DNA from: Heterodontus francisci
Lineage: Eukaryota
NCBI RefSeq assembly: GCF_036365525.1
Contig: NC_090413.1
Location: forward strand, 28,844,262-28,908,261
Reading direction: 5' to 3'
DNA length: 64,000 bases
Made by a program: the position numbers and the translations under genes. Shown in pieces: positions 1 to 64,000 of this stretch. Every line of letters starts with the position of its first letter. Within the stretch, counting starts at the first letter, position 1. A model generated the notes under the pieces. That model had not been told where the DNA came from, searched no databases, and saw nothing but the letters and a program-made list of their open reading frames with translations.

Positions 1-310
1 GGGTGCAGCTCCAACAACACACAAGAAGCTCGACACCATCCAGGACAAAGCAGCCTGCTTGATTGGCACCCCATCTACAAACATTCACTCCCTCCACCAC
101 TGACGCACAGTGGCAGCAGTGTGTACCATCTACAAGATGCACTGCAGCAACGCACCAAGGCTCCTTAGCACCTTCCAAACCCACGACCTCAAATGGACAG
201 CAGCGGTTCAAGAAGGCTGCTCACCACCACCTTCTCAAGGGCAATTAGGGATGGGCAATAAATGGTGGCCTAGCCAGCAATGCCCACATCCCATGAATGA
301 ATTAAAAAAA
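1..310 (+). mobile_element. 3' fragment of abundant CR1/L2-group LINE (family 'B'), internally deleted
   Basis: ORF2 C-terminal peptides (AAVCTIYKMHCSN, QRFKKAAHHHLLKGN) and tail gggcaattagggatgggcaataaat...catcccatgaatgaattaaaa; the family recurs about ten times in the window. Confidence 0.85.
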
Positions 311-422
311 AGTAAAATTACACAAGAATGTTGAAGAGACAAACATCAGCAGTTACGACAAGAGGGTGGGCTAGATGAACCTCTAATTTCTTTCTCCAGT
401 GTGATACTTTCTCTGCTTCTAT

Positions 423-782
423 GGCCAGAATTTTACGGTGGATGGATGGGAGCCGGACTCCGACATGAAAGATGGTGGTGAACCCGCTTCCGCCTAGCCT
501 GGGGATCCGTCCCGTAATTCACGGCTCCCCAGGCTTTAATTGTTCTGAGGCGGGACCTCCACCCACCTGAGGGAGGAGGTCCCGCCTCAGTGAGCTGCCG
601 GCCAATCAGCGGCTACGTGGCCACTTAAGGGCCTTGATTGGCCTCGGGTGGGCGGGCCATTTCCCACCCCCCCGCCATAAACTTGTCCGGAGGCGGAAGC
701 AGGGCAGGTAGGCATCCCGGAGCATTCCACTCAATTTTACACCGAACCCACGCCACCGCTGGGGCAGTGTAAAATTCCGGCC
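423..782. mobile_element. MITE with 14-bp TIRs and 3-bp TSD (PIF/Harbinger-like)
   Basis: TAT-[GGCCaGAATTTTAC...GTAAAATTCCGGCC]-TAT; empty site cttctatgttttt in the paralogous gene B intron near 46096-46108. Confidence 0.85.
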
Positions 783-1374
783 TATGTTTTTCTTTTTTTC
801 CATCACAATATCGTTTCAGACAAAATAGGATCATTTCTCCCCAGAGTATTTCTCCATGAGTGTTGGACAATTACATCAGTCTTTCTGCAGTATTCATGAG
901 CTAGATGTTCTCTTTTCATTCTTCACAACTGTTACTCTGTTGAACATGCTATTTTAGCATTCTTCATCTCCCATTTAATAGATCCTATTAATATCCCTCA
1001 TGTTACAACAGCCCAGTACGGCTCAGCTTCCAATTGCTCCTCGCTTGTCCCTGTGGAAGTGTCTGGCCTTCAATTAGCATCTCACCCAATGGTCTGGTCA
1101 GGACATGTACCTTGCTATATGGGGTCCCAGGACACACGTTCACGTGATTGCAATCTGTGGTCAGTAATGGACAGTGTCCCCACACAGCCCCGTCCTGTGT
1201 TCTGCATTCTGATCAACCTCAGAGACAAAAATGCCACTGGAAAGCAGGATAAATGCGATGAGACCAATTCTGTTTTTTTCAGGACTAAGAGAAGGGTCAG
1301 TATGAGTTTCATTGGTCTCCATTCGAAATTAAAAAACCTCACTAACTATTTGTAACCAAAATGATGCAACTTAC

Positions 1375-1656
1375 ACAGGACGTGGAGGGTGTCAACCTGT
1401 TTTTTAACACGGCTTGTTGACGGATCTTGAAGTTTCAGTTCAGCCTCGCAGATGTACTGCTGTCCATCCAGCTTTGCTTCTGCATCCACAGTATAGTAGA
1501 TACTGAGCCCAGTACGGCTTGATTCATTCACTAATATGTCATTTCTGTTCTTCAGACTGAGTTGAAGTTCCCCTGAGACATTAAACACACTGCAGGTAAT
1601 ATTAACTGGGTTTCCTTCAGGGCTGATTGGTACTTGGATTTCAGGGTCAGGAAAAA
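1375..1656 (-). CDS. Gene A (ICAM-like) Ig domain 4 exon
   Basis: cag|TT...CTG T|gtaagt, 282 nt, phase 1-1; VFPDPEIQVPISPEGNPVNITCSVF...LDGQQYICEAELKL...LHVL, like ICAM D4. Confidence 0.9.
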
Positions 1657-2297
1657 CTGTAAAAATAATAGAGAAAAGTTGTTAGAAACACTCCCAAGCT
1701 TATCTTGCAGCTGCTCAGTGTGAAAATTCATCCTGGAGACTTGATCTGTTGTGCTGTTTTATCATTGATCCATATTACATGCCTGTGCCACACAGACACA
1801 TCCAGCTACTCCACTAAGGCTGGGTAGAGAACTTTAATCACTTTCAATCAATGACCATCTGATACATGATTTTGTAAGTGGAACCGGATTTTTAAAAAAA
1901 TCTGAGATCATACCCTATCTTCACGAAATGTACTCACTCATCACTGAGCACAACTCATTTATCTCATTACATGATTGTTCCTTTGTCAAGATGAGACATA
2001 ATATTGTGTTTACAATCCAAATCCAGTCACTTGTTTCAACACTCGCTTTTAATCAGGGAATATCGAGTGTGACTAACACTTTCTCATGATCTTGGAATAC
2101 CAAGTGTCACTAAGACATCTTAAGCTGCTTCTCTTTGAGTATCTGTGAATATGCAAATATTTGAATAAACTTCCTAACTTGTCACTCAACGGAAGGGATT
2201 TTATTGTTTAAAGTAAACCTGACATGCTGCAATTTTGACTATCATGAACTATCAGAACGCTATCTAATCATAATGCCTCCACAACCAGAATCCTTAC

Positions 2298-2591
2298 CAA
2301 ACACCTCAATGAAGACGCTATCATTCTTTGGTGGAACTGATGGATATTCCTCAAAATCTGCTGTACAGACGACTTCCATCAGACCAGCCACCTGTGGTTT
2401 CCATGTCGTTGTTGTTCGGACAGTATTAGAATTTGGCCTTGTTGTAACTGAATTCAGTTCTTTACCATCCTGAAACCACCTGACTCTCATCTTCTCAGCA
2501 GGATAGACATTTGGGACCTCACATGTTAACGTGGCCTCTTGCTTCATTTCTATGGGCCTCTTGTCAAGGATTCGAGGTGGATCCAGAAAAG
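2298..2591 (-). CDS. Gene A Ig domain 3 exon
   Basis: ttgcag|CT...TTT G|gtaagg, 294 nt; TLTCEVPNVYPAEKMRVRW...VVCTADF, a VCAM-D2/D5-like I2/C2-set domain. Confidence 0.9.
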
Positions 2592-3781
2592 CTGCAACAC
2601 AGACAAGGAATTCACTTCATTTTGATTTGCTGTGCTGTGATTCAGTTGCTATTGGACAGAGTGGAAAACTGACCAGTACTGGTATTCCCCAATACACACA
2701 TCCCAGGAGTCTATCACACTGTTCACTGAGAGAAAACTGGAGCCATCATCAGGAGATCACATACTTTATTTTTTTAATTAATTCTTCCTACTCTTCAGGC
2801 AGCCCTAGTATCTAAATCTGCTACTTTTGTGCCAGCCACTATGAGTGGTACAGTCTGATGCATTCACTGATTAACCTTTATTGTGATCTTTACTTGTATC
2901 TGCTACAACATCCCAGTTGAGGCTCAGACCTCAGTGTGGGTGACTCTGGGTGTAAATCTTTCAAGCTTTTTTGCTGCTCCTGCATGGAGAGATTGACTGA
3001 TCTGCTCCTTGACCATCACCTCTACTGACCACTATGAGGTGTGCAAAGCTGTCACATGAGTTTCCTTCAGACATTCCCGTCACTATTAGGAAGCATCTGG
3101 CTGCCATCTGGCAAAAGCAGGAGAGTGATAATATCAACATGTGGGCCATCCTGGAGATAAACATACTTTGCACCAATTTGTTTGTTGCAGAAGAGTAATC
3201 AAGCACAGGGAAAAGCCATTTGGCCCAGAAAGCTCATTTTACTAATGGCTTATCTCTGCGAGCCTAGTATTCAAGCATTGCCTGAAAGATTATTGAGTAA
3301 AAGATACCTACTATTATCTTCTTATTCGATTAATATTGACTTATCTATAGCATTTAATATTTTATACACCTTCCTGAGAGTGTCCTTTAGCCTTCCTCTT
3401 GCTACACTGCAGAGCTCATCTTCATACCAGGAATCAGGTTAGGGTCCTTGGATGTCTTTTTGGAGTCAAGTTAATAAGATCTTAGGCTGGTAGAAGAGGT
3501 CCTGCAAAATCTTTCTTGACCCATTCAAACTAAGCTTTGCGCACACCCTAGCTGGCTAAAAGATTTGCAGTAATTTACCGCTACACTTTGGGCAATTGAG
3601 AAAACTGCATATTTGAGGTGGGTCCAAGATGAACAATTCTTATCCAACACATTTTGTGGTATGGATAAAACAGGAGCTAATGAGATCATCACTGCATTGC
3701 TTCCCACTGTTTATTCTCTACAAATTATCGATATTTAACCATTCTCAAAAAGAGAACATTTCTTGTTCAAGTGGAACTTAC

Positions 3782-4096
3782 AGTAAGTTTGCAGAGTCAC
3801 AGAGGAGTTTGTGATTGGTTTTGTGGTGTTTGAGCCCAAGTCCACCTCTGCCAAGCAGGTGTACTCCTGTCCATCATCTGACATACTTGCAGTGAAATTG
3901 AAGATGTTCCTCAGTCTTTTATCTTCATCCGGGAAACCTTCTTCTCCTGTGAAATTCCTCTGAACAATCTCACTCCCTCTCAGCCATGTGAGTTTGAGTT
4001 TATTGTTTGGATAGACCCTCGGACCAATACACTCCAGACTATATGTCTTGTTAACTTCCAGCACTTCAGGAGGTGATGTAATGTTTAACTCTCGAT
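3782..4096 (-). CDS. Gene A Ig domain 2 exon
   Basis: ttaacag|AT...TAC T|gtaagt, 315 nt; LECIGPRVYPNNKLKLTWLRG...DDGQEYTCLAEVDL...TLQTY resembles ICAM D2 (LLRG...HGANFSCRTELDL...QLQTF). Confidence 0.92.
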
Positions 4097-4496
4097 CTGT
4101 TAAAGGAGAATCAGTTAACATAATTCACTGAAATAATGTATCTGGGCACCCTCTGCTCCATCACACATGCATCTGAGTGAATATGTGCAACATGACTTTA
4201 TCCCAACCACAAATACCATGTTCAATCTCCCCCATTAGCAATAACTACACAAAGTTGTATTTTCAGGCAAGAAGTTTTCCTAAAGTGGAATACTGAAACA
4301 ATTGGCATCTACATAGAATCTGATCCCCAACTGAACACACCTTGAATTAAAATAAACTGACAAAGCTATATTTGTTCCAAATACTGAACTGAATGCATGC
4401 AAATTATAAGCTGAAGCTTAATTATTGCATTGTTTAAACATTTAAAATAGTCTAACTGTAAATTAACTAGTCATTTGGTAGTACAGAACTTGAGTA

Positions 4497-5075
4497 TTGC
4501 TGAGAATAGAGATATTTTGTCGAAGCTTTTCGTCTTGCACTCATCAGGACAAATCACAGGAATACCAATGTAAGGGAAGCAACAAATTTATACTGTATGA
4601 GAAGAGAGTGCTGATTGGTTGGGAAGTGGACTCTGATTGGTAGAGGCGTTGCCATGGAGAATGCACCAGTTTATGGTGACAGATAACTACCAAGCTTTGT
4701 TTGAAATTTCAACCAGGCAGCTTGACTCTGATTGGTCAAAGCATTGCCCTATGGAATGAACCAGCAAATGGCTGTCACTTATTTTGTTCAGGTGAAACAG
4801 GCACAATGTGTGTACATGTTCTTTCTGTCTGCAAAGAACAGGGCCCTGTGTATTAATATATGTAGCTTCCAGTTTGCACAAATGCACCCACACTGCGAGC
4901 CCAACTGACAATCTTAAATTGGTTAAAAGCATAATTCTTAGCACACCGAGGATTATTTAGCAAATGTTGTCCAATCGCGGAATCACAGCTAATGTTGGAC
5001 ACTGTGTTTTGAGTTTTGCAAGCACAGGCTGGTCGGGTACAGCCTGTACCTTGCCCGTTGCAAACAGCGGAAGGG
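4497..5075 (-). mobile_element. Penelope-like element 3' remnant (GIY-YIG endonuclease C-terminus plus terminal repeat)
   Basis: Minus-strand translation CDSAIGQHLLNNPRCAKNYAFNQFKIVSWARS, frameshift, HLCKLEATYINTQGPVLCRQKE; typical PLE endonuclease tail, followed by a hammerhead motif. Confidence 0.75.
4516..4553 (-). ncRNA. Minimal type I hammerhead ribozyme
   Basis: Minus strand reads UUUGUC-CUGAUGA-GU(GCAAG)AC-GAA-A(AGCU)U-C-GACAAA: intact core, 6-bp stem I, 2-bp stem II, palindromic AAGCUU stem III. Confidence 0.8.
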
Positions 5076-5082
5076 ATATCGA

Positions 5083-5153
5083 GTCATAGAGAGATACAGC
5101 ACCGAAACAGGCCCTTCGGCCCACCCAGTCCGCCATGACCATCAACCACCCAT
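5083..5153 (-). mobile_element. HE1-like SINE 3' tail fragment
   Basis: Matches the tails of the fuller copies at 26603-26947 and 57380-57735. Confidence 0.7.
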
Positions 5154-5159
5154 GTTTTT

Positions 5160-7245
5160 TGATCCACGCTGACTATCCCTGATTAATCCGTGCCTTTCTA
5201 AGTGACAGTTTATCCTATCTCTCAGAATTGATTCTAATAATTTGCCCACCACTGAGGTCAAACTGACCAGCCTATAATTATTTGGCCTATCCTTCACACA
5301 CTTTTCAAACAATGGTGCAACGTTCGTAGACTGTCTGTATCTAGTGAGGATTTGAAAATGATTCTCAGAGCATCCACAATTTTCTCCCTGGTTTCCTTTA
5401 ACAGCCTGGGATAAAATCTATCCGGCCCTGGTGAGTTATTCACTTTCAAGGACGTCAGACCCTCTAGTACTTCCTCGCTCATTATGCTTATCGTATCTAA
5501 TATTTCACACTTCTCCTCTTTGACTCCAATGTCTGCATCATCCCTCTCCTTTGTGGAGACAAAGTACTCATTAAGAACCCTGCCCACATCTTCTGCATCC
5601 ATGCATAAGTTGCCTTGTACATCTCCGATAGGCCCTACCCTTTCCCTAGTTATCCTCTTAATGTACTGATAAAATATCTTTGGGGTTTCCTTGATTTTGC
5701 CTGCCAATATTTCTTCATGTCCTCTCTTTGCTTTCCTAATTTCTTTTTTTACTTCATCTCTGCAATTTCTATACTTCTTTAAGCTTTCTAAAGTATTAAG
5801 TTTTTTTGTCATAAGTTTTCTGTTTCTGCTTTATCTTACCCTGTATGCTTCTAACTAACCAAGTGGCTCTAGATTTGGCTGTATCACCCTTTTTCTTTGT
5901 GGGGACATGTCGACACTGTGCCTGCAAAATCTTGCTTTTGAATGCCTCCCACTGGTTTGCCACTGATTTTCCTTCAAGTAGCTGTATCCAATCTACTTTC
6001 GGCAGGTCACCTCTCAGCTTCGTAAAATTTGCCTTCCCTCAATTTAGAACTTTTATCTTTGTCCATTTCCATAACAATGCTAAATCTAACTGTATTATTG
6101 TCACTGTCTCCAAAATAGTCTCCCACTGCCACTTCATCCACTTGCCCAGCTTCATTTCCTGAACTGGAGTAGCCATATAAATACCGTGGCTACAAGAACA
6201 GGTCAGAGGCTGTGAATTCTGCGGAGGAACTCATCTCCTGACTCCCCAAAGCCTGTCCACCATCTACAAGGCACAGTCAGGAGTGTGATGGAATACTGTC
6301 CACTTGCCTGAATTGGTGCAGCTCCAATAACTCTCAAGAAGCTCGACACCATCCAAGACAAAGCAGCCTGCTTGATTGGCATCCCATCCAGCACTTTCAA
6401 CATTCATTCCCTCAGTGGCAGCAGTGTGTACCATCTACAAGATGCACTGCAGCAAAGCACCAAGGCTCCTTAGGCAGCACCTTCCAAACCCGCGACCTCT
6501 TCCAACTCAAAGGACAAGGGCAGCAAATGTATGGGAATACCACCACCTGCAAGTTCCTCTCCAAGTCACACACCATTCTGACTTGGAACTATATTGCTGT
6601 TCCTTCACTGTCGCTGGGTCAAAATCCTGGAACTCCCTTCCTAACAGCACTGTGGGTCTACCTACCCCACATGGACTGTAGCGGTTCAAGAATGCAGCTC
6701 ATGACCACCTTCTCAAGGACAATTAGGGATGGGCAATCAATGGTGGCCTAGCCACCGACACCCACATCCCATGATTGAATTAAAAAAAACTAAATCTAGA
6801 ATTGCACTCCCTCTTGTTGGGCTTCTTACATGCTGGCTAAAAAAGTTCTCTTGAATGCAGTTCAAGAATTTTGTGTCCTCTGTGCCCTTCACATTGTTTG
6901 TAACCCAGTCGATATTAGGGTAGTTGAAATCCACAACTACTATTGCCCTATTGTTTTTGCACTCAGAAATCTGCCTACATATTTGTCCTTCTCTCTCCCT
7001 TTCATTATTTGGGGGTCTATAGTACACACTAGTCGTGTGGTTGCCCCTTTTTTTATTTCTGAGCTCAACCCATATGGCCTCATTTGATGATTCATTTAGC
7101 ATATCATCCCTCCTCACAGTTGTAATGAATTCTTTAACCAATAATGCTACACCCACTCCTTTTTTATCCCCCTCTCTATCCTACCTGAAAACTCTATATC
7201 CAGGGATGTTGAGCTGCCATTTTTGCCCCTCTTTAAGCCAAGACT
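5160..7245 (-). mobile_element. CR1 LINE ORF2 fragment (endonuclease to pre-RT), interrupted by a family-B LINE at ~6163-6790 (+)
   Basis: GVALLVKE...YYRPPN...DFNYPNIDW...PTRGSAILDLV; KVNNSPGPDRFYPRLLKE. Confidence 0.88.
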
Positions 7246-7357
7246 TTCATTCCTCATTAAACGATGGCTCCATTAGTGGTAGGAGTAGAATTTCAGCACA
7301 ATCTAATTGGTTTTCTGTAACTCAGTTATGCTGGGCACTGAACCCTGGATATGTGTT

Positions 7358-7997
7358 TTTTTAAATTCATTCATGGGATGTGGGCGTCGCTGGCCAGGCC
7401 ACCATTTATTGCCCATCCCTAATTGCCCTTGAGTAGGTGGTGGTGCGCTGCCTTCTTGAACCGCTGCAGTCCATGTGGGGTAGGTACACCCACAGTGCTG
7501 TTAGGAAGGGAGTTCCAGGATTTTGACCCAGCGGCAGTGAAGGAACGGTGATATAGTTCCAAGTCAGGATGGTGTGTGACTTGGAGGGAAACTTGCAGGT
7601 GGTGGTGTTCCCATGCATTTGCTGCCCTTGTCCTTCTAGGTGGTACAGGTTGCGGGTTTGGAAGGTGCTGTCTAAGGAGCCTTGGTGCTTTGCTGCGGTG
7701 CATCTTGTAGATGGTACACACTGCTGCCACTGTGCAATGGTGGTGGAGGGAGTGAATGTTTGTAGATGGGGTGCCAATCATGTGGACTGCTTTGTCCTGG
7801 ATGGTGTCGAGCTTCTTGAGTATTGTTGGAGATGCACCCATCCAGGCAAGTGGAGAGTATTCCATCACACTCCTGACTTGTGCCTTGTAGATGGTGGACA
7901 GGCTTTGGGGAGTCAGGAAGTGGGTTACTCGCCGCAGGATTCCTAGTCTCTGACCTGCTCTTGTAGCCACGGTATTCATATGGCTACTCCAGTTCAT
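7358..7997 (-). mobile_element. Family-B LINE 3' fragment
   Basis: ORF 7419-7997 NWSSHMNTVATRAGQRLGILRR...HHHLLKGN plus tail. Confidence 0.88.
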
Positions 7998-8039
7998 GTA
8001 ATCCCATGTCCTGAATCCAGGTAACTAGAGTTATCATCT

Positions 8040-11000
8040 AAAGCAGAGCTTTAAAAAGCGTGCCAAGAACTCAAAGACCAGTGTGAGAGAGTGCGAGAGT
8101 GTGCGAGAGAGAGAGAGACAGAGAAAAAAAAACACAGCGGGGGCAGAGCTTTAAAAAGCACGCCAAGAACTGAGACCAGAGAAAGAGAAAAATGCAGTGG
8201 GAGCAGAGACGGGGTGGGGGGGGGGGGCGGGGGGGGGGGTGAAAACTGAAAATTGACATCAGAGCGACGTCACATTCAACAGTGAGGGCAAGGAAACAGA
8301 AAATAGCTGGGGTCAGTATTCTGGTAAGGTTTTAATTTAAATTGAAATCAAATATAGAGTAAGACTTGATCGATTTATTAGTATATAAACTAAAAACTAA
8401 AGCGGATTAAAAAACTAAAGACCAGGCGGAAATTTTAAAAACAAATTAAAATCTAATTAAATAAAATAGAGATGCAGGGCCAGGTGATGTGTTGTACCTG
8501 CATGATGTGGGAGTTGGTGGACCCCATTGTGGTTCCTAGTGACGACATCTGTAGCAAGTGTTGGCTGCTCAAGGAACTCCGCCTCAGAGTTGATGAGCTG
8601 GAGTCTGAGCTTCGGACACTGCGACACATCAGGGAGGGGGAAACATTGTGTTTCAGGAGACATTCACACCCCTTAGATTAACTACCTTGAATTCGGCCAG
8701 TGGTCAAGGACAGGAGGATGTGACTATGAGTGAGACAGGTAGAGGGATCCAGGAGATAGTGTTGCAAGAGCCTCAGCCCTTGTCTAACAGGTTCGAGATT
8801 CTTGCTCCCTGTGTGGACAAGAGCAGGGACTGTAGGGAGGATGAGCAAACTGACCAGAGAGGGAGCCATTCAAGTGGGGGGAGAAAAGAGAAATGTAGTT
8901 GTAATCGGGGTTAGTATAGTTAGGGACATAGACACTGTTCTCTGTGGCCAAAATCGAGAGTCCCGAAGGCTGTGTTGCCTACCTGGTGCCAGGGTTCAGG
9001 ATGTGTCATCTGGGCTGCAGAGGAACTTGGAGTGGGAGAGGAAAGATCCAGTTTTCATGGTCCACATAAGTACCAATGATATAGGTAGAACGAGGATAGA
9101 GGTTCTGCTGAGGGAATATGAGCAGCTAGGGGCTAAATTAAAAAGCAGAACCAAAAAGGTAATAAGCTCCGGATTACTACCCGAGCCACGAGCTGATTGG
9201 CATAGGGTCAATAAGATTAAAGAGGTAAATGCGTGGCTCAAAGATTGGTGTGGGAGAAATGGGTTCGAATTCATGGGACTTTGGCACCAGTACTGGGGAA
9301 GGAGCAAGCTGTTCTGATGGGATGGGCTCCACCTGAATCATGCTGGGACTAGAGTCCTGGTGAATTGCATAACTTGGGCTGTAGATAGGGCTTTAAACTA
9401 AATAGTGGGGGGGGGGAGGGTTCAGTTGCATGGAAAAACAGGAAGTTAAAATTAAAGGAGAAGGTAGGAGTGCAGGTTAGTGATGAGGCTGATTGTTACC
9501 AGAAAATGAAAGGAAGGGACAGAACGTGTGAACATCATATTGCACCAAGGAATTGTACAAGAGTAGGGACATTTGATAATACAACAAAGTTAAAGGCTTT
9601 GTATCTGAATGCACGAAGCATTCGGAATAAAATAAATGAGTTAACAGTGCAAATAGACACGACTGGGTATGATTTAGTGGCGATTACTGAGACGTGGTTG
9701 CAGGGAAACCGGGTTTAGGAATTGAATATCCAAGGGTACTCAGTATTTCGGAAGGATAGGCAGGAGGAAAAGGAGGGGGTGTAGCTTTGTTAGTAAAAGG
9801 AAGAGATCAGTGCTGTAGTGAGAAATGATACAGGCACTGGAGATCAAGACGTAGAATCAGCTTGGGTAGAAATAAGAAATAGCAAAGGAAAGAGGTTCCT
9901 AGTGGGAGTAATCTGTAGGTCCCCAAACAGTAGTTCCGCAGTGGGGCACAGTATAAACCAGGAAATACTGGGGGCTTATAAGAAAGGTACGGCAATAATC
10001 ATAGGTGATTTTAATATGCATATAGACTGGATTAATCAAATTGGCAAGGGTGGCCTTGAGGGAGAGTTCATTGAATGTATTAGAGATTATTTTTTGGAGC
10101 AATATGTTGTGGAACTAACTAGGGAGCAGACTATTCTAGATTTGATATTGTGTAATGAGGTGGGATTAATTACTGATCTCATAGTTAAGGATCCTTTACG
10201 GACGAGTGATCATAGCATGCTAGAATTTCAAATTCAGTTTGAGGGCGAGAAACTGGAGTCCCACATTAGCATTATGGAGTAAAACAAAGGTAATTACATA
10301 GGCATGAGGACAGATTTGGGCCTTGTGGACTGAGCAGAAAAACTAAAAGGTAGGACAGTTGATGAGCAGTGGCAGATGTTTAAGGAGATATTCAATTCCT
10401 CCCAACTAAAATATATCCAGAGAGGAAGAAGGATTGTAAGAGAGGGAAAAAACACCCATGGCAAGGAAGTTAAGGATAACAAAGACAAAAACTAAGGCAT
10501 ACCATATTGCAAAGGCCAGTGGCAGGCTGAAAACATAACAAAAAGGGCAAAGGTAAATTATGAAAGAAAACTCGTGCAAAATATAACAACGGATAGCAAA
10601 AGCTTCTGTAAGTATATAAAAGGGAAGAGAGTAGCTAAAGTGAATGTTGGTCCCTTGGAGGATGAGACTGGGGAGTTAATAGAGAGGAACACAGAAATGG
10701 CGGAGGCACGAAATCAGAATTTTGCCTCTGTTTGTCCGATGGAGGACCCGAGTACCATCCCAATAGTAACAGTTAATGCAGAGGTTATAGAAAGGGATGA
10801 ACTTAGAAAAATCATCATCACTAGGGAAAAAGTACTGAGCAAACTATTGGGATTGAAGGCAGACAAGTCCCAAGGGCCTGATGGCTGCATCCTAGGGTGT
10901 TAAAAGAAGTGGCAGCAGAGATAGTGGATCCATTGGGTATAATATTCCAAAATTCCCTGGATGCGGGAAAGGTTCCAGTGGATTGGAAAAATGCTAATAT

Positions 11001-12435
11001 AATGCCCTTATTCAAAAAGGGAGGGAGGCAGAAAGTAGGAAACTATAGACCAGTTAGTTTAACATCTGTTGTTGAGAAATTGTTAGAATCCATTATTAAG
11101 GAAGTAATAACAGGACATTTAGAAAGTCAAAATGCAATCCATCAGAGTCAGCATGGTTTTATGAAGGGTAAATCGAGTTTGACTAATTTGCTAGAGTTCT
11201 TTGAAGATGTAACAAGCAAAGTGGATAATGGGGATCCTGTAGATGTAGTATATCTGGACTTCCAGAAGGCATTTGATAAGGTGCCACACAAAAGGTTAAT
11301 ACACAAGGTAAGATCACATGGGGTTAGGGGCAATTTATTAGCTTGGATAGAGGATTGGCTAACCAACAGAAAACAGAAAGTCGGGATAAATGGGTCTTTT
11401 TCTGGTTGGCAACATGTAACTAGTGGGGTGCCACAGGTTTCGGTCCTTGGACCCCAACTATTTACAATCTATATTAATGACTTGGATGCAGGGATAGAAG
11501 GTACTATAGCCAAGTTTGCAGATGACACTAAAATACGTGGGACAGTAAGTTGCAATAAAGAAATAAATAATTTACAAATGGATATGGATAGGTTAGATAA
11601 ATGGGCAATAATTTGGCAGATGGAGTTTAACATGGATAAGTGTGAGGTTATCCATAATGGTCAGAAGAATAGAAAGGCAAATTATCTAAATGGAGAGAAA
11701 CTTCAGTGTGCTTCGGTGCAGAGGGATCTGTGTGTCCTCGTGTATGAATCGCAGAAAACTGATATGCAGGTACAGCAGGTAATAAGGAAGGCAAATGGAA
11801 TTTTGGCACTTATTGCTAAAGGAATAGAATATAAAAGTAGGGAAGTGTTGCTGCAAATGTACAAGGCATTAGTGAGACCGCACCTGGAGTATTGCGTAGT
11901 TTTGGTCCCCTTACTTGAGGAGGGATGTAGTTGCATTGGAGGCAGTTCAGAGGAGGTTCACTAGATTGATTCCAGGGATGAGGGGTTTGTCTTCTGAAGA
12001 GAGATTGAGCAGTTTAGGCCTTTACTCTAGAGTTTATAAGAATGAGAGGAGATCTAATTGAGGTATATCAGATGATTAAGGGGATTGACAAAGTAGACAT
12101 AGAGAGGATGTTTCCTCTTGTGGGGCAATCTAGAATGAAAGGTCATAGTTTTAGGATAAGGGGTAGCAGATTTGAAACAGAGATGAGGAGAAATTACTTC
12201 TCTCAAAGGGTCGTGAGTCTGTGGAATTCACTATCCCAGACTGTGGTGGATGCCGGGATATTGAGTAAATTTAAGGAGGAGATAGACAGATTTTTAATTA
12301 GTAATGGGTTGAAGGGCTATGGAGAACGGGCAGGAAAATGGAGTTGAGGCCAAGATGAGATCAGCCATGAACGTATTGAATGGCGGAGCAGGCTCAAGGG
12401 GCTGAATTGCCTACTCCTGCTCCTAGTTCTTATGT
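8040..12435 (+). mobile_element. Near full-length, decayed CR1 LINE (5'UTR, ORF1, ORF2, 3' tail)
   Basis: ORF1 zinc finger/coiled coil (CCTCMMW...CSKCWLLKELRLRVDELE) and SGNH-esterase motifs (VVIGVSIVR, CLPGARV, DGLHL); ORF2 endonuclease (LYLNARSIRNK, AITETWL) and RT ([20 protein letters not shown]); multiple stops and frameshifts. Confidence 0.93.
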
Positions 12436-12549
12436 AAGTCCGAGAGCATTAAATCAGCAATACATTTGACAATTACTTTCAGCAATGTGAAAGGACTTAC
12501 CTAGGGCTGCTTGTGGCAAACCAGCCATCTTGAAGTTCAAGACACGCAA

Positions 12550-13940
12550 ATACGAACACACGAATTAGGAACAGGAGTAGGCCACTCGGCCCTTCGACCT
12601 CTGCCATTCAATAAGTTCATGGCTGAACTGATCACTCCACATTTCCACCCCTTTGCTCATCAAGAATCTATCTACCTCTGCCTTAAAAATGTTCAAAGAC
12701 TCTGCTCCCACTGCCTTTTGAGGAATAGAATTCCAAAGACTCACGACCCTCTGAGAGAAAAAAAATTCTCCTCATCTCTGTCTTAAGGAATGACCCCTAG
12801 CTCTAGATTCTCCCATAAGGGGAAACATCCTTTCCACATTCACCTTGTCAAGACGCCTCAGAATCTTATATGTTTCAATCAAGTGGCCTCTTACTCTTCT
12901 AAATTCCAGCGGATACAAGCCTAGCCTGTCCAATCTTTCCTCACAAGACAGCCCATCCATTCCAGGTATTAGTCTAGTAAACCTGGTCTGTTCTGCCTCC
13001 AACGCATTTACATCCTTTCTTAAATAAGGAGACCAGTACTGTACACAGTACTCCAGATGTGGTCTCACCAATGCCCTGTATAGCTGAAGCATAACCTTCC
13101 TACTTTTGTATTCAATTCCACACGCAATAAATGATAGCATCCTATTAGCTTTCCTAGTTACTTGCCGTACCTGCATACTAACCTTTTGCGATTCATGCAC
13201 TAGGACACCCAGATCCCTCTGCATCTCAGAGCTCTGCAATCTCTCACCATTTAGATAATATGCTTCTTTTTTATTCTTGCTGCCAAAGTGGGCAATTTCA
13301 CACTTTCCCACATTTTCCTCCATCTGCCAGGTCTTTGCTCACTCACTTAACCTATCTATATTTCTTTATAGCCCCCTTATGTCCTCTTCACAAGCTACTT
13401 TACTACCTATCTTTGTGTCATCAACAAATTTCAGTCCCTTCATCTAAGTCATTTATATAAATTGTAAGAAGTTTAAGCCCCAGCACAGATCCCTGTGGCA
13501 CAACACTTGTAACATCTTGCCAACCAGAAAGTGACCCATTTATGCCTACTCTTTGTTTCCTGTTAGCTAGCCAATCATCTAACCGTGCCAATACGTTACC
13601 CCCTACACCATGAGCTTTTATTTTCTGCAATAACCTTTGATGTGACATCTTATCAAATGCCTTCTGGAAATCTAAGTACAATACATCCACCGGTTCCCTT
13701 TTATCCACAGCACTTGTAACTCTCTCAAAGAACTCCAATAAATTGGTTAAACATGATTTCCCTTTCACAAAACCATGTTGACTCTGCCTGATTACCTTGA
13801 ATTTTTCTAAATGCCCTGCTATAACGTCTTTAATAATAGCTTCTAACATTTTCCCCAAGACAGATGTGAAGCTAACTGGCCTGTCATTTCCTGATTTCTG
13901 TCTCCCTCCCTTTTTGAATAAAGGAGTTACATTTGCTATA
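12550..13940 (-). mobile_element. CR1 LINE RT/3' fragment
   Basis: ORFs 13421-14032 and 12772-13323 with RT motifs. Confidence 0.9.
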
Positions 13941-14384
13941 CAAATCCAGCACCATATACCAAACTTACATCTTCTAAACTCCTTAATCCAGATCCTTATA
14001 TAGAGAGCTTCTGCAAAGAGTCTGGTGTACAATGAGGCTACTCCTGCTCCCGGATACCCAGGATAGGTTTGTGTTGGCTAGAGTCCTCTCTACCTATTAG
14101 CATTCCCAATTTTTGCAGAAATCCGCTGCCCTGTTTGATTTTGGATCCAGAGGAGGAGCTTGTGCTGCTTGCTTAAAAGTCTTAAACCATGAAATGGAAC
14201 TGTGTAAATACATCTTCGACAGCACAAACTTCACTTGTATTCAGACATTGCAATCACTGAATAGAAGAGAAAATGCAGATTGCCCTGCACTCAGTGTTAG
14301 TGCAGTCCTAAAGGATTGAAGTTGACACCCAACAGGACTTCCAGATATGGATATAAATCAATAAATGGGAGAATACAGTTTGTA

Positions 14385-14765
14385 AACAACAATTTGCATT
14401 TATATAGTGCCTTTAACATAGTAAAACATCCCTAGGTCCTTTACAGAAGCGTTATCAAACAAATTTGACACCAAGCTACATAAGAAGATATGAGGACAGA
14501 TGACTGAAAAGAAAAAAAGACTTGCATTTATATAGTGCCCTACATGACCATGTCTCAAAGCGTTTTCCAGCCAACAAAGTACCTTTAGAAGTGTAGTCAC
14601 TATTGTAATGCAGGAAATGCAGCAGCCAGTATGGGCACAGAAAACTCTCACAAACAGCAATGTGATAGTGACCAGATAATCTGTTTTTGTGATGTTGATT
14701 GAGGGATAAATATTGGCCAGGACACCGGGGAGAACTGCCCTGCTCTTCTTCAAAGTAGTGCCATG
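14385..14765 (-). mobile_element. L2-type 3' tail plus Deu-domain SINE (SacSINE1/AmnSINE1-like)
   Basis: Minus strand catggcactactttgaagaagagcagggcagttctccccggtgtcctggccaatatttatccctcaa...tatataaatgcaagtc matches my recollection of the DeuSINE core; a degraded copy lies at ~31120-31400. Confidence 0.7.
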
Positions 14766-14950
14766 TAGAGGCCTGCTACCTGACCCAAACCCGAATGGAC
14801 CTGATGACATGTGTCGGGTTCAGGTCGGGTCCATCTTCTGGGGCCAGACTTTGGGCTCGGGTCAGGCTGGGCCAAATCCAGATCGAGTCAGGTCGGGTCA
14901 GGCCGGACAGACACGGTAGTTGCTCTGCTGGTAAGTATTAAAAATAAAAA
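14766..14950. mobile_element. Truncated hAT-like MITE (CCCGA-repeat family)
   Basis: Starts with TIR TAGAGGCCTGC; homologous to 27887-28355. Confidence 0.75.
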
Positions 14951-14954
14951 TACT

Positions 14955-15689
14955 GTGTGTGTGTGACTGACCTTCTGGAAGGAGATAAAAGTCAAATTTG
15001 CTGCAGAAGGAGGACAGAATTCCATAAAAAAGAGAAGACCAGAACCCAGCTCGCTTTCCGCAATTCCCTAAAAGATTCTGTAAAGTTCACTGTGTCGACT
15101 TGTCTTGTTTCCTGTATTTGAGAAAGGCTTGCTAAAAGTAATTCTCAACGCCACCTGATGAGAACTGTCCTGTGAAAGATTCTAGTGACCTGACTATATG
15201 TGCTCAGAAGTTAGACTGTATGCCAGTTTGGAACCAAATATCTCATCTGCTGTTCACTTCAAAAAATGAGCAAGTAATCTACCCAGGCTCTTTTTGTCTG
15301 CAACAGAGCTCTGATCTAAAAATCGTTTTTTACTTTTTCGGTTAACCGGTGTATTTGAGTGTGTGTGTGAGTTTGAAGGGACTAAGGTAAAAAGGGACTT
15401 TAAAATTTGGCTAAGGTAGAAAGGGGACTTTTAAAAATTTAATGTAGGAACTTTAAAAATTCGATCTGTGTGTTTATGTTTTACCTTATTACTAGTTAAG
15501 ACTTGTTTGATAATAAACTGTTATTTTTGTTGTTCAGTAAAGAAACCGAGTTAGTGTGTTCTATACTGGGGAATATACTGCATCTGATTGACTGTTTAAG
15601 TAAGTGGGAAAATTTAAAACAAATATGTTGTGACCTGTGGAGAAGTGGGACTGAATTAACAGTGCACTCCTCCCACCTCAGTCGTAACA
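14955..15689 (+). mobile_element. Partial LTR
   Basis: Contains AATAAA and ends ctcctcccacctcagtcgtaaCA, resembling the termini of the LTRs at 37165, 47714 and 48947. Confidence 0.5.
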
Positions 15690-16582
15690 GTTGGAAGATG
15701 GGAGGAGATGATTGGAATAGTCAAGTCCAGAGGTAACAAAGACATGGATGAGCTTTTCAGCTATAAAAGCTGTATTCTGCTCATTCACATATTTCATGTA
15801 AAATATACCAGTTTTCTCACTTCCACCTTAATTTTGCTGGAATCCTTTTCAATCCACCTTCCATAAAAGCTGGGAGAACACATGTAAGCATGTGTACTGT
15901 TGTTGTATTCAGCACACGCAACAAGGTGTCCATGTTATGGCCCCAGGGCATATTTTACTATACATTGGTAACGGAAGGTACACTTCAGATCGTAATGGAT
16001 GTGAGGTCTGATTACAGGAGAAACTGGTGATGCTGAATCTGTGAGTATCTAGTGCAGAACTCATAAATCTGTAGCAGTAAGATTAGTACAGTTGCTCTTA
16101 CACAGATCTTACAACTGGAGTACACATGCCAGGTAAATTAAGATTTGCTTGTGTGCATCAATACTTTTTATCTTCTTTCAGAGGCCCAAATGAGACACAG
16201 AATCAGAAGCCTTAAGAAATCATTGAAAGAGCAAGGTTCCCAAGTACTTACAATGTTCCATAATCTTTTATAAAGGCAGAACGTGTCTGACACATTCCTC
16301 CCAAGAATTAAAATTTAGCTCGTTCACTTGTAACTACTCTGGAGGTCTCCAAAGCATCAAGTATGCTTACTACAACAACCCAAGGAACCAGCTTAAAAGC
16401 CACTGATCAGTGAAATTTGTCCATAGTTTCAGGCTCACTCAGATCCCTTTTGTGAATAGAAATCATAACTGCACACTAGAAAACCAAATGTAAGCATGCC
16501 TATAACAGAATCTTATTCAGCCGCTGAACAAGTGCAAACTTGATATAAAGACAGAAAGTGCTGGAAATACTCAGCAGGTGAT

Positions 16583-19145
16583 ACAGTCGTAGAGTTATAC
16601 AGCACAGTAACAGGCCCTTCGGCCCACCGTGTCCGTGCCAGCCATCAAGCCTATCTATTCTAATCCCATTTTCCAGCACTTGGCCCGTAGCCTTCTATGC
16701 TATGGCATTTCAAGTGCCCATCTAAATACTTCTTAAATGTTGTGAGGGTTCCTGCCTCTACCACCCTTTCAGGCAGTGTGTTCCAGATTCCAACCACCGT
16801 CTGGATGAAAAATGTTTTCCTCAAATCCCCTCTAAACCTCCTGCTCCTTACCTTAAATCTATGCCCCCGGTTATTGTCAGCTCTGCTAAGAGAAAATGTT
16901 TCTTCCTATCTACCCTATCTATGCCCCTCATAATTTTGTATATCTTAATCAGGTCCCCCCTCAGCTTTCTCTGCTCTAAGGAAAACAACCCTAGCCTATC
17001 TAGTCTCTCTTCAATGCTCCAGCCCAGGCAACCTCCTGGTGAATCTCCTCTGCAGTTCTCCAGTGCAATCACATCCTTCCTATAGTGTGGTGACCAGAAC
17101 TGTACACAGTACACCAGCTGTGGCCTAACTAGCGTTTTATACACCTCCATCATAACCTCCCCGCTCTTATATTCTGTGCCTCGGCTAATAAAGGCAATTA
17201 TCCTCTATGCCTTCCTAACCACCTTATCTACCTGTGCTGCTGCCTTCAGTGATCTATGGACAAGTACACCAAGGTCCCTCTGACCCTCTGTACTTCCTAG
17301 GGTCCTACCACCCATTGTATATTCCCTTGCCTTGTTAGTCCTCCCAAAATGCATCACCTCACACTTCTCAGGATGAAATTCCATTTGCCACTGTTTCAGC
17401 CCATCTTGATCGTCCTGTAACCTAAGGCTTTCCTCCTCTCTATTTACGACACCACCAATCTTCGTGTCATCTGTGAACTTACTGATCATACCACCTATAT
17501 TCACGTCTAAATCATTAATGTACACTACAAACAGCAAGGGTCCCAGCACCGATCCCTGCGGTACACCACTGGTCACAGGCTTCCATTCGCAAAAACAATC
17601 CTCGACCATCACCCTCTGCCTCCTGCCATTAAGCCAATTTTGGATCCAATTTGCCAAATTGCCCTGGATCCCATGGGCTCTTACCTTCTTCACCAATCTC
17701 CCATGCGGGACCGTATCAAAAGCCTTACTGAAGTCCATGTAGACTACATCAACTGCTTTATCCTCATATACACATCTAGTCACCTCCTCAAAAAATTCAC
17801 TCAAGTTCGTTATTGATCTCCCCCAACAAAGCCATGCTGACTATCCCTGATTAATCCCTGCCTCTTGAAGTGGAGATTAATCCTGTCCCGCAGAATTTTT
17901 TCCAATAGTTTCCCTACCACTGATGTTAGACTCACTGGCCTGTAATTACCTGGTTTATCCCTGCTACCCTTCTTGAACAGTAATATCATATTCGCTGTCC
18001 TCCAGTCCTCTGGCACCTCTCCTGTGGCCAAAGAGGATTTGAAAATTTGTGTCAGAGCCCCTGCTATCTCCTCACATGCTTCACATAACAGCCTGGGATA
18101 CATCTCATCTGGGCCTGGGGATTTATCCACTTTTATGCCCGCTAAAACAGCTAATACTTTCTCCCTTTCAATACTAATATGTTCAAGTATATCACAATCC
18201 CCCTCCCTGATCTCTACACCTACATCGTCCTTCTTCATAGTGAACACAGATGAAAAGTAATCATTTGAAACCTCACCTACACCCTCCAGCTCCACACACA
18301 GATTGCCACTTTGGTCCCTAATGGGCCCTACTCTTTCCCTGGTTATCCTCTTGCCCTTAATATAGTTATAAAATGCCTTAGGATTTTCCTTTATCTTGCC
18401 CGCCAATGTTCTTTCATGCCCCCTCTTCGCTCTCCTAATTACTTTAAGTACCCCCCTACACTTTCTCTACTCCTCTAGGGCCTCTGCTGTTTTTAGCCCC
18501 CTGAATCTGCCATCAGCCTCCTTTTTTTTCCCTTATGCAATCCTCTATATTCCTTGACATCCAGGGTTCCCTAGACTGGTTGGTCTACCCTTCACCTTTA
18601 CGGGAACATGTTGACCCTGAACTCTCACTATTTCTTTTTTGAATGACTCCCACTGGTCTGATGTAGATTTCCCTACAAGTAGCTGTTCCCAGTCCACTTT
18701 AGCCAGATCCTGTTTTATCATATTGAAATCGGTCTTCCTCCAATTCAGTACCTTTATTTCGGTTCCATCTTTGTCCTTTTCCATAACTACCTTAAATCCT
18801 ACAGAGTTATGGTCACTATCCCCGAAATGCTACCCCTCTGACACTTCTACCACTTGTCCGGCTTCTTCCCTAAGATTAGATCCAGTACCACCCCTTCTCT
18901 TGTAGGGCTTTCTACGTGCTGGCTCAAAAAGCTCTCTTGTATGCACTTTAAGAATTCTGTCCCCTTTAAGCCTTTTGCACTACGACTATCCCAGTTAATA
19001 TTGGGGAATTTGAAATCCCCTACTATTATTACTCTATTATTTTTACACCTGTCTGAGATTTGCCTACATATCTGCTCCTCTATCTCTCCCTGACTATTTG
19101 GAGGCCTGTAGTACACTCCCAGCCAAGTGATTGCCCCCTTTTTGT
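16583..19145 (-). mobile_element. CR1 LINE ORF2 fragment with 3' tail
   Basis: YYRPPNSQ, VDKSPGPDEMYPR, YMDFSKAFD, KFTDDTK. Confidence 0.92.
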
Positions 19146-19146
19146 T

Positions 19147-19280
19147 TGACCAGATGAAAGGTCACAGACCTGAAATGCTAACTCTGCTTCTGTCTCCACA
19201 GATGCTGCCTGACCTGCTGAGTATTTCCAGCATTTTCTGTTTTTATTTCAAATTTCCAGCATCTGCAGTATTTTGCTCTT
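19147..19280 (+). mobile_element. Short Penelope-derived repeat with degenerate hammerhead core
   Basis: CAGATGA-A-AGGTC(aca)GACCT-GAAA followed by tctccacagatgctgcctgacctgctgagtatttccagca; related fragment at ~16545-16580 (-). Confidence 0.5.
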
Positions 19281-19847
19281 ATATAAGAGCAAACTTGATC
19301 CCTGTCGTGTGATTCATCATAATCACAGACCTGCACCAGGCTTTTGGCACTGTAAACCTGGCTGCTATGAGGTGTACCCTTCAAATTTACTTTATAATTA
19401 TGAAAGGCTGGCCAATATTGCCAGCATGTCCTACACTGTGACTCAATGCACCAGTGTAGCTATATTCTCTGCAATGCAACAGTAGAATAATTCCTCTAAG
19501 TTTCTACTGTCAGTGACTAAAATGTTGGAGTGTTGAAATAGATTAAAGGTTTAGCTCATGATTCTAAGCCCAGCCAAGTGGTGCAGCTCATTGATCTACC
19601 AACATAATTTTCAGCCTTGATTCTGCTTCTTAACTAGTTTACTTAGCTCTGATTTTCAACTTCCTCTCGTCTTGCCTTCATTCTACATCTCTCCATTATG
19701 TGATTAGGTCTTTGCTGTGTGGGAGCATTTGTACCACAGTTCATTATCTTACCAATACACTGCTGGCGGGTCTAAAACAGACATTCTGCAGAGTCACCAG
19801 TAATCTCTATCACTAACTATTATCTCATTAGAAGAACTTTGACTTAC

Positions 19848-20129
19848 TGTACACAACGACGACCCTTTTGTTCTCATTCAGTTTATTCTCCTCTGCTTGA
19901 CACATCACAGAACACGGCACAGAGATATCCCATGACTCAACACTTGGGAAAAGGTCAGCTATCCATTTACTACCAGATTTTCGGATAGGATTTATCCCCG
20001 ATTTATACTCCACCATAATTAATGGTTCAGAATCTGCACATGTTGTACTGCAGTTTGCTTTCAGAGAGTCTCCAAATTCCACTGCAGGGGGGTTTGTTTC
20101 GATCCGAACCTCAAATCCAACAACATTTG
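19848..20129 (-). CDS. Gene A Ig domain 1 exon (ICAM-type integrin-binding domain)
   Basis: ttggcag|CA...TAC A|gtaagt, 282 nt; FEVRIETNPPAVEFGDSLKANCSTTC...MVEY...CSVMC...VVVY; two CxxxC pairs diagnostic of ICAM/VCAM/MAdCAM D1. Confidence 0.92.
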
Positions 20130-20248
20130 CTGCCAAGAAAACAAATCACAGTAAATACAGAGGTTTAGAATAGATTTGGTGTAGGGCGTGTTCAGTGTAA
20201 CTCCCAGAGGTAACACAAAAACAAGCCTCTTTCAAAGTAGAACATATG

Positions 20249-21695
20249 GACCCGGATTTTGCAGTTGAAATAATCGTGAGGCTATCAGAGCCCAACATTA
20301 TTAAAGAGTAAATCGGATAGCAGTCCACATACGTGCAGTTAAATGCAGAAATCAGAAAGTTACTCTGCTCCTCCAGAAACAGCAGTATCTCACCAAGAGA
20401 TTGGGCATTCAAACACATGACAGTCATGAAGTTGAGGTACTTACTCACTGGATACCCACTAAGTTCTCCAGAAAAATTTAGGACTTATCCATTCCAGTGT
20501 AAGTGAATTTTTATCAGCCTTAATTAAAGAACCACTTGTGCACTGAAAATTAACTTTTACAAGTGTGTAATCTCATTCCTTTATATTTTAATTATTTAAA
20601 ATAATTAAAGCTTTTAAATACATTTTTAAATGTTTTCTTACTCTTTTATCTCCTCTTAATCCAAACTTTCTTTCCCTCTAGTTTGTTTTCTGTACATGAT
20701 TTGGCATCAAATTAAATATTCTAACTTAAACACTCTGATTCAGACTATGGCCGGAATTTTACGCCACTCCGGTGAGTGGGAGGGGGGAGGGGGTGGCGTA
20801 AGATGGAGCAGGGGGCTCTGGGAGACCTCCCTGACCTGCTCCCGCCTCCACCGCCACTTTACACACGGTGACGGCGCCAAAAAATGGCTCACCCGCCCCA
20901 GGCCTATCAAGGCCCTTAAGTGGCCACCTATCAGCCACTTAAAGGCCATCGCCTGCCTCCACGCAGATTTTACTCGTGGCAAGCGAGCGTCCTGGAGCCG
21001 GGAGAAGCTGCCTGACAAAAGCAGGTGGCTTCTCAGCGTCCCGAGGTGGCCCTCATGATCAGGCACCCTGTGCCTGATGAAGGGCCGTTCCTGCTACCCC
21101 AACTATCCCCAAGACCCAACACGCACTCACTTCCCCTCACTTGCCTCGCCGGGGCCCGACCGATTACCTCCGGCGAGGCAACCAAAACTTACCTTCCTTC
21201 CCGGCACCCCAGGCATCTTGTCTTCATGCTTGGCTGCAGTCCCAGCAGTGGCCACCGCTCCCATCGGTGCTGCTAAGACTAAGAGCTGCCAGCCTGCTGG
21301 TTAGCCGGCAGCTCTATTCGGCAGGACTTCCTACCTCAAGCGGGCGGAAGTCCCACCTCACACCAATTGAAGCCTGGGGACCCGCAAAATATGGATCAGA
21401 TCCCCAGGCAAGGCAGAAGCCGGTTCACCACCGACTTTTCAGTTGGTGGCCGGCTCCCATCCGCCTAGGTTAAAATTCCGGCCTGTGTCTCACTGAGGAT
21501 TCCTCAATATGATTGGTTAAGGAGACACACATTTGCTTGCCTTAATCACACAGCCCCCAGGATCTTTGTAGAGGACACTGTGCAGTTTTGGTTATCTGAA
21601 AACGTTAACTCTCAAAGGAAAAGCTGATAGAAAGTCTGTGGGCAAGTGTAAGTATAATGCATGACTAGTTCATCACCGAGAACAAAATCCTGACC
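20249..21695. mobile_element. Old non-autonomous TIR element hosting a younger MITE
   Basis: atg-gacccggattttgcag...caaaatcctgacc-atg; internal homology (acgtgcagttaaat) to 22188-23268. Confidence 0.55.
20749..21483. mobile_element. MITE, longer member of the 423-782 family, opposite orientation
   Basis: TAT-[GGCCGGAATTTTAC...TTAAAATTCCGGCC]-TGT; GC/CpG-rich interior homologous to 423-782. Confidence 0.85.
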
Positions 21696-22187
21696 ATGTC
21701 TGCAGTTTATTTTTTCCCACTGTCCCTCTGCGAGTAGCAATATTGCAATATTGGGAATGATATTTGTAAAGCCTTAAAATATTAAAGCTTTCTCAGAGCT
21801 CATTATTTCACAGTTATTAGAATTCTCTCTCTTTACAGATATCAAATATTTTTAATCAAAAAATTTGATGCTATTTGGATTACATATTTTTCTATTCATT
21901 TATAATAAAATGAAAGTGGAATTACAGCCAAATTATGTGATTCATACTTCCATATTTTACTTATTCCTCCATAAAACTTTTCTCATAATCTTAAAAATTC
22001 TGGGCCCTGAATATCCATGGAGTTCTTCCACCATAACCCTGAGAGAAATGTTGTGAATGATAGTCTGCACCATTTCTCTGGATGACCTGCCAATCTCCTA
22101 CTGGAGTAACCCCATTGCAAATCTCATTCACTGAACTCTTGCACATTTTATACCTTTATTTATGGCCTTAGCCTTTATTATAACATT

Positions 22188-23268
22188 GGCCCAGATTTTG
22201 CAGCAGTAATGATGGTGAAACAGTGTTCACTGTCATTATTCCTCTAAAACTGACAGCAACTTCTGGAGTCCACACGTGCAGTTAAATAAGGAAATCCAAA
22301 ACTTGCTGTCTGATTCTGTGCTTCACCAAATAGTGCACTGTGAAAGTCCCTGCAGCAGAGCATGGCTACCCGACCCGAACCCGATGGGACCTGACAACAT
22401 GTGTCGGGTTCGGGTCGGGTCGCACTTCCCGGTCTGGCCTTCAGGCTCGGGTTGTTTCGGGACAGGTCGTACACACGCTATTACCAATCGGTAAGTGGCT
22501 CCAATATTAATGTACTTTTTGAACTAGAAAGGTTGTTTAGCTACAGTTTTTTAAGCTTGTGCAGAAAAGCAACAAAGTGAAAAACTGAAGGTAGGTTAAC
22601 TGATCGTCGGGTTGGGTCGGGCGTGGGAAAAAATGAAAGGACTCGGGCCAGCTCGGGGTCAGGGTCGGATGTGGTTCTGTTGCGCTCAGGTCAGGTTTCA
22701 TTTGCAGAGCCGGCCTTCACTGCAGATGCCAGTTAGGAATCACTGAACTGATGAAAACTTTCCCTTTTACACCATTAGTCTTGCTGTAAAAAAAAACCCT
22801 TGAAAAAGTTGCACCTTGTTGAATGAGGTGTAACTGGGTTTTTAAACTATGTACTAACCTCAATAGTTTCACTGTACCTGAAAAACTAAGTTGTGGAATG
22901 TCAAATTCCTCCATTATGATATAAAAAAAAAAATCACATTTTTGAATTTTTAAAAGTTCATGATAGTTCAGTCTCTACCTTAATCCCATTTACTTTGCTC
23001 TCTAAAATGTTAAAGTGAAATATTGTGCTTTTTTTTTTTAATTCCTGGTTTGCTGTCTGTGGAATATTTTAGTGAGATTAACTGCATACCCTATCTGATG
23101 ACATCACTGTTGCTAGATACTTGGAAATCCCCTGGACTTGCCTAGATGCAAACTGACATGGGGAAAGGGGAAATTCACATGACAGAGATTGTTAGATTTT
23201 TGTGGACAGCTTTCTTCGAGGTCAATGGTGAACGCCGTCACTTGGCCACTAACTGCAAAATCCAAGTC
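22188..23268. mobile_element. Old TIR element with nested hAT-like MITE (~22357-22710)
   Basis: ggcccagattttgcag...ctgcaaaatccaagtc inverted termini; internal cccgacccgaacccga repeats. Confidence 0.6.
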
Positions 23269-23464
23269 ATGACATCTAACCTTCTCATAGCCGCTATGAA
23301 ATCACCAACTTCTTTGTTATCAGTAGTTTCTACTGGAGTGTTAAATACTGAAGGACAATTCTGTGCATAAAAACTAGGTATTCTCCTCATAACAGAAAAT
23401 GACTTGCTCAATTACAACCAGGTACCAGGAACTTGGATGACAAAACTGTCAAACACCCTCCATT

Positions 23465-24970
23465 CATAAGATCATAAGAACTAGGAGCAGGAGTAGGCCA
23501 TCCGGCCCCTCGAGCCTGCTCCGCCATTCAATAAGATCATGGCTGATCTTTTCGTGGACTCAGATCCACTTACCCGCGCTCCCACAGTATCCCTTAATTC
23601 CTTTATTGTTCAAAAAGATATCTACCTTAGCTTTAAAGACGTTTACTGAAGAAGCGTCAACTACTTCACTGGGCAAGGAATTCCATAGATTAACAACCCT
23701 CTGGGTGAAGAAGTTCCTTCTTAATTCAGTCCTAAATCTGCTCCCTCTAATCTTGAGGCTATGCCCTCTGTCCTAGCTTCACCTGCCAGTGGAAACATCC
23801 TCTCTACTTGTATCTTATCTATTCCCTTCATAATTTTACATGTTTCTATAAGATCCCCCCTCATTCTTCTGAACTCCAATGAATATAATCCCAATCTACT
23901 CAGTCTCTCCTCATAAGCCAACCCCCTCAACTCCGGAATCAACCTAGTGAACCTCCTCTGCACCCTCTCCAGTGCCAGTATATCCTTTCTCAAGTGAGGA
24001 GACCAAAACTGCACACAGTACTCCAGGTGCGGCCTCACCAGTACCTTATACAGCTGCAACATAACCTCTCTGCTTTTAAACTCAATCCCTTTAGCAATGA
24101 AGGACAAAATTCCATTTGCCTTCTGAATGACTTGCTGTACCTGCAGACCAACCTTCTGCGATTCATGCACAAGGACACCTAGGTCCCTCTGCATAGCAGC
24201 ATGCTGCAACTTTTTACCATTCAAGTAATAATCCTTTTTCCTGTTACTCCTACCGAAATGAATTACTTCACATTTACTAACATTGTATTCCATCTGCTAG
24301 ACCTTTGCCCACTCACTCAATGTATCTATGTTTCTCTGCAAAGTTTCAGAGTCATCTGCACACTTTGCTCTGCCACTCATCTTAGTGTCATCTGCAAACT
24401 TTGACACCCTACACGTGGTCCCCAACTCCAAATCATCTATATAAATTGTAAATAATTGTGGTCCCAACACCGATCCCTGAGGCACACCACTAGTGACTGA
24501 TTGCCAACCAGAATAGCACTCATTTATCCCACTCTCTGCTTCCTGTTAGTCAACCAATCCTCTATCCATGCTAATACTTTACCCCTGACGCCATGCATCC
24601 TTATCTTATGCAGCAGCCTCTTGTGCAGCACCTTGTCGAAGGCCTTTTGGAAATCTAGGTACACCACATCCACTGAGTCCCCATTGTCCACCTTGCCCGT
24701 AATGTCATCATAGACTTCCAAAAGATTGTCAAGCATAACCTGCCCTTCATGAACCCATGCTGCGTCTGCCCAACGGGACAATTTCTATCGAGATGCCCTG
24801 CTATTTCTTCCTTGATAATAGACTCAAGCATCTTCCCCACTACAGAGGTTAAGCTAACTGGTCTATAATTCCCCATCTTTTGTCTACCTCCCTTTTTAAA
24901 CAGTGGCGTCACATCTGCTGTTTTCCAATCTGCTGGGACTACCCCAGAGTCCAGCGAATTTTGGAAAATT
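23465..24970 (-). mobile_element. CR1 LINE RT/3' fragment
   Basis: [26 protein letters not shown]; tail cataagatcataagaactaggagcagg. Confidence 0.92.
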
Positions 24971-25896
24971 CAACTTGCTTTTACTGGAGGGTGACTTTCA
25001 GCCCCCAAATCCGACACCGTCTGTTGGTGCCCCCAACTGAAGCAAAGCGCCCAGCCCCAAACCCACTCAAAGCAAGTTATAAAGAGTTTCCCATTCTGCG
25101 TCCATCACAGTTTCCCCTTTATTGAAGAGCTGCAGCCTGCTGGGTTTTATGCTCCCCGGCCAACTGTGAGAGAGCTAAACTTTCAGGATAAACTTTTCAT
25201 GCCGTTAATTTACTGAAATTAGGGGATGAAACCTTGTTGCAAAAGCGACAGGGCGCGGGTTATCGTGTACGTGGGGGCGGAGGAATAAGATCTAATGCTG
25301 TCTGCATACTGCACGTTTGAACGATACCAACACTAACTGCCTATGGTGCAAACACCAATTCGAAAAGCTCTCCGTTTCAGCTGACTGAAGAAAGGCGGAG
25401 TACAGCGTGAATATTTCTCGATGGGAATAAAGTGAGCAGAAGGGCAGGTCAGTGTAATCATCCTAAACTCTTACTTCACGGCGTTGTGGCTTCCTTTGGT
25501 CGGATAAAGTGAACAGGGGCTTTCTGTCAGTGGGAAAGAATATGTAACCCATCTTACATTTATTATTACAAAGCACAATAAACATTGGAGAGAATGTGGA
25601 CTCATTTAGCATAAGGTAAAATAGGCGTGCGTCGGAGCAACATTTAAATATAAAATTAATCCTAAAGTGAAATAGATCCTCTCTTCGCTCCTTTAAGAAC
25701 AAACCAGAAACACGCACAATATTCTAGTTTCTGATGTTAATGAATAGCTAATTAAATGGCACAAAAGTCAATAACCAATTACAAAACAAACCCACAAGAT
25801 AAAACTTCCAGATATAAACATCTAACTACACATTCCAAATACAGTACGAATTTACTCAATAAATACTATCTATATATTTAAATAGTTTTTACCTAC

Positions 25897-25963
25897 TTGT
25901 GATACTGAAAGTCAGGGTGAAGAAGTAAATATATTCATCGGGTGAAGTGATCCTGAAGCCCAT
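25897..25963 (-). CDS. Gene A probable leader (signal peptide) exon
   Basis: gagtcATGG (good Kozak context) MGFRITSPDEYIYFFTLTFSIT A|gtaggt; phase 1 joins the D1 exon giving ...SITTNVVG/FEV; unique sequence just downstream of a GAS cluster; hydrophobic core only moderate. Confidence 0.6.
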
Positions 25964-26066
25964 GACTCTGAGTTTGGGATTCTGCAGAATGCTGACTGTG
26001 TAGGGGTTGGAATCTGTGCTCGCTCTGAGCAATTCGGCTCAATGTTAATGAGAGTGACCTGTGTCC

Positions 26067-26077
26067 TTTCCCGGAAA
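26067..26077 (-). promoter_or_regulatory. Palindromic GAS/STAT element TTTCCGGGAAA
   Basis: 104 bp upstream of the putative ATG; further TTCN3GAA motifs at 26094-26102 and 26188-26196. Confidence 0.7.
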
Positions 26078-26285
26078 CTATTTGGGAACTGAGTTCAGAG
26101 AATCCAGAACTAACAATTCCATCGTCTCACATTAACATTTGATACATTGCCAGACTACTTAAAACGAATGTAGGACATTTCAATATTTTCAGGGAACACA
26201 GCAAAAATGTTCAAAACATAAAATCTATATGTTAAATGACGAATGCTGAGAAGAAAGTAAAAGGTGTATTACGTTTTGAGGAGAG

Positions 26286-27550
26286 ATGATGGCGTAGTGG
26301 TAATATCACTGAACTAGTAATCCAGAGGCCCAGGCTAATGTCCTGGGGAGAGGGGTTCAAATCCCACTGTGGCAGCTTTTTAAAATTTGTTCAAGGGATG
26401 TGGGCATCACTGGCTAGGACAGCAGTTATTGCCCATCTCTAATTGCCCTTGAGAAGGTGGTGGTGAGCTGCCTTCTTGAACCGCTGCAGTCCATGTGGGA
26501 TAGGTACACCCACAGTGCTGTTAGGAAGGGAGTTCCAGGATTTTAACCCAGCGACAGTGAAGAAATGGTGATATAGTTCCAAGTCAGGATGGTGCGTGTC
26601 TTGGGCGGCGCAGTGGTTAGCACCGCAGCCTCACAGCTCCAGCGACCCGGATTAAGTTCTGGGTACTGCCTGTGCGGAGTTTGCAAGTTCTCCCTGTGAC
26701 TGTGTGGGTTTCCTCCCGGTGCTCCGGTTTCCTCCCACATGTTAAAGACTTGCAGGTTAATAGGTAAATTGGCCGTTGTAAAAATTGCCCCTAGTGTAGG
26801 TAGGTGGTAGAAGAATTGAGGGAAAGTGGGGATGTGAGAGGGAAAAAATGGGATTAATGTAGGATTAGTATAAATGGGTGGTTGATGGTCGGTGTGGACT
26901 CATTGGCCGAAGGGCCTGTTTCAGTGCTGTATCTCTCTATGACACTCTGTGACTTGGAGGGGAACTTGTAGCTGGTGGTGTTCCCATGCATTTGCTGCCC
27001 TTGTCCTTCCTGGGTTTGGAAGGTGCTGTCTGAGGAGCTTTGGTGCATTGCTGCAGTGCATCTTGTAGATGGTACACACTGCTGCCACTATGCGTCGGTG
27101 ATGGAGGGAGTGAATGTTTGTAGATGGGGTGCCATTCAAGCGGGCTGCTTTGTCCTGGGTGGTGTCAAGCTTCTTGAGTGATGGAGCTGCACCAATCCAG
27201 GCAAGTGGAGAGTATTCCATCACACTCCTGACTTGTGCCTTGTAGATGGTGGACAGGCTTTGGGGAGTCAGGAAGTGAGTTACTCGCCTCAGGATTCCCA
27301 GCCTCTGACCTGCTCTTGTAGCCATGGTATTTATGTGGCTGGTCCGGTTCAGTCATAAAAACTCATCTGGGTCAATGATGCCCTTTAGGGAAGGAAATTC
27401 ACTATCCTACATGTGACTCCAGATTCACAGTAATGTCGTTGACTCTTAACTGCCCTCTGAAATGGCCTGGCAAGCCATTCAGTTGTCAAGGGCAATTAGG
27501 GATGGGCAACAAATGCCAGCGATGCCCACATCCCATGAAAGGGGAAAAAA
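26286..27550 (+). mobile_element. Triple nest: tRNA-derived SINE split by a family-B LINE fragment (-, ~26378-27355), itself split by an HE1-like SINE
   Basis: SINE head with A/B boxes (tggcgtagtggt...ggttcaaatccc) at 26286-26375; body and LINE-B-type tail resume at 27356-27550; other copies at ~42435-42820 (-) and ~55000-55180 (+). Confidence 0.75.
26603..26947 (+). mobile_element. HE1-like (V-SINE) tRNA-derived SINE
   Basis: gggcggcgcagtggttagcaccgcagcctcacagctccagcgacccgg head; CR1-type tail ggccgaagggcctgtttcagtgctgtatctct. Confidence 0.85.
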
Positions 27551-27886
27551 TATTTTGAGGGTTTTGCTTCTATTCACACACAATTCCTCACTGAGGGCTT
27601 AACTCAGAGAAAGAAATGGCTTCAATTATTGCCTCATGCCCAATCACTCATTGTGCTTACCTACTCACGCCTGGTTACCCATTGCTTGTGTCAATGGCAA
27701 AATAAAGTTTAGCCACTGGGATTGTTAAAACCCAGAGTTTATTTTCAGTAGGGTTTGTTTATAGTGGTTATGCTGTAGTTACATTGTTGAATACACTTGA
27801 GGGAGCAGTTGCTCTGGAGCAGCAGGAACAGTCCTGAAAATCAGGAAATGGCAGACTAGCTAAATAATTTGTATCATGCTTCACAG

Positions 27887-28355
27887 TAGAGGCCTGCTCA
27901 GGTCGGGAAAAAGGAACCCGTCCCGAACCCGACCGAACCACAGCGGACCTGAGCCCCACCTGGCCCGAGTCCCTCTGATTTTGCCCCGAGCCTGACCCAA
28001 CCCGAATCCCCCCTGACTCGACCCGACCTGAGCCTGACCCGACCATCTTTCCGACTCGGAACCTCCAAGAAGCTGCAGCGCATGCACGATGACGTCATAG
28101 TGACGCCACTCGCTCACTGCACAGACTCAGTTTCGTCCCAGACTCCCAGCTCAGGAAAGTTTTTTAATTTCAATACTTACCAGCAGAGCACTTACCATGT
28201 GTGTCCGGCCCAACCTGACCCAACGCGACCTGGACGCGGCCCGACCCAACCCAATCCGAGCCCGAAAGCCATCCCCTGAAGATGGGCCCGATCCGAACCG
28301 AACCTGACACATGTCATTGGGTCCCGTCGGGTTCGGGTCAGGTAGCAAGCCTCTA
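27887..28355. mobile_element. Complete hAT-like MITE
   Basis: Perfect 8-bp TSD CTTCACAG (27879-27886, 28356-28363); TIRs TAGAGGCCTGC/GCAAGCCTCTA; subterminal CCCGA repeats. Confidence 0.88.
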
Positions 28356-28439
28356 CTTCACAGTAGAGGATCAGCATAAAATACCAGAGATACAATGAAA
28401 AATAAAAATAAAATCAAGAGGAGGAACTTACTGAAAATC

Positions 28440-30620
28440 ATGATAGATAGATCTCAAGGACCTAATGGTTTCCACTCTAGAGTGTTAAACGAGGAAATTG
28501 TAGATGCTCTAGTCATGATCCTCCAAAACTCTCTCCATTAAGGAATTATCCCCTTGGATTGGAAATTTGCCAATGTCACTCCATTATGTAAGCGCGATAG
28601 AAGGAAAGTAGCAAATTACAGGTTATTGGTTTAATGACTGTTGCGGGGAAGTTACTTTAATTTGTTTTTAGGGCAGAGTGACTGAGCATTTGGACAAATT
28701 TGAGCTGATCAGTGAGAGCCAGCATTGGCTTGGAAAGGGTAAGTCATGTCTAATGAACCTAGATCAAATTCTTGAGGAGGTAACTAATGTGGTAGATAAG
28801 GGAGTTTATGAATGTTATTTATATGCATTTCCAGAAGGCATTCAATAAGCTTTCACATAAGGGACTGTTAACAAAAATGAGAGTGCATGGAATTGGAGAC
28901 AACCTATTGATATGGGTTGGCAATTAGTTAGGAAGTAGGAGACAGGGATTAGGGATATCTATTCAAATTGGCTGGATGTGTCAAGTGGTTTTCCCCAGGG
29001 ATTTGTACTGGTGCCTCAGTTTTTCACTGTATTTAGAATTGACATGATGAAAGAATAGGGAACTGTATATCTAAGGTTGCTGATGACACCAAGTTAGGTT
29101 GCATTGTAAAGAGTGGAGACAGAAGCAAGAAGTTGCAAAGGGACATTAATAGATTAAGTGAGTGGACAAAACTGTGGCAAATGGAGTTCAATGTGGGAAA
29201 GTGTGAAATCATCCACTTTGGACCTAAGATGGATCAAAGTATTTTCTAAATTTTGATAAGCTAGGAACTGTGAAGGAGCAGTGAGATTTAGGAGTCTTAG
29301 TACATAAATCATTAAAAGCTAGTGGACAGGTACAAAAGTACTTTAAAAGGCTAATGGAATGTTGGCCCTTATCTCAAGTGGTTGGAATAAAAAGGAGTGG
29401 AAGTTATATAACAGCTCTGGTTAGACCCCATTTAGAAAACTGTGTTAATTTCTGACTGCCATATCTCCGGAAGGATATATTGACCTTGGAGTACCAGGGC
29501 TAAAAGGGTTAAATTATGAGGACAGTTGCACAGACTCAGCTTGTATTTCCTTAAGTATAGAAGATTAAGGAGTGATCTAATTGACATAATTAAGATAATT
29601 GAGGAAGAGAATTCCAAAGACTCACAACCCTCTGCGAGAAAAATTTCTCTTCATCTCTGTCTTAAATGGGTGACCTCTTATTTTTAAACAGTGACCTTAG
29701 TTCTAGATTCTCCCACATCCACCCTGTCAAGACCCCTCAGGATCTTATATGTTTCAATCAAGTTGCCTCTTACTCTTCTAAACTGCAGCAGGTACAAGCC
29801 TAGCCAGTTCAATCTTTCCTCGTAAGACAGCTCGCCCATTCCAGGTATTAGTCTAGTAAACCTTTTCTGTACTGCCTCCAATGCATTTACATTCTTCCTT
29901 AAATAAGGAGACCAGTACTGTACACAGTACCCCAGATGTGGTCTCACCAATGCCCTGTATCGATGAAGTATAACCTCCCTACTTTTGTATTCAATTCCCC
30001 TCATGATAAACGATAATATTCTATTAGCTTTCCTAATTACATGCTGTACCTGCATGCTAACCTTTTGTGATTCATGCACTAGGACACCCAGATCCCTCTG
30101 TATCTCAGAGCTCTGCAATCTCTCACCATTTAGATAATATGCTTCTTTTTTATTCTTCCTGCCAAAGTGGACAATTTCACACTTTTCCACATTATACTCC
30201 ATTTGCTAGGTCTTTGCCCACTCACTTAACCTATCTATATCCCTTTGAAGCCCCCTTATGTCCTCTTCACAAGTTACTTTCCTACCTATCTTTGTGTCAT
30301 CAGCAAATTTAGCAACCATACCTTTGGTCCCTTCATCTAAGTCATTTATATAAATTGTAAGAAAGTTGAGGCCCCAGCACAGATCCCTGTGGCACAACAC
30401 ACATTACATCTTGCCAACCAGAAATGACCCATTTATGCCTACTGTCTGTTTTCTGTTAGCTAGCCAATCTTCTATCCATGCCAATATGTTACCCCCTACA
30501 CATTGAGCTTTTATTTTCTGCAATAACTTTTGATGTGGCACCTTATCAAATTCCTTCTGGAAAATTAAAACTAACGCATCAACTATCTCACTCGCCACTT
30601 CTTTTAAGACCCTAGGATAA
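28440..30620. mobile_element. Two convergent CR1 fragments (old + strand copy to ~29600, - strand copy after it)
   Basis: Degenerate RT motifs (ttccagaaggcattc, gctgatgacaccaag); ORFs 29684-30202 and 30206-30400. Confidence 0.85.
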
Positions 30621-31579
30621 AGCTGGGATTTCTCCTGCTTTTTATGGATAGGACATACCTGGGCAATTTTCCACATTGTCGGGTGGATGCTAGTGTCATA
30701 GCTGCACCAGAATAAATTAGCTGCCATGGCAGCTAGTTCAGTTACTCAATTCTTTAAACAATATATCTGTGTGCAGTCATAGTCCAAAGCCTCAGCACCT
30801 GATGCATGTAGCTGCTTCTTAATATTACATGGAGTGAATCATATTGTCTGAGCAATAGCATTTATGGTTTTGGAAAGCTTAGGAGGAGGTTGAGTGAGAT
30901 TATCAACTTGGTATTTCTGGATGAAGATACTTGCAAACTCATTAACTATCTCTCTTACACTCAAATGCTTGTCTTCATTGTGGTTGAGATTTGAGGATCT
31001 CATCGAACCTCCTTCTCCATTAGTGGCTTACTTGTTCACCGCTATTGTCACTACAACACCACTATTTTAGGGATGAAGCTGTACTCTAATCCTTTGGTTC
31101 TGTAATGCTTATCCTATAAGTATTGCTATATGGGAAAAAGCAGCAGGAAGCTCCAACGAACAGCTATTAAGAGGAATGATCAGATAATCGGTTATTGATT
31201 GTAATAGTTGAGGGAGTAATGTTGCTTAGAGAGGGCCCTGCTCATTTTTGAATAGTATCATGCAATCTTTTATAACTAACTGACCAGGTGGCCATCTCAA
31301 CCGTGAGAACAGCATGTCCAGCAATGTACCACTACAATCCTGCTTTGGAATGTCCTGGACTATAGGCTCAAGTGCTGGACTGACACTTGAGTCCAAAACC
31401 TTCTAACTCTGAAATGCAAACAAAGCAAAAATCTCGAAGAAATACTGAAGAATTGGAGTTCCTTATCCTAGCAAGATAATTATGAAGCCTTATTCAACAT
31501 GAGTCATAACAGTGGAACAAAAGTATATTGGATAGTTATTGGGTGTGATCAAAACTTGGATTAGTTATCTAGATAGGAT

Positions 31580-33508
31580 TTTTTATTCATTCATGGGAGC
31601 TGGCTAGGCCAGCTTTTATTGCCCATCCCTAATTGCCCTTGAGAAGGTGGTGGGGAGCTGCTTTCTTGAACCGCTGCTGTCTATGGGGGTAGGTACACCC
31701 ACAGTGCTGTTAGGGAGGGAGTTCCAAGATTTTGTCCCAGCGATGATGAAGAAACATCGATATTTTTCCAAGTCAGAATGGTGTGTGACTTGGAGGGGGA
31801 CTTGGAGGTGGTGTTCTCATGTGTCTGCTGCCCTTGTTCTTCTGATTGGTAGAGGTTATGGGTTTGGAAGGTGCTGTCGAAGGAGCCCTGGCAAGTCGAT
31901 ACAGTGCATCTTGTAGATGATACATACTGCTGCTACTGTGCGCCGGTGGTGGAGGAAATGAATGTTTAAGGTGGTGAATGGGATGCTGATCAAGTGGGCT
32001 GCATTGTCCTGGATAGTGTTGAGCTTCTTGAGTGTTGCTGGAGCTGCACCCATCCAGGCAAGTGGAGATTATTCCATCACACTTCGGACTTGCGCCTTGT
32101 AGATGGTGGACAGGCTTTGTGGAGTCAAAAGGTGAGTTATTTGCTGCAGAATTCCCAGCCTCTGACCTGCTGTTGTAGCCACAGTATGTATATGGCTGGG
32201 CCAGTTCAGTTTCTGGTTCAATGGTAACCCCTGGAATGTTGATGTTGGGATTTCAGTGATGGTAAGGATAATAAGGGCAAAATCCCTACATTCTTTCAAA
32301 CTGTCGTGATGCGGAAGGGGGTTTATATTTTTTACCTGGATAGAAGGGGGGACATGATTGAGGTGTACGAGATTATGAGGGGCATTGATAGGTTAGATAG
32401 GAGGAAACTTTTTACCTTCGTGGACGGGTCAAGAACCAGGGGGCATAGATTTAGGGTAAGGGGCAGGAGGTTGAGGGGAGATTTGAGGAAACATTTTTTC
32501 ACCCAGAGGGTGGTTGGAATCTGGAATGCACTGCCTGAAGAGGTGGTGGAGGCAGGAACCCTCACAACATTTAAAAAGTATTTAGATGAGCACTTGAAAT
32601 GCCATAGCATACAGGGCTATGGGCCAAGCGCAGGAATATGGGGTTAGAATAGTTTGGTGCTGTATGGCTGGCCGAAGGGCCTGTTTCTGTGCTGAATAAC
32701 TCTATGACTCTATCATTTAATCTTGTAAACTGATCAACTATTTTCTATCTGTATGCTGGCAATGTAGAAAATTACATAGGAATCATAACACAAAACAGGC
32801 TGTTTGACCCATTCAGCTAATGTTAGCATTTATCTTCTGCATGAGCAGCAGTCCCTAGTAATCTGTGCCCACCCTGTTCTCATCACACTTTATCACCTTC
32901 ACTGTCTTTGCTTCAATCACTAATTGTGGTACTGCATCCCACAACCTCCTGACTCCCCAAAGCCTGTCTACAATCTACAAGGCACAAGTCAGGAGTGTGA
33001 TGGAATACTTCCCACTTGCCTGGATGGGTGCAGCTCCAACAACACTCAAGAAGCTCAACACCATGCAGGACAAAGCAGCCCACTTGATTGGCACCCCATT
33101 TACAAACATTCACTCCCTTCACCACTGATGCACAGTGGCAGCAGTGTGTAACATCTACAACATGCACTGCAGCAACTCACCAAGGCTGCTTAGACAGCAC
33201 CTTCCAAACCCTCGACCTCTACCAACTAGAAGGACAAGGGCAGCAGATGCATGGGAACACCACCACCTGCAAGTTCCCCTCCAAGTCACACACCATCCTG
33301 ACTTGGAACTATATCGCCGTTCTTTCACTGTCATTGGGTCAAAATCCTGGAACTCCCTTCTTAATAGCACTGTGGGTGTACCTACCCCACATGGACTGCA
33401 GCGATTCAAGAAGGCAGCTCACCACCACCTTCTCAAGGGCAATTAGGAATGGGCAATAAATGCTGGCCTGGCCAGCGACGCCCACATCCCATGAATGAAT
33501 TAAAAAAA
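31580..33508. mobile_element. Family-B LINE fragments (31580-32270 -, 32945-33508 +) and a CR1 3' end (32340-32712 +)
   Basis: Shared ORF2 C-terminal peptides and tails. Confidence 0.85.
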
Positions 33509-34887
33509 CCTCACAGCCACCTATGTAAAAAATGTTTCTCCTGATATATGTCCTAAATCTCTCACATTTAATCGATAGACATGTCCTTTGGCTCTAGATC
33601 TTTAAAAGCACTGGTAACAGTCTGTTCCATCACTTCATAATTTTAAACATCTCGATCAAATCATCCCGCAAGCACAAAAACTGCCTGAGAAGGTTATTGC
33701 CAAGGTGACTAATGCCAGAGCTCTCCATAAACAGACACCAATGGAAATAAGGACTTATTTTGACTTTAACTAAGATTTCTTGAAAAATTCTATACTGCCA
33801 TTTACTAGTGTGAGATCAAATATTTCTGGAACATTAAACCTGTGCCGTTTCATTTCAACTCCATTACATTTTACATATTTTGTAAATTTAAATTTATACT
33901 AGTTTAGTTTATTTAAAAATGCATTTTTAAACCAGTTGTATGACAATGTTTTTGCTGATGATGCTACAGGCTGATTAGAAATCACTGGTGCCTACTGTGT
34001 TACTAGCAGATATGAAAGACTATCCACCTTGTTTTTCACATCTTGCTGGAGCACAACAGTACAGGGCCATGTTCACCCCAAAACTGCTCATTACCAAGCT
34101 CAGCAATAAAGTGACCTGGGATCAAAATAGAATCCTTACTGCATATACCGGCTTCTGGAATGTCACAGATAAATTGACAGACTGAAAAACACTCTGTTGG
34201 AACAAGGTACGAATGTAAATCAAACTGATTTATTGCACAAAGGATATAGAAATGCACAGAATTTAGGTTTTGTACTGAGAGGCATCTTTTTTTTAAACTG
34301 TTTTTCATGCAATCGAACAAAGGAACACAATTCTTTCACTCTCTAGGTCAAAATTCATTTTCAATTTGGCTGCCCCTATGTTAACCATACAACCATCAAT
34401 GGATAGTGGCATCCAGAGAAAAACAGAATAATAGTTTTAAAATGTTACATTTATATTTGAAGCAATATTAACATTACTTTTGAAACTAAAGCTTTGAAAA
34501 GTTACTTCATCCAAAATTTCCAATTGATTTTTACTATTTAAAATACAGTATTTTAGCACAATCAAGAACCTTCAAGCAAAAACAGGGGTCCGGTTAGCTC
34601 AGTTGGCTAGATGGCAAGAGGATGGTGCAAAATGATGCCAATAGCATGGGTCCAATCCCTGTACTGGCTGCAGTAGTTCATAGAGGCTTGCCTCCTTGCC
34701 TCACCCTATGCTTGCAGATTGGTGACCGTTAAGCTATATACCAACTTGTCACTTTCTCTTAATACAGAGAGATGCCTATGGTCCTTTGGGACTATGGCTA
34801 GCACAAAAAGAAACAAAGATTATTTGTTCACTGATACAAAATGTCACACCAAGGGGTTATAAACAAAGTTTTTGTCATTATTTATAA

Positions 34888-37800
34888 TCATAGAAAGTTT
34901 AAGGCACAGAAAGAAGCCACTTGGCCCATCGTGTCTGTGCTGGCTGAAAAACGAACCACCCATTTTAATCCCACCTTCCAGCATTTGGTCTGTAGCCCTG
35001 CAGATTGCGGCACTTGAGGTGCATATCCAGACTCCTTTTGAATGAGTTGAGGGTCTCTGCCTCAACTACCCTTTCAGGCAGTGCGTTCCAGACCTCCAAC
35101 ACCCTTTGGGTGAAAAAGTTTTTCCTCATCTCCCCTCTAATTTTTCTACCAATCACTTTAAATCTATGCCCCCCTTGTCACTGATCTCTCTGCTAAGGTG
35201 AATAGACCCTTCATCTGCACTCTATCCAGGCCCCTCACAATTTTGTACATCACAATCAAATCTCCTCTCAGCCTTCTCTGTTCCAAGGAGAACAACCCCA
35301 GCCTGTCCAATCTTTCCTCATAGCTGCATTTTTCCAGTCCTGGCAACATCCGCATAAATCTCCTCTGTATCCTCTCTAGTGCAATTACATTGTTGCGACC
35401 AGGTGAGAAAGAGGTCTAGGGTTCCCTTTCAGCCTTAACCTGATCTTACCGTAACAGGGTTTAATTTTAAACACAGTGTGTTTTTAGCAACCCCCCCTTG
35501 GTGAATCCTTGTTCACCGCTTTCCAATTATAAGGCAAAGAAACCAGCAAAAGCTGGTTTTCTTAGGTTTAAAGAACAAATATTGAAATGGGGTTACTTTC
35601 TCTTCAGACACAAAACCCTGATCACCTTCAGGAATCCTCCTAACTTTTCCTGCACTTGCAGTAGTAAGCTTCCTGGGTCTCACTCTTACTGCAGTTAAAG
35701 CCATGGCCTGTTCTTCTGTGCTTTCCATCAGGTTCCTGTCTTCACTGAGCAGGTGTGCCCTGATTAACCCTACAGGAATTTTCTTTATTTTCCAGCAGTC
35801 AGCTTTTAAATGCCCTGCCTTATTACAATGGAAGCACACAGGTCTCTGGGTCTCACTCTTGCTCACAGCAGCTTCCTTTTTGACTAGAGAAGGGCCCCCT
35901 GTATCTCCTGCTTTCCTTTCTCTCCCAGGACTGCTTGGGCTTCTGTCACTTTCCCACCCTTTGTCCTTTTTGGATTTGTGGGGGTGACTAGGAAAGGTTC
36001 TCCCCTGGGAAACTGACATAAATTAAAGCAAACTCATCGGCCAGAACGGCTGCTTGCCGGGCTCTCTGGACCTGCTGCTCCTCTACATGGGTCTTGATTG
36101 GAGAGTGGGAGAGAGTGTTTAAATTCCTCTAATGGGATTACTCCTTTGAGATTCTCATAGCTGAGCTGCATTTTAAAAGCCCTCAGCCACTGGTCAAAAG
36201 CCAGCTGCTTACTTCTTTCAAAGTCCAGATAGATTTAATTAGCTTGCTTCTTGAGGGTTCTAAACTTTTGGTATTAGGTTTCGGGTATTAATTCATATGC
36301 CCCGAGGATAGCATTTTTGGTCACTTCATAATTTGATGAACTCTCATCTGGCAACAGGGAATAAACCTCATGGGTTTTTCCAGTTAGCTTGCTTTGTAGT
36401 AAAAGAGGGCAGGTCTCAGCTGACCATTTTAGCTACCTTGCCAGTTTCTCAAAGGACACACAAAATGTTTCTACATCTTCCTCATTGAATTTTGGAATTA
36501 ATTGAGCTAGTTTTAACAATTTTGTACCCAGCCCTGAATTCCGCTTCTCCATATTGATCGTGCTTTCACTGGGGTTACTCTGTCGCCCCCTAGTTAACTA
36601 AAGCCCCTTCAGCTCTCTTTCTTCGCATTCCGTCCAGAATATTCTTTCTCTCTCTCTCTCTTGTTCCTTCTCCTGTCTTTCTCTCTCTCTCTTTCCTCTC
36701 CTTCTCTTCTGGAAGGCTCTCTTGTTCTCCCTCACCTGCCTCTCTCTTTCTCTGTCTTCTAATTCAAGTTTCCTTTGTTCTAATTGTATCTTTGCAAGCA
36801 GTACCCTGTCTGGGTCTGCTTCTAGCCCTGTTTCTGCTCCTTTCATATTCAAGGGAAAAATGGTTGGCCACTAGCCTTAGGAGTTCAGACTTCCTAGCCT
36901 TGCCACGTACAGTGATCCCACACTGCTTAGCCATTTTCCTCAACTCCTCCATAGTCAGTGCTTTTAACTTATCCCAAGTTACTTCACCCTGGCTTGGGGA
37001 GCTACTAGCTTCAGTTGCAGACACGTTAGTATTCAAGCACACACAACCACAAGAAAACCTGTATTGAAATATTGCTCTTTTTTGATTGGGAACAATTTGG
37101 CTTCCCACTTCCAATTTCTCTCATTTTGTCTGTGGGTCAATTCAGATGCTAGCGCCCAAATTTCTGTTATGACCAGGTGAGAAAGGGGTCCAGGGTTCCC
37201 TCTCAGCCTTCACCTGGTCTTACCATAACAGGGTTTAATTTTTAACACAGCGTGTTTTTAGCTCCCCCTTGGTGAATTGTTGTTCACCGCTTTCCAATTA
37301 TAAGGCAGAGAAACCAGCACAAACAGGCTTTCTTAGGTTTAAAGAGGAAAGATTGAAATTTCTTAAACTTAAACTCTAATTCAGTTGACGCCTACGGATA
37401 CATGACGCACCCATGCTAGCATGCATACGCGATATACACATGCAAAGAGAGACAGAAAAGAGAAGAAAAAATAAAATGAAAAGTTTGAGGCAATATCTGA
37501 AGAGTTTTTGTTACAGTTCTTCGAGCTCACTGTCGAGTCCTTGATTGTAGGTAGTTCTTGCTTTTCGTTGGGGCCCAGTACTATTCTTAAACCTTGTTCG
37601 CTGTTGGAGACTTTTCTCTCTTGGGGTTCATGTGTCTTCAGTAGATTCAGAGGCTTATGAGAAAGAGAAGGGAGCAGACAGGAGAGATCTTCTCAGTCCA
37701 GGAGAAAACAGACACTCTCTGAGTTCAAACTGATTGTACAATTCAGAAAAACCCAGGTTGTCAAGCAGGTTAGTCATGTGACTGACTGGTCTGACCATGT

Positions 37801-38315
37801 CTTGGATTGTATCACCTTAGCAGTCTCTGGAATGCTCTTCTTACACACAATACCTGGTGATCAAGGTCCATTGTGGGTTTAATGTGTTAGGGAATGGTCC
37901 TTTGTCCTTCCAATCACTGTCTGTTAACATGCAAATGTCTTTTCCAGCCACAGCTGATCTGTTTAACAAGTCCTTTCTTCGCTCCAGTAACAGTTTAAAA
38001 TTAATGTTCATGACAAAATTAATGTGCCTCATTCTTGGCATGTGGGAGCCTAGCATGACATATATCCTTTCTGTAATGAGGTGACCAGAAACTGCACACA
38101 GTACTCAACTTGTGGCCTAACCAATGAGTTATACAGTTCCAGCATAACCTGCATGCTCTAATATTCTATACCTTGGCTAATAAAGGAAAGGATTCCATAT
38201 GCCTTCTTAACCACCTTATCGACCTGTCCTGCTACCTTCAGGGTTCTATGGACATTCACTCTCTCAGTTCCTCTACACTTCTCAGTATTTTCCCATTTAT
38301 CATATATTCCTTTGC
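34888..38315 (-). mobile_element. CR1 3' fragment split by an LTR element
   Basis: CR1 sequence ...gcaattacat (35390) resumes at tatatcctttctgtaatgaggtgaccag (38061). Confidence 0.8.
35391..38060 (-). mobile_element. Internally deleted Gypsy (Gmr1-like) LTR retrotransposon: 5' LTR 37165-38060, decayed gag, truncated 3' LTR 35391-~35588
   Basis: TG...CA termini, TSD tacat/tatat, direct repeat 35391/37165; gag peptides IPKFNEEDVETF...YELIPET*YQKFR...FDQWL (SCAN-like capsid region) and CFHCNKAGHLKADC zinc knuckle; no pol. Confidence 0.85.
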
Positions 38316-39083
38316 CTCGTTTTTATCCCGAATTATTTATACAAACCTACAATTGTTCTGTCACATTAAGTGGCACTAGCCTACTTACTAAATTGGTGTA
38401 CTATAAATGGTGCACACATCCTAATATCTACAATGGAAATAAAAAGATTAAGCTCATAGAGTATGACTTTAAAATGGTGGCTGAATTACATCTGTGCACC
38501 CTGGTCCAAGTACCCCACACCCTATAATCCCACTTCTGAATGCTGCAGGAGATCAACTAATACATTATAACACAGTAGGTATACCTTTAAGGTACCTTAT
38601 TCATCAGTCACAAAAATCCTAGAATATTTAGAGCACAGAAGGAGGCCATTTGGCCCATCATGTCTGTGCCAGCTCTCTGCAAGAGGAAATATTTCTATTC
38701 AGATAATTATCCAACTCTCTTTTGAAAGCCTCGATTGAATCTGCCTCCACCACACTCTCAGGCAGTGCATTCCACATCCTAAACACTCGCTGTGTAAAAA
38801 AAGTTTATCTATCACAATGCCCATAACCGGATTCAAACCTGCAACCGTCTGATTACATCATGATCCACACAAACGTCATGACCATTAGGGTACATGACCA
38901 CATATTATTAGAGCTAAAAACAAATTTCACTCCTTAGGACTAATTCTGCAATCCCAGTGCAGAGACTGACTCACAGGGAGCATGTGGCAAAGAACTGTAT
39001 TATAGCCCTCTTACTGATCCGTGCTCACTGTGTGATTGGCTTCCTCCTGACAGCATAGAATTAATCCTTTCACTTTCATTTCA

Positions 39084-39089
39084 TTTATT
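39084..39089 (-). terminator. Candidate poly(A) signal of gene B
   Basis: First AATAAA I found on the minus strand after the stop, ~300 nt downstream. Confidence 0.35.
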
Positions 39090-39389
39090 AAAAGGAAGTT
39101 CCTGTAACATTTTCACAGAAAGGGTAGTGGAAATCTGGAACTCTCTGTCCCAAAAGACTGTGGAATCTGGGGGTCAATTAAAATTTTTCAGGACAGAGAT
39201 AGATGACTGAGATGGAGAAAAGGCAGGTAAATGGAGTTGAGGTACAGATCAGTTATTATCTAACTGAATACAGAACAGGCTCCCTCAGTAAGGACAATAC
39301 AAAAAGGTGTAGTTTAGCGATTTCTCCTTGAACAATCACCAATCATTTTGGCGAAACTTGTTTGTAATTGTTGTTATCCATTGGATTAT

Positions 39390-39577
39390 TCACTGGAATT
39401 CTTTTAAAGGGATTTTATCCTGATGTTCAGATCCATTGGAAAGAGGTGGATTGTTCTGTACTTCATAGTTTCCACTTCTAAGGGCAGTCCATTTCTTGTA
39501 CAAGCCAAAGATTATCAAAGCTATGATTATTCCAATTGTTACAAATAAGATCACCCAAAGGCTGTTCCATGTTACAT
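39390..39577 (-). CDS. Gene B transmembrane + cytoplasmic exon
   Basis: ttcacag|AT phase 1; DVTWNSLWVILFVTIGIIIALIIFGLY-KKWTALRSGNYEVQNNPPLSNGSEHQDKIPLKEFQ*. Confidence 0.9.
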
Positions 39578-39819
39578 CTGTGAAAACATTAATAAAAATA
39601 CAAATCATTTATTTCAGGGCAATATATTTATTATGAAACTCCTGATCATTTCCAAAATTCATAGTTTATTTGCAAGAAAATTTTTCATGGAATCTCTAGT
39701 TTGCAATATTCAACTATTTGCTGTATTTCAAGTTGTATTCTTCACCTCCTTTTATTCTCACCAAACATGGACCATTCCTGATTACCTACACCTACACTCC
39801 ATGTCCCTCTAATACCTTT

Positions 39820-42800
39820 AATTAATTTCTTCCTTTTTTCTATTCTCCTCCACTGTCTCTGATTTGTGATGCTGCTTGTCTGACATCCAGTATTGGAGGA
39901 GTAGAAATTTCCTGCAACTAAGTATTGAGAAGATCAAAGCCTTTGTCTTCAGTCCTCACCACAAATACTGCTCCCTACCCACCAACTCCGTCCCTCTTAC
40001 AGACCACAGTCTGAGACTGAATTAAACTGTTTTCAACCTTGGCAAACTATATGACTCTGGACCAAGCTTCCGATCCCATATTCTTTCCAACACCAAGATC
40101 ACCTACTTCCACCTCCGAAACATTGTCTGTCTCCGCCCCTGCCACAGCCCATCTGCTCCTACAACCCTCATCCATACCTATGTTACCTAGACTCGAATAT
40201 TCCAATGCTGCCCTTGTTGGCCTCCAAAATTGTCCCCTCCATAAACTTGAGTTCATCCAAACTGCTGTCCGTATCCTAACTCACATCAATTCCCAATCAC
40301 CCATCATACCCATGCTCGTTGACCTACATTGGCTCTCATCCAGCGACACCTCAACTTTAAAAAAAAATTCTCCACCATGTTTTCAGTTCCCTCCATGGCC
40401 TCGTCTCTTCCTATTTCTGTAACTTTCTCCATCCCTACAACCCTATAAGATCTCTGTGCTCCTCCAATTCTGGTCTCTTACGTATCCCCGATTTTAATCA
40501 TTCCATCACTGGCAGCATGCCTTCCGCTGCTTAGGCCTTACCTCTCTCAACAACAATAACAGCAACTTATATTTATATTTTTTTTATTTGTCCTTGGGAT
40601 GTGGGTGTTGCTGGCTAGAACAGCATTTATTGCCCATTCCTAACTGCCCTTGAGAAGGTGGTGGTGAGCTGCCTTCTTGAACTGCTGCAGACCATGTGGG
40701 GTAGGTATACCCACAGTGCTGTTAGGAATGCAGTTCCAGGATTTTGACGCAGTGACAGTGAAGGAACGGTGATATAGTTCCAAGTCAGGATGGTGTGTGG
40801 CTTGGAGGGAAACTTGCAGGTGGTGATGTTCCCATGCATCTGTTGCCCTTGTCCTCTTAGGTGGTGCAGGTTGCGGGTTTGGAAGGTACTGTCTAAGGAG
40901 TCTTGGTGAGTTGCTGCAGTGCATCTTGTAGATGGCACACACTGTTGCCACTGTGCGTCGGTGGTGGAGGGAGTGAATGTGGATGGGGTGCCAATCAAGC
41001 AGGCTGCTTTGTCCTGGATGGTGTTGAGCTGCTTGAGTGTTGGTGGAGCTGCATCCATCTAGGCAAGTGGAGAGTATCCATCACATTCCTGACTTGTGCC
41101 TTGTGGACAGGCTTTGGGGAGTCAGGAGGTGAGTTACTCGCCTCAGGATTTCCAGCATCTGACCTACTCTTGTAGCCACGGTATTTATATGGCTACTCCA
41201 GTTCAGTTTCTGGTCAATGGTAACCCCCAGGATGTGGGATTCAACAATCGTAATGCCATTGATTATCAAGGGGAGATGGTTAGATTCTCTCTTGTTGGAG
41301 ATGGTCATTGCCTGGCACTTGTGTGACGCGAATGTTACTTGCCACTTATCAGCCCAAGCCTGGATACTGTCCAGGTCTTGCTGCATTTCTACACGGACTG
41401 CTTCTGTATCTAAGGAGTTGTGAATGGTGCTGAACATTGTGTATTGTGCTGAACATCAGTGAGCATCCCCACTTCTGCCCTTATGATTGAAGGAAGGTCA
41501 TTGATGAAGCAGCTGAAGATAGTTGGGCCTAGGACACTACCCTGAGGAACTCCAGCAGTGATGTCTTGGAGCTGAGCTGATTGACCTCCAAAAACCACAG
41601 CCATCTTCCTTTGCGCTAGGTACGACTACCCAGCAGAGAGTTTCCCCCCGATTCCCATTGACTCTAGCATCTTTGGCATTATAAAATGTCCCAATGTGCT
41701 TCACAGGAGCGTTATACAGCAAAATTAGACACATCTCAGGGTCAAATATGAGACCAAGATTACAAACAGTCTAGTTCAGTCTCAGAAAGTTGCCAGAGAA
41801 TGGAATAGCAGTCTTATGACTTAAGGGCAGATGTCCAAATGCTTGGTCAAAAAGATAGGTTAAAAGGAGCATCTTAGAGAAAAGACAGGTGGAAAGGTTG
41901 TGGGAGTGAATTCCAGAGCTTAGGGCCTAGGCAGCAATCGTGCAGCAATTAAAATTGGGGATGCTCGAGGCCAGAATTAGAGGAGCATAAATATCTGAGG
42001 TTTGTGGGGGTTACAGAGGTAGGGAGGGGCAAGGCCATGGAAGGATTTGAAAACAAGGATGAGAATTTTGAAATCGAGGTATTGCTTAACCAGGAGCCAA
42101 TGTAGGTCAGCAAGCACAGGGGTGATGAGCAAACAAGACTTGGTGTGAGTAAGGAAATGGCTAGCAGAGTTTTGGATGAGCTGAACTTTACTCAAGCCAG
42201 GAATGTGTTGGAATAGTCAAGTCTAAAGGTAACAAAGGCATGGATGAGGCTTTCAGCAGCAGATTAGCTGAGGCAGGGCAGAGCCAGGCGATGTTGTGGA
42301 AGTACAAAGAACAAAGAAAATTACAGCACAGGAACAGGCCCTTCGCCCCTCCAAGCCTGCGTCGATCCAGATCCTCTATCTAAACATGTCGCCTATTTTC
42401 TAAGGGTCTGTAGAAATAGTTGCAGTGACGGCACACATATGTGGTTGGAGAATGAGTGGCTTGCTGGGCCATTTCAGAGGTTATGTTAAGAGTCAACCAC
42501 ATTGCTGTGGATCTGGAGTCACATGTAGGCCAGACCAGGTAAGGATGGCAGACTCCCTTCCCAAAAAGGACATTAGTGAACAAGATGGGTTTTTATGACA
42601 ATCAATGATAGTTTCATAGCTCTAATACTGAAACTGGCTTTCAATTCCAGAACTTGTTAATTAATTGCATCTATTAACTAATTGAATTTAATTCAAATGC
42701 ATTAATTAACTAATTGAATTTAAATTCTACCAACTGCCATGGTGGGATTTGAACCCATTTCCCCAGGATATTAGCTTAGACTGCAAGATTATTGGTTTAG

Positions 42801-43100
42801 TGACATTGCCACTACAACACAATCTACCCCAGTCTAGTTTAGTCTCAGGCAGTTGCCAGAGAAAGGAATGGCAGTGGCTCGGGAACAAGTTTGTAGCGGG
42901 GACTGAAGACAATGACTTTGGTCTTCCCAATATTTCCAATAATTTCTTCTCCTTTAAGATGTTCCTTAAAACCTACTTCATTGACCAAGCTTTTGGTCAC
43001 CTGTCTGAATATCTCCTTATGAGGCTCAGAATTAAATTATCTTTCATAAACACTCCTGGGATGCTGATTACATTAAAAGTGCGATACAAATGCAAATTCT
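39820..43100. mobile_element. Cluster of L2 fragments (~39820-40550 +, ~41660-42300 -), family-B LINE (40580-41665 -) and SINE
   Basis: RLEYSNAALVGL...LVDLHWL and LADLHWLLVKQYLDFKIL are L2 C-terminal motifs; [19 protein letters not shown]. Confidence 0.8.
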
Positions 43101-43795
43101 TGTTGATAGAAGGTCATCCGTCATCGAACAACTTCCTGGTTATCTTTTAAGCAGGTTCCAGGATTTCACTGATACTTCCTCTGTTTGTTTGTCCCTACAT
43201 TTTGCTTCCAATTCTATGAAAACTCTTGTTAATCTTCCATTTTTCTGCCCAAAACATTCACCATCCATTCTCTGCACAGATTTGACTGACCTGCTATGTT
43301 GCAGCCACTCCTGGTTTTGTTTTACACTGTGATTGTCCCCCCTTACTATTAGAATTGAAGCCCAGCCATGTGATGCAGCTCACTGAGCTGCCAACACCCT
43401 GCACCATGACCGGCAGTGTGTGGATTCACAGCTGCAACTCCCCTGCTGCGGAGTTATTGCTCAGGCAGTCTGGGCAAACACAGAGCAGGAATAAAGTGCT
43501 TCTACACACAAAGAGAAACAAGTGGAAGGGAGTATCACTCTGGGCCATTCTTACTAATGTCCTAGAGGCCAGTTACAGAGCAGCATTGTGAGAGGCAGGC
43601 AGTAGTTTATCCATTTGTCCCATTACCAGCAAGTGTGGAGTAGAACAGGAGGAGTCTTAAAGAAAATAAATGAATAACTGAGTTAAGTAAACCGAAATGG
43701 CACTCGGGATTTATTTGGGATAACAGAAATGCTGCTTCAATCCACAAAGGATTAATTATTTATTCTTTGCATTCTGACCAATATTACAAACTGAC

Positions 43796-44077
43796 CTTTG
43801 ATCCTGATGTCCACTTCCTTCTCATCAGTTCCATATTTATTGGTAACTGTACATTTATAAATGCCTTGATGTTCTGATGTTGCGTGGGAAATATGGAGGA
43901 CTCCAAGAGGACCATCCTGAATGTTCCTGCCATTACTGGGGGCTTCCCACTTTAATGTCGGCGTGGGGTTTCCACTGGAATTGCAGATAATTGTAACCTC
44001 ATCACCTTCACTGAGGGTTACTGGAACCCCTGACACGGTTTGGTTATTTACTGATGTGGTTGTATTTCGAGGTTTAT
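43796..44077 (-). CDS. Gene B Ig domain 6 exon (I-set)
   Basis: ttccag|AT...AAA G|gtcagt, 282 nt; EGDEVTIICNSSGNPTPTLKW...HQGIYKCTVTNKYG...KEVDIRIK. Confidence 0.92.
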
Positions 44078-44465
44078 CTGGAAAAGAAAAAGGAAAAGAT
44101 GAAAAGAGGCAGGAAAGGCACATCACAGGATCACTGACACAGCACCACATCAGTGCTTGGATTAGCTGCATTCCCAAACTTAGTCACATATTGTGCTCTC
44201 ATCCATCTTCAACAGCCAGTTCAGAACATCTGAATCCCTACAGTTGGATTGAAGTCCAGTGAGTGTTACTGCCTGGAATTTACTCCCACTCATCTGTCAT
44301 TTTATAAATCCAAAGTGAAATGCAGTTTCTTTGTGTAAATATAAACTCAACATAACAGCCACTCACTGGATCAGCTTGCATAAGGTTATCACACAAACAC
44401 ACTGTTCACAGCGCTCAGAACAAAGGAACATTCAAAGAGTAAACTTCCTGTAATCCATTACTCAC

Positions 44466-44711
44466 ACAGAATGACTGAATTTACAGAGGAGTTTCTGGAT
44501 CCATACTCATTGGTAACTGTGCACGTGTACAGACCACTATGCCACATTTGAACTGATGGGATGTGGAGTATCTCTCTGCTGAGTATCTTCCCATCTTTGG
44601 TCCAGAACACCTGGGGAGCTGGGTTCCCTGCACCATGACATGTTAAATTCTGTGATTTCCCTTCAATCCAGTCTTCTTGTGCTTTAAAGATCTGTGCTTC
44701 CATTGGAGCAT
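44466..44711 (-). CDS. Gene B Ig domain 5 exon
   Basis: ttacag|AT...CTG T|gtgagt, 246 nt; WIEGKSQNLTCHGAGNPAPQVFWTKDG...SGLYTCTVTNEYG, like ICAM-1 D5. Confidence 0.92.
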
Positions 44712-46234
44712 CTGTAAATTTCATTAGAATACAAAATTAAAACTTGAAATTGAATAACAAAGCTCAAATACTTTTCAGATCTTTCTGGTGATTTTATTTT
44801 GGTGCTCTCCAGATGTCAGTGCTCGGAATAAAACTGACTTCTCTGTGAAAACTCAGTGTCAGCATCAAACACTCCCAGGTCAAATAAAACGCAGGATAAA
44901 GACAGAGAAATTCTCCCTGTACTCTGCGGACAAAAGCAAAAATTCTGAGTGCCACTTTTGAGAAATCTCCAAGTGATTTCTGCTTTACTCTTTCCAGTTT
45001 CTGTATAGCTGATTGAGCACCAATCTGAGAATGGAGAAGGGTGGTCTTCGGTCAAAGGGTTCTAAGAGGAGTTTTACAGCTCTCCGGTTATATGGAATTA
45101 TTGAACTATTGTTGAAATTTTACAATGCAGTATTAGTAATTAATTGATTAATAAAGTGTTTGACATTCCTATGCTATTTTAACAAAGGTGTTAACCTGTT
45201 GAAATAAACATGATGCAGCTGATTTCTAAATAAACAATCCAATGAACACTACAAATAACAAACATATCAATACAATATATTTATCTGTTATATTTTTAAA
45301 TCACTGAGTCAAAGCATTCCATTTCAAATTACCTTCAAAACTCATATGTCAGCCTCTGGTAATGGGAAATCCCATCGGAAGACTGTCAACAGTTACCTAC
45401 TGTACCAGTCATGCCTGTATTTGTCACTTTGATTGATATTTATAACGCTGAATGACCTGTCATGCAACGTTAGTGCGAGCCCAGTCGTGAAACTATTTTT
45501 GTGTTTGAAGTCAGCTGTGTGTAAGCCTGTGGCTCCATTACAGATTCATTGGGTGGCAATGTAGAATAAATATATTAGAAAGCCTTCAGATAGCAGCCTT
45601 TTTAAACCTCCCTGCACTAAGGCCTTTCCCCCAAAGTTGCCATTGGATTCCCCCCCTGAACGAAATGGTGCCCCCTCAGATATTGCATCAGGTTCCATAT
45701 CCTCGATATTCCTGCACAGAAAATGGGAACCAAGAATCCACAAGGCATAGGTTCCTTACACTGCATGTTTCCCCCAAACAGAACACTACACTCCAGGTTG
45801 AACTCAGGGATGCTCATTCCCATGAAGCTCTCGCTGCTCCCTGTCTCCTGGCTGTGGATTCCTCATTGCAACGTGAGTTTAAATTCCCTGTGATTCTCCA
45901 TTTCTCTGCTGCATTCTCATTGACAAAGCCCTTAACCCATTTTACCCACCTGCAATTACACCCTCTCGCCTCTGTCTCTTAGATCTATTCAAAAGTCAAA
46001 TTACACGAGAATGTTAGAGACAAACATCAGCAGTAACAACAGGAGGGTGGGCAAGATGAACCTCTAATTTGTTTCCAGTCTGTTACTTTCTCTGCTTCTA
46101 TGTTTTTCTATTTTACCATCACAATATCGTATCAGACAAAATAGGATCATTTCTCCCCAGAGTATTTCTCTGTGAGTGCTGGACAATTACACCAGTCTTT
46201 CTGCAGTATTCATAAACTAGATGTTAGCTATTCA

Positions 46235-46754
46235 GTCTTCTGTGTTGTTGGAGGTCAATCATCTGAGCTCCAGGACATCACTGCAGGAGTTCCTCAGGGT
46301 GGTGTCCTAGGCCTAACCATCTTCAGCTGTTTCATCAATGATCTCCTTCAATCAGAACGTCAGAGGTGGGGATGTTCGCTGATGATTGCACAATCTTCAG
46401 CACCATTCGTGACTCCTCAGATACTGAAGCATCTGTGTAGAAATGCAGCAAGACCTGGACAATATCCAGGCTTGGACTGATAAGTGGCAAGTAACATTCG
46501 CACTACACAAGTGCCAGGCAATGATCATTTCCAACAAGAGAGAATCTAACCATCTCCCCTTGACATTCAGTGGCTTTACCATCGCTGAATCCCCCACTAT
46601 CAACATCCTAAGGTCTACCATTGACCAGAAACTGAACTGGAGTAGCCATATAAATAGCGTGGCTACAAGAGCAGGTCAGAGGCTAGGAATCCTGCAGCGA
46701 GTAACTCACCTCCTGACTCCCCAAAGCCTGTCCACCATCTACAAGGCACAAGAG
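46235..46754 (+). mobile_element. Internal family-B LINE fragment with 12-bp TSD
   Basis: GTTAGCTATTCA at 46223-46234 and 46755-46766; absent from the gene A intron (~905-920). Confidence 0.8.
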
Positions 46755-47235
46755 GTTAGCTATTCATTCTTCACAACTGTTGCTCTGTGTATCATTATCT
46801 CCATTGAAAATGCTATTCTAGCATTCTTTATCTCACATTAAATAGATGCTATTAGTAGCCCACACGTTACATCAGCCCAGTACGGCTCAGCTTCCAATTG
46901 CTCCTCGCTTGTTCCTGTGGAAAAATTGGTCTTCAATTCGTATCTCACCCAATGGTCTGGTCAGGACATGTACCTTGCTATATGGCGGACTCAGGCCACA
47001 TAATCACATGATTGCACTCTGTGGTCAGTAATGGACAGTGTCTCCACACAGCCCCGTCCTGTGTTCTGCATTCTGATCAAGCTTGGAAATAAAAAGAGCC
47101 ACTGAAAAGCAGGATAAATGTGAGACCAATTCTGTTTGTTCAGGACTAAGAGAAGGGTCAGTATGAGTTTCATTGGTCTCCATTTGAAATTAAAAAACCT
47201 CACTAACTATTTGTAACCAAAATGATGCAACTTAC

Positions 47236-47517
47236 ACAGGACGTGGAGGGTGTCAACCTGTTTTTTAACACGGCTTGTTGACGGATCTTGAAGTTTCAGT
47301 TCAGCCTCGCAGATGTACTGCTGTCCATCCAGCTTTGCTTCTGCATCCACAGTATAGTAGATACTGAGCCCTGTACTGCTTGATTCATTCACTAATATGT
47401 CATTTCTGTTCTTCAGACTGAGTTGAAGTTCCCCTGAGACATTAAACACACTGCAGGTAATATTAACTGGGTTTCCTTCAGGGCTGATTGGTACTTGGAT
47501 TTCAAGGGCAGGGAAAA
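47236..47517 (-). CDS. Gene B Ig domain 4 exon
   Basis: 282 nt, same splice sites as 1375-1656; 3 aa differences. Confidence 0.9.
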
Positions 47518-47713
47518 CTGTAAAAATAATAGAGAAAAGTTGTTAGAAACACTCCCAAGCTTATCTTGCAGCTGCTCAGTGTGAAAATTCATCCTGGAGA
47601 CTTGATCTGTTGTGCTGCTTTATCATTGATCCATATTACATGCCTGTGCCACACAGACACATCCAGCCACTCCACTGACTAAGGGTAAGTAGGGAACTTT
47701 AATCACTTTCTGT

Positions 47714-48769
47714 TGTTACAATCAGGTGAGGAGAGGTCGAAAGGCTCCCCTCTTGTCCCTCTCCTTGTTTGACTGCAACTGTGTATATTCCTTTTTAAAC
47801 TGTGGATGTGTTTCCCAATTCAGTGAGTATTTACCCTTTATGTGCTATGATCATAAAAGAACCAATCCGACAGGTTTTCTTGAGTTTAAACAAGAAAGAG
47901 GTTAGTTTATTTTACTTAAGAATCTAAACCCGATCAAAGTGAAAATAATAAATTACACTCCAACTTTCACTCATTCACACACACACACCCAGTAGAATCT
48001 CACACACACAAATAGATTATAGAGTGATGAAGAAGAGTTTTGTTGGATTAGAATCCAGAACAAATAAAAGTAATATACAGTCTGTGGGGTCTGGTAATTC
48101 AGTTATCTTCTGGATGAATTCACGGTTCTGAAATCTCTGGCTGGTAGAAGTGCACTTGCAGCTGGTTCAGGGTTTTCTTGGAGACAGCGGTGTAGGTGGC
48201 CTTCTCCCCCTGGATTCTCTCTCTCTAGCAATGGTAGACCTGGATGTTCGACAGATGCAGACAGGTTTTGAAACTTGTAATTTTACCTGGAGAAAAAGAG
48301 AGAGAGATACAAACCCACTAAGGTCTTGCGCTGGTTTGCTCTCAAAGCTTGTCTGCTCTGTGTAACAAACAATTCCGTGTAACAAAAAAATTCACGTTGA
48401 TATTCCTTTTTTTCTTTAATGAGGTCTGAAGTCTGAGAATCCCAAATCTCTCTCAGGTTGTATTGTTTCAATGTTTACCCCCTGGAGATACATCACCACT
48501 AGTGAATGCTCCAAGGTGGCTTTGGATGTCCTGCGAACAAGGATTATACTGGATAATTTGTTCAACTGGATGGGAGTTTTTTAGACATGCGTCTCCACTT
48601 CAATGTCCTGGAATGTGAGGTATTTCAATCCAAATTGTGGTGGCCAACTTATCTGCCAGTTTTTTGAAACGTTAATTGTAGGATTTTTGCTTTCCTTTTT
48701 CAAAGTTTAATGTAGGTTTCCAAACGATAAATTAAAAATCTTCATTCAGCATAGCATGTTTTCTTGACA
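47714..48769 (-). mobile_element. Solo LTR
   Basis: TGttacaatcaggtgagg...gttttcttgaCA; absent at the paralogous gene A site (~1845); homologous to 48947-50162. Confidence 0.8.
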
Positions 48770-48946
48770 CAATCAATGACCATCAGGTACGTGATATTGT
48801 CAGTGGAAAAGGATTAAAAAATCTGAGATCATACTCTATCCTCACCAGATATATTCACTCCTCATCACTGAACACAACTCATTTATCGCATTCCATGGTT
48901 ATTTCTTTGTCAAGATGAGACATATTATTGTGTTTACAGTCCAAAC

Positions 48947-50162
48947 TGTTATGATCAGGTGAGGAGGGGTCGCAAGGGTCCCTTCTTGTCCCTCTCCTTG
49001 TTTGACCGCAACAGCGTTTATTTCTTTTTAAACAGTGGATGTGCTTAGCACTTCAGTGAGTGCTTAACCTTTTACCTTTGTTGTGATCAGAAAAGACAGA
49101 GGCGCAAGGGGAGAGCCAACTGTGCAACAGCCCCAACAAACAAATTTCTCTGCAGCACCTGTGGAAGAGCCTGTCACTCCAGAATTGGCCTTTATAGCCA
49201 CTCCAGGCGCTGCTTCACAAACCACTGACCACCTCCAGGCGCGTATCCATTGTCTCTCGAGATAAGGAGGCCCAAAAGAAAAGAAAGAAAGATCAGAAAA
49301 GAACCAATTGGACAGATTTTCTTGAGTTTAAACAAGAGATGACTTTATTGTATTTAACCAAAAATCCTGATTTAGATAAAAAAATAAACTACGCTGCACT
49401 TTCACTCACACGCACAGGGGAATCACGCACACAAGTAGATTACAGCATGGAGAGGAATAGTTTGGTTTAGAGTCCAGAACAAATAAAATTCATATACAGT
49501 CTGTGATGTCTGTTAATTTAGTTGTCTTCCAGCTGAATCTGGAATCTAGATGTTCTTGGAGACAGTGGAGCAGGTGGTCTTCTTCCTGGGGGTCTTTGTC
49601 TTGGATCTTTTCCAGCCAGGAGGCAAGCTTCGAATGACCAAGGTCACGTCGAGAGAGAGAAGGAGGGAGAGAGGCACCCCCTATGGACTCTGCACACATC
49701 AAAATCTCAGGAGCTTGTCCTTTTGCAAAAGAGTGCTGGTTTTTTACAGCAGGGGAGGCAGTCACATGATTGTGCAGTGTCCTCATTTGCAATTTAATTA
49801 GATTTAAGTCTAGCAATTTTCAATCTCTCTGGTCTCATTGTTTCAATGTTTATCCCCTGGAGGTACGTCTCCACTCATGAATGCTTCAAGATGGCTTTGA
49901 AAGTCCTGCTAATGAGGGTAATACTGGATAACCTACTTGACTATTCAAGCCATTGTCCTGGATGGGAGTCTTGTTAGACATGCGCCTCCAATTCGATGTC
50001 CTGGACTGTGAGGTATTTCAGTGCAAATTTTAGTGGCCAACTTGGCTGCCAATTTTTTAAAAGTTCAATGTCGGATCCCAGTTTTTCTTTTTAAAAGTTC
50101 AATGTCGGTTTCCAACCGATTAATTACAAAGTCCTCATTCAACACAGCATGTTTTCTTGACA
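48947..50162 (-). mobile_element. Solo LTR (same family) containing an RTE insertion
   Basis: TGttatgatcaggtgagg...gttttcttgaCA; absent at the gene A site (~2020). Confidence 0.8.
49097..49290 (+). mobile_element. 5'-truncated RTE-clade LINE 3' end
   Basis: KFLCSTCGRACHSRIGLYSHSRRC* C-terminal zinc finger, (GAAA)n tail, perfect TSD GATCAGAAAAGA. Confidence 0.75.
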
Positions 50163-50478
50163 ACACTATTCAGTCACTTGTTTCATACACCTTTATGATC
50201 CTGGAATATCAAGTGTCAGTAATATTCCCTGATAATCAGGGAATATCGAGTGCCTCTAACACTTTCTCATGATCTTGGAATACCAAGTGTCACTAAGACA
50301 TCTTAAGCTGCTTCTCTTTGAGTATCTGTGAATATGCAAATATTTCAAAACTTCCTAACTTGTCACTCAACGGAAGGGATTTTATTGTTTAAAGTAAACC
50401 TGACATGCTGCAATTTTGACTATCATGAACTATCAGAATGCTATCAAATCATAATGCCTCCACAACCAGAATCCTTAC

Positions 50479-50772
50479 CAAACACCTCAATGAAGACGCT
50501 ATCATTCTTTGGTGGAACTGATGGATATTCCTCAAAATCTGCTGTACAGACGACTTCCATCAGACCAGCCACCTGTGGTTTCCATGTCGTTGTTGTTCGG
50601 ACAGTATTAGAATTTGGCCTTGTTGTAACTGAATTCAGTTCTTTACCATCCTGAAACCACCTGACTCTCATCTTCTCAGCAGGATAGACATTTGGGACCT
50701 CACATGTTAACGTGGCCTCTTGCTTCACTTCTATGGGCCTCTTGTCAAGGATTCGAGGTGGATCCAGAAAAG
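50479..50772 (-). CDS. Gene B Ig domain 3 exon
   Basis: 294 nt; identical to gene A D3 except IEVKQ vs IEMKQ. Confidence 0.9.
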
Positions 50773-51649
50773 CTGCAACACAGACAAGGAATTCACTTCA
50801 CTTTGATTTGCTGTGCTGTGATTCAGTTGCTATTGGACAGAGTGGAAAACTGACCAGTACTGGTATTCCCCAATACACACATCCCAGGAGTCTATCACAC
50901 TGTTCACTGAGAGAAAACTGGAGCCATCATCAGGAGATCACATACTTTATTTTTTTAATTAATTCTTCCTACTCTTCAGGCAGCCCTTGTAACTAAATCT
51001 GCTACTTTTGTGCCAGCCACTATGAGTGGTACAGTCTGATGCATTCACCGATTAACCTTTATTGTGATCTTGACTTGCATCTGCCCACAACATCCCAGTT
51101 GAGGCTCAGACCTCAGTGTGGGTGACTCTGGGTGTAAATCTTTCAAGCTTTTTTGCTGCTCCTGCATGGAGAGATTGACTGATCTGCTCCTTGACCATCA
51201 CCTCTACTGACCACTATGAGGTGTGCAAAGCTGTCACATGAGTTTCCTTCAGACATTCCCGTCACTATTAGGAAGCATCTGGCTGCCATCTGGCAAAAGC
51301 AGGAGAGTGATAATATCAACATGTGGGCCATCCTGGAGATAAACATACTTTGCACCAATTTGTTTGTTGCAGAAGAGTAATCAAGCACAGGGAAAAGCCA
51401 TTTAGCCCAGAAAGCTCATTTTACTAATGGCTTATCTCTGCGAGCCTAGTATTCAAGCATTGCCTGAAAGATTATTGAGTAAAAGATACCTACTATTATC
51501 TTCTTAGTCGATTAATATTGGCTTATCTATAGCATTTATTTTATGAGGGTGTCCTTCAGCCTTTCTCTCTACACTGCAGAGCTCATCTTGACACCAGGAA
51601 TGAGAGTGGTGCCTTGAATGATATTTTGGAGTCAAGTTCCTAAGATTTT

Positions 51650-52905
51650 AGGTTGGGCCTGTACTCTCTGGAATTTAGAAGAATGAGAGGTGATTTCATT
51701 TGATATCTACAAGATTTGTAGGGTGGAGTTTGACAGGGTAGTTGCTGAGAGCTTACTTCCTCTGAATGGAGAGTCCTGAAATAGTGGCCATAGGATAAGG
51801 GATCAATCACTTCAGACTGAAATAAGGAGGAATTTCTTCACTCGAAGGGTTGTGAATTTTCTAGATTCTCTACCCAAGATGGCTGTTGATGCTCAGTCAT
51901 TCAGTGTATTCAAGGCAGAGATAGAAAGATTTTTGGACCATGATTTTACCGCCTGACGGAATTCCTGATGTTGGGACGCAATGCGGGTTCTAAACCTGCG
52001 TAGGAGGGCATCGAGACCGTGACAGCAATTTTACCGGCAGCGGCCAATTAAGAGGCTGTCGCCAGGACTACCATTCAATTATGTTTGGCAGCCTGCCTTT
52101 CTGAGCTGCCAGCCGAATCAAAGGGCCAGTAATTCATCAGTAAAACTGATAGAGGTGGCCGCTGCTGAGAGTGTAAGGGGAAAGAGAGGGGTCGCCATAT
52201 CGAGGCACCCTCCCAGGGAAGTAGAAAATTTTATTTCTGTGTCGGAGCTGGGCTGGCAGGCCTGGGTGATTAGACTCCTCCAGTGGAGGCATTGGGGCCG
52301 GTGGACAACCAGTGCTGCTGGAAGCCCCCTCTTCAGGGTATAGAGCCTCAGGAAACCACGGTACCTACAACCCCCACCCTCCCCTTCCCATGGGAAACTG
52401 TTGCAAGGCTGCCTCAATGCAGCTGTTGGACTCCCCATGCGATGCTGTGCTGTTCCGACACCTGATGGCCGTTAATAGGCCAATTTATTGGCATAATTGA
52501 CTGTCCTCCTCCAATTGGCAGGCAGCCAAGCCACTGCCGTTCCTGCTGCTGAGAACAACCCATGGCAGTGGGAACACATCAGGATTCCCCCCTGACTCCT
52601 TTTGCTGCCATTTTACTACCCCTCCTGCCTCCAGCCCATCTCCAAAGCCCTGAGAAAACGCAAGCCCTGGACCTTAGAGGAATCATCGGAACAGAGGAGC
52701 AGGAGTCGGCCATTCAGCCCATCGAGCTGCTCCACCATTCAATACGATCATGGCTGATCATCCACTTCAATGCCTTTTTCCCCACACTATCTCCATATCC
52801 TTTTATTTCATTGGTGTTTAGAAATCTGTCAATCTCTGCTTTAAACATACTCAATGTCTGAGCTTCCACACCCCTCTTGGGTAGAGAATTCTAAAGATTC
52901 ACAAA
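51650..52905. mobile_element. CR1 3' fragments with an old GC-rich MITE-like insert (~51940-52670), specific to the gene B D2-D3 intron
   Basis: CR1 tail motifs; no counterpart in the gene A intron 3490-3595. Confidence 0.6.
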
Positions 52906-53094
52906 ATGAGAAAACTGCATATTTGAGGTGGGTCCAAGATGAACAATTTCTATCCAACACATTTTGTGTTATGGATAAAACAGGAGCTAAATCAGAAGAT
53001 TCCCTAAATTGCTTCCCACTGTTTATTCTCGACAAATTATAGATAATTAACCCATTCTTAAAAAGAGAACATTTCTTGTTCAAGTGGAACTTAC

Positions 53095-53409
53095 AGTAAG
53101 TTTGCAGAGTCACAGAGGAGTTTGTGATTGGTTTTGTGGTGTTTGAGCCCAAGTCCACCTCTGCCAAGCAGGTGTACTCCTGTCCATCACCTGACATACT
53201 TGCAGTGAATTGGAAGATGTTCCTCAATCTTTTATCATCATCCGGGAAACCTTCTTCTCCTGTGAAATTCCTCTGAACAATCTCACTCCCTCTCAGCCAT
53301 GTGAGTTTGAGTTTATTGTTTGGATAGACCCTCGGACCAATACACTCCAGACTATATGTCTTGTTAACTTCCAGCACTTCAGGAGGTGATGTAATGTTTA
53401 ACTCTCGAT
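53095..53409 (-). CDS. Gene B Ig domain 2 exon
   Basis: 315 nt, same splice sites as 3782-4096; 3 aa differences. Confidence 0.92.
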
Positions 53410-53974
53410 CTGTTAAAAGAAGTTAACAGGAATCATTGAAACAATATGTATCTGAACACAACCAGTTTACTCCTCTTTCCCCTCAACATATGTACATTTC
53501 ACTCAGCAAGTAAAATCATCCATGTGTGCAGTAAAAGTTATTCCAAAAAAATGCCTGTGGTCCAACAAGCCCCATTAATGATTTTTCAGCGATTCTCTTC
53601 AATCTACACGAAACCAGCAGCATTTTTCTCAGATCCCAATTAAAAGCACTGAAATTAGCACGAATAGTTTAATATTTTAGTCATTTCCCTCAGACAACAG
53701 AATGATACAGCAGTGTAGTGCTGTAAAACTCTATGACTCTATGAGAAGGAGGCTATTCTGCCCATCCTGCCTGTGCTGGTCCTCTGTACAACCATCCAAT
53801 CAATTCCACTCCCCTGCTCTGTCCCCTTAAAACTCTTCCCCTCAAGCATCTATCCAATTCTCCTTTGCAAGCCACCATTGAATCTTGGTTGCGGAATATT
53901 CTAGTTGAGTTTTCCAGTTCAGGTGTTTACCATGAACCTCAATATAGGCCTTCGACCAGTAAAATACAGGATTC

Positions 53975-54990
53975 ACTGTGGCAACTCACCAAGGCTTCTT
54001 AAACAGTGCCACGACCTCTACCACCGGGAAGGACGAGGGCAGTAGGTGCATGGGAACACCACCACCTGCAAGTTCCCCTCCAAGTCGCACACCATCCTGA
54101 CTTGGAACTATATCACCGCTCCTTCGTAATTGCTGGAACTGTCAAAATGCTGGCCCTCCCTCCCTAACAGCAATGTGGGAGTGCCTCCACCACACAAAAT
54201 ACAATGATTCAAGAAGGCGACTCAGCACCACCACCTCCTACCCTATGTCACCTGCTCCTGAGATCCCCAACATCACATATGCTAGTTTTCAGCCATTTTG
54301 ATTCAATCCATATGATATTAAGAAATGGCTGAAGGCACTGGATACTGCAAAGGCTATGAGTCCTGACAACATTCCGGCTGTAATACTGAAGACTTGTGCT
54401 GCAGAACGAGCCGTGGCCCCAGCCAAAGTGTTCCAGTACTGCTACAACATTGACATCTCCACAACAATTTGGAAAATTGCCCAGGTATTGTCCACAGAAA
54501 GCAGGACAAATCCAATCCGGCCAATTACTGCCCCATCAGTCTACTCTCAATGAGCAGTAAAGTGATACAAGCTGTATTTGACAACGCGAGAGAGTGGCAC
54601 TTACTCACCAATAACCTGCTCAGTTTGGATTCTGCCGGGACTGTTCATCTCCAAACCTCATTATAACCTTTATCCAAACGTGGGCAAAAGAGCCAAATTC
54701 TAGAGGTGAGTTGAGAGTGACTGCTCTTGACATCAAGGCAGCATTTGACCATGTTTGCCATTAAGGAGCCCTCTTAATATTGAAGTTAATGGGAATTGGG
54801 GGAATATTCTCCACCAGCTGGAGTCATACCTTACATACGAACATACGAACTAGGAGCAGGAGTAGGCCACTCGGCCCCTCGAGCCAGCTCCAGTATTCAA
54901 CAAGATCACGGCTGACCTGATTGCAGAAAGGAAGATGGTTGTGGTTGTTGGAGACCTATTATCTCAGCCCCAGGACATCACTGCAGGAAT
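53975..54990 (+). mobile_element. Rearranged family-B LINE fragments
   Basis: 3' end fragment followed by an RT-upstream region (KAMSPDNIPAVILKTCA, DKSNPANYCPISLLS). Confidence 0.75.
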
Positions 54991-55189
54991 TAAAAGCTAG
55001 TCTAATGCCGTCCTTACCTGGTCTGGCCTACATGTGATTCCAGACCCACAGCAATGTGTTTGATTCTTAAAATGCCCTCTGAAATGGCCTAGCAAGCCAC
55101 TCAGTTCAAGGGCAATTAGGGATGGGCAATAAATGCTGGCTTAGCCAGTGACACCCACATCCCACAAACGAATAAAAAAAAGCCATACC

Positions 55190-57930
55190 GTTCAACAAAC
55201 TCTTTAAACTCTGTGGAGGTGAATTAAGTTCCATTATCATCTATCACCCTTTCCAGGATCCCTTGTTCAACAAACAGGACTCGTACTACTGTGGTGATTG
55301 TTGCATTTCTCAAATCTTTTACCTCGCTGATTTATGAATAGTAATCTCCTACTATAAGGTACCATTCTTAGTTGTGCGTGAATAAGTCAGCTCCCAGTAT
55401 ACCATGTTCTGGGAAGTATCTCACTAGCCATCATCTCTTTTTTGAGCTGGGTATTTCTATACATCTGGCACACATGCATGTAGATACCATTTTTCAATGT
55501 CCTTGTAGATGCCTATCTGACTCTAAGCTTACACTTCTCCATTCCCATGCGGCCTTCATGTGTCTTCTGGAGAAGTTCTCTCTGCATTGTTTTGGGTAGA
55601 ATGATTCTGGATCCAGCCATCTGAACACTGTCTTCTAGTGAGATGTCATCTCTGATTAACCAATACTGCTGTATTCCTGGATGTGTTTGATGCATCTTAT
55701 CTGGCCATCCCTGAATCACTTGCTAAGAGAGCATCTTAACTCTTCATCTTTACTGGTCTCATCTCTGTTTGACTCAATTTTGGTGATGTCACATTCACTA
55801 GGTGTGATGTATCTTTATACCTAGATCTTTTCCCTTGTGTTTCTCACGTGGCAACAGACGAGATAGATATTTACCAGCACCATTTATCTTCCTGGCTTGT
55901 ATTTCAGGATGAAATCATAACTCTGAAGCCTCGAGAACACCTTTGTAGTCTTGCTGATACTCCCACACAGACTTTTCTTGCAGATACGTTTTAGTGGACG
56001 ATGATCACTCCCCACTATGAATCTTTTTTCGTAGGGTTATGTATGAAATTTCTTGCATCCTCAGATCACTGCCAAAAGCTCTCTTTCTATGCTAACATAT
56101 CTGATGCTATCAGCTTTGGATGCTATCAGCTTTCCTTCTTGTACCAGGGCTGCTCCCTTTCCTTTTGTAGAAGCATCTACTTGCAGAGTGATGGGTTTGC
56201 TGTGTTGTCGTGTGACCAACTTGTCTCCTTGGATATTACTCCTTTGCGTTTACTGAAACTCCTCTCATGTGACTCTGACTATTGGTACTCAACATCTTTC
56301 ATCAGCTCTTGTAGGTTTGCTGTGTGCTCTGGCATGTGAGGGATGAAAGAGTTTATGTACTGGATCAAGGCAAGCAAACTCCTCAGCTCTCTCTTGTCTT
56401 GGAGCTTCCATCTCAGAGATAGTTGTGACTTTTTCAGGACTCAGCTTGACTCCATCAGGTGTGTACACCATTCCAAAGAACTGGCATTCTGTCACCTTTA
56501 CAATGCATTTGTTTGCTTGATCCCAGCTTTTCTGGTTCTCTCCATGGCTTCATGTAGGTGGTAGTTGTGGTCTTTCTCATCTACACCATCAACCGGGGTA
56601 TCATCAGGTATGCCGATTGCTCCTTTGCATCTCCTGTGTGTCTCATCTAATTTCTTCTGGAACACATCCTGGCTCACTTTAAGGCCAAAAGGTAGATGCA
56701 GGAATTTGTACCGTCCAAAGAGTGTGTTGAATGTTGTCAACACCGAAGGGTCCTCACCAGGCTTCACATTCCAGTAGCTGTTTCTGGCATCAAGCTTGCT
56801 GAAAACTTTTGCCCCTGCCAGTGCTGGTATGATCTCTTCCAGTGTTGGAGAAGAGTAGTGATTCCTCTATATTGCTTGATGAAGATCGTTGGGAGCCAGA
56901 CAAACTCGTAGCTATCCATTTGGCTTCTTTTTCACCATGATGGAATTTACCCAATCTGTCGGCTCTGTGACTCTGGCAATCACTTTATTTTTTTCCATCT
57001 CTGATGTTCTCTTTCAAGCTTTCCTTTTAGCTCTATTGGTAATTTACGTGGGGGTGAATCACTGGTTTCTTCTCTGGGTCAATGTGATGTGATACTCAAA
57101 GTCTTCAAAGCATCCAAGCGTCTCACCAAAACACTCTGGATGCAGTTGGACCAGATCTTCCTTGCTTCTGATCGGAGGGTGCTTTTCAATGGGTGTACTA
57201 CCTTCAACCTTCATTGATGCCTCCTTCATCTTACAGTTTACCAAGATCAGCTGCAGCTCTTGGCAACTGTTTAACCCCAGGATAGCTGAACCATCCGTTT
57301 CAGTGACGTAGAATATACAGTTACCGTATTTTCCTTTGTGCATCCCTCTGATTTGGGTCATTCCCAGGTTGAATCTCAGTTTTTAGTTTTAGTTTTAGAG
57401 ATACAGCACTGAAACAGGCCCTTCGGCCCACCGAGTCTGTGCCGACCCTCAACCACCCATTTATACTAATCCTACACTAATCCCATATTCCTACCACATC
57501 CCCACCTGTCCCTATATTTCCCTACCACCTACCTATACTAGGGGCAATTGCTAATGGCCAATTTACCTCTCAACCTGCAAGTCTTTGGCATGTGGGAGGA
57601 AACCGGAGCACCCGGAGAAAACCTACGCAGACACAGGGAGAACTTGCAAACTCCACATAGGTGGTACCCAGAATTGAACCCGGGTCGCTGGAGCTGTGAG
57701 GCTGCGGTGCTAACCACTGCGCCACTGTGCCGCCCATCATAGACTGTCAGCATGGTGTTTCTCGGTTTCAGAGCATCTTTATTTCGGTAACCATTCTCTT
57801 TCAAATTTTCAGGAAGCATCTTCTGGTAGAGTCTGAGCAGGGTAATGTTACTCAGTGTTCCAGGATCAAGGTTCAGCTTCAGGTTTATGTTTATGGGCTT
57901 ACCTCTCACCTTCTTCCTGATCCATAACAT
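55190..57930 (-). mobile_element. Decayed Gypsy/Ty3 pol (protease-RT-RNaseH-integrase N-terminus)
   Basis: TTFNTLFGRYKFLHLPFGLKVSQDVFQ (RT), IILPKTMQRELLQKTHEGRMGMEKCK (integrase Zn region), AILGLNSCQELQLI (protease). Confidence 0.85.
57380..57735 (-). mobile_element. Full-length HE1-like SINE
   Basis: tRNA-like head gggcggcacagtggcgcagtggttagc...gggttcaattct; (CTAAAA)n tail. Confidence 0.88.
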
Positions 57931-57934
57931 TCAC

Positions 57935-60900
57935 GGCACACAAGTGCCAGGAAATATCATCTCAAACAAGAGGGAATCTAACCATCTCCCCTTGATGCTC
58001 AATGGCATTACCATCACTGAATCCCCCACTGTCAACATCCTGGGGGTTATCATTGACCAGAAACTGAACTGGACCAGCCACATAAATAATGTGGCTACAA
58101 GAGCATGTCAGAGGCTGGAAATTCTGCTGCGAGTAACTCACCACCTGTCTGCTCAATGCCTGTCATAGGAAGATAGGAACAGGAGTAGGCCATTCAGCCC
58201 CTCAAGCCTGTCCCGCCATTCAATGAGATCATGGCTTATCCGCAGCCTTACTCCGTATCCCTGCCTTTTGCCCATATCCCTTAATATCTTTGCTTAACAA
58301 AAATCTATCTATCTCAGATTTAAAATTAACAACTTTTCGAGCTTCAACTGCTGTTTGTGGGAGAGAGTTCCAAACCTCTACCACCCTGTGCATGAAGAAG
58401 TGCTTCCTAACATCTCTCCTGAATGGTCTGGTCCTACTTTTTAGACTATGCCCCTGTCCACCATCTACAAGGCACAAGTCAGGAGTGTGATGGAATACTC
58501 TCCACTTGCCTGGATGGCTGCAGCTCCAATAACACTCAAGAAGCTCAACACAATCCAAGACAAAGCAGCCTGCTTGATTGGCACCCCATCCACCACCTTC
58601 AATATTCAGTCCCTTCAGCATCGACACACAGTGGCAACAGTGTGTACCATCTATAAGATGCACCAAGGCTTCTTCAGCAGGGCCTTCCAAACCTGTGACC
58701 TCCACCACCTAGAAGCACAAGGGCAACAGATGCACAGGAACACCACCACCTGCAAGTTCCCCTCCAAGACACGCAACATCCTGACTTGGAACAATATCGT
58801 CGTCACTGGCTCAAAATCCTGGAACTCCCTTCCTAACAGCAGTGTGGGTATACTTACACTCCAAGGACTAGAACAGTGCACTATATGGAGCCTCAAAAGA
58901 GCTGATCTACCAGCCTTTCATCTGTGTCCTTGAATTTACACTTTCTGGCTACGTTTCTCAATCTCATTAAGATATTGTTAATAGGCTTACCTAGTCATAG
59001 AGTCATTGAGTTATACAGTACAAAAACAGGCCCTTCCGCCCATCATGTCTGTGTCGGCAATCAAGCACCCAACTATTCTAATCCCATTTTCCAGCACTTG
59101 GCCCGTAGCCTTGTATGCTATGGCATTTCAAGTGCTCATCTAAATACTGTGTTGTGAGGGTTCCTGCCTCTACCACCTCTTCAGGCAGTGCGTTCCAGAT
59201 TCCAACCACCCTCTGGGTGAATTTCGTTTCCTCAAATCCCCTCTAAACCTCCTGCCCCTTACCTTAAATATATGCCCCCTTGTTATTGACCCCTCCGCTA
59301 AGGGAAAAGTTTCTTCTGATCTAACCTATCAATGCCCCTCATAATTTTGTATACCTCAGTCATGTCCCCCCTCAGCCTTCTCTGCTCTAAGGAAAACAAC
59401 CCTAGACTTTTTAGTCTGTCTTCATAGCTGAAATGCTCCAACCCAGGCAACATCATGGTTAATCTCCTCTACACCCTTTCCAGTGCAATCACATCCTTCC
59501 TATAGTGTGGTGCCCAGAACTGTACACAGTACTCCAGCTGTGGCCTAACTAGTGTTTTATACAGCTCCATCATAACCTCCCTGCTCTTATATTCTATGCC
59601 TTGGCTAATAAAAGCATGTATCCCATATGCCTTCCTAACACCTTATCTACCTAAGCTGCTGCCTTCAGTGATTTATGGACAAGTACACCAAGGTCCCTCT
59701 GACCCTCTGTACAACCATTGTATATTCCCTTGTCTTGTTAGTTCTCCCAAAATGCTCACACTTCTCAGGATTAAATTCCATTTGCCACTGCTCTGCCCAT
59801 CTTACCAGCCCATCTATATCGTCCTGGAGTCTAAGGCTTTCATCCTCAATATTTACGACACCACCAATTTTTGTGTCATCTGCGAACTTACTGATCATAC
59901 CTCCTATATTCACATCTAAATCATTAATGTTGTGGAACCTTGTTCCTGTCTCAGGCTCTGAAATTCATAACAGTGGATCCGATGGTTTGACTTTGGCTGA
60001 ACACAAGGGTGATAGGTAAATTGGCCATTATAAATTGTCACTAGTATAGGTAGGTGGTAGGGTGGTAGGGAAATATAGGGACGGTGGGGATGTTTGGTAG
60101 GAATATGGGATTAGTGTAGGATTAGTATAAATGGGTGGTTGATGTTCGGCACAGACTCGGTGGGCCGAAGGGCCTGTTTCAGTGCTGTATCTCTAATCTA
60201 ATCTAAAAACACAAAAAATAGAAGCAGAAGTAGACCATTTGGCCCATCGAGCCTGCTCCACCATTCAACATGATCATGGCTGACCTTGGGCTTTAACTCC
60301 ACTTTCTTGCCCGCTCCCCATATCCCTTGATTCCCTATGAGACCAAAAACCTATCTATTCCAGCCTTAAATGCGCTGTAATGTTCTAATGTTCTAATAAA
60401 TGGAATAGTGTAGGTCAGATGGTCGGCGCAACATCGAGGGCCGAAGGGCCTGTACTGCGCTGTAATGTTCTAAATGTATTCAACAAAAATGAAGCATCCA
60501 CAACCGTCCAGGGTAGGGAATTCCAAAGATTCACAACCCTTTGAGTGAAGTAATTTCTCCTCATCTCAGTCCTGAATGATTGGCCCCTTATCCTGAGACT
60601 GTGCCCCCACATTCTAGATTCCCCAACCAGCAGAAACAATCTCTCAGCTTCTACCTTATCAAGCCCTTTCAGAAACCTGTATATCTCAATTCGATCGCCT
60701 CTCATTCTTCTAAACCCCAGAGAATATTGGTCCAGTTTAATCAGCCTCTTATCATAGGACAACCCCCTCATCCCAGGGACCAATTCAGTAAATCTTCGCT
60801 GCACCACCTCCTGTGCAAGCATATCCTTTCTTAAATGTGGAGACCAAAACTGCACACAGTATTCCATGTGCAGTCTCACCAAAGCCCTGTACAATTTTAG

Positions 60901-62810
60901 TAAGACTTCTTTCTTCCTGTACTCCAATCCCCTTGCAATAAAGGCCAACATGCATTTGTCTTCCAAATAGCCTGCTGCACCTGCATGTTAACTTTGTGTG
61001 TTCCTTGTACGAGTACCCCCAAGTCTCGCTGAACATCAACACTTACCAGTTTCACACCTTTAAAAACTAAAAACAGAGAACAGTACAGCACAGGAACAGG
61101 CCATTCGGCCCTCCAAGCCTGCACCAATCTTGATGCCTGCCGAAACTAAAACCTTCTGCATTTCCAGGACCGTGTCCCTCTATTCCCTTCCTATTCATGT
61201 ATTTGTCAAGATGCCTCTTAAACGTCGCTATCGTACCTGCTTCCACCACCTCCCCCGACAGCAAGTTCCAGGCACTCACCACCCTCTGTGTAAAGAACTT
61301 GCCTTGCACATCCCCTCTAAACTTTGCCCCTCGCACCTTAAACCTATGTCCCCTAGTAACTGACTCTTCCACCCTGGGAAAAAGCTTCTGACTATCCACT
61401 CTGTCCATGCCGCTCATAACTTTGTAAACCTCTATCATGTCGCCCCTCCACCTCCGTCGTTCCAGTGAAAACAATCCGAGTTTATCCAACCTCTCCTCAT
61501 AGCTGATGCCCTCCAGACCAGGCAACATCCTGGTAAACCTCTTCTGTACCCTCTCCAAAGCCTCCACGTCCTTCTGGTAGTGTGGCGACCAGAACTGCAC
61601 ACAATATTCTAAGTGTGGCCTAACTAAGGTTCTGTACAGCTGCAGCATAACTTGTCAATTTTTATACTCTATGCCCCGACCGATGAAGGCAAGCATGCTG
61701 TATGCCTTCTTGACTACCTTATCCACCTGCGTTGCCACTTTCAGTGACCTGTGGACCTGTACGCCCAGATCTCTCTGCCTGTCAATACTCCTAAGGGTTC
61801 TGCCATTTACTGTATACTTCCCACCCGCACTAGATCTTCCAAAATGCATTACGTCACACTTGTCTGGATTAAACTCCATCTGCCATTTCTCCACCCAAAT
61901 CTCCAACCGATCTATATCCTGCTGTATCCTCTGACAATCCTCATCACTATCCGCAACTCCATGAACCTTTGTGTCGTCCGCAAACTTACTAATCAGACCA
62001 GCTACATTTTCCTCCAAATCATTTATATATACTGCAAACAGCAAAGGTCCCAGCACTGGTCCCTGCAAAACACCACAAGTCACAGCCCTCCATTCAGAAA
62101 AGTACCCATCCACTGCTACCCTCTGCCTATGACAGAGCCAGTTCTGTATCAATCTTGCCAGCTCATCTCTGATCCTGTGTGACTTCACCTTTTGTACCAG
62201 TCTGACATGAGGTTTCTTGTCAAAGGCTTTACTGAAGTCCATACAGACAACATCCACTGCCCTTCCTTCGTCAATCATCTTCGTCACTTCCTCAAAAAAC
62301 TCAATCAAGTTAGTGAGACACGACCTCCCCTTCACAAAACATGCTGCCTCTCGCTAATAAGTTCATTTGTTTCCAAATGGGAGTAAATCCTGTCCCGAAG
62401 AATCCTCTCTAATAATTTCCCCACCACTGACGGAAGCCTATAATTTCCTGGATTATCCTTGCTACCCTTCTTAAACAAAGGAACAACATTGGCTATTCTG
62501 CGGTCCTCTGGGACCTCACCTGTAGCCAATGAGGATACAAAGATTTCTGTCAGGCCCCAGCAATTTCTTCCCTTGCCTCCCTCAGTATTCTGGGGTAGAT
62601 CCCATCAGGCACTGGGGACTTATCCACCTGAATGCTTTGCAAGACACCCAACACCTCCTCCTTTTTCATAACGACATGACCGAGACTATCTACACTCCCT
62701 TCCCTACACTGTCCTGCTTCTCTATTTTTATGACCAAAGTGAACAACTTCACACTTCCCTACATTATACTCTATTTGCCATCTTGTTGCCCACTCACTTA
62801 ACCTGTCTAT
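57935..62810. mobile_element. Stack of CR1 fragments (58165-58450, 58995-59925, 60215-61060, 61075-62810; all -), family-B LINE pieces and an HE1 3' part (~60005-60210 +)
   Basis: RT motifs (MDFSKAFDK, KFADDTK, RPHLEYCVQFWSP) and several independent 3' tails. Confidence 0.88.
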
Positions 62811-63258
62811 GTACTGAAGATATGTGCTGAATTTCTCAAAAATCTTGTCCCAGTTTTTACTACCATTCTCATTCATTTCCCAGCTATTGAAAAGATCTTA
62901 TCCTTTCTCCCCTGTCCACAGAAGGCTGTAGCTGACCTTTTCCTCTTTCTGGGGCCTTTCAGAAAACTACTGAATGTCAATTTGCACTTTTACTTAAACT
63001 TTTCGAATGCTTCCACAACGTCATTGGCCTCCCATTTGAACACAGGCTGGAACTGTGTGTTCATTGCTGTGGCAGCGGCTGACTTGTTTTACACACGATT
63101 TACACTTTTGTTTTCTGGTACTACCCGTTTCCCACCAGTGCAGTTCAGTACCTCACCTAATACACTGCAGTACTATTCATAGTCTAAAATATTTCACACT
63201 GCCTTCCACCCTACTTAAGATTCTGCAATCAACTGTTAGAACAAGAGTTTTCACTTAC

Positions 63259-63534
63259 TGTATACTGTGACCACCTTTTTCTCCTCCTTCAGCTGACGAC
63301 CGTCTGATTTACAGATTACACTGCATGGTGCTGCAAAATCCCATTTCTGCACACTCGGGAAATAATCTGTGGACCAGTTAGTGCCATTTCTTCTGTTTGG
63401 ATGTATCCCTGATTTATATTCCACTGTCATTATCGGTTCTGCACATGTTGTACTGCAGTTCACCTCTAAAGAGTCTCCAAATTCCACAGCTGAGGGGTTT
63501 GTGTCAATCCAAACCTCAAATCCAGTTACACTTG
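63259..63534 (-). CDS. Gene B Ig domain 1 exon (ICAM-type)
   Basis: ctgacag|CA...A|gtaagt, 276 nt; FEVWIDTNPSAVEFGDSLEVNCSTTCAEPIMTVEY...CSVICKSDGRQ...VTVY, close to human ICAM-2 D1 as recalled (FEVHV...AVEPKGSLEVNCSTTCNQP...LE). Confidence 0.93.
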
Positions 63535-63684
63535 CTGTCAGGGAAAAAACTCACAGTAAACATGGGATATGGAATCCATTCAATATAGGACCTGTTAAGA
63601 GTAACTCCCTGAAATAATAGCACATTTCTAATTAACCCAATAGGCAGGTTGCTTTTTGAAAGCAAGACACATATTCTGTGCAAT

Positions 63685-64000
63685 TCATAGAACCATAGAA
63701 ATTTACAGTACAGATGGAGGCCATTCAGCCCATCGAGTCCATGCCAAGCGAAAAAGAGCTATCCTGCTTAATCCCACATTCCTGCTCTTGGTCCGTAGCC
63801 CTGTAGATTACGGCACTTCAATTGCATCTGTGATGAGGGGTTTTGCCTCTACCACCCTATTGGGCAGAGATTTCCAATCCCCCCACATCCTCTGGCGAAA
63901 GGATTTCTCCTCAACTCCTCTCTAAACCTGCTACCAATCACTTTAAATCTATCCCCCTGATAATTGTTTCTCTGCTCAGTGAAATAGGCCCTTCCTATCC
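63685..64000 (-). mobile_element. CR1 3' end fragment
   Basis: catagaaccatagaa tail; ggaggccattcagccc; cctctaccaccct. Confidence 0.75.

What the first reader, a model, noticed from the sequence alone, without database searches (positions are those of the whole stretch)
1270..63534. Tandem ICAM-like pair with divergent ligand-binding D1 on a homogenised D2-D4 stalk
Seen (manual count): D1 of A and B share 56 of ~92 aa (~60%, plus a 2-aa indel), whereas D2 differs at 3/105, D3 at 1/98 and D4 at 3/94 residues. Near-identity ends abruptly at the D2 splice acceptor (~4104 / ~53417); D1-flanking introns are only faintly alignable. Known: ICAM D1 binds beta2-integrin I domains and is a pathogen docking site, ICAM-1 cis-dimerises via D4, and in paired receptors such as Siglec-5/14 conversion homogenises the ligand-binding end, the reverse of this pattern. 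Inference: an old duplication kept as a 'variable tip, constant stalk' system, possibly allowing A/B cis-heterodimers with two specificities.
Basis: partly seen in the sequence, partly recalled or inferred. Interest (0 to 1): 0.85.

Follow-up and report, generated by a model that had tools for sequence, protein, structure and literature searches.

The report
Ancient tips on homogenised ICAM stalks
Two neighbouring horn-shark ICAM-like adhesion-receptor genes have ligand-binding first domains that diverged long ago, while the rest of each gene is kept almost identical by repeated copying between gene copies, and five other shark species show the same pattern.

Summary
A and B are minus-strand genes that exactly encode Heterodontus francisci XP_067877414 and XP_067877403. 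D1 is 56/93 identical with a 2-aa indel; D2 is 101/104, D3 96/97 and D4 90/93.

The identity comes from conversion, not constraint or an assembly artefact:
- Intron inside three tracts diverges as little as the exons (K 0.011 vs 0.012).
- Intron between the tracts has K 0.145, and D1 has dS 0.84 (omega 0.30).

A's D1 falls in a clade with five other galeomorph sharks (support 93/60) that shares a 2-aa insertion. D2-D4 cluster strictly by species, and a by-paralog tree is rejected (p-AU 5e-105).

- This is not a pair. The array has at least five six-Ig genes, and four carry the B-type D1.
- The homogenised block runs through D5-D6 and stops before two unlike TM/cytoplasmic tails.
- In sharks, D2 is also homogenised with an ancient 3-Ig paralog.
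- D1 shows no overall positive selection, and the integrin-binding Glu is kept.
- Cis-heterodimers are untested.

The scan had already noted this family on neighbouring DNA of the same genome. I rate it a new example of a known kind of evolution, of moderate to high interest.

The parts
25895..25963 (-). Gene A exon 1: ATG and signal peptide
   Evidence: tblastn of the first 23 residues of XP_067877414 (P0099): 22/23 identical, the last being a split codon
19848..20129 (-). Gene A D1 exon (A-type ICAM_N domain, with the 2-aa insertion A54-D55)
   Evidence: AG/GT borders, phase 1. Pfam ICAM_N 30.8 bits against a cutoff of 21. Exact substring of P0099.
4097..19847 (-). Gene A intron 1 (15.8 kb, rich in LINE/SINE copies). 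No colinear homology with B's intron 1 beyond 4175.
   Evidence: Sensitive blastn finds only dispersed repeat families. Alignment.
4097..4175 (.). 5' edge of the homogenised block in A (equals B 53410-53454). Identity decays with indels and is then lost.
   Evidence: DNA contig 4075-4493 bridges it with 0 differences at single-copy depth.
3782..4096 (-). Gene A D2 exon
   Evidence: Splice 3782|2591 seen in RNA contigs.
2298..2591 (-). Gene A D3 exon
   Evidence: Both splices seen in RNA contigs.
1375..1656 (-). Gene A D4 exon. The rest of gene A lies before the window start.
   Evidence: RNA contig 1513-1635 has no differences and carries A's own letter at 1516.
3747..4104 (.). Conversion tract 1 (equals B 53060-53417): D2 exon plus short flanks, 96-100% identical per 100 columns
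2073..3324 (.). Conversion tract 2 (equals B 50256-51506): 0.73 kb of intron 2, the D3 exon and 0.22 kb of intron 3. Includes a 317-nt perfect run.
   Evidence: A single 1251-nt DNA unitig with exactly these ends has about 3x the depth of the unique flanks.
1290..1789 (.). Conversion tract 3 (equals B 47151-47650): D4 exon plus flanks
63259..63534 (-). Gene B D1 exon (B-type ICAM_N domain). B's leader exon lies beyond the window end.
53410..63258 (-). Gene B intron 1 (9.8 kb, repeat-rich)
53095..53409 (-). Gene B D2 exon
50479..50772 (-). Gene B D3 exon
47236..47517 (-). Gene B D4 exon
44466..44711 (-). Gene B D5 exon (I-set Ig)
   Evidence: Its protein sequence is also present unchanged in gene A's product.
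43796..44077 (-). Gene B D6 exon (I-set Ig)
39390..39577 (-). Gene B last coding exon: beta-type transmembrane segment, cytoplasmic tail and TGA stop
39084..39089 (-). AATAAA about 300 nt after B's stop codon. Sequence match only.
47711..50220 (.). B-only insertions in intron 3 (47711-48769 and 48946-50220) that separate tracts 2 and 3. Further B-only insertions lie at 46241-46750 and 51657-52903, and an A-only insertion at 424-781.
   Evidence: Gaps between colinear blastn blocks

Best explanation
A and B are two members of a tandem array of at least five six-Ig, ICAM-like type I membrane receptors in the horn shark Heterodontus francisci.

Their first Ig domains (D1, the ICAM_N integrin-binding type) belong to two lineages, A-type and B-type. 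These separated before the galeomorph shark orders diverged. Everything from about 50-80 nt upstream of the D2 exon through D6 is kept nearly identical among the paralogs of each species by repeated interlocus exchange. The exchange takes two forms: short gene-conversion tracts laid over at least one older, larger homogenisation, which could be a conversion or an unequal crossover.

D1 escapes because its exon (29% nt divergence) and its 10-16 kb transposon-filled intron offer no homology for heteroduplex formation. The barrier therefore reinforces itself. Selection to keep two binding specificities may add to it.

Shown here: the gene structures, the three divergence layers, the species-wise clustering of stalks, and the cross-species A-type D1 signature.

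Inferred: that A-type and B-type D1 bind different integrins or other partners through the conserved Glu63 face, and that selection rather than mere loss of homology keeps them apart.
For: Identity: all exon translations are exact substrings of XP_067877414 (A) and XP_067877403 (B).

Family:
- ICAM_N lies above Pfam's cutoff in both D1s.
- ICAM-3 and ICAM-2 D1 are the best solved relatives, with Glu aligned to Glu.
- ICAM-5 D1-D4 and ICAM-1 D1-D5 are colinear by sequence.
- They are the only multi-Ig chains with TM about 0.6 to the predicted model.

Layers of divergence:
- D1 dS 0.84, dN 0.25.
- Intron between tracts K 0.145.
- Intron inside tracts K 0.011, equal to exons at 0.012.
- The tract structure exceeds all 20,000 shuffles.

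Five paralogs:
- D2-D6 are 97-100% identical.
- Only A has the A-type D1.
- Tails come in two types.
- 14 of 21 informative site pairs fail the four-gamete test.

Across species:
- A-type versus B-type genes of one species have D1 36-62% identical but D2-D6 91-100% identical, in six species.
- Stalk tree: species clades at 99-100 support, and an A-type stalk clade is rejected with delta lnL 496, p-AU 5e-105.
- D1 tree: the A-type clade of six species has support 93/60, inner node 98/86.
- The 2-aa insertion after CSTTC is present in all six A-type D1s and in none of 17 others.

Reads:
- RNA splices confirm the exons.
- A DNA contig crosses the breakpoint without a difference.
- Tract unitigs have depth about 32-37 against about 11-12 for the unique flanks.
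Against: - Holding the three H. francisci six-Ig D1s together costs 19.7 lnL, but the AU test does not reject it (p 0.10). A's membership of the A-type lineage therefore rests on the tree plus the shared insertion, not on a decisive test.
- Other species were compared as annotated protein models only. Some of those models clearly merge tandem copies.
Donors, tract directions and the 3' boundary at DNA level are therefore unknown.
- The D1-to-D2 splice of gene A was not seen directly; it is taken from the NCBI model.
- No GC enrichment is seen in the tracts.
- Nothing here tests binding.
Confidence: 0.8

Rival explanations
1. One recent chimeric event, with no ongoing conversion. A single unequal crossover or exon shuffle in intron 1 placed an old D1 exon in front of a young stalk copy, and nothing has been exchanged since.
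For: A sharp single 5' edge lies just upstream of D2. The fairly even intron background of K 0.145 could date one such event.
Against: - Three nested tracts at K 0.011 inside that background need later exchanges.
- Site patterns among the five paralogs are mosaic.
- The same tip/stalk contrast recurs in six species, each with its own stalk, so exchange must have recurred in every lineage.
Confidence: 0.08
2. One modular transcription unit. The array works as a single locus whose phase-1 cassettes (D1-D2 pairs, D6 repeats) are combined by read-through and alternative splicing. On this view stalk exons are shared or must stay interchangeable.
For: - All Ig exons are phase 1-1.
- NCBI models in S. 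torazame, H. perlo, M. asterias and H. francisci gene 4 string several D1-D2 cassettes or D6 repeats together.
- An earlier scan note raised the same idea.
Against: - In the window B ends in its own TM/cytoplasmic exon with a stop, and AATAAA follows about 300 nt later.
- A has its own ATG leader exon 13 kb downstream of that.
- Plain six-Ig models match each gene exactly.
- Multi-cassette models are what an automatic pipeline produces when it merges near-identical tandem genes.
- It does not exclude conversion. It would only add a reason for it.
Confidence: 0.07
3. Assembly or polishing artefact. The D2-D4 identity arises from collapsed or cross-polished copies.
For: Perfect runs of up to 317 nt between copies 48 kb apart.
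Against: - The copies differ by 285 of 3472 aligned columns and by kilobase insertions.
- Read-derived unitigs reproduce the tract ends at about threefold depth and cross the A breakpoint without a difference.
- Five annotated paralogs each have private substitutions.
- Independent assemblies of five other species show the same contrast.
Confidence: 0.02
4. Constraint only. The stalk is simply under very strong purifying selection while D1 evolves fast under positive selection after a recent duplication.
For: D2 is the best conserved domain between shark species, at 80-90%.
Against: - Intron inside tracts is as similar as exon, K 0.011 vs 0.012.
- Stalk dS is 0.015 against D1 dS 0.84.
- D1 omega is 0.30.
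- The few stalk differences are mostly nonsynonymous, 8 of 11.
- Between species the stalks differ by 15-35%.
Confidence: 0.02

Closest known systems
Mammalian ICAM family (ICAM-1, ICAM-5; also ICAM-2, ICAM-3)
   Same: - D1 is an ICAM_N domain with the C-x3-C...C-x3-C cysteines and a Glu at the end of strand C that aligns with the integrin-binding Glu of ICAM-2 and ICAM-3.
- D1-D4 are colinear with ICAM-5 and ICAM-1 by sequence and by predicted fold.
- It is a type I membrane protein with a short tail.
   Different: - Six Ig domains, the last two being ordinary I-set domains.
- At least five tandem copies that evolve in concert, whereas mammalian ICAM paralogs differ in every domain (my own knowledge).
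- No one-to-one orthology to any mammalian ICAM was established. NCBI's names vary between ICAM1/2/4/5-like and VCAM1-like.
Teleost classical MHC class I (U lineage)
   Same: Ancient membrane-distal (alpha 1) domain lineages are shared by distant species and recombined onto downstream sequence. The membrane-proximal alpha 3 domain is homogenised species by species (PMC4364491, read). This is the same polarity and the same kind of evidence as here.
   Different: A different protein family and function. There the shuffling is largely between alleles of one or a few loci. Here it is between tandem loci, and only two or three tip lineages are involved.
Siglec-5/Siglec-14 type paired receptors
   Different: There the ligand-binding end is homogenised and the signalling ends differ. 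Here the ligand-binding D1 is what stays apart. The two tail types carry no ITIM or ITAM motif and no charged transmembrane residue (inspection), so this is not an activating/inhibitory pair.
VCAM-1
   Same: A multi-Ig integrin ligand whose integrin-binding domain type occurs more than once through internal duplication (my own knowledge). Some automatic names call these genes VCAM1-like.
   Different: No VCAM-1 chain appears among the significant sequence matches to solved structures, while ICAM-5, ICAM-1 and ICAM-2 do. The duplication here is of whole genes.
Clustered protocadherins / UGT1A (variable first exons, shared constant exons)
   Same: A variable recognition end combined with a constant remainder (my own knowledge).
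   Different: There the constant exons exist once and are shared by splicing. Here every D1 has its own physical copy of the stalk, and constancy is kept by DNA exchange.

Membership tests
ICAM family (ICAM_N-bearing Ig-superfamily integrin ligands) | N-terminal domain matches Pfam ICAM_N (PF03921) above the curated cutoff | tested here: met
   A 30.8 bits and B 31.1 bits against a cutoff of 21
ICAM family (ICAM_N-bearing Ig-superfamily integrin ligands) | Four-cysteine D1 pattern (C-x3-C ... C-x3-C) giving the extra disulfide | tested here: met
   NCSTTC ... PCSVMC in A and NCSTTC ... PCSVIC in B. C49, C53, C95 and C99 are invariant in 25 relatives.
ICAM family (ICAM_N-bearing Ig-superfamily integrin ligands) | Acidic residue at the end of strand C that coordinates the integrin metal ion | tested here: met
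   Glu63 (in VEYK) aligns with the Glu of the ET motif (..LET..) in both ICAM-3 and ICAM-2. It follows predicted strand 59-61 and is at least 90% conserved. The metal-binding role is from my own knowledge of ICAM structures.
ICAM family (ICAM_N-bearing Ig-superfamily integrin ligands) | Ectodomain colinear with ICAM-1/ICAM-5 D1-D4 | tested here: met
   ICAM-5 4oi9: residues 37-416, E 1.6e-18. ICAM-1: 42-485, E 1e-11. Foldseek TM (target-normalised) 0.55-0.65 to ICAM-5 and ICAM-1, against 0.36 or less for all other chains listed.
ICAM family (ICAM_N-bearing Ig-superfamily integrin ligands) | Binds beta-2 integrin I domains | not testable with these tools
   Needs a binding assay
ICAM family (ICAM_N-bearing Ig-superfamily integrin ligands) | Orthology to a named mammalian ICAM | not tested
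   Automatic names disagree. No tree with tetrapod ICAM, VCAM and MAdCAM was built.
Concerted evolution by interlocus gene conversion | Paralogs within a species are more alike than orthologs between species in the exchanged region | tested here: met
   Species clades at 99-100 support. The by-type tree is rejected at p-AU 5e-105. The same holds for D2, including the 3-Ig paralog, at p-AU 2e-45.
Concerted evolution by interlocus gene conversion | Non-coding sequence homogenised as much as coding sequence | tested here: met
   Intron in tracts K 0.011, exons 0.012, intron outside tracts 0.145
Concerted evolution by interlocus gene conversion | Discrete tracts beyond chance | tested here: met
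   Longest run 317 nt against a maximum of 183 in 20,000 shuffles. The top-five sum was never reached.
Concerted evolution by interlocus gene conversion | Conflicting histories of neighbouring regions (D1 against the stalk) | tested here: met
   A-type D1 clade 93/60 and a shared 2-aa insertion against the species-wise stalks. Caveat: H. francisci D1 monophyly is not rejected (p 0.10).
Concerted evolution by interlocus gene conversion | Mosaic site patterns among paralogs (four-gamete test) | tested here: met
   14 of 21 informative amino-acid site pairs are incompatible
Concerted evolution by interlocus gene conversion | GC enrichment of converted tracts (biased conversion) | tested here: not met
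   GC 0.395-0.399 in tract intron against 0.388-0.392 in background intron. This is an optional feature, not a defining one.
Paired activating/inhibitory receptors | Like ectodomains joined to an ITIM tail in one member and a charged transmembrane residue or ITAM adaptor site in the other | tested here: not met
   Neither tail type has (S/I/V/L)xYxx(I/V/L), and neither transmembrane segment has an internal charged residue (inspection of the alignment). The ectodomain tips differ instead of matching.

The most novel reading that the evidence does not exclude
The shark ICAM-like cluster is a selected modular system. Two or three D1 lineages with different integrin or pathogen specificities have been kept for over 200 million years. 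The stalk, and above all D2, is forced to stay identical among all members, even the ancient 3-Ig paralog. The reason would be that the receptors act as mixed cis-oligomers, or share one stalk-binding partner. On this view conversion is favoured by selection and is not just tolerated.
Probability: 0.18. Interest if true: 0.8.

Novelty: new member of a known kind. Interest (0 to 1): 0.6.

Why it matters
ICAM-type integrin ligands are central to leukocyte adhesion. Little is known of them outside tetrapods, and three literature searches found no study of the cartilaginous-fish genes.

The data show that sharks hold an expanded ICAM-like array. [quoted passage not shown]

This gives a clean natural experiment on how conversion and loss of homology partition a gene into a frozen part and a homogenised part. 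It also yields a concrete, testable prediction: A-type, B-type and 3-Ig-type D1 domains should differ in partner specificity while sharing the Glu-dependent binding mode.

A practical point follows. Automatic annotation of these arrays gives inconsistent names and merged multi-cassette models, so orthology calls for shark ICAM and VCAM genes should be made domain by domain.

Tried and rejected
- Assembly artefact, pure constraint, and fast positive selection on D1 were each considered and rejected on the intron, synonymous and read data.
- An exon-centred bias of the tracts cannot be claimed. The tracts cover 61% of the aligned block, so three exons falling inside them is not remarkable.
- No GC-biased conversion signal was found.
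The 3' part of gene A, the DNA of the other paralogs and the orthologous loci could therefore not be read. Comparisons with other species are at protein level only.
- A word-indexed search with A's D1 region found no further A-type genes among only 10 candidates. The lineage is documented in three galeomorph orders and was not found, which is not the same as shown absent, in squalomorph sharks and rays.
- The window's exons were searched one by one by reference. Full-length comparisons used the database proteins that the tools returned.
- A bacterial promoter scan around A's leader exon is irrelevant to a shark gene and is disregarded.
- Rfam gave no hammerhead match at 4150-4900.


Full report
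WHAT IS THERE

The window has no N and is 43% G+C. A self-comparison shows one long colinear duplication, A 308-4149 against B 45991-53459. It is broken by kilobase insertions in B, and dispersed LINE/SINE families fill the rest.

Stop-to-stop reading frames and splice signals give two minus-strand genes built of phase 1-1 Ig exons.
- Gene A: leader 25895-25963, D1 19848-20129, D2 3782-4096, D3 2298-2591, D4 1375-1656. The remainder lies before the window start.
- Gene B: D1 63259-63534, D2 53095-53409, D3 50479-50772, D4 47236-47517, D5 44466-44711, D6 43796-44077. Its last coding exon (39390-39577) holds a transmembrane segment, a 36-residue tail and a stop, and AATAAA follows at 39084-39089.

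Every exon translation is an exact substring of an annotated Heterodontus francisci protein: A of XP_067877414 and B of XP_067877403. The window is therefore horn shark, and both genes already carry automatic names (ICAM 5-like).

THE OBSERVATION

It holds exactly.
- D1: 56 of 93 columns identical with one 2-aa indel.
- D2: 101/104.
- D3: 96/97.
- D4: 90/93.

The perfect run ends at 4104/53417, eight bases into intron 1. A gapped alignment persists to 4175/53454, and then homology is lost. Around D1 only 382 nt align, at 71%.

RNA contigs from the same animal and from a second, closely related organism cover only the three exons. They carry the joints 3782|2591 and 2298|1656, which the DNA run lacks.

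CONVERSION, NOT CONSTRAINT OR ARTEFACT

Identity inside the block is mosaic. Three tracts (3747-4104, 2073-3324, 1290-1789) are 96-100% identical per 100 columns. The stretches between them are 76-91% identical.

Jukes-Cantor distances:
- exons 0.012
- intron inside tracts 0.011
- intron outside tracts 0.145

D1 has dS 0.84, dN 0.25 and omega 0.30, while D2-D4 have dS 0.015. That makes three age layers. Selection on protein cannot produce intron that is as similar as exon.

The longest perfect run (317 nt, wholly intronic) exceeds every one of 20,000 shuffles, whose maximum was 183.

The read-derived contigs argue against an artefact.
- One 1251-nt DNA unitig has exactly the ends of tract 2, at depth 33.9.
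- Unique flanks have depth 11-12.
- A 419-nt contig crosses the A breakpoint (4075-4493) without a single difference.
- The tool warns that contig depth is no copy number, so I use it only as consistent with several genomic copies sharing the tracts.

The tracts are partly bounded by copy-specific insertions.

NOT A PAIR

A profile-free search with A's D1 (collected), a full-length search and cluster look-ups show that the family is present throughout sharks, rays and a chimaera. The automatic names are inconsistent: ICAM1/2/3/4/5-like, VCAM1-like, hemicentin-like.

H. francisci has at least five six-Ig genes on one 31.9-Mb sequence. Their alignment shows:
- D2-D6 are 97-100% identical in all five.
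- D1 is of B-type in four genes: three are identical and one has four changes.
- D1 is of A-type only in gene A.
- There are two unlike TM/cytoplasmic tail types: alpha in gene 1 and gene A, beta in B and genes 3 and 4. Tail type does not follow D1 type.

Between A and B the block therefore runs through D5 (81/81) and D6 (90/93), and it ends before the tail.

Among the 22 variable stalk positions, 7 are informative. Of the 21 pairs of informative sites, 14 show all four combinations. That is a mosaic, as expected from exchange among several copies.

D1 tree, 72 domains. There are three lineages:
- a 3-Ig-gene type (99/92);
- an A-type clade holding gene A with Scyliorhinus torazame, Mustelus asterias, Stegostoma tigrinum, Chiloscyllium punctatum and Hemiscyllium ocellatum (93/60, inner node 98/86);
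- a large B-type group holding gene B.

All six A-type D1s share a two-residue insertion after the CSTTC motif. It is absent from all 17 other D1s aligned. Residues such as L59 and S92 are also type-specific.

The AU test does not reject holding the H. francisci D1s together (delta lnL 19.7, p 0.10). The placement therefore rests on the tree together with the insertion.

Stalk tree, D2-D4, 33 genes. Every shark species forms its own clade whatever the D1 type:
- H. francisci 100/100
- S. tigrinum 100/100
- C. punctatum 99/96
- H. ocellatum 100/98

Forcing the A-type stalks together costs 496 lnL (p-AU 5e-105). Within each of six species, A-type and B-type genes have D1 36-62% identical and D2-D6 91-100% identical.

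In rays the stalks group by paralog across genera, so the process is weaker there.

AN EXTENSION OUTSIDE THE WINDOW

In sharks the D2 of the ancient 3-Ig paralog is 87-99% identical to the D2 of the same species' six-Ig genes. Its D1 (30-47%) and D6 (45-58%) are far apart. In rays the two D2 types are only 58-67% identical.

The D2 tree groups by species in five sharks and rejects a single 3-Ig D2 clade (p-AU 2e-45). Exchange is therefore exon-wise, and D2 is the most widely shared module.

WHAT THE PROTEIN IS

- Both D1s pass Pfam ICAM_N, and D3 passes the ICAM-1/3/5 D2 model.
- The best solved relatives of D1 are ICAM-3 and ICAM-2, with the query Glu on their Glu.
- The full protein is colinear with ICAM-5 D1-D4, ICAM-1 D1-D5 and ICAM-2. 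D5-D6 resemble generic I-set domains.
- An AlphaFold2 model from 25 relatives (mean pLDDT 82.5) matches ICAM-5 and ICAM-1 with target-normalised TM 0.55-0.65. No other listed chain exceeds 0.36.

In the model the A-specific insertion (A54-D55) lies in the loop between strands 45-51 and 59-61, just before Glu63.

The 37 A/B differences include:
- the three residues of that strand (L59I, I60M, M61T);
- M98I in the next-to-last strand;
- six consecutive residues of the following loop;
- alternate residues N107, N109 and R111 of the last strand.

By my own knowledge of ICAM-integrin complexes, that sheet is the integrin-binding face. Hence my inference, at about 40% confidence, is that A-type and B-type D1 keep the Glu-dependent binding mode but differ in partner or affinity.

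Gene A is transcribed. An RNA contig (1513-1635) matches it without a difference and carries G at 1516. That letter encodes the Arg found only in gene A among the five paralogs.

COMPARISON WITH WHAT IS KNOWN

Three literature searches found no paper on ICAM-like genes of cartilaginous fishes evolving in concert. One paper mentions Icam3 expression in nurse-shark myeloid cells. Another only dates ICAM1 and VCAM1 to fishes.

The closest precedent for the pattern is teleost MHC class I. There, ancient alpha 1 lineages are recombined onto downstream sequence and alpha 3 is homogenised by species (PMC4364491).

The tails carry no ITIM or ITAM motif and no charged transmembrane residue, so this is not an activating/inhibitory pair.

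LIMITS

There is no DNA for the other paralogs, for A's 3' end or for other species.
- Only one read-laying run was allowed, so the D1-D2 junctions were not examined.
- Other species' proteins are automatic models, and several merge tandem genes.
- The window's exons were searched singly by reference.

VERDICT

This is a new, well-supported instance of domain-restricted concerted evolution in a family where it had not been described.

Noticed in passing
window 4456-4700: A very high-copy repeat in A's intron 1. DNA unitig depth is 176,000-285,000, against about 11 for neighbouring unique sequence, and it is also abundant in the RNA runs of both organisms. Rfam gave no hammerhead match at E up to 1 in 4150-4900, only a chance-level snoRNA hit.
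   Followed up: partly
outside the window: H. francisci XP_067877409 residues 25-306 and the 3-Ig genes of other sharks (P0039, P0019, P0070, P0006): In sharks the D2 exon of the ancient 3-Ig paralog is 87-99% identical to the six-Ig genes' D2 of the same species, although the flanking D1 and D6 are 30-58% identical. In rays the two D2 types are 58-67% identical. This is single-exon homogenisation across very old paralogs.
   Followed up: yes
gene B 39390-39577 against the tails of XP_067877414 and XP_067877401: Two unlike TM/cytoplasmic tail types (alpha and beta, about 38% identical) are distributed among the five paralogs independently of D1 type. No alpha-type exon was found in the window downstream of B's D6.
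   Followed up: partly
database proteins P0001, P0002, P0028, P0015, P0007, P0030, P0033: NCBI models of several sharks chain two to four D1-D2 cassettes or up to six D6 repeats in one protein. These are either merged tandem genes or real read-through transcripts. The question was not resolved here.
   Followed up: no
window 900-4700, runs X9 and X10 (organism B): RNA contigs of a second, closely related organism differ from both A and B at sites where A and B agree (1422, 1448, 2347, 4029). At the A/B-diagnostic sites 1516 and 2547 they carry B's letter, and at 3897 and 3914 they carry it in part of the contig depth. This fits species-wise homogenisation, with A's private letters being derived.
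   Followed up: partly
window 5145-7180, 8457-12344, 12775-14077, 16663-19161, 23563-24969, 29687-30745, 56292-57382, 59668-62897: Many reverse-transcriptase and endonuclease-like open frames of LINE elements, on both strands, fill the long first introns and the intergenic region. They account for most of the dispersed repeat families.
   Followed up: no

What the first reader, a model, noticed from the sequence alone, without database searches (positions are those of the whole stretch)
25980..26196. Proximal promoter carries the human ICAM1-type palindromic IFN-gamma/STAT element within a GAS cluster
Seen: TTTCCGGGAAA on the gene strand at 26067-26077, 104 bp upstream of the putative ATG, plus TTCAGAGAA (26094-26102), TTCAGGGAA (26188-26196) and a TTCN4GAA site (25980-25989). 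Known: human ICAM1 is induced by IFN-gamma/IL-6 through the same 11-mer in its proximal promoter at a comparable distance from the start. Inference: cytokine-inducible ICAM expression via STAT may date to the jawed-vertebrate ancestor, or arose convergently; the motif also independently supports the leader exon call.
Basis: partly seen in the sequence, partly recalled or inferred. Interest (0 to 1): 0.7.

Follow-up and report, generated by a model that had tools for sequence, protein, structure and literature searches.

The report
STAT switch in shark ICAM promoter
A shark cell-adhesion (ICAM) gene has a perfect STAT-type DNA site just upstream of its spliced first exon, so it is likely switched on by interferon-gamma or IL-6-type signals as human ICAM1 is, but the site is the generic best STAT sequence and does not by itself show shared ancestry with the human one.

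Summary
All four motifs lie where stated. The leader exon is real: contigs of 4 of 4 RNA-type runs (one sample) splice 25897 to 20129, and five sister genes have the same exon. The 11-mer is unlikely by chance (4 of 20,000 shuffles of the 300 bp upstream; once per 1.8 Mb genome-wide). It is likely a working STAT1/STAT3 site; this was not tested. Corrections: the letters are the generic top-affinity STAT1 site (PMC5737217), not an ICAM1 signature, so identity to human cannot show descent; the TTCN4GAA site lies inside the 5' UTR; the other two sites are weak; splicing and paralogs, not the motif, prove the exon. New: the gene sits in a seven-D1 ICAM array near CDC37, a JAK and DNMT1. Gene B lacks the site but has an NF-kB element matching human ICAM1's; gene C's promoter aligns to A's and carries a one-base-broken site plus kB-like sites. 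STAT and NF-kB inputs may be split among copies. Conservation of the site in three other species' runs was inconclusive. The scan had not noted this element elsewhere.

The parts
26067..26077 (-). High-affinity GAS (STAT) palindrome TTTCCGGGAAA, -114 to -104 from the ATG; holds an ETS-type core CCGGAA on the + strand
   Evidence: sequence; only high-affinity GAS within 1.5 kb either side of any of six ICAM leaders; STAT1 reference consensus in PMC5737217; function inferred
26094..26102 (-). Weaker N3 GAS TTCTCTGAA, 17 bp from the main 9-mer; overlaps the stretch that aligns with the kB-like site of gene C (and tentatively B)
   Evidence: two spacer changes from the consensus; function uncertain
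26188..26196 (-). Weaker N3 GAS TTCCCTGAA, -233
   Evidence: outside the part alignable with gene C; function uncertain
25980..25989 (.). TTCN4GAA (STAT6-type spacing) inside the 5' UTR
   Evidence: covered by spliced contigs of X5 and X6; one base left out in the one contig of organism B, depth 2.5
25897..26066 (-). First exon of ICAM gene A: 5' UTR of up to at least 103 nt with no upstream ATG, and 67 coding nt (signal peptide MGFRITSPDEYIYFFTLTFSIT, phase-1 donor)
   Evidence: spliced contigs in 4 of 4 runs, 5' extents 26066, 26016, 25978 and about 25934; X5 loose end is library adapter, no upstream exon seen; Kozak GAGTCATGG
26008..26016 (-). Conserved CAGATTCCA motif, candidate main start region (would put the GAS at about -62 to -52)
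   Evidence: shared with gene C and with the loose ends of organisms C and D; X6 contig ends at 26016; start site inferred, contigs cannot show it
20130..25896 (-). Intron 1, 5,767 nt, GT-AG
   Evidence: joint 20129/25897, ends CT..AC on + strand
19848..20129 (-). Exon 2: ICAM N-terminal Ig domain (D1) of gene A
   Evidence: Pfam ICAM_N E 2.2e-7, over cut-off; best PDB matches ICAM-3 and ICAM-2; contigs
1346..4124 (-). Further Ig exons of gene A (open frames 3735-4124, 2260-2616, 1346-1681); last exons lie before the window start
26277..27550 (.). Repeat block that bounds the single-copy promoter (about 210-260 bp between the transcript ends and the repeats)
   Evidence: multi-copy blastn cover from 26277 in the 296 kb held
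39396..63550 (-). Upstream sister gene B (D1 to transmembrane exon); its leader and kB-bearing promoter lie 2.6-2.9 kb beyond the window end

Best explanation
The palindrome at 26067-26077 is a perfect STAT-consensus (GAS) site immediately upstream of the spliced first exon of a shark ICAM gene, and it likely lets STAT1 or STAT3 dimers switch this copy on after interferon-gamma or IL-6-family signalling. Shown: the motif, its rarity, the exon and splice, the ICAM identity, the array and its neighbours, a STAT1-type gene in the genome, and a shark IRF1 upstream site identical in 17 letters to the human IRF1 GAS probe. Inferred: binding and induction; a main start near 26015 with some starts reaching 26066; a minor role for the two weaker N3 sites; little or none for the N4 site. 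Origin (inferred): the site or its precursor is older than the split of the A and C promoters, since C has a one-base-broken version at the aligned place; whether it descends from the same site as human ICAM1 cannot be read from the letters, because both are the affinity optimum.
For: Rarity: 4 of 20,000 local shuffles, 3,389 copies in 6.01 Gb. Position: abuts the furthest 5' contig end and lies within a single-copy stretch bounded by repeats from 26277. It is the zero-energy reference site for STAT1 in PMC5737217. A-C upstream sequences align above chance (score 41, 0 of 1,000 shuffles) and the site falls opposite TGTCCCGGAAG in 4 of 4 alignments. Shark STAT code looks intact: STAT1_TAZ2bind hit on C7, IRF1 upstream TGATTTCCCCGAAATGA equal to the IRF1 probe in PMC1550284. 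Human ICAM1 uses STAT1/STAT3 at a proximal element (PMC10215618, PMC4074809). The array shares a contig with DNMT1, CDC37 and a JAK gene.
Against: No binding or induction data. Present in 1 of 6 leader-bearing copies (1 of 4 distinct promoters). Some transcripts reach 26066, next to the site, so for those the site would sit on the start. No kB site near gene A (one weak match at -573 inside repeats), unlike human ICAM1. An ETS core CCGGAA, not the full palindrome, is what all four promoter types share. The IRF8 control showed no high-affinity GAS in 30 kb upstream, so 1 of 2 controls worked. The near-GAS in C would arise in 6.4% of shuffles taken alone. Odds are post hoc.
Confidence: 0.65

Rival explanations
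1. Deep descent (compatible with the best explanation, stronger on origin): this site and the human ICAM1 element come from one GAS in the ICAM promoter of the jawed-vertebrate ancestor, together with an upstream NF-kB site.
For: Same genomic neighbourhood as the human ICAM cluster at 19p13.2 (cluster location from PMC10215618, neighbour order recalled); similar distance to the ATG; B carries TGGAAATTCC, 10 of the 11 letters of the human ICAM1 kB site in PMC3320982 (0.18% of shuffles); IRF1 shows that a GAS can persist from shark to human.
Against: The 11-mer and the kB 10-mer are both generic optima; kB-to-GAS spacing is about 30-50 bp in the shark copies against about 110 bp in human (-187 and -76); shark and mammalian ICAMs expanded separately, with no one-to-one ortholog of ICAM1 (D1 is closest to ICAM-3 and ICAM-2 in PDB); no human or intermediate promoter could be aligned here.
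Confidence: 0.3
2. The conserved function is an ETS site (CCGGAA) for endothelial or leukocyte ETS factors; in gene A its flanks happen to complete a STAT palindrome.
For: In A, B, B', C and C' the only CCGGAA within 1.5 kb either side of the ATG is the proximal one (-113 to -178); G has one at -118 among four. Human ICAM1 has functional ETS sites nearby (PMC3320982).
Against: In A the core is on the opposite strand to B and C, a flip that is harmless only if the site was already palindromic (inference); five further letters match the STAT optimum; two more N3 sites lie close in a window depleted of them.
Confidence: 0.15
3. Neutral coincidence: the palindrome has no regulatory role.
For: 3,389 copies exist genome-wide; absent from 5 of 6 leader-bearing copies; found post hoc.
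Against: About 1 in 9,000 per 200 bp by the genome rate; right position; aligned near-match in C.
Confidence: 0.1
4. The four sites act together as a cooperative (tetramer) STAT module that also takes IL-4/13-STAT6 input, as the word 'cluster' implies.
For: Three N3 sites in 129 bp (11 of 20,000 local shuffles); STAT1 forms tetramers on tandem GAS (PMC3507856); a STAT6-like DNA-binding exon is in the genome (label by my reading).
Against: Spacer of 17 bp against 10 bp in the tandem probe of PMC3507856; both side sites deviate from the consensus; the N4 site is in the UTR and is broken in organism B's contig.
Confidence: 0.15

Closest known systems
Human ICAM1 palindromic IFN-gamma/IL-6 response element (-76 to -66; STAT1, STAT3)
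   Same: 11-bp STAT palindrome in the proximal promoter of an ICAM gene at a similar distance from the ATG; letters identical by recall (not seen in a paper here)
   Different: No kB partner in gene A's own promoter; gene A is one copy of a shark-specific array, not a one-to-one ICAM1 ortholog; no functional data
GAS consensus TTCC(C/G)GGAA (STAT1 optimum, PMC5737217; same letters as STAT5 and STAT3 probes in PMC10550406, PMC10076289)
   Same: Exact match including the outer T/A
   Different: Nothing in sequence; this is why the match to human carries little information on descent
IRF1 promoter GAS (PMC1550284 probe; shark copy at G000:C12:83736610-83736626)
   Same: A GAS near the 5' end of an immune gene in both shark and human
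   Different: IRF1 keeps a non-optimal core and flanks over 17 letters, a far better sign of descent than the ICAM 11-mer
Human ICAM1 NF-kB site TTGGAAATTCC (-187 to -178; PMC3320982, PMC10215618)
   Same: 10 of 11 letters in the promoters of shark genes B and B'
   Different: Lies in other copies than the GAS; only 30-50 bp upstream of their CCGGAA site

Membership tests
GAS (STAT-binding) element | TTC-N3-GAA palindrome, best with CCG/CGG spacer | tested here: met
   PMC5737217
GAS (STAT-binding) element | Lies in the regulatory region of a transcribed gene | tested here: met
   abuts the furthest 5' contig end of a spliced exon; exact start site not shown
GAS (STAT-binding) element | Binds a phosphorylated STAT dimer and confers cytokine induction | not testable with these tools
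   needs EMSA, ChIP or reporter
GAS (STAT-binding) element | Conserved at the orthologous place in related species | tested here: inconclusive
   0 of 3 other species' runs gave a piece over 26029-26265 at 80% likeness; the tool shows only 30 loose letters; one-mismatch version in paralog C
Homolog of the human ICAM1 element | Gene orthologous to the human ICAM1/3/4/5 cluster | tested here: inconclusive
   ICAM_N and ICAM1_3_5_D2 domains and DNMT1, CDC37, JAK neighbours fit co-orthology; MRPL4 not found; the JAK exon scores higher to JAK1 than TYK2; no tree with mammalian ICAMs built
Homolog of the human ICAM1 element | Alignable flanks or an unbroken chain of intermediate species | not testable with these tools
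   no vertebrate promoter collection is on hand
Homolog of the human ICAM1 element | kB site upstream in the same promoter | tested here: not met
   no kB match in gene A's single-copy promoter; kB sites in B and C instead
ICAM family gene (gene A) | Signal peptide exon, ICAM_N D1, further Ig domains, transmembrane exon | tested here: met
STAT6 N4 element (25980-25989) | TTC-N4-GAA, conserved and functional | tested here: inconclusive
   pattern met; one base left out in one low-depth contig of organism B; function untested

The most novel reading that the evidence does not exclude
The ancestral jawed-vertebrate ICAM promoter was already a kB-plus-GAS module like human ICAM1's, and the shark array has divided it: copy A kept STAT input and lost kB, copies B and C kept kB and let the GAS decay to an ETS core, while all copies share 92-100% identical inner Ig domains but differ in D1, leader and tail. 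Sharks would then choose among integrin-binding D1 variants by cytokine (interferon versus TNF/IL-1).
Probability: 0.25. Interest if true: 0.6.

Novelty: new member of a known kind. Interest (0 to 1): 0.38.

Why it matters
ICAM induction by cytokines is how vertebrates recruit leukocytes to inflamed tissue; I found no paper on ICAM promoters of cartilaginous fishes. A working GAS here would place STAT control of ICAM in sharks and gives a short, bounded promoter for a direct test. The apparent split of STAT and NF-kB sites among array copies would be a clear case of regulatory subfunctionalisation. A consensus GAS in an immune promoter is otherwise expected, which limits the surprise.

Tried and rejected
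Cross-species test by laying three other species' runs (X7, X19, X14) on 25100-26265: leader and 5' UTR pieces found in 3 of 3, no piece over the GAS in any; no verdict. No holder on record as RNA was listed; the RNA label of X5, X6, X8, X9 is the tool's guess, backed by the GT-AG joint. An upstream non-coding exon was considered for the 23 unaligned letters of X5 and rejected: they read as a Nextera-type adapter (adapter recognised from memory); the 24 letters of X6 were not shown. IFN-gamma family search gave no hit and nothing rang in the control, so no verdict. Ribosomal_L4 search found one locus on C13 only, not MRPL4 near the array. IRF8 control: no high-affinity GAS in 30 kb. Homology of B's promoter to A or C is not significant alone (137 and 660 of 1,000 shuffles; 1 of 3 MAFFT modes puts its CCGGAA in register), so I did not infer an ancestral letter sequence or claim which copy is ancestral. 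A CATTAACA at about -35 to -28 of the candidate start was considered as TATA-like and left aside (3 mismatches). Three original papers were not held. No supplements were read; they might print the human element.

Full report
1. Observation. All four motifs are at the stated coordinates. On the minus strand the main element reads TTTCCGGGAAA at -114 to -104 from the ATG at 25963. In 20,000 dinucleotide shuffles of the 300 bp upstream of that ATG the exact 11-mer appeared in 4, any TTCCnGGAA in 0.5%, and three or more TTCnnnGAA in 11. The whole window has 12 TTCnnnGAA against 22.8 +/- 4.8 expected, three of them here; a cluster of three within 130 bp arose in 1 of 300 window shuffles, within 250 bp in 14 of 300. 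The genome holds 3,389 copies of the 11-mer in 6.01 Gb, about one per 1.8 Mb, against 2,214 of the reversed control. These odds are post hoc.

2. The gene. The window holds two minus-strand ICAM genes. The D1 exons match Pfam ICAM_N over cut-off (2 of 10 frames scanned) and two later exons ICAM1_3_5_D2; D1 of gene A matches ICAM-3 and ICAM-2 best in PDB. The leader exon is confirmed apart from the motif: contigs of 4 of 4 RNA-type runs, all from one sample and study, join 25897 to 20129 with GT-AG ends; the donor is phase 1 and fits the D1 acceptor; homologous leaders with the same donor precede five other D1 exons of the array; catshark and other shark proteins begin with related peptides. 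The spliced contigs reach 26066, 26016, 25978 and about 25934. The 23 loose letters at 26066 are library adapter, not an upstream exon. Contigs cannot show start sites, but two things follow: the N4 site at 25980-25989 is inside the 5' UTR, and some transcripts begin next to, or upstream of, the 11-mer. A motif CAGATTCCA at 26008-26016 is shared with gene C and with organisms C and D and coincides with the X6 end; if it is the main start (inferred), the GAS lies at about -62 to -52, near the human -76 to -66 (PMC4074809, table passage). Repeats begin at 26277, so the single-copy promoter is short.

3. The array. Seven D1 exons lie on C43 between 28.78 and 29.02 Mb; six have leaders, of four promoter types: A, B/B', C/C', G. 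Inner exons are 92-100% identical among most copies, while D1, leaders and transmembrane exons differ. A's D1 stands with catshark and smooth-hound D1s outside a group of B, C, sevengill and a second catshark D1 (support 87/96, not starred; 9 rows), so the A type is probably old among sharks. DNMT1 (27.83 Mb), CDC37 (28.24 Mb) and a JAK-family gene (28.33 Mb) share the contig, as they neighbour the human ICAM cluster at 19p13.2 (cluster: PMC10215618; neighbours recalled). The JAK exon scored higher to JAK1 than to TYK2 and MRPL4 was not found. The array is best read as co-orthologous to the human cluster, not as an ICAM1 ortholog.

4. Sister promoters. Only A has a high-affinity GAS within 1.5 kb either side of the ATG (1 of 6). 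A and C upstream sequences are homologous (local score 41 against 23.6 +/- 3.5; 0 of 1,000 shuffles), and A's site falls opposite TGTCCCGGAAG of C in 4 of 4 alignments: a GAS with the first T changed, the base whose methyl group STAT1 holds in a pocket (PMC5737217), leaving an ETS-type CCGGAAG. Taken alone such a near-match arises in 6.4% of shuffles. B and B' carry TGGAAATTCC at -214 and -205, the only two copies in 296 kb, 0.18% of shuffles, matching 10 of 11 letters of the human ICAM1 kB site (PMC3320982, passages); C has kB-like sites at -188 and -270 (any such site: 14% of shuffles). A has none in its single-copy promoter; the aligned stretch reads GGATTCTCT and overlaps the second GAS. 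B's homology to A or C is not significant alone (137 and 660 of 1,000 shuffles), so B's place in this picture is tentative. One CCGGAA hexamer lies at -113 to -178 in all four promoter types and is the only one in 3 kb for five of six copies, which feeds the ETS rival.

5. Controls. A STAT1-type tail is in the genome. Shark IRF1 has TGATTTCCCCGAAATGA about 1.6 kb upstream of its coding start at a CpG-richer stretch, equal to the IRF1 probe printed in PMC1550284 (passage). IRF8 showed no strong GAS in 30 kb: 1 of 2 controls. The IFN-gamma family search gave no verdict. Laying runs of three other species showed the leader and UTR in 3 of 3 but no piece over the GAS, which neither shows nor excludes an 11-bp site; organism B's one contig (depth 2.5) lacks one base of the N4 site.

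6. How it likely works. Shown: motif, position, exon, gene family, array, STAT1-type gene, IRF1 control. Inferred: cytokine-activated STAT1 or STAT3 dimers bind the palindrome and raise transcription of copy A, as at human ICAM1 (PMC10215618, passages); side sites add little, since they deviate from the optimum and most single changes cost over 1 kT (PMC5737217, parts 2 and 3 of 5 read). Confidence 0.65. Rivals: ETS site with lucky flanks 0.15; cooperative four-site module 0.15; neutral 0.10. Deep descent from the same site as human ICAM1, which is compatible with function, 0.3.

7. Comparison with what is known. The 11-mer is the zero-energy reference in the STAT1 affinity table (PMC5737217) and is used as a STAT5 decoy and probe (PMC10550406, passages) and in a GAS reporter (PMC10076289, passage); STAT preference for such palindromes reaches back to flies (PMC2556238, abstract). 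Two promoters under selection for strong STAT binding would converge on these letters, so identity is weak evidence of descent; the IRF1 case, with a non-optimal core and conserved flanks, shows what strong evidence looks like. That the human ICAM1 element has these exact letters is recalled: searches listed no paper that I saw printing them for ICAM1, and three originals were not held. Searches for shark ICAM work (listings only) and passages of a trout ICAM-1 paper (PMC8417878) showed nothing on shark ICAM promoters; subscription papers and supplements were not seen. Earlier notes of the scan cover a transmembrane exon of this array (e1-9965616) but not this element.

8. Verdict. A real, well-placed, probably functional GAS: a new member of a known kind, interest 0.38. 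The boldest reading not excluded, an ancestral kB-plus-GAS module divided among array copies with different D1 domains, has probability 0.25 and would merit 0.6.

Noticed in passing
G000:C43:28911117-28911126 (L002) and 28958280-28958289 (L007): Promoters of genes B and B' carry TGGAAATTCC, matching the human ICAM1 NF-kB site; ISRE-like GAAA repeats lie in their first intron (+227, +266, +544).
   Followed up: partly
G000:C12:83736610-83736626 (L064): Shark IRF1 upstream GAS identical over 17 letters to the human IRF1 probe: a better case of a STAT site conserved from shark to human than the ICAM element.
   Followed up: partly
G000:C43:28756000-29052000: ICAM array is mosaic: inner Ig exons 92-100% identical among most copies, D1, leader and transmembrane exons diverged; B and C share D1 while A and C share promoter and tail, suggesting gene conversion or unequal crossing-over.
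   Followed up: partly
G000:C43:29002539-29029594: The D1 at 29002826 has no leader exon of its own; an NCBI model (P0002) runs from the G leader through three domains into this D1, giving a gene with two ICAM_N domains, as in the catshark model P0001.
   Followed up: no
window 25001-25750: CpG observed/expected 0.55-0.93 against 0.29 for the window, in single-copy sequence at the start of intron 1; organism D keeps a 64-bp piece at 25531-25594, a possible intronic enhancer.
   Followed up: no
window 25327-25447: An X5 contig (depth 9.5) matches 121 bp of intron 1 and runs on into 469 letters that lie elsewhere: a possible cryptic exon or separate transcript.
   Followed up: no
window 1-64000: TTCnnnGAA is about half as frequent as in shuffles (12 against 22.8); cause not examined.
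   Followed up: no
window 26087-26097: A small perfect inverted repeat GAACT-C-AGTTC (gene strand) lies between the two proximal GAS sites.
   Followed up: no
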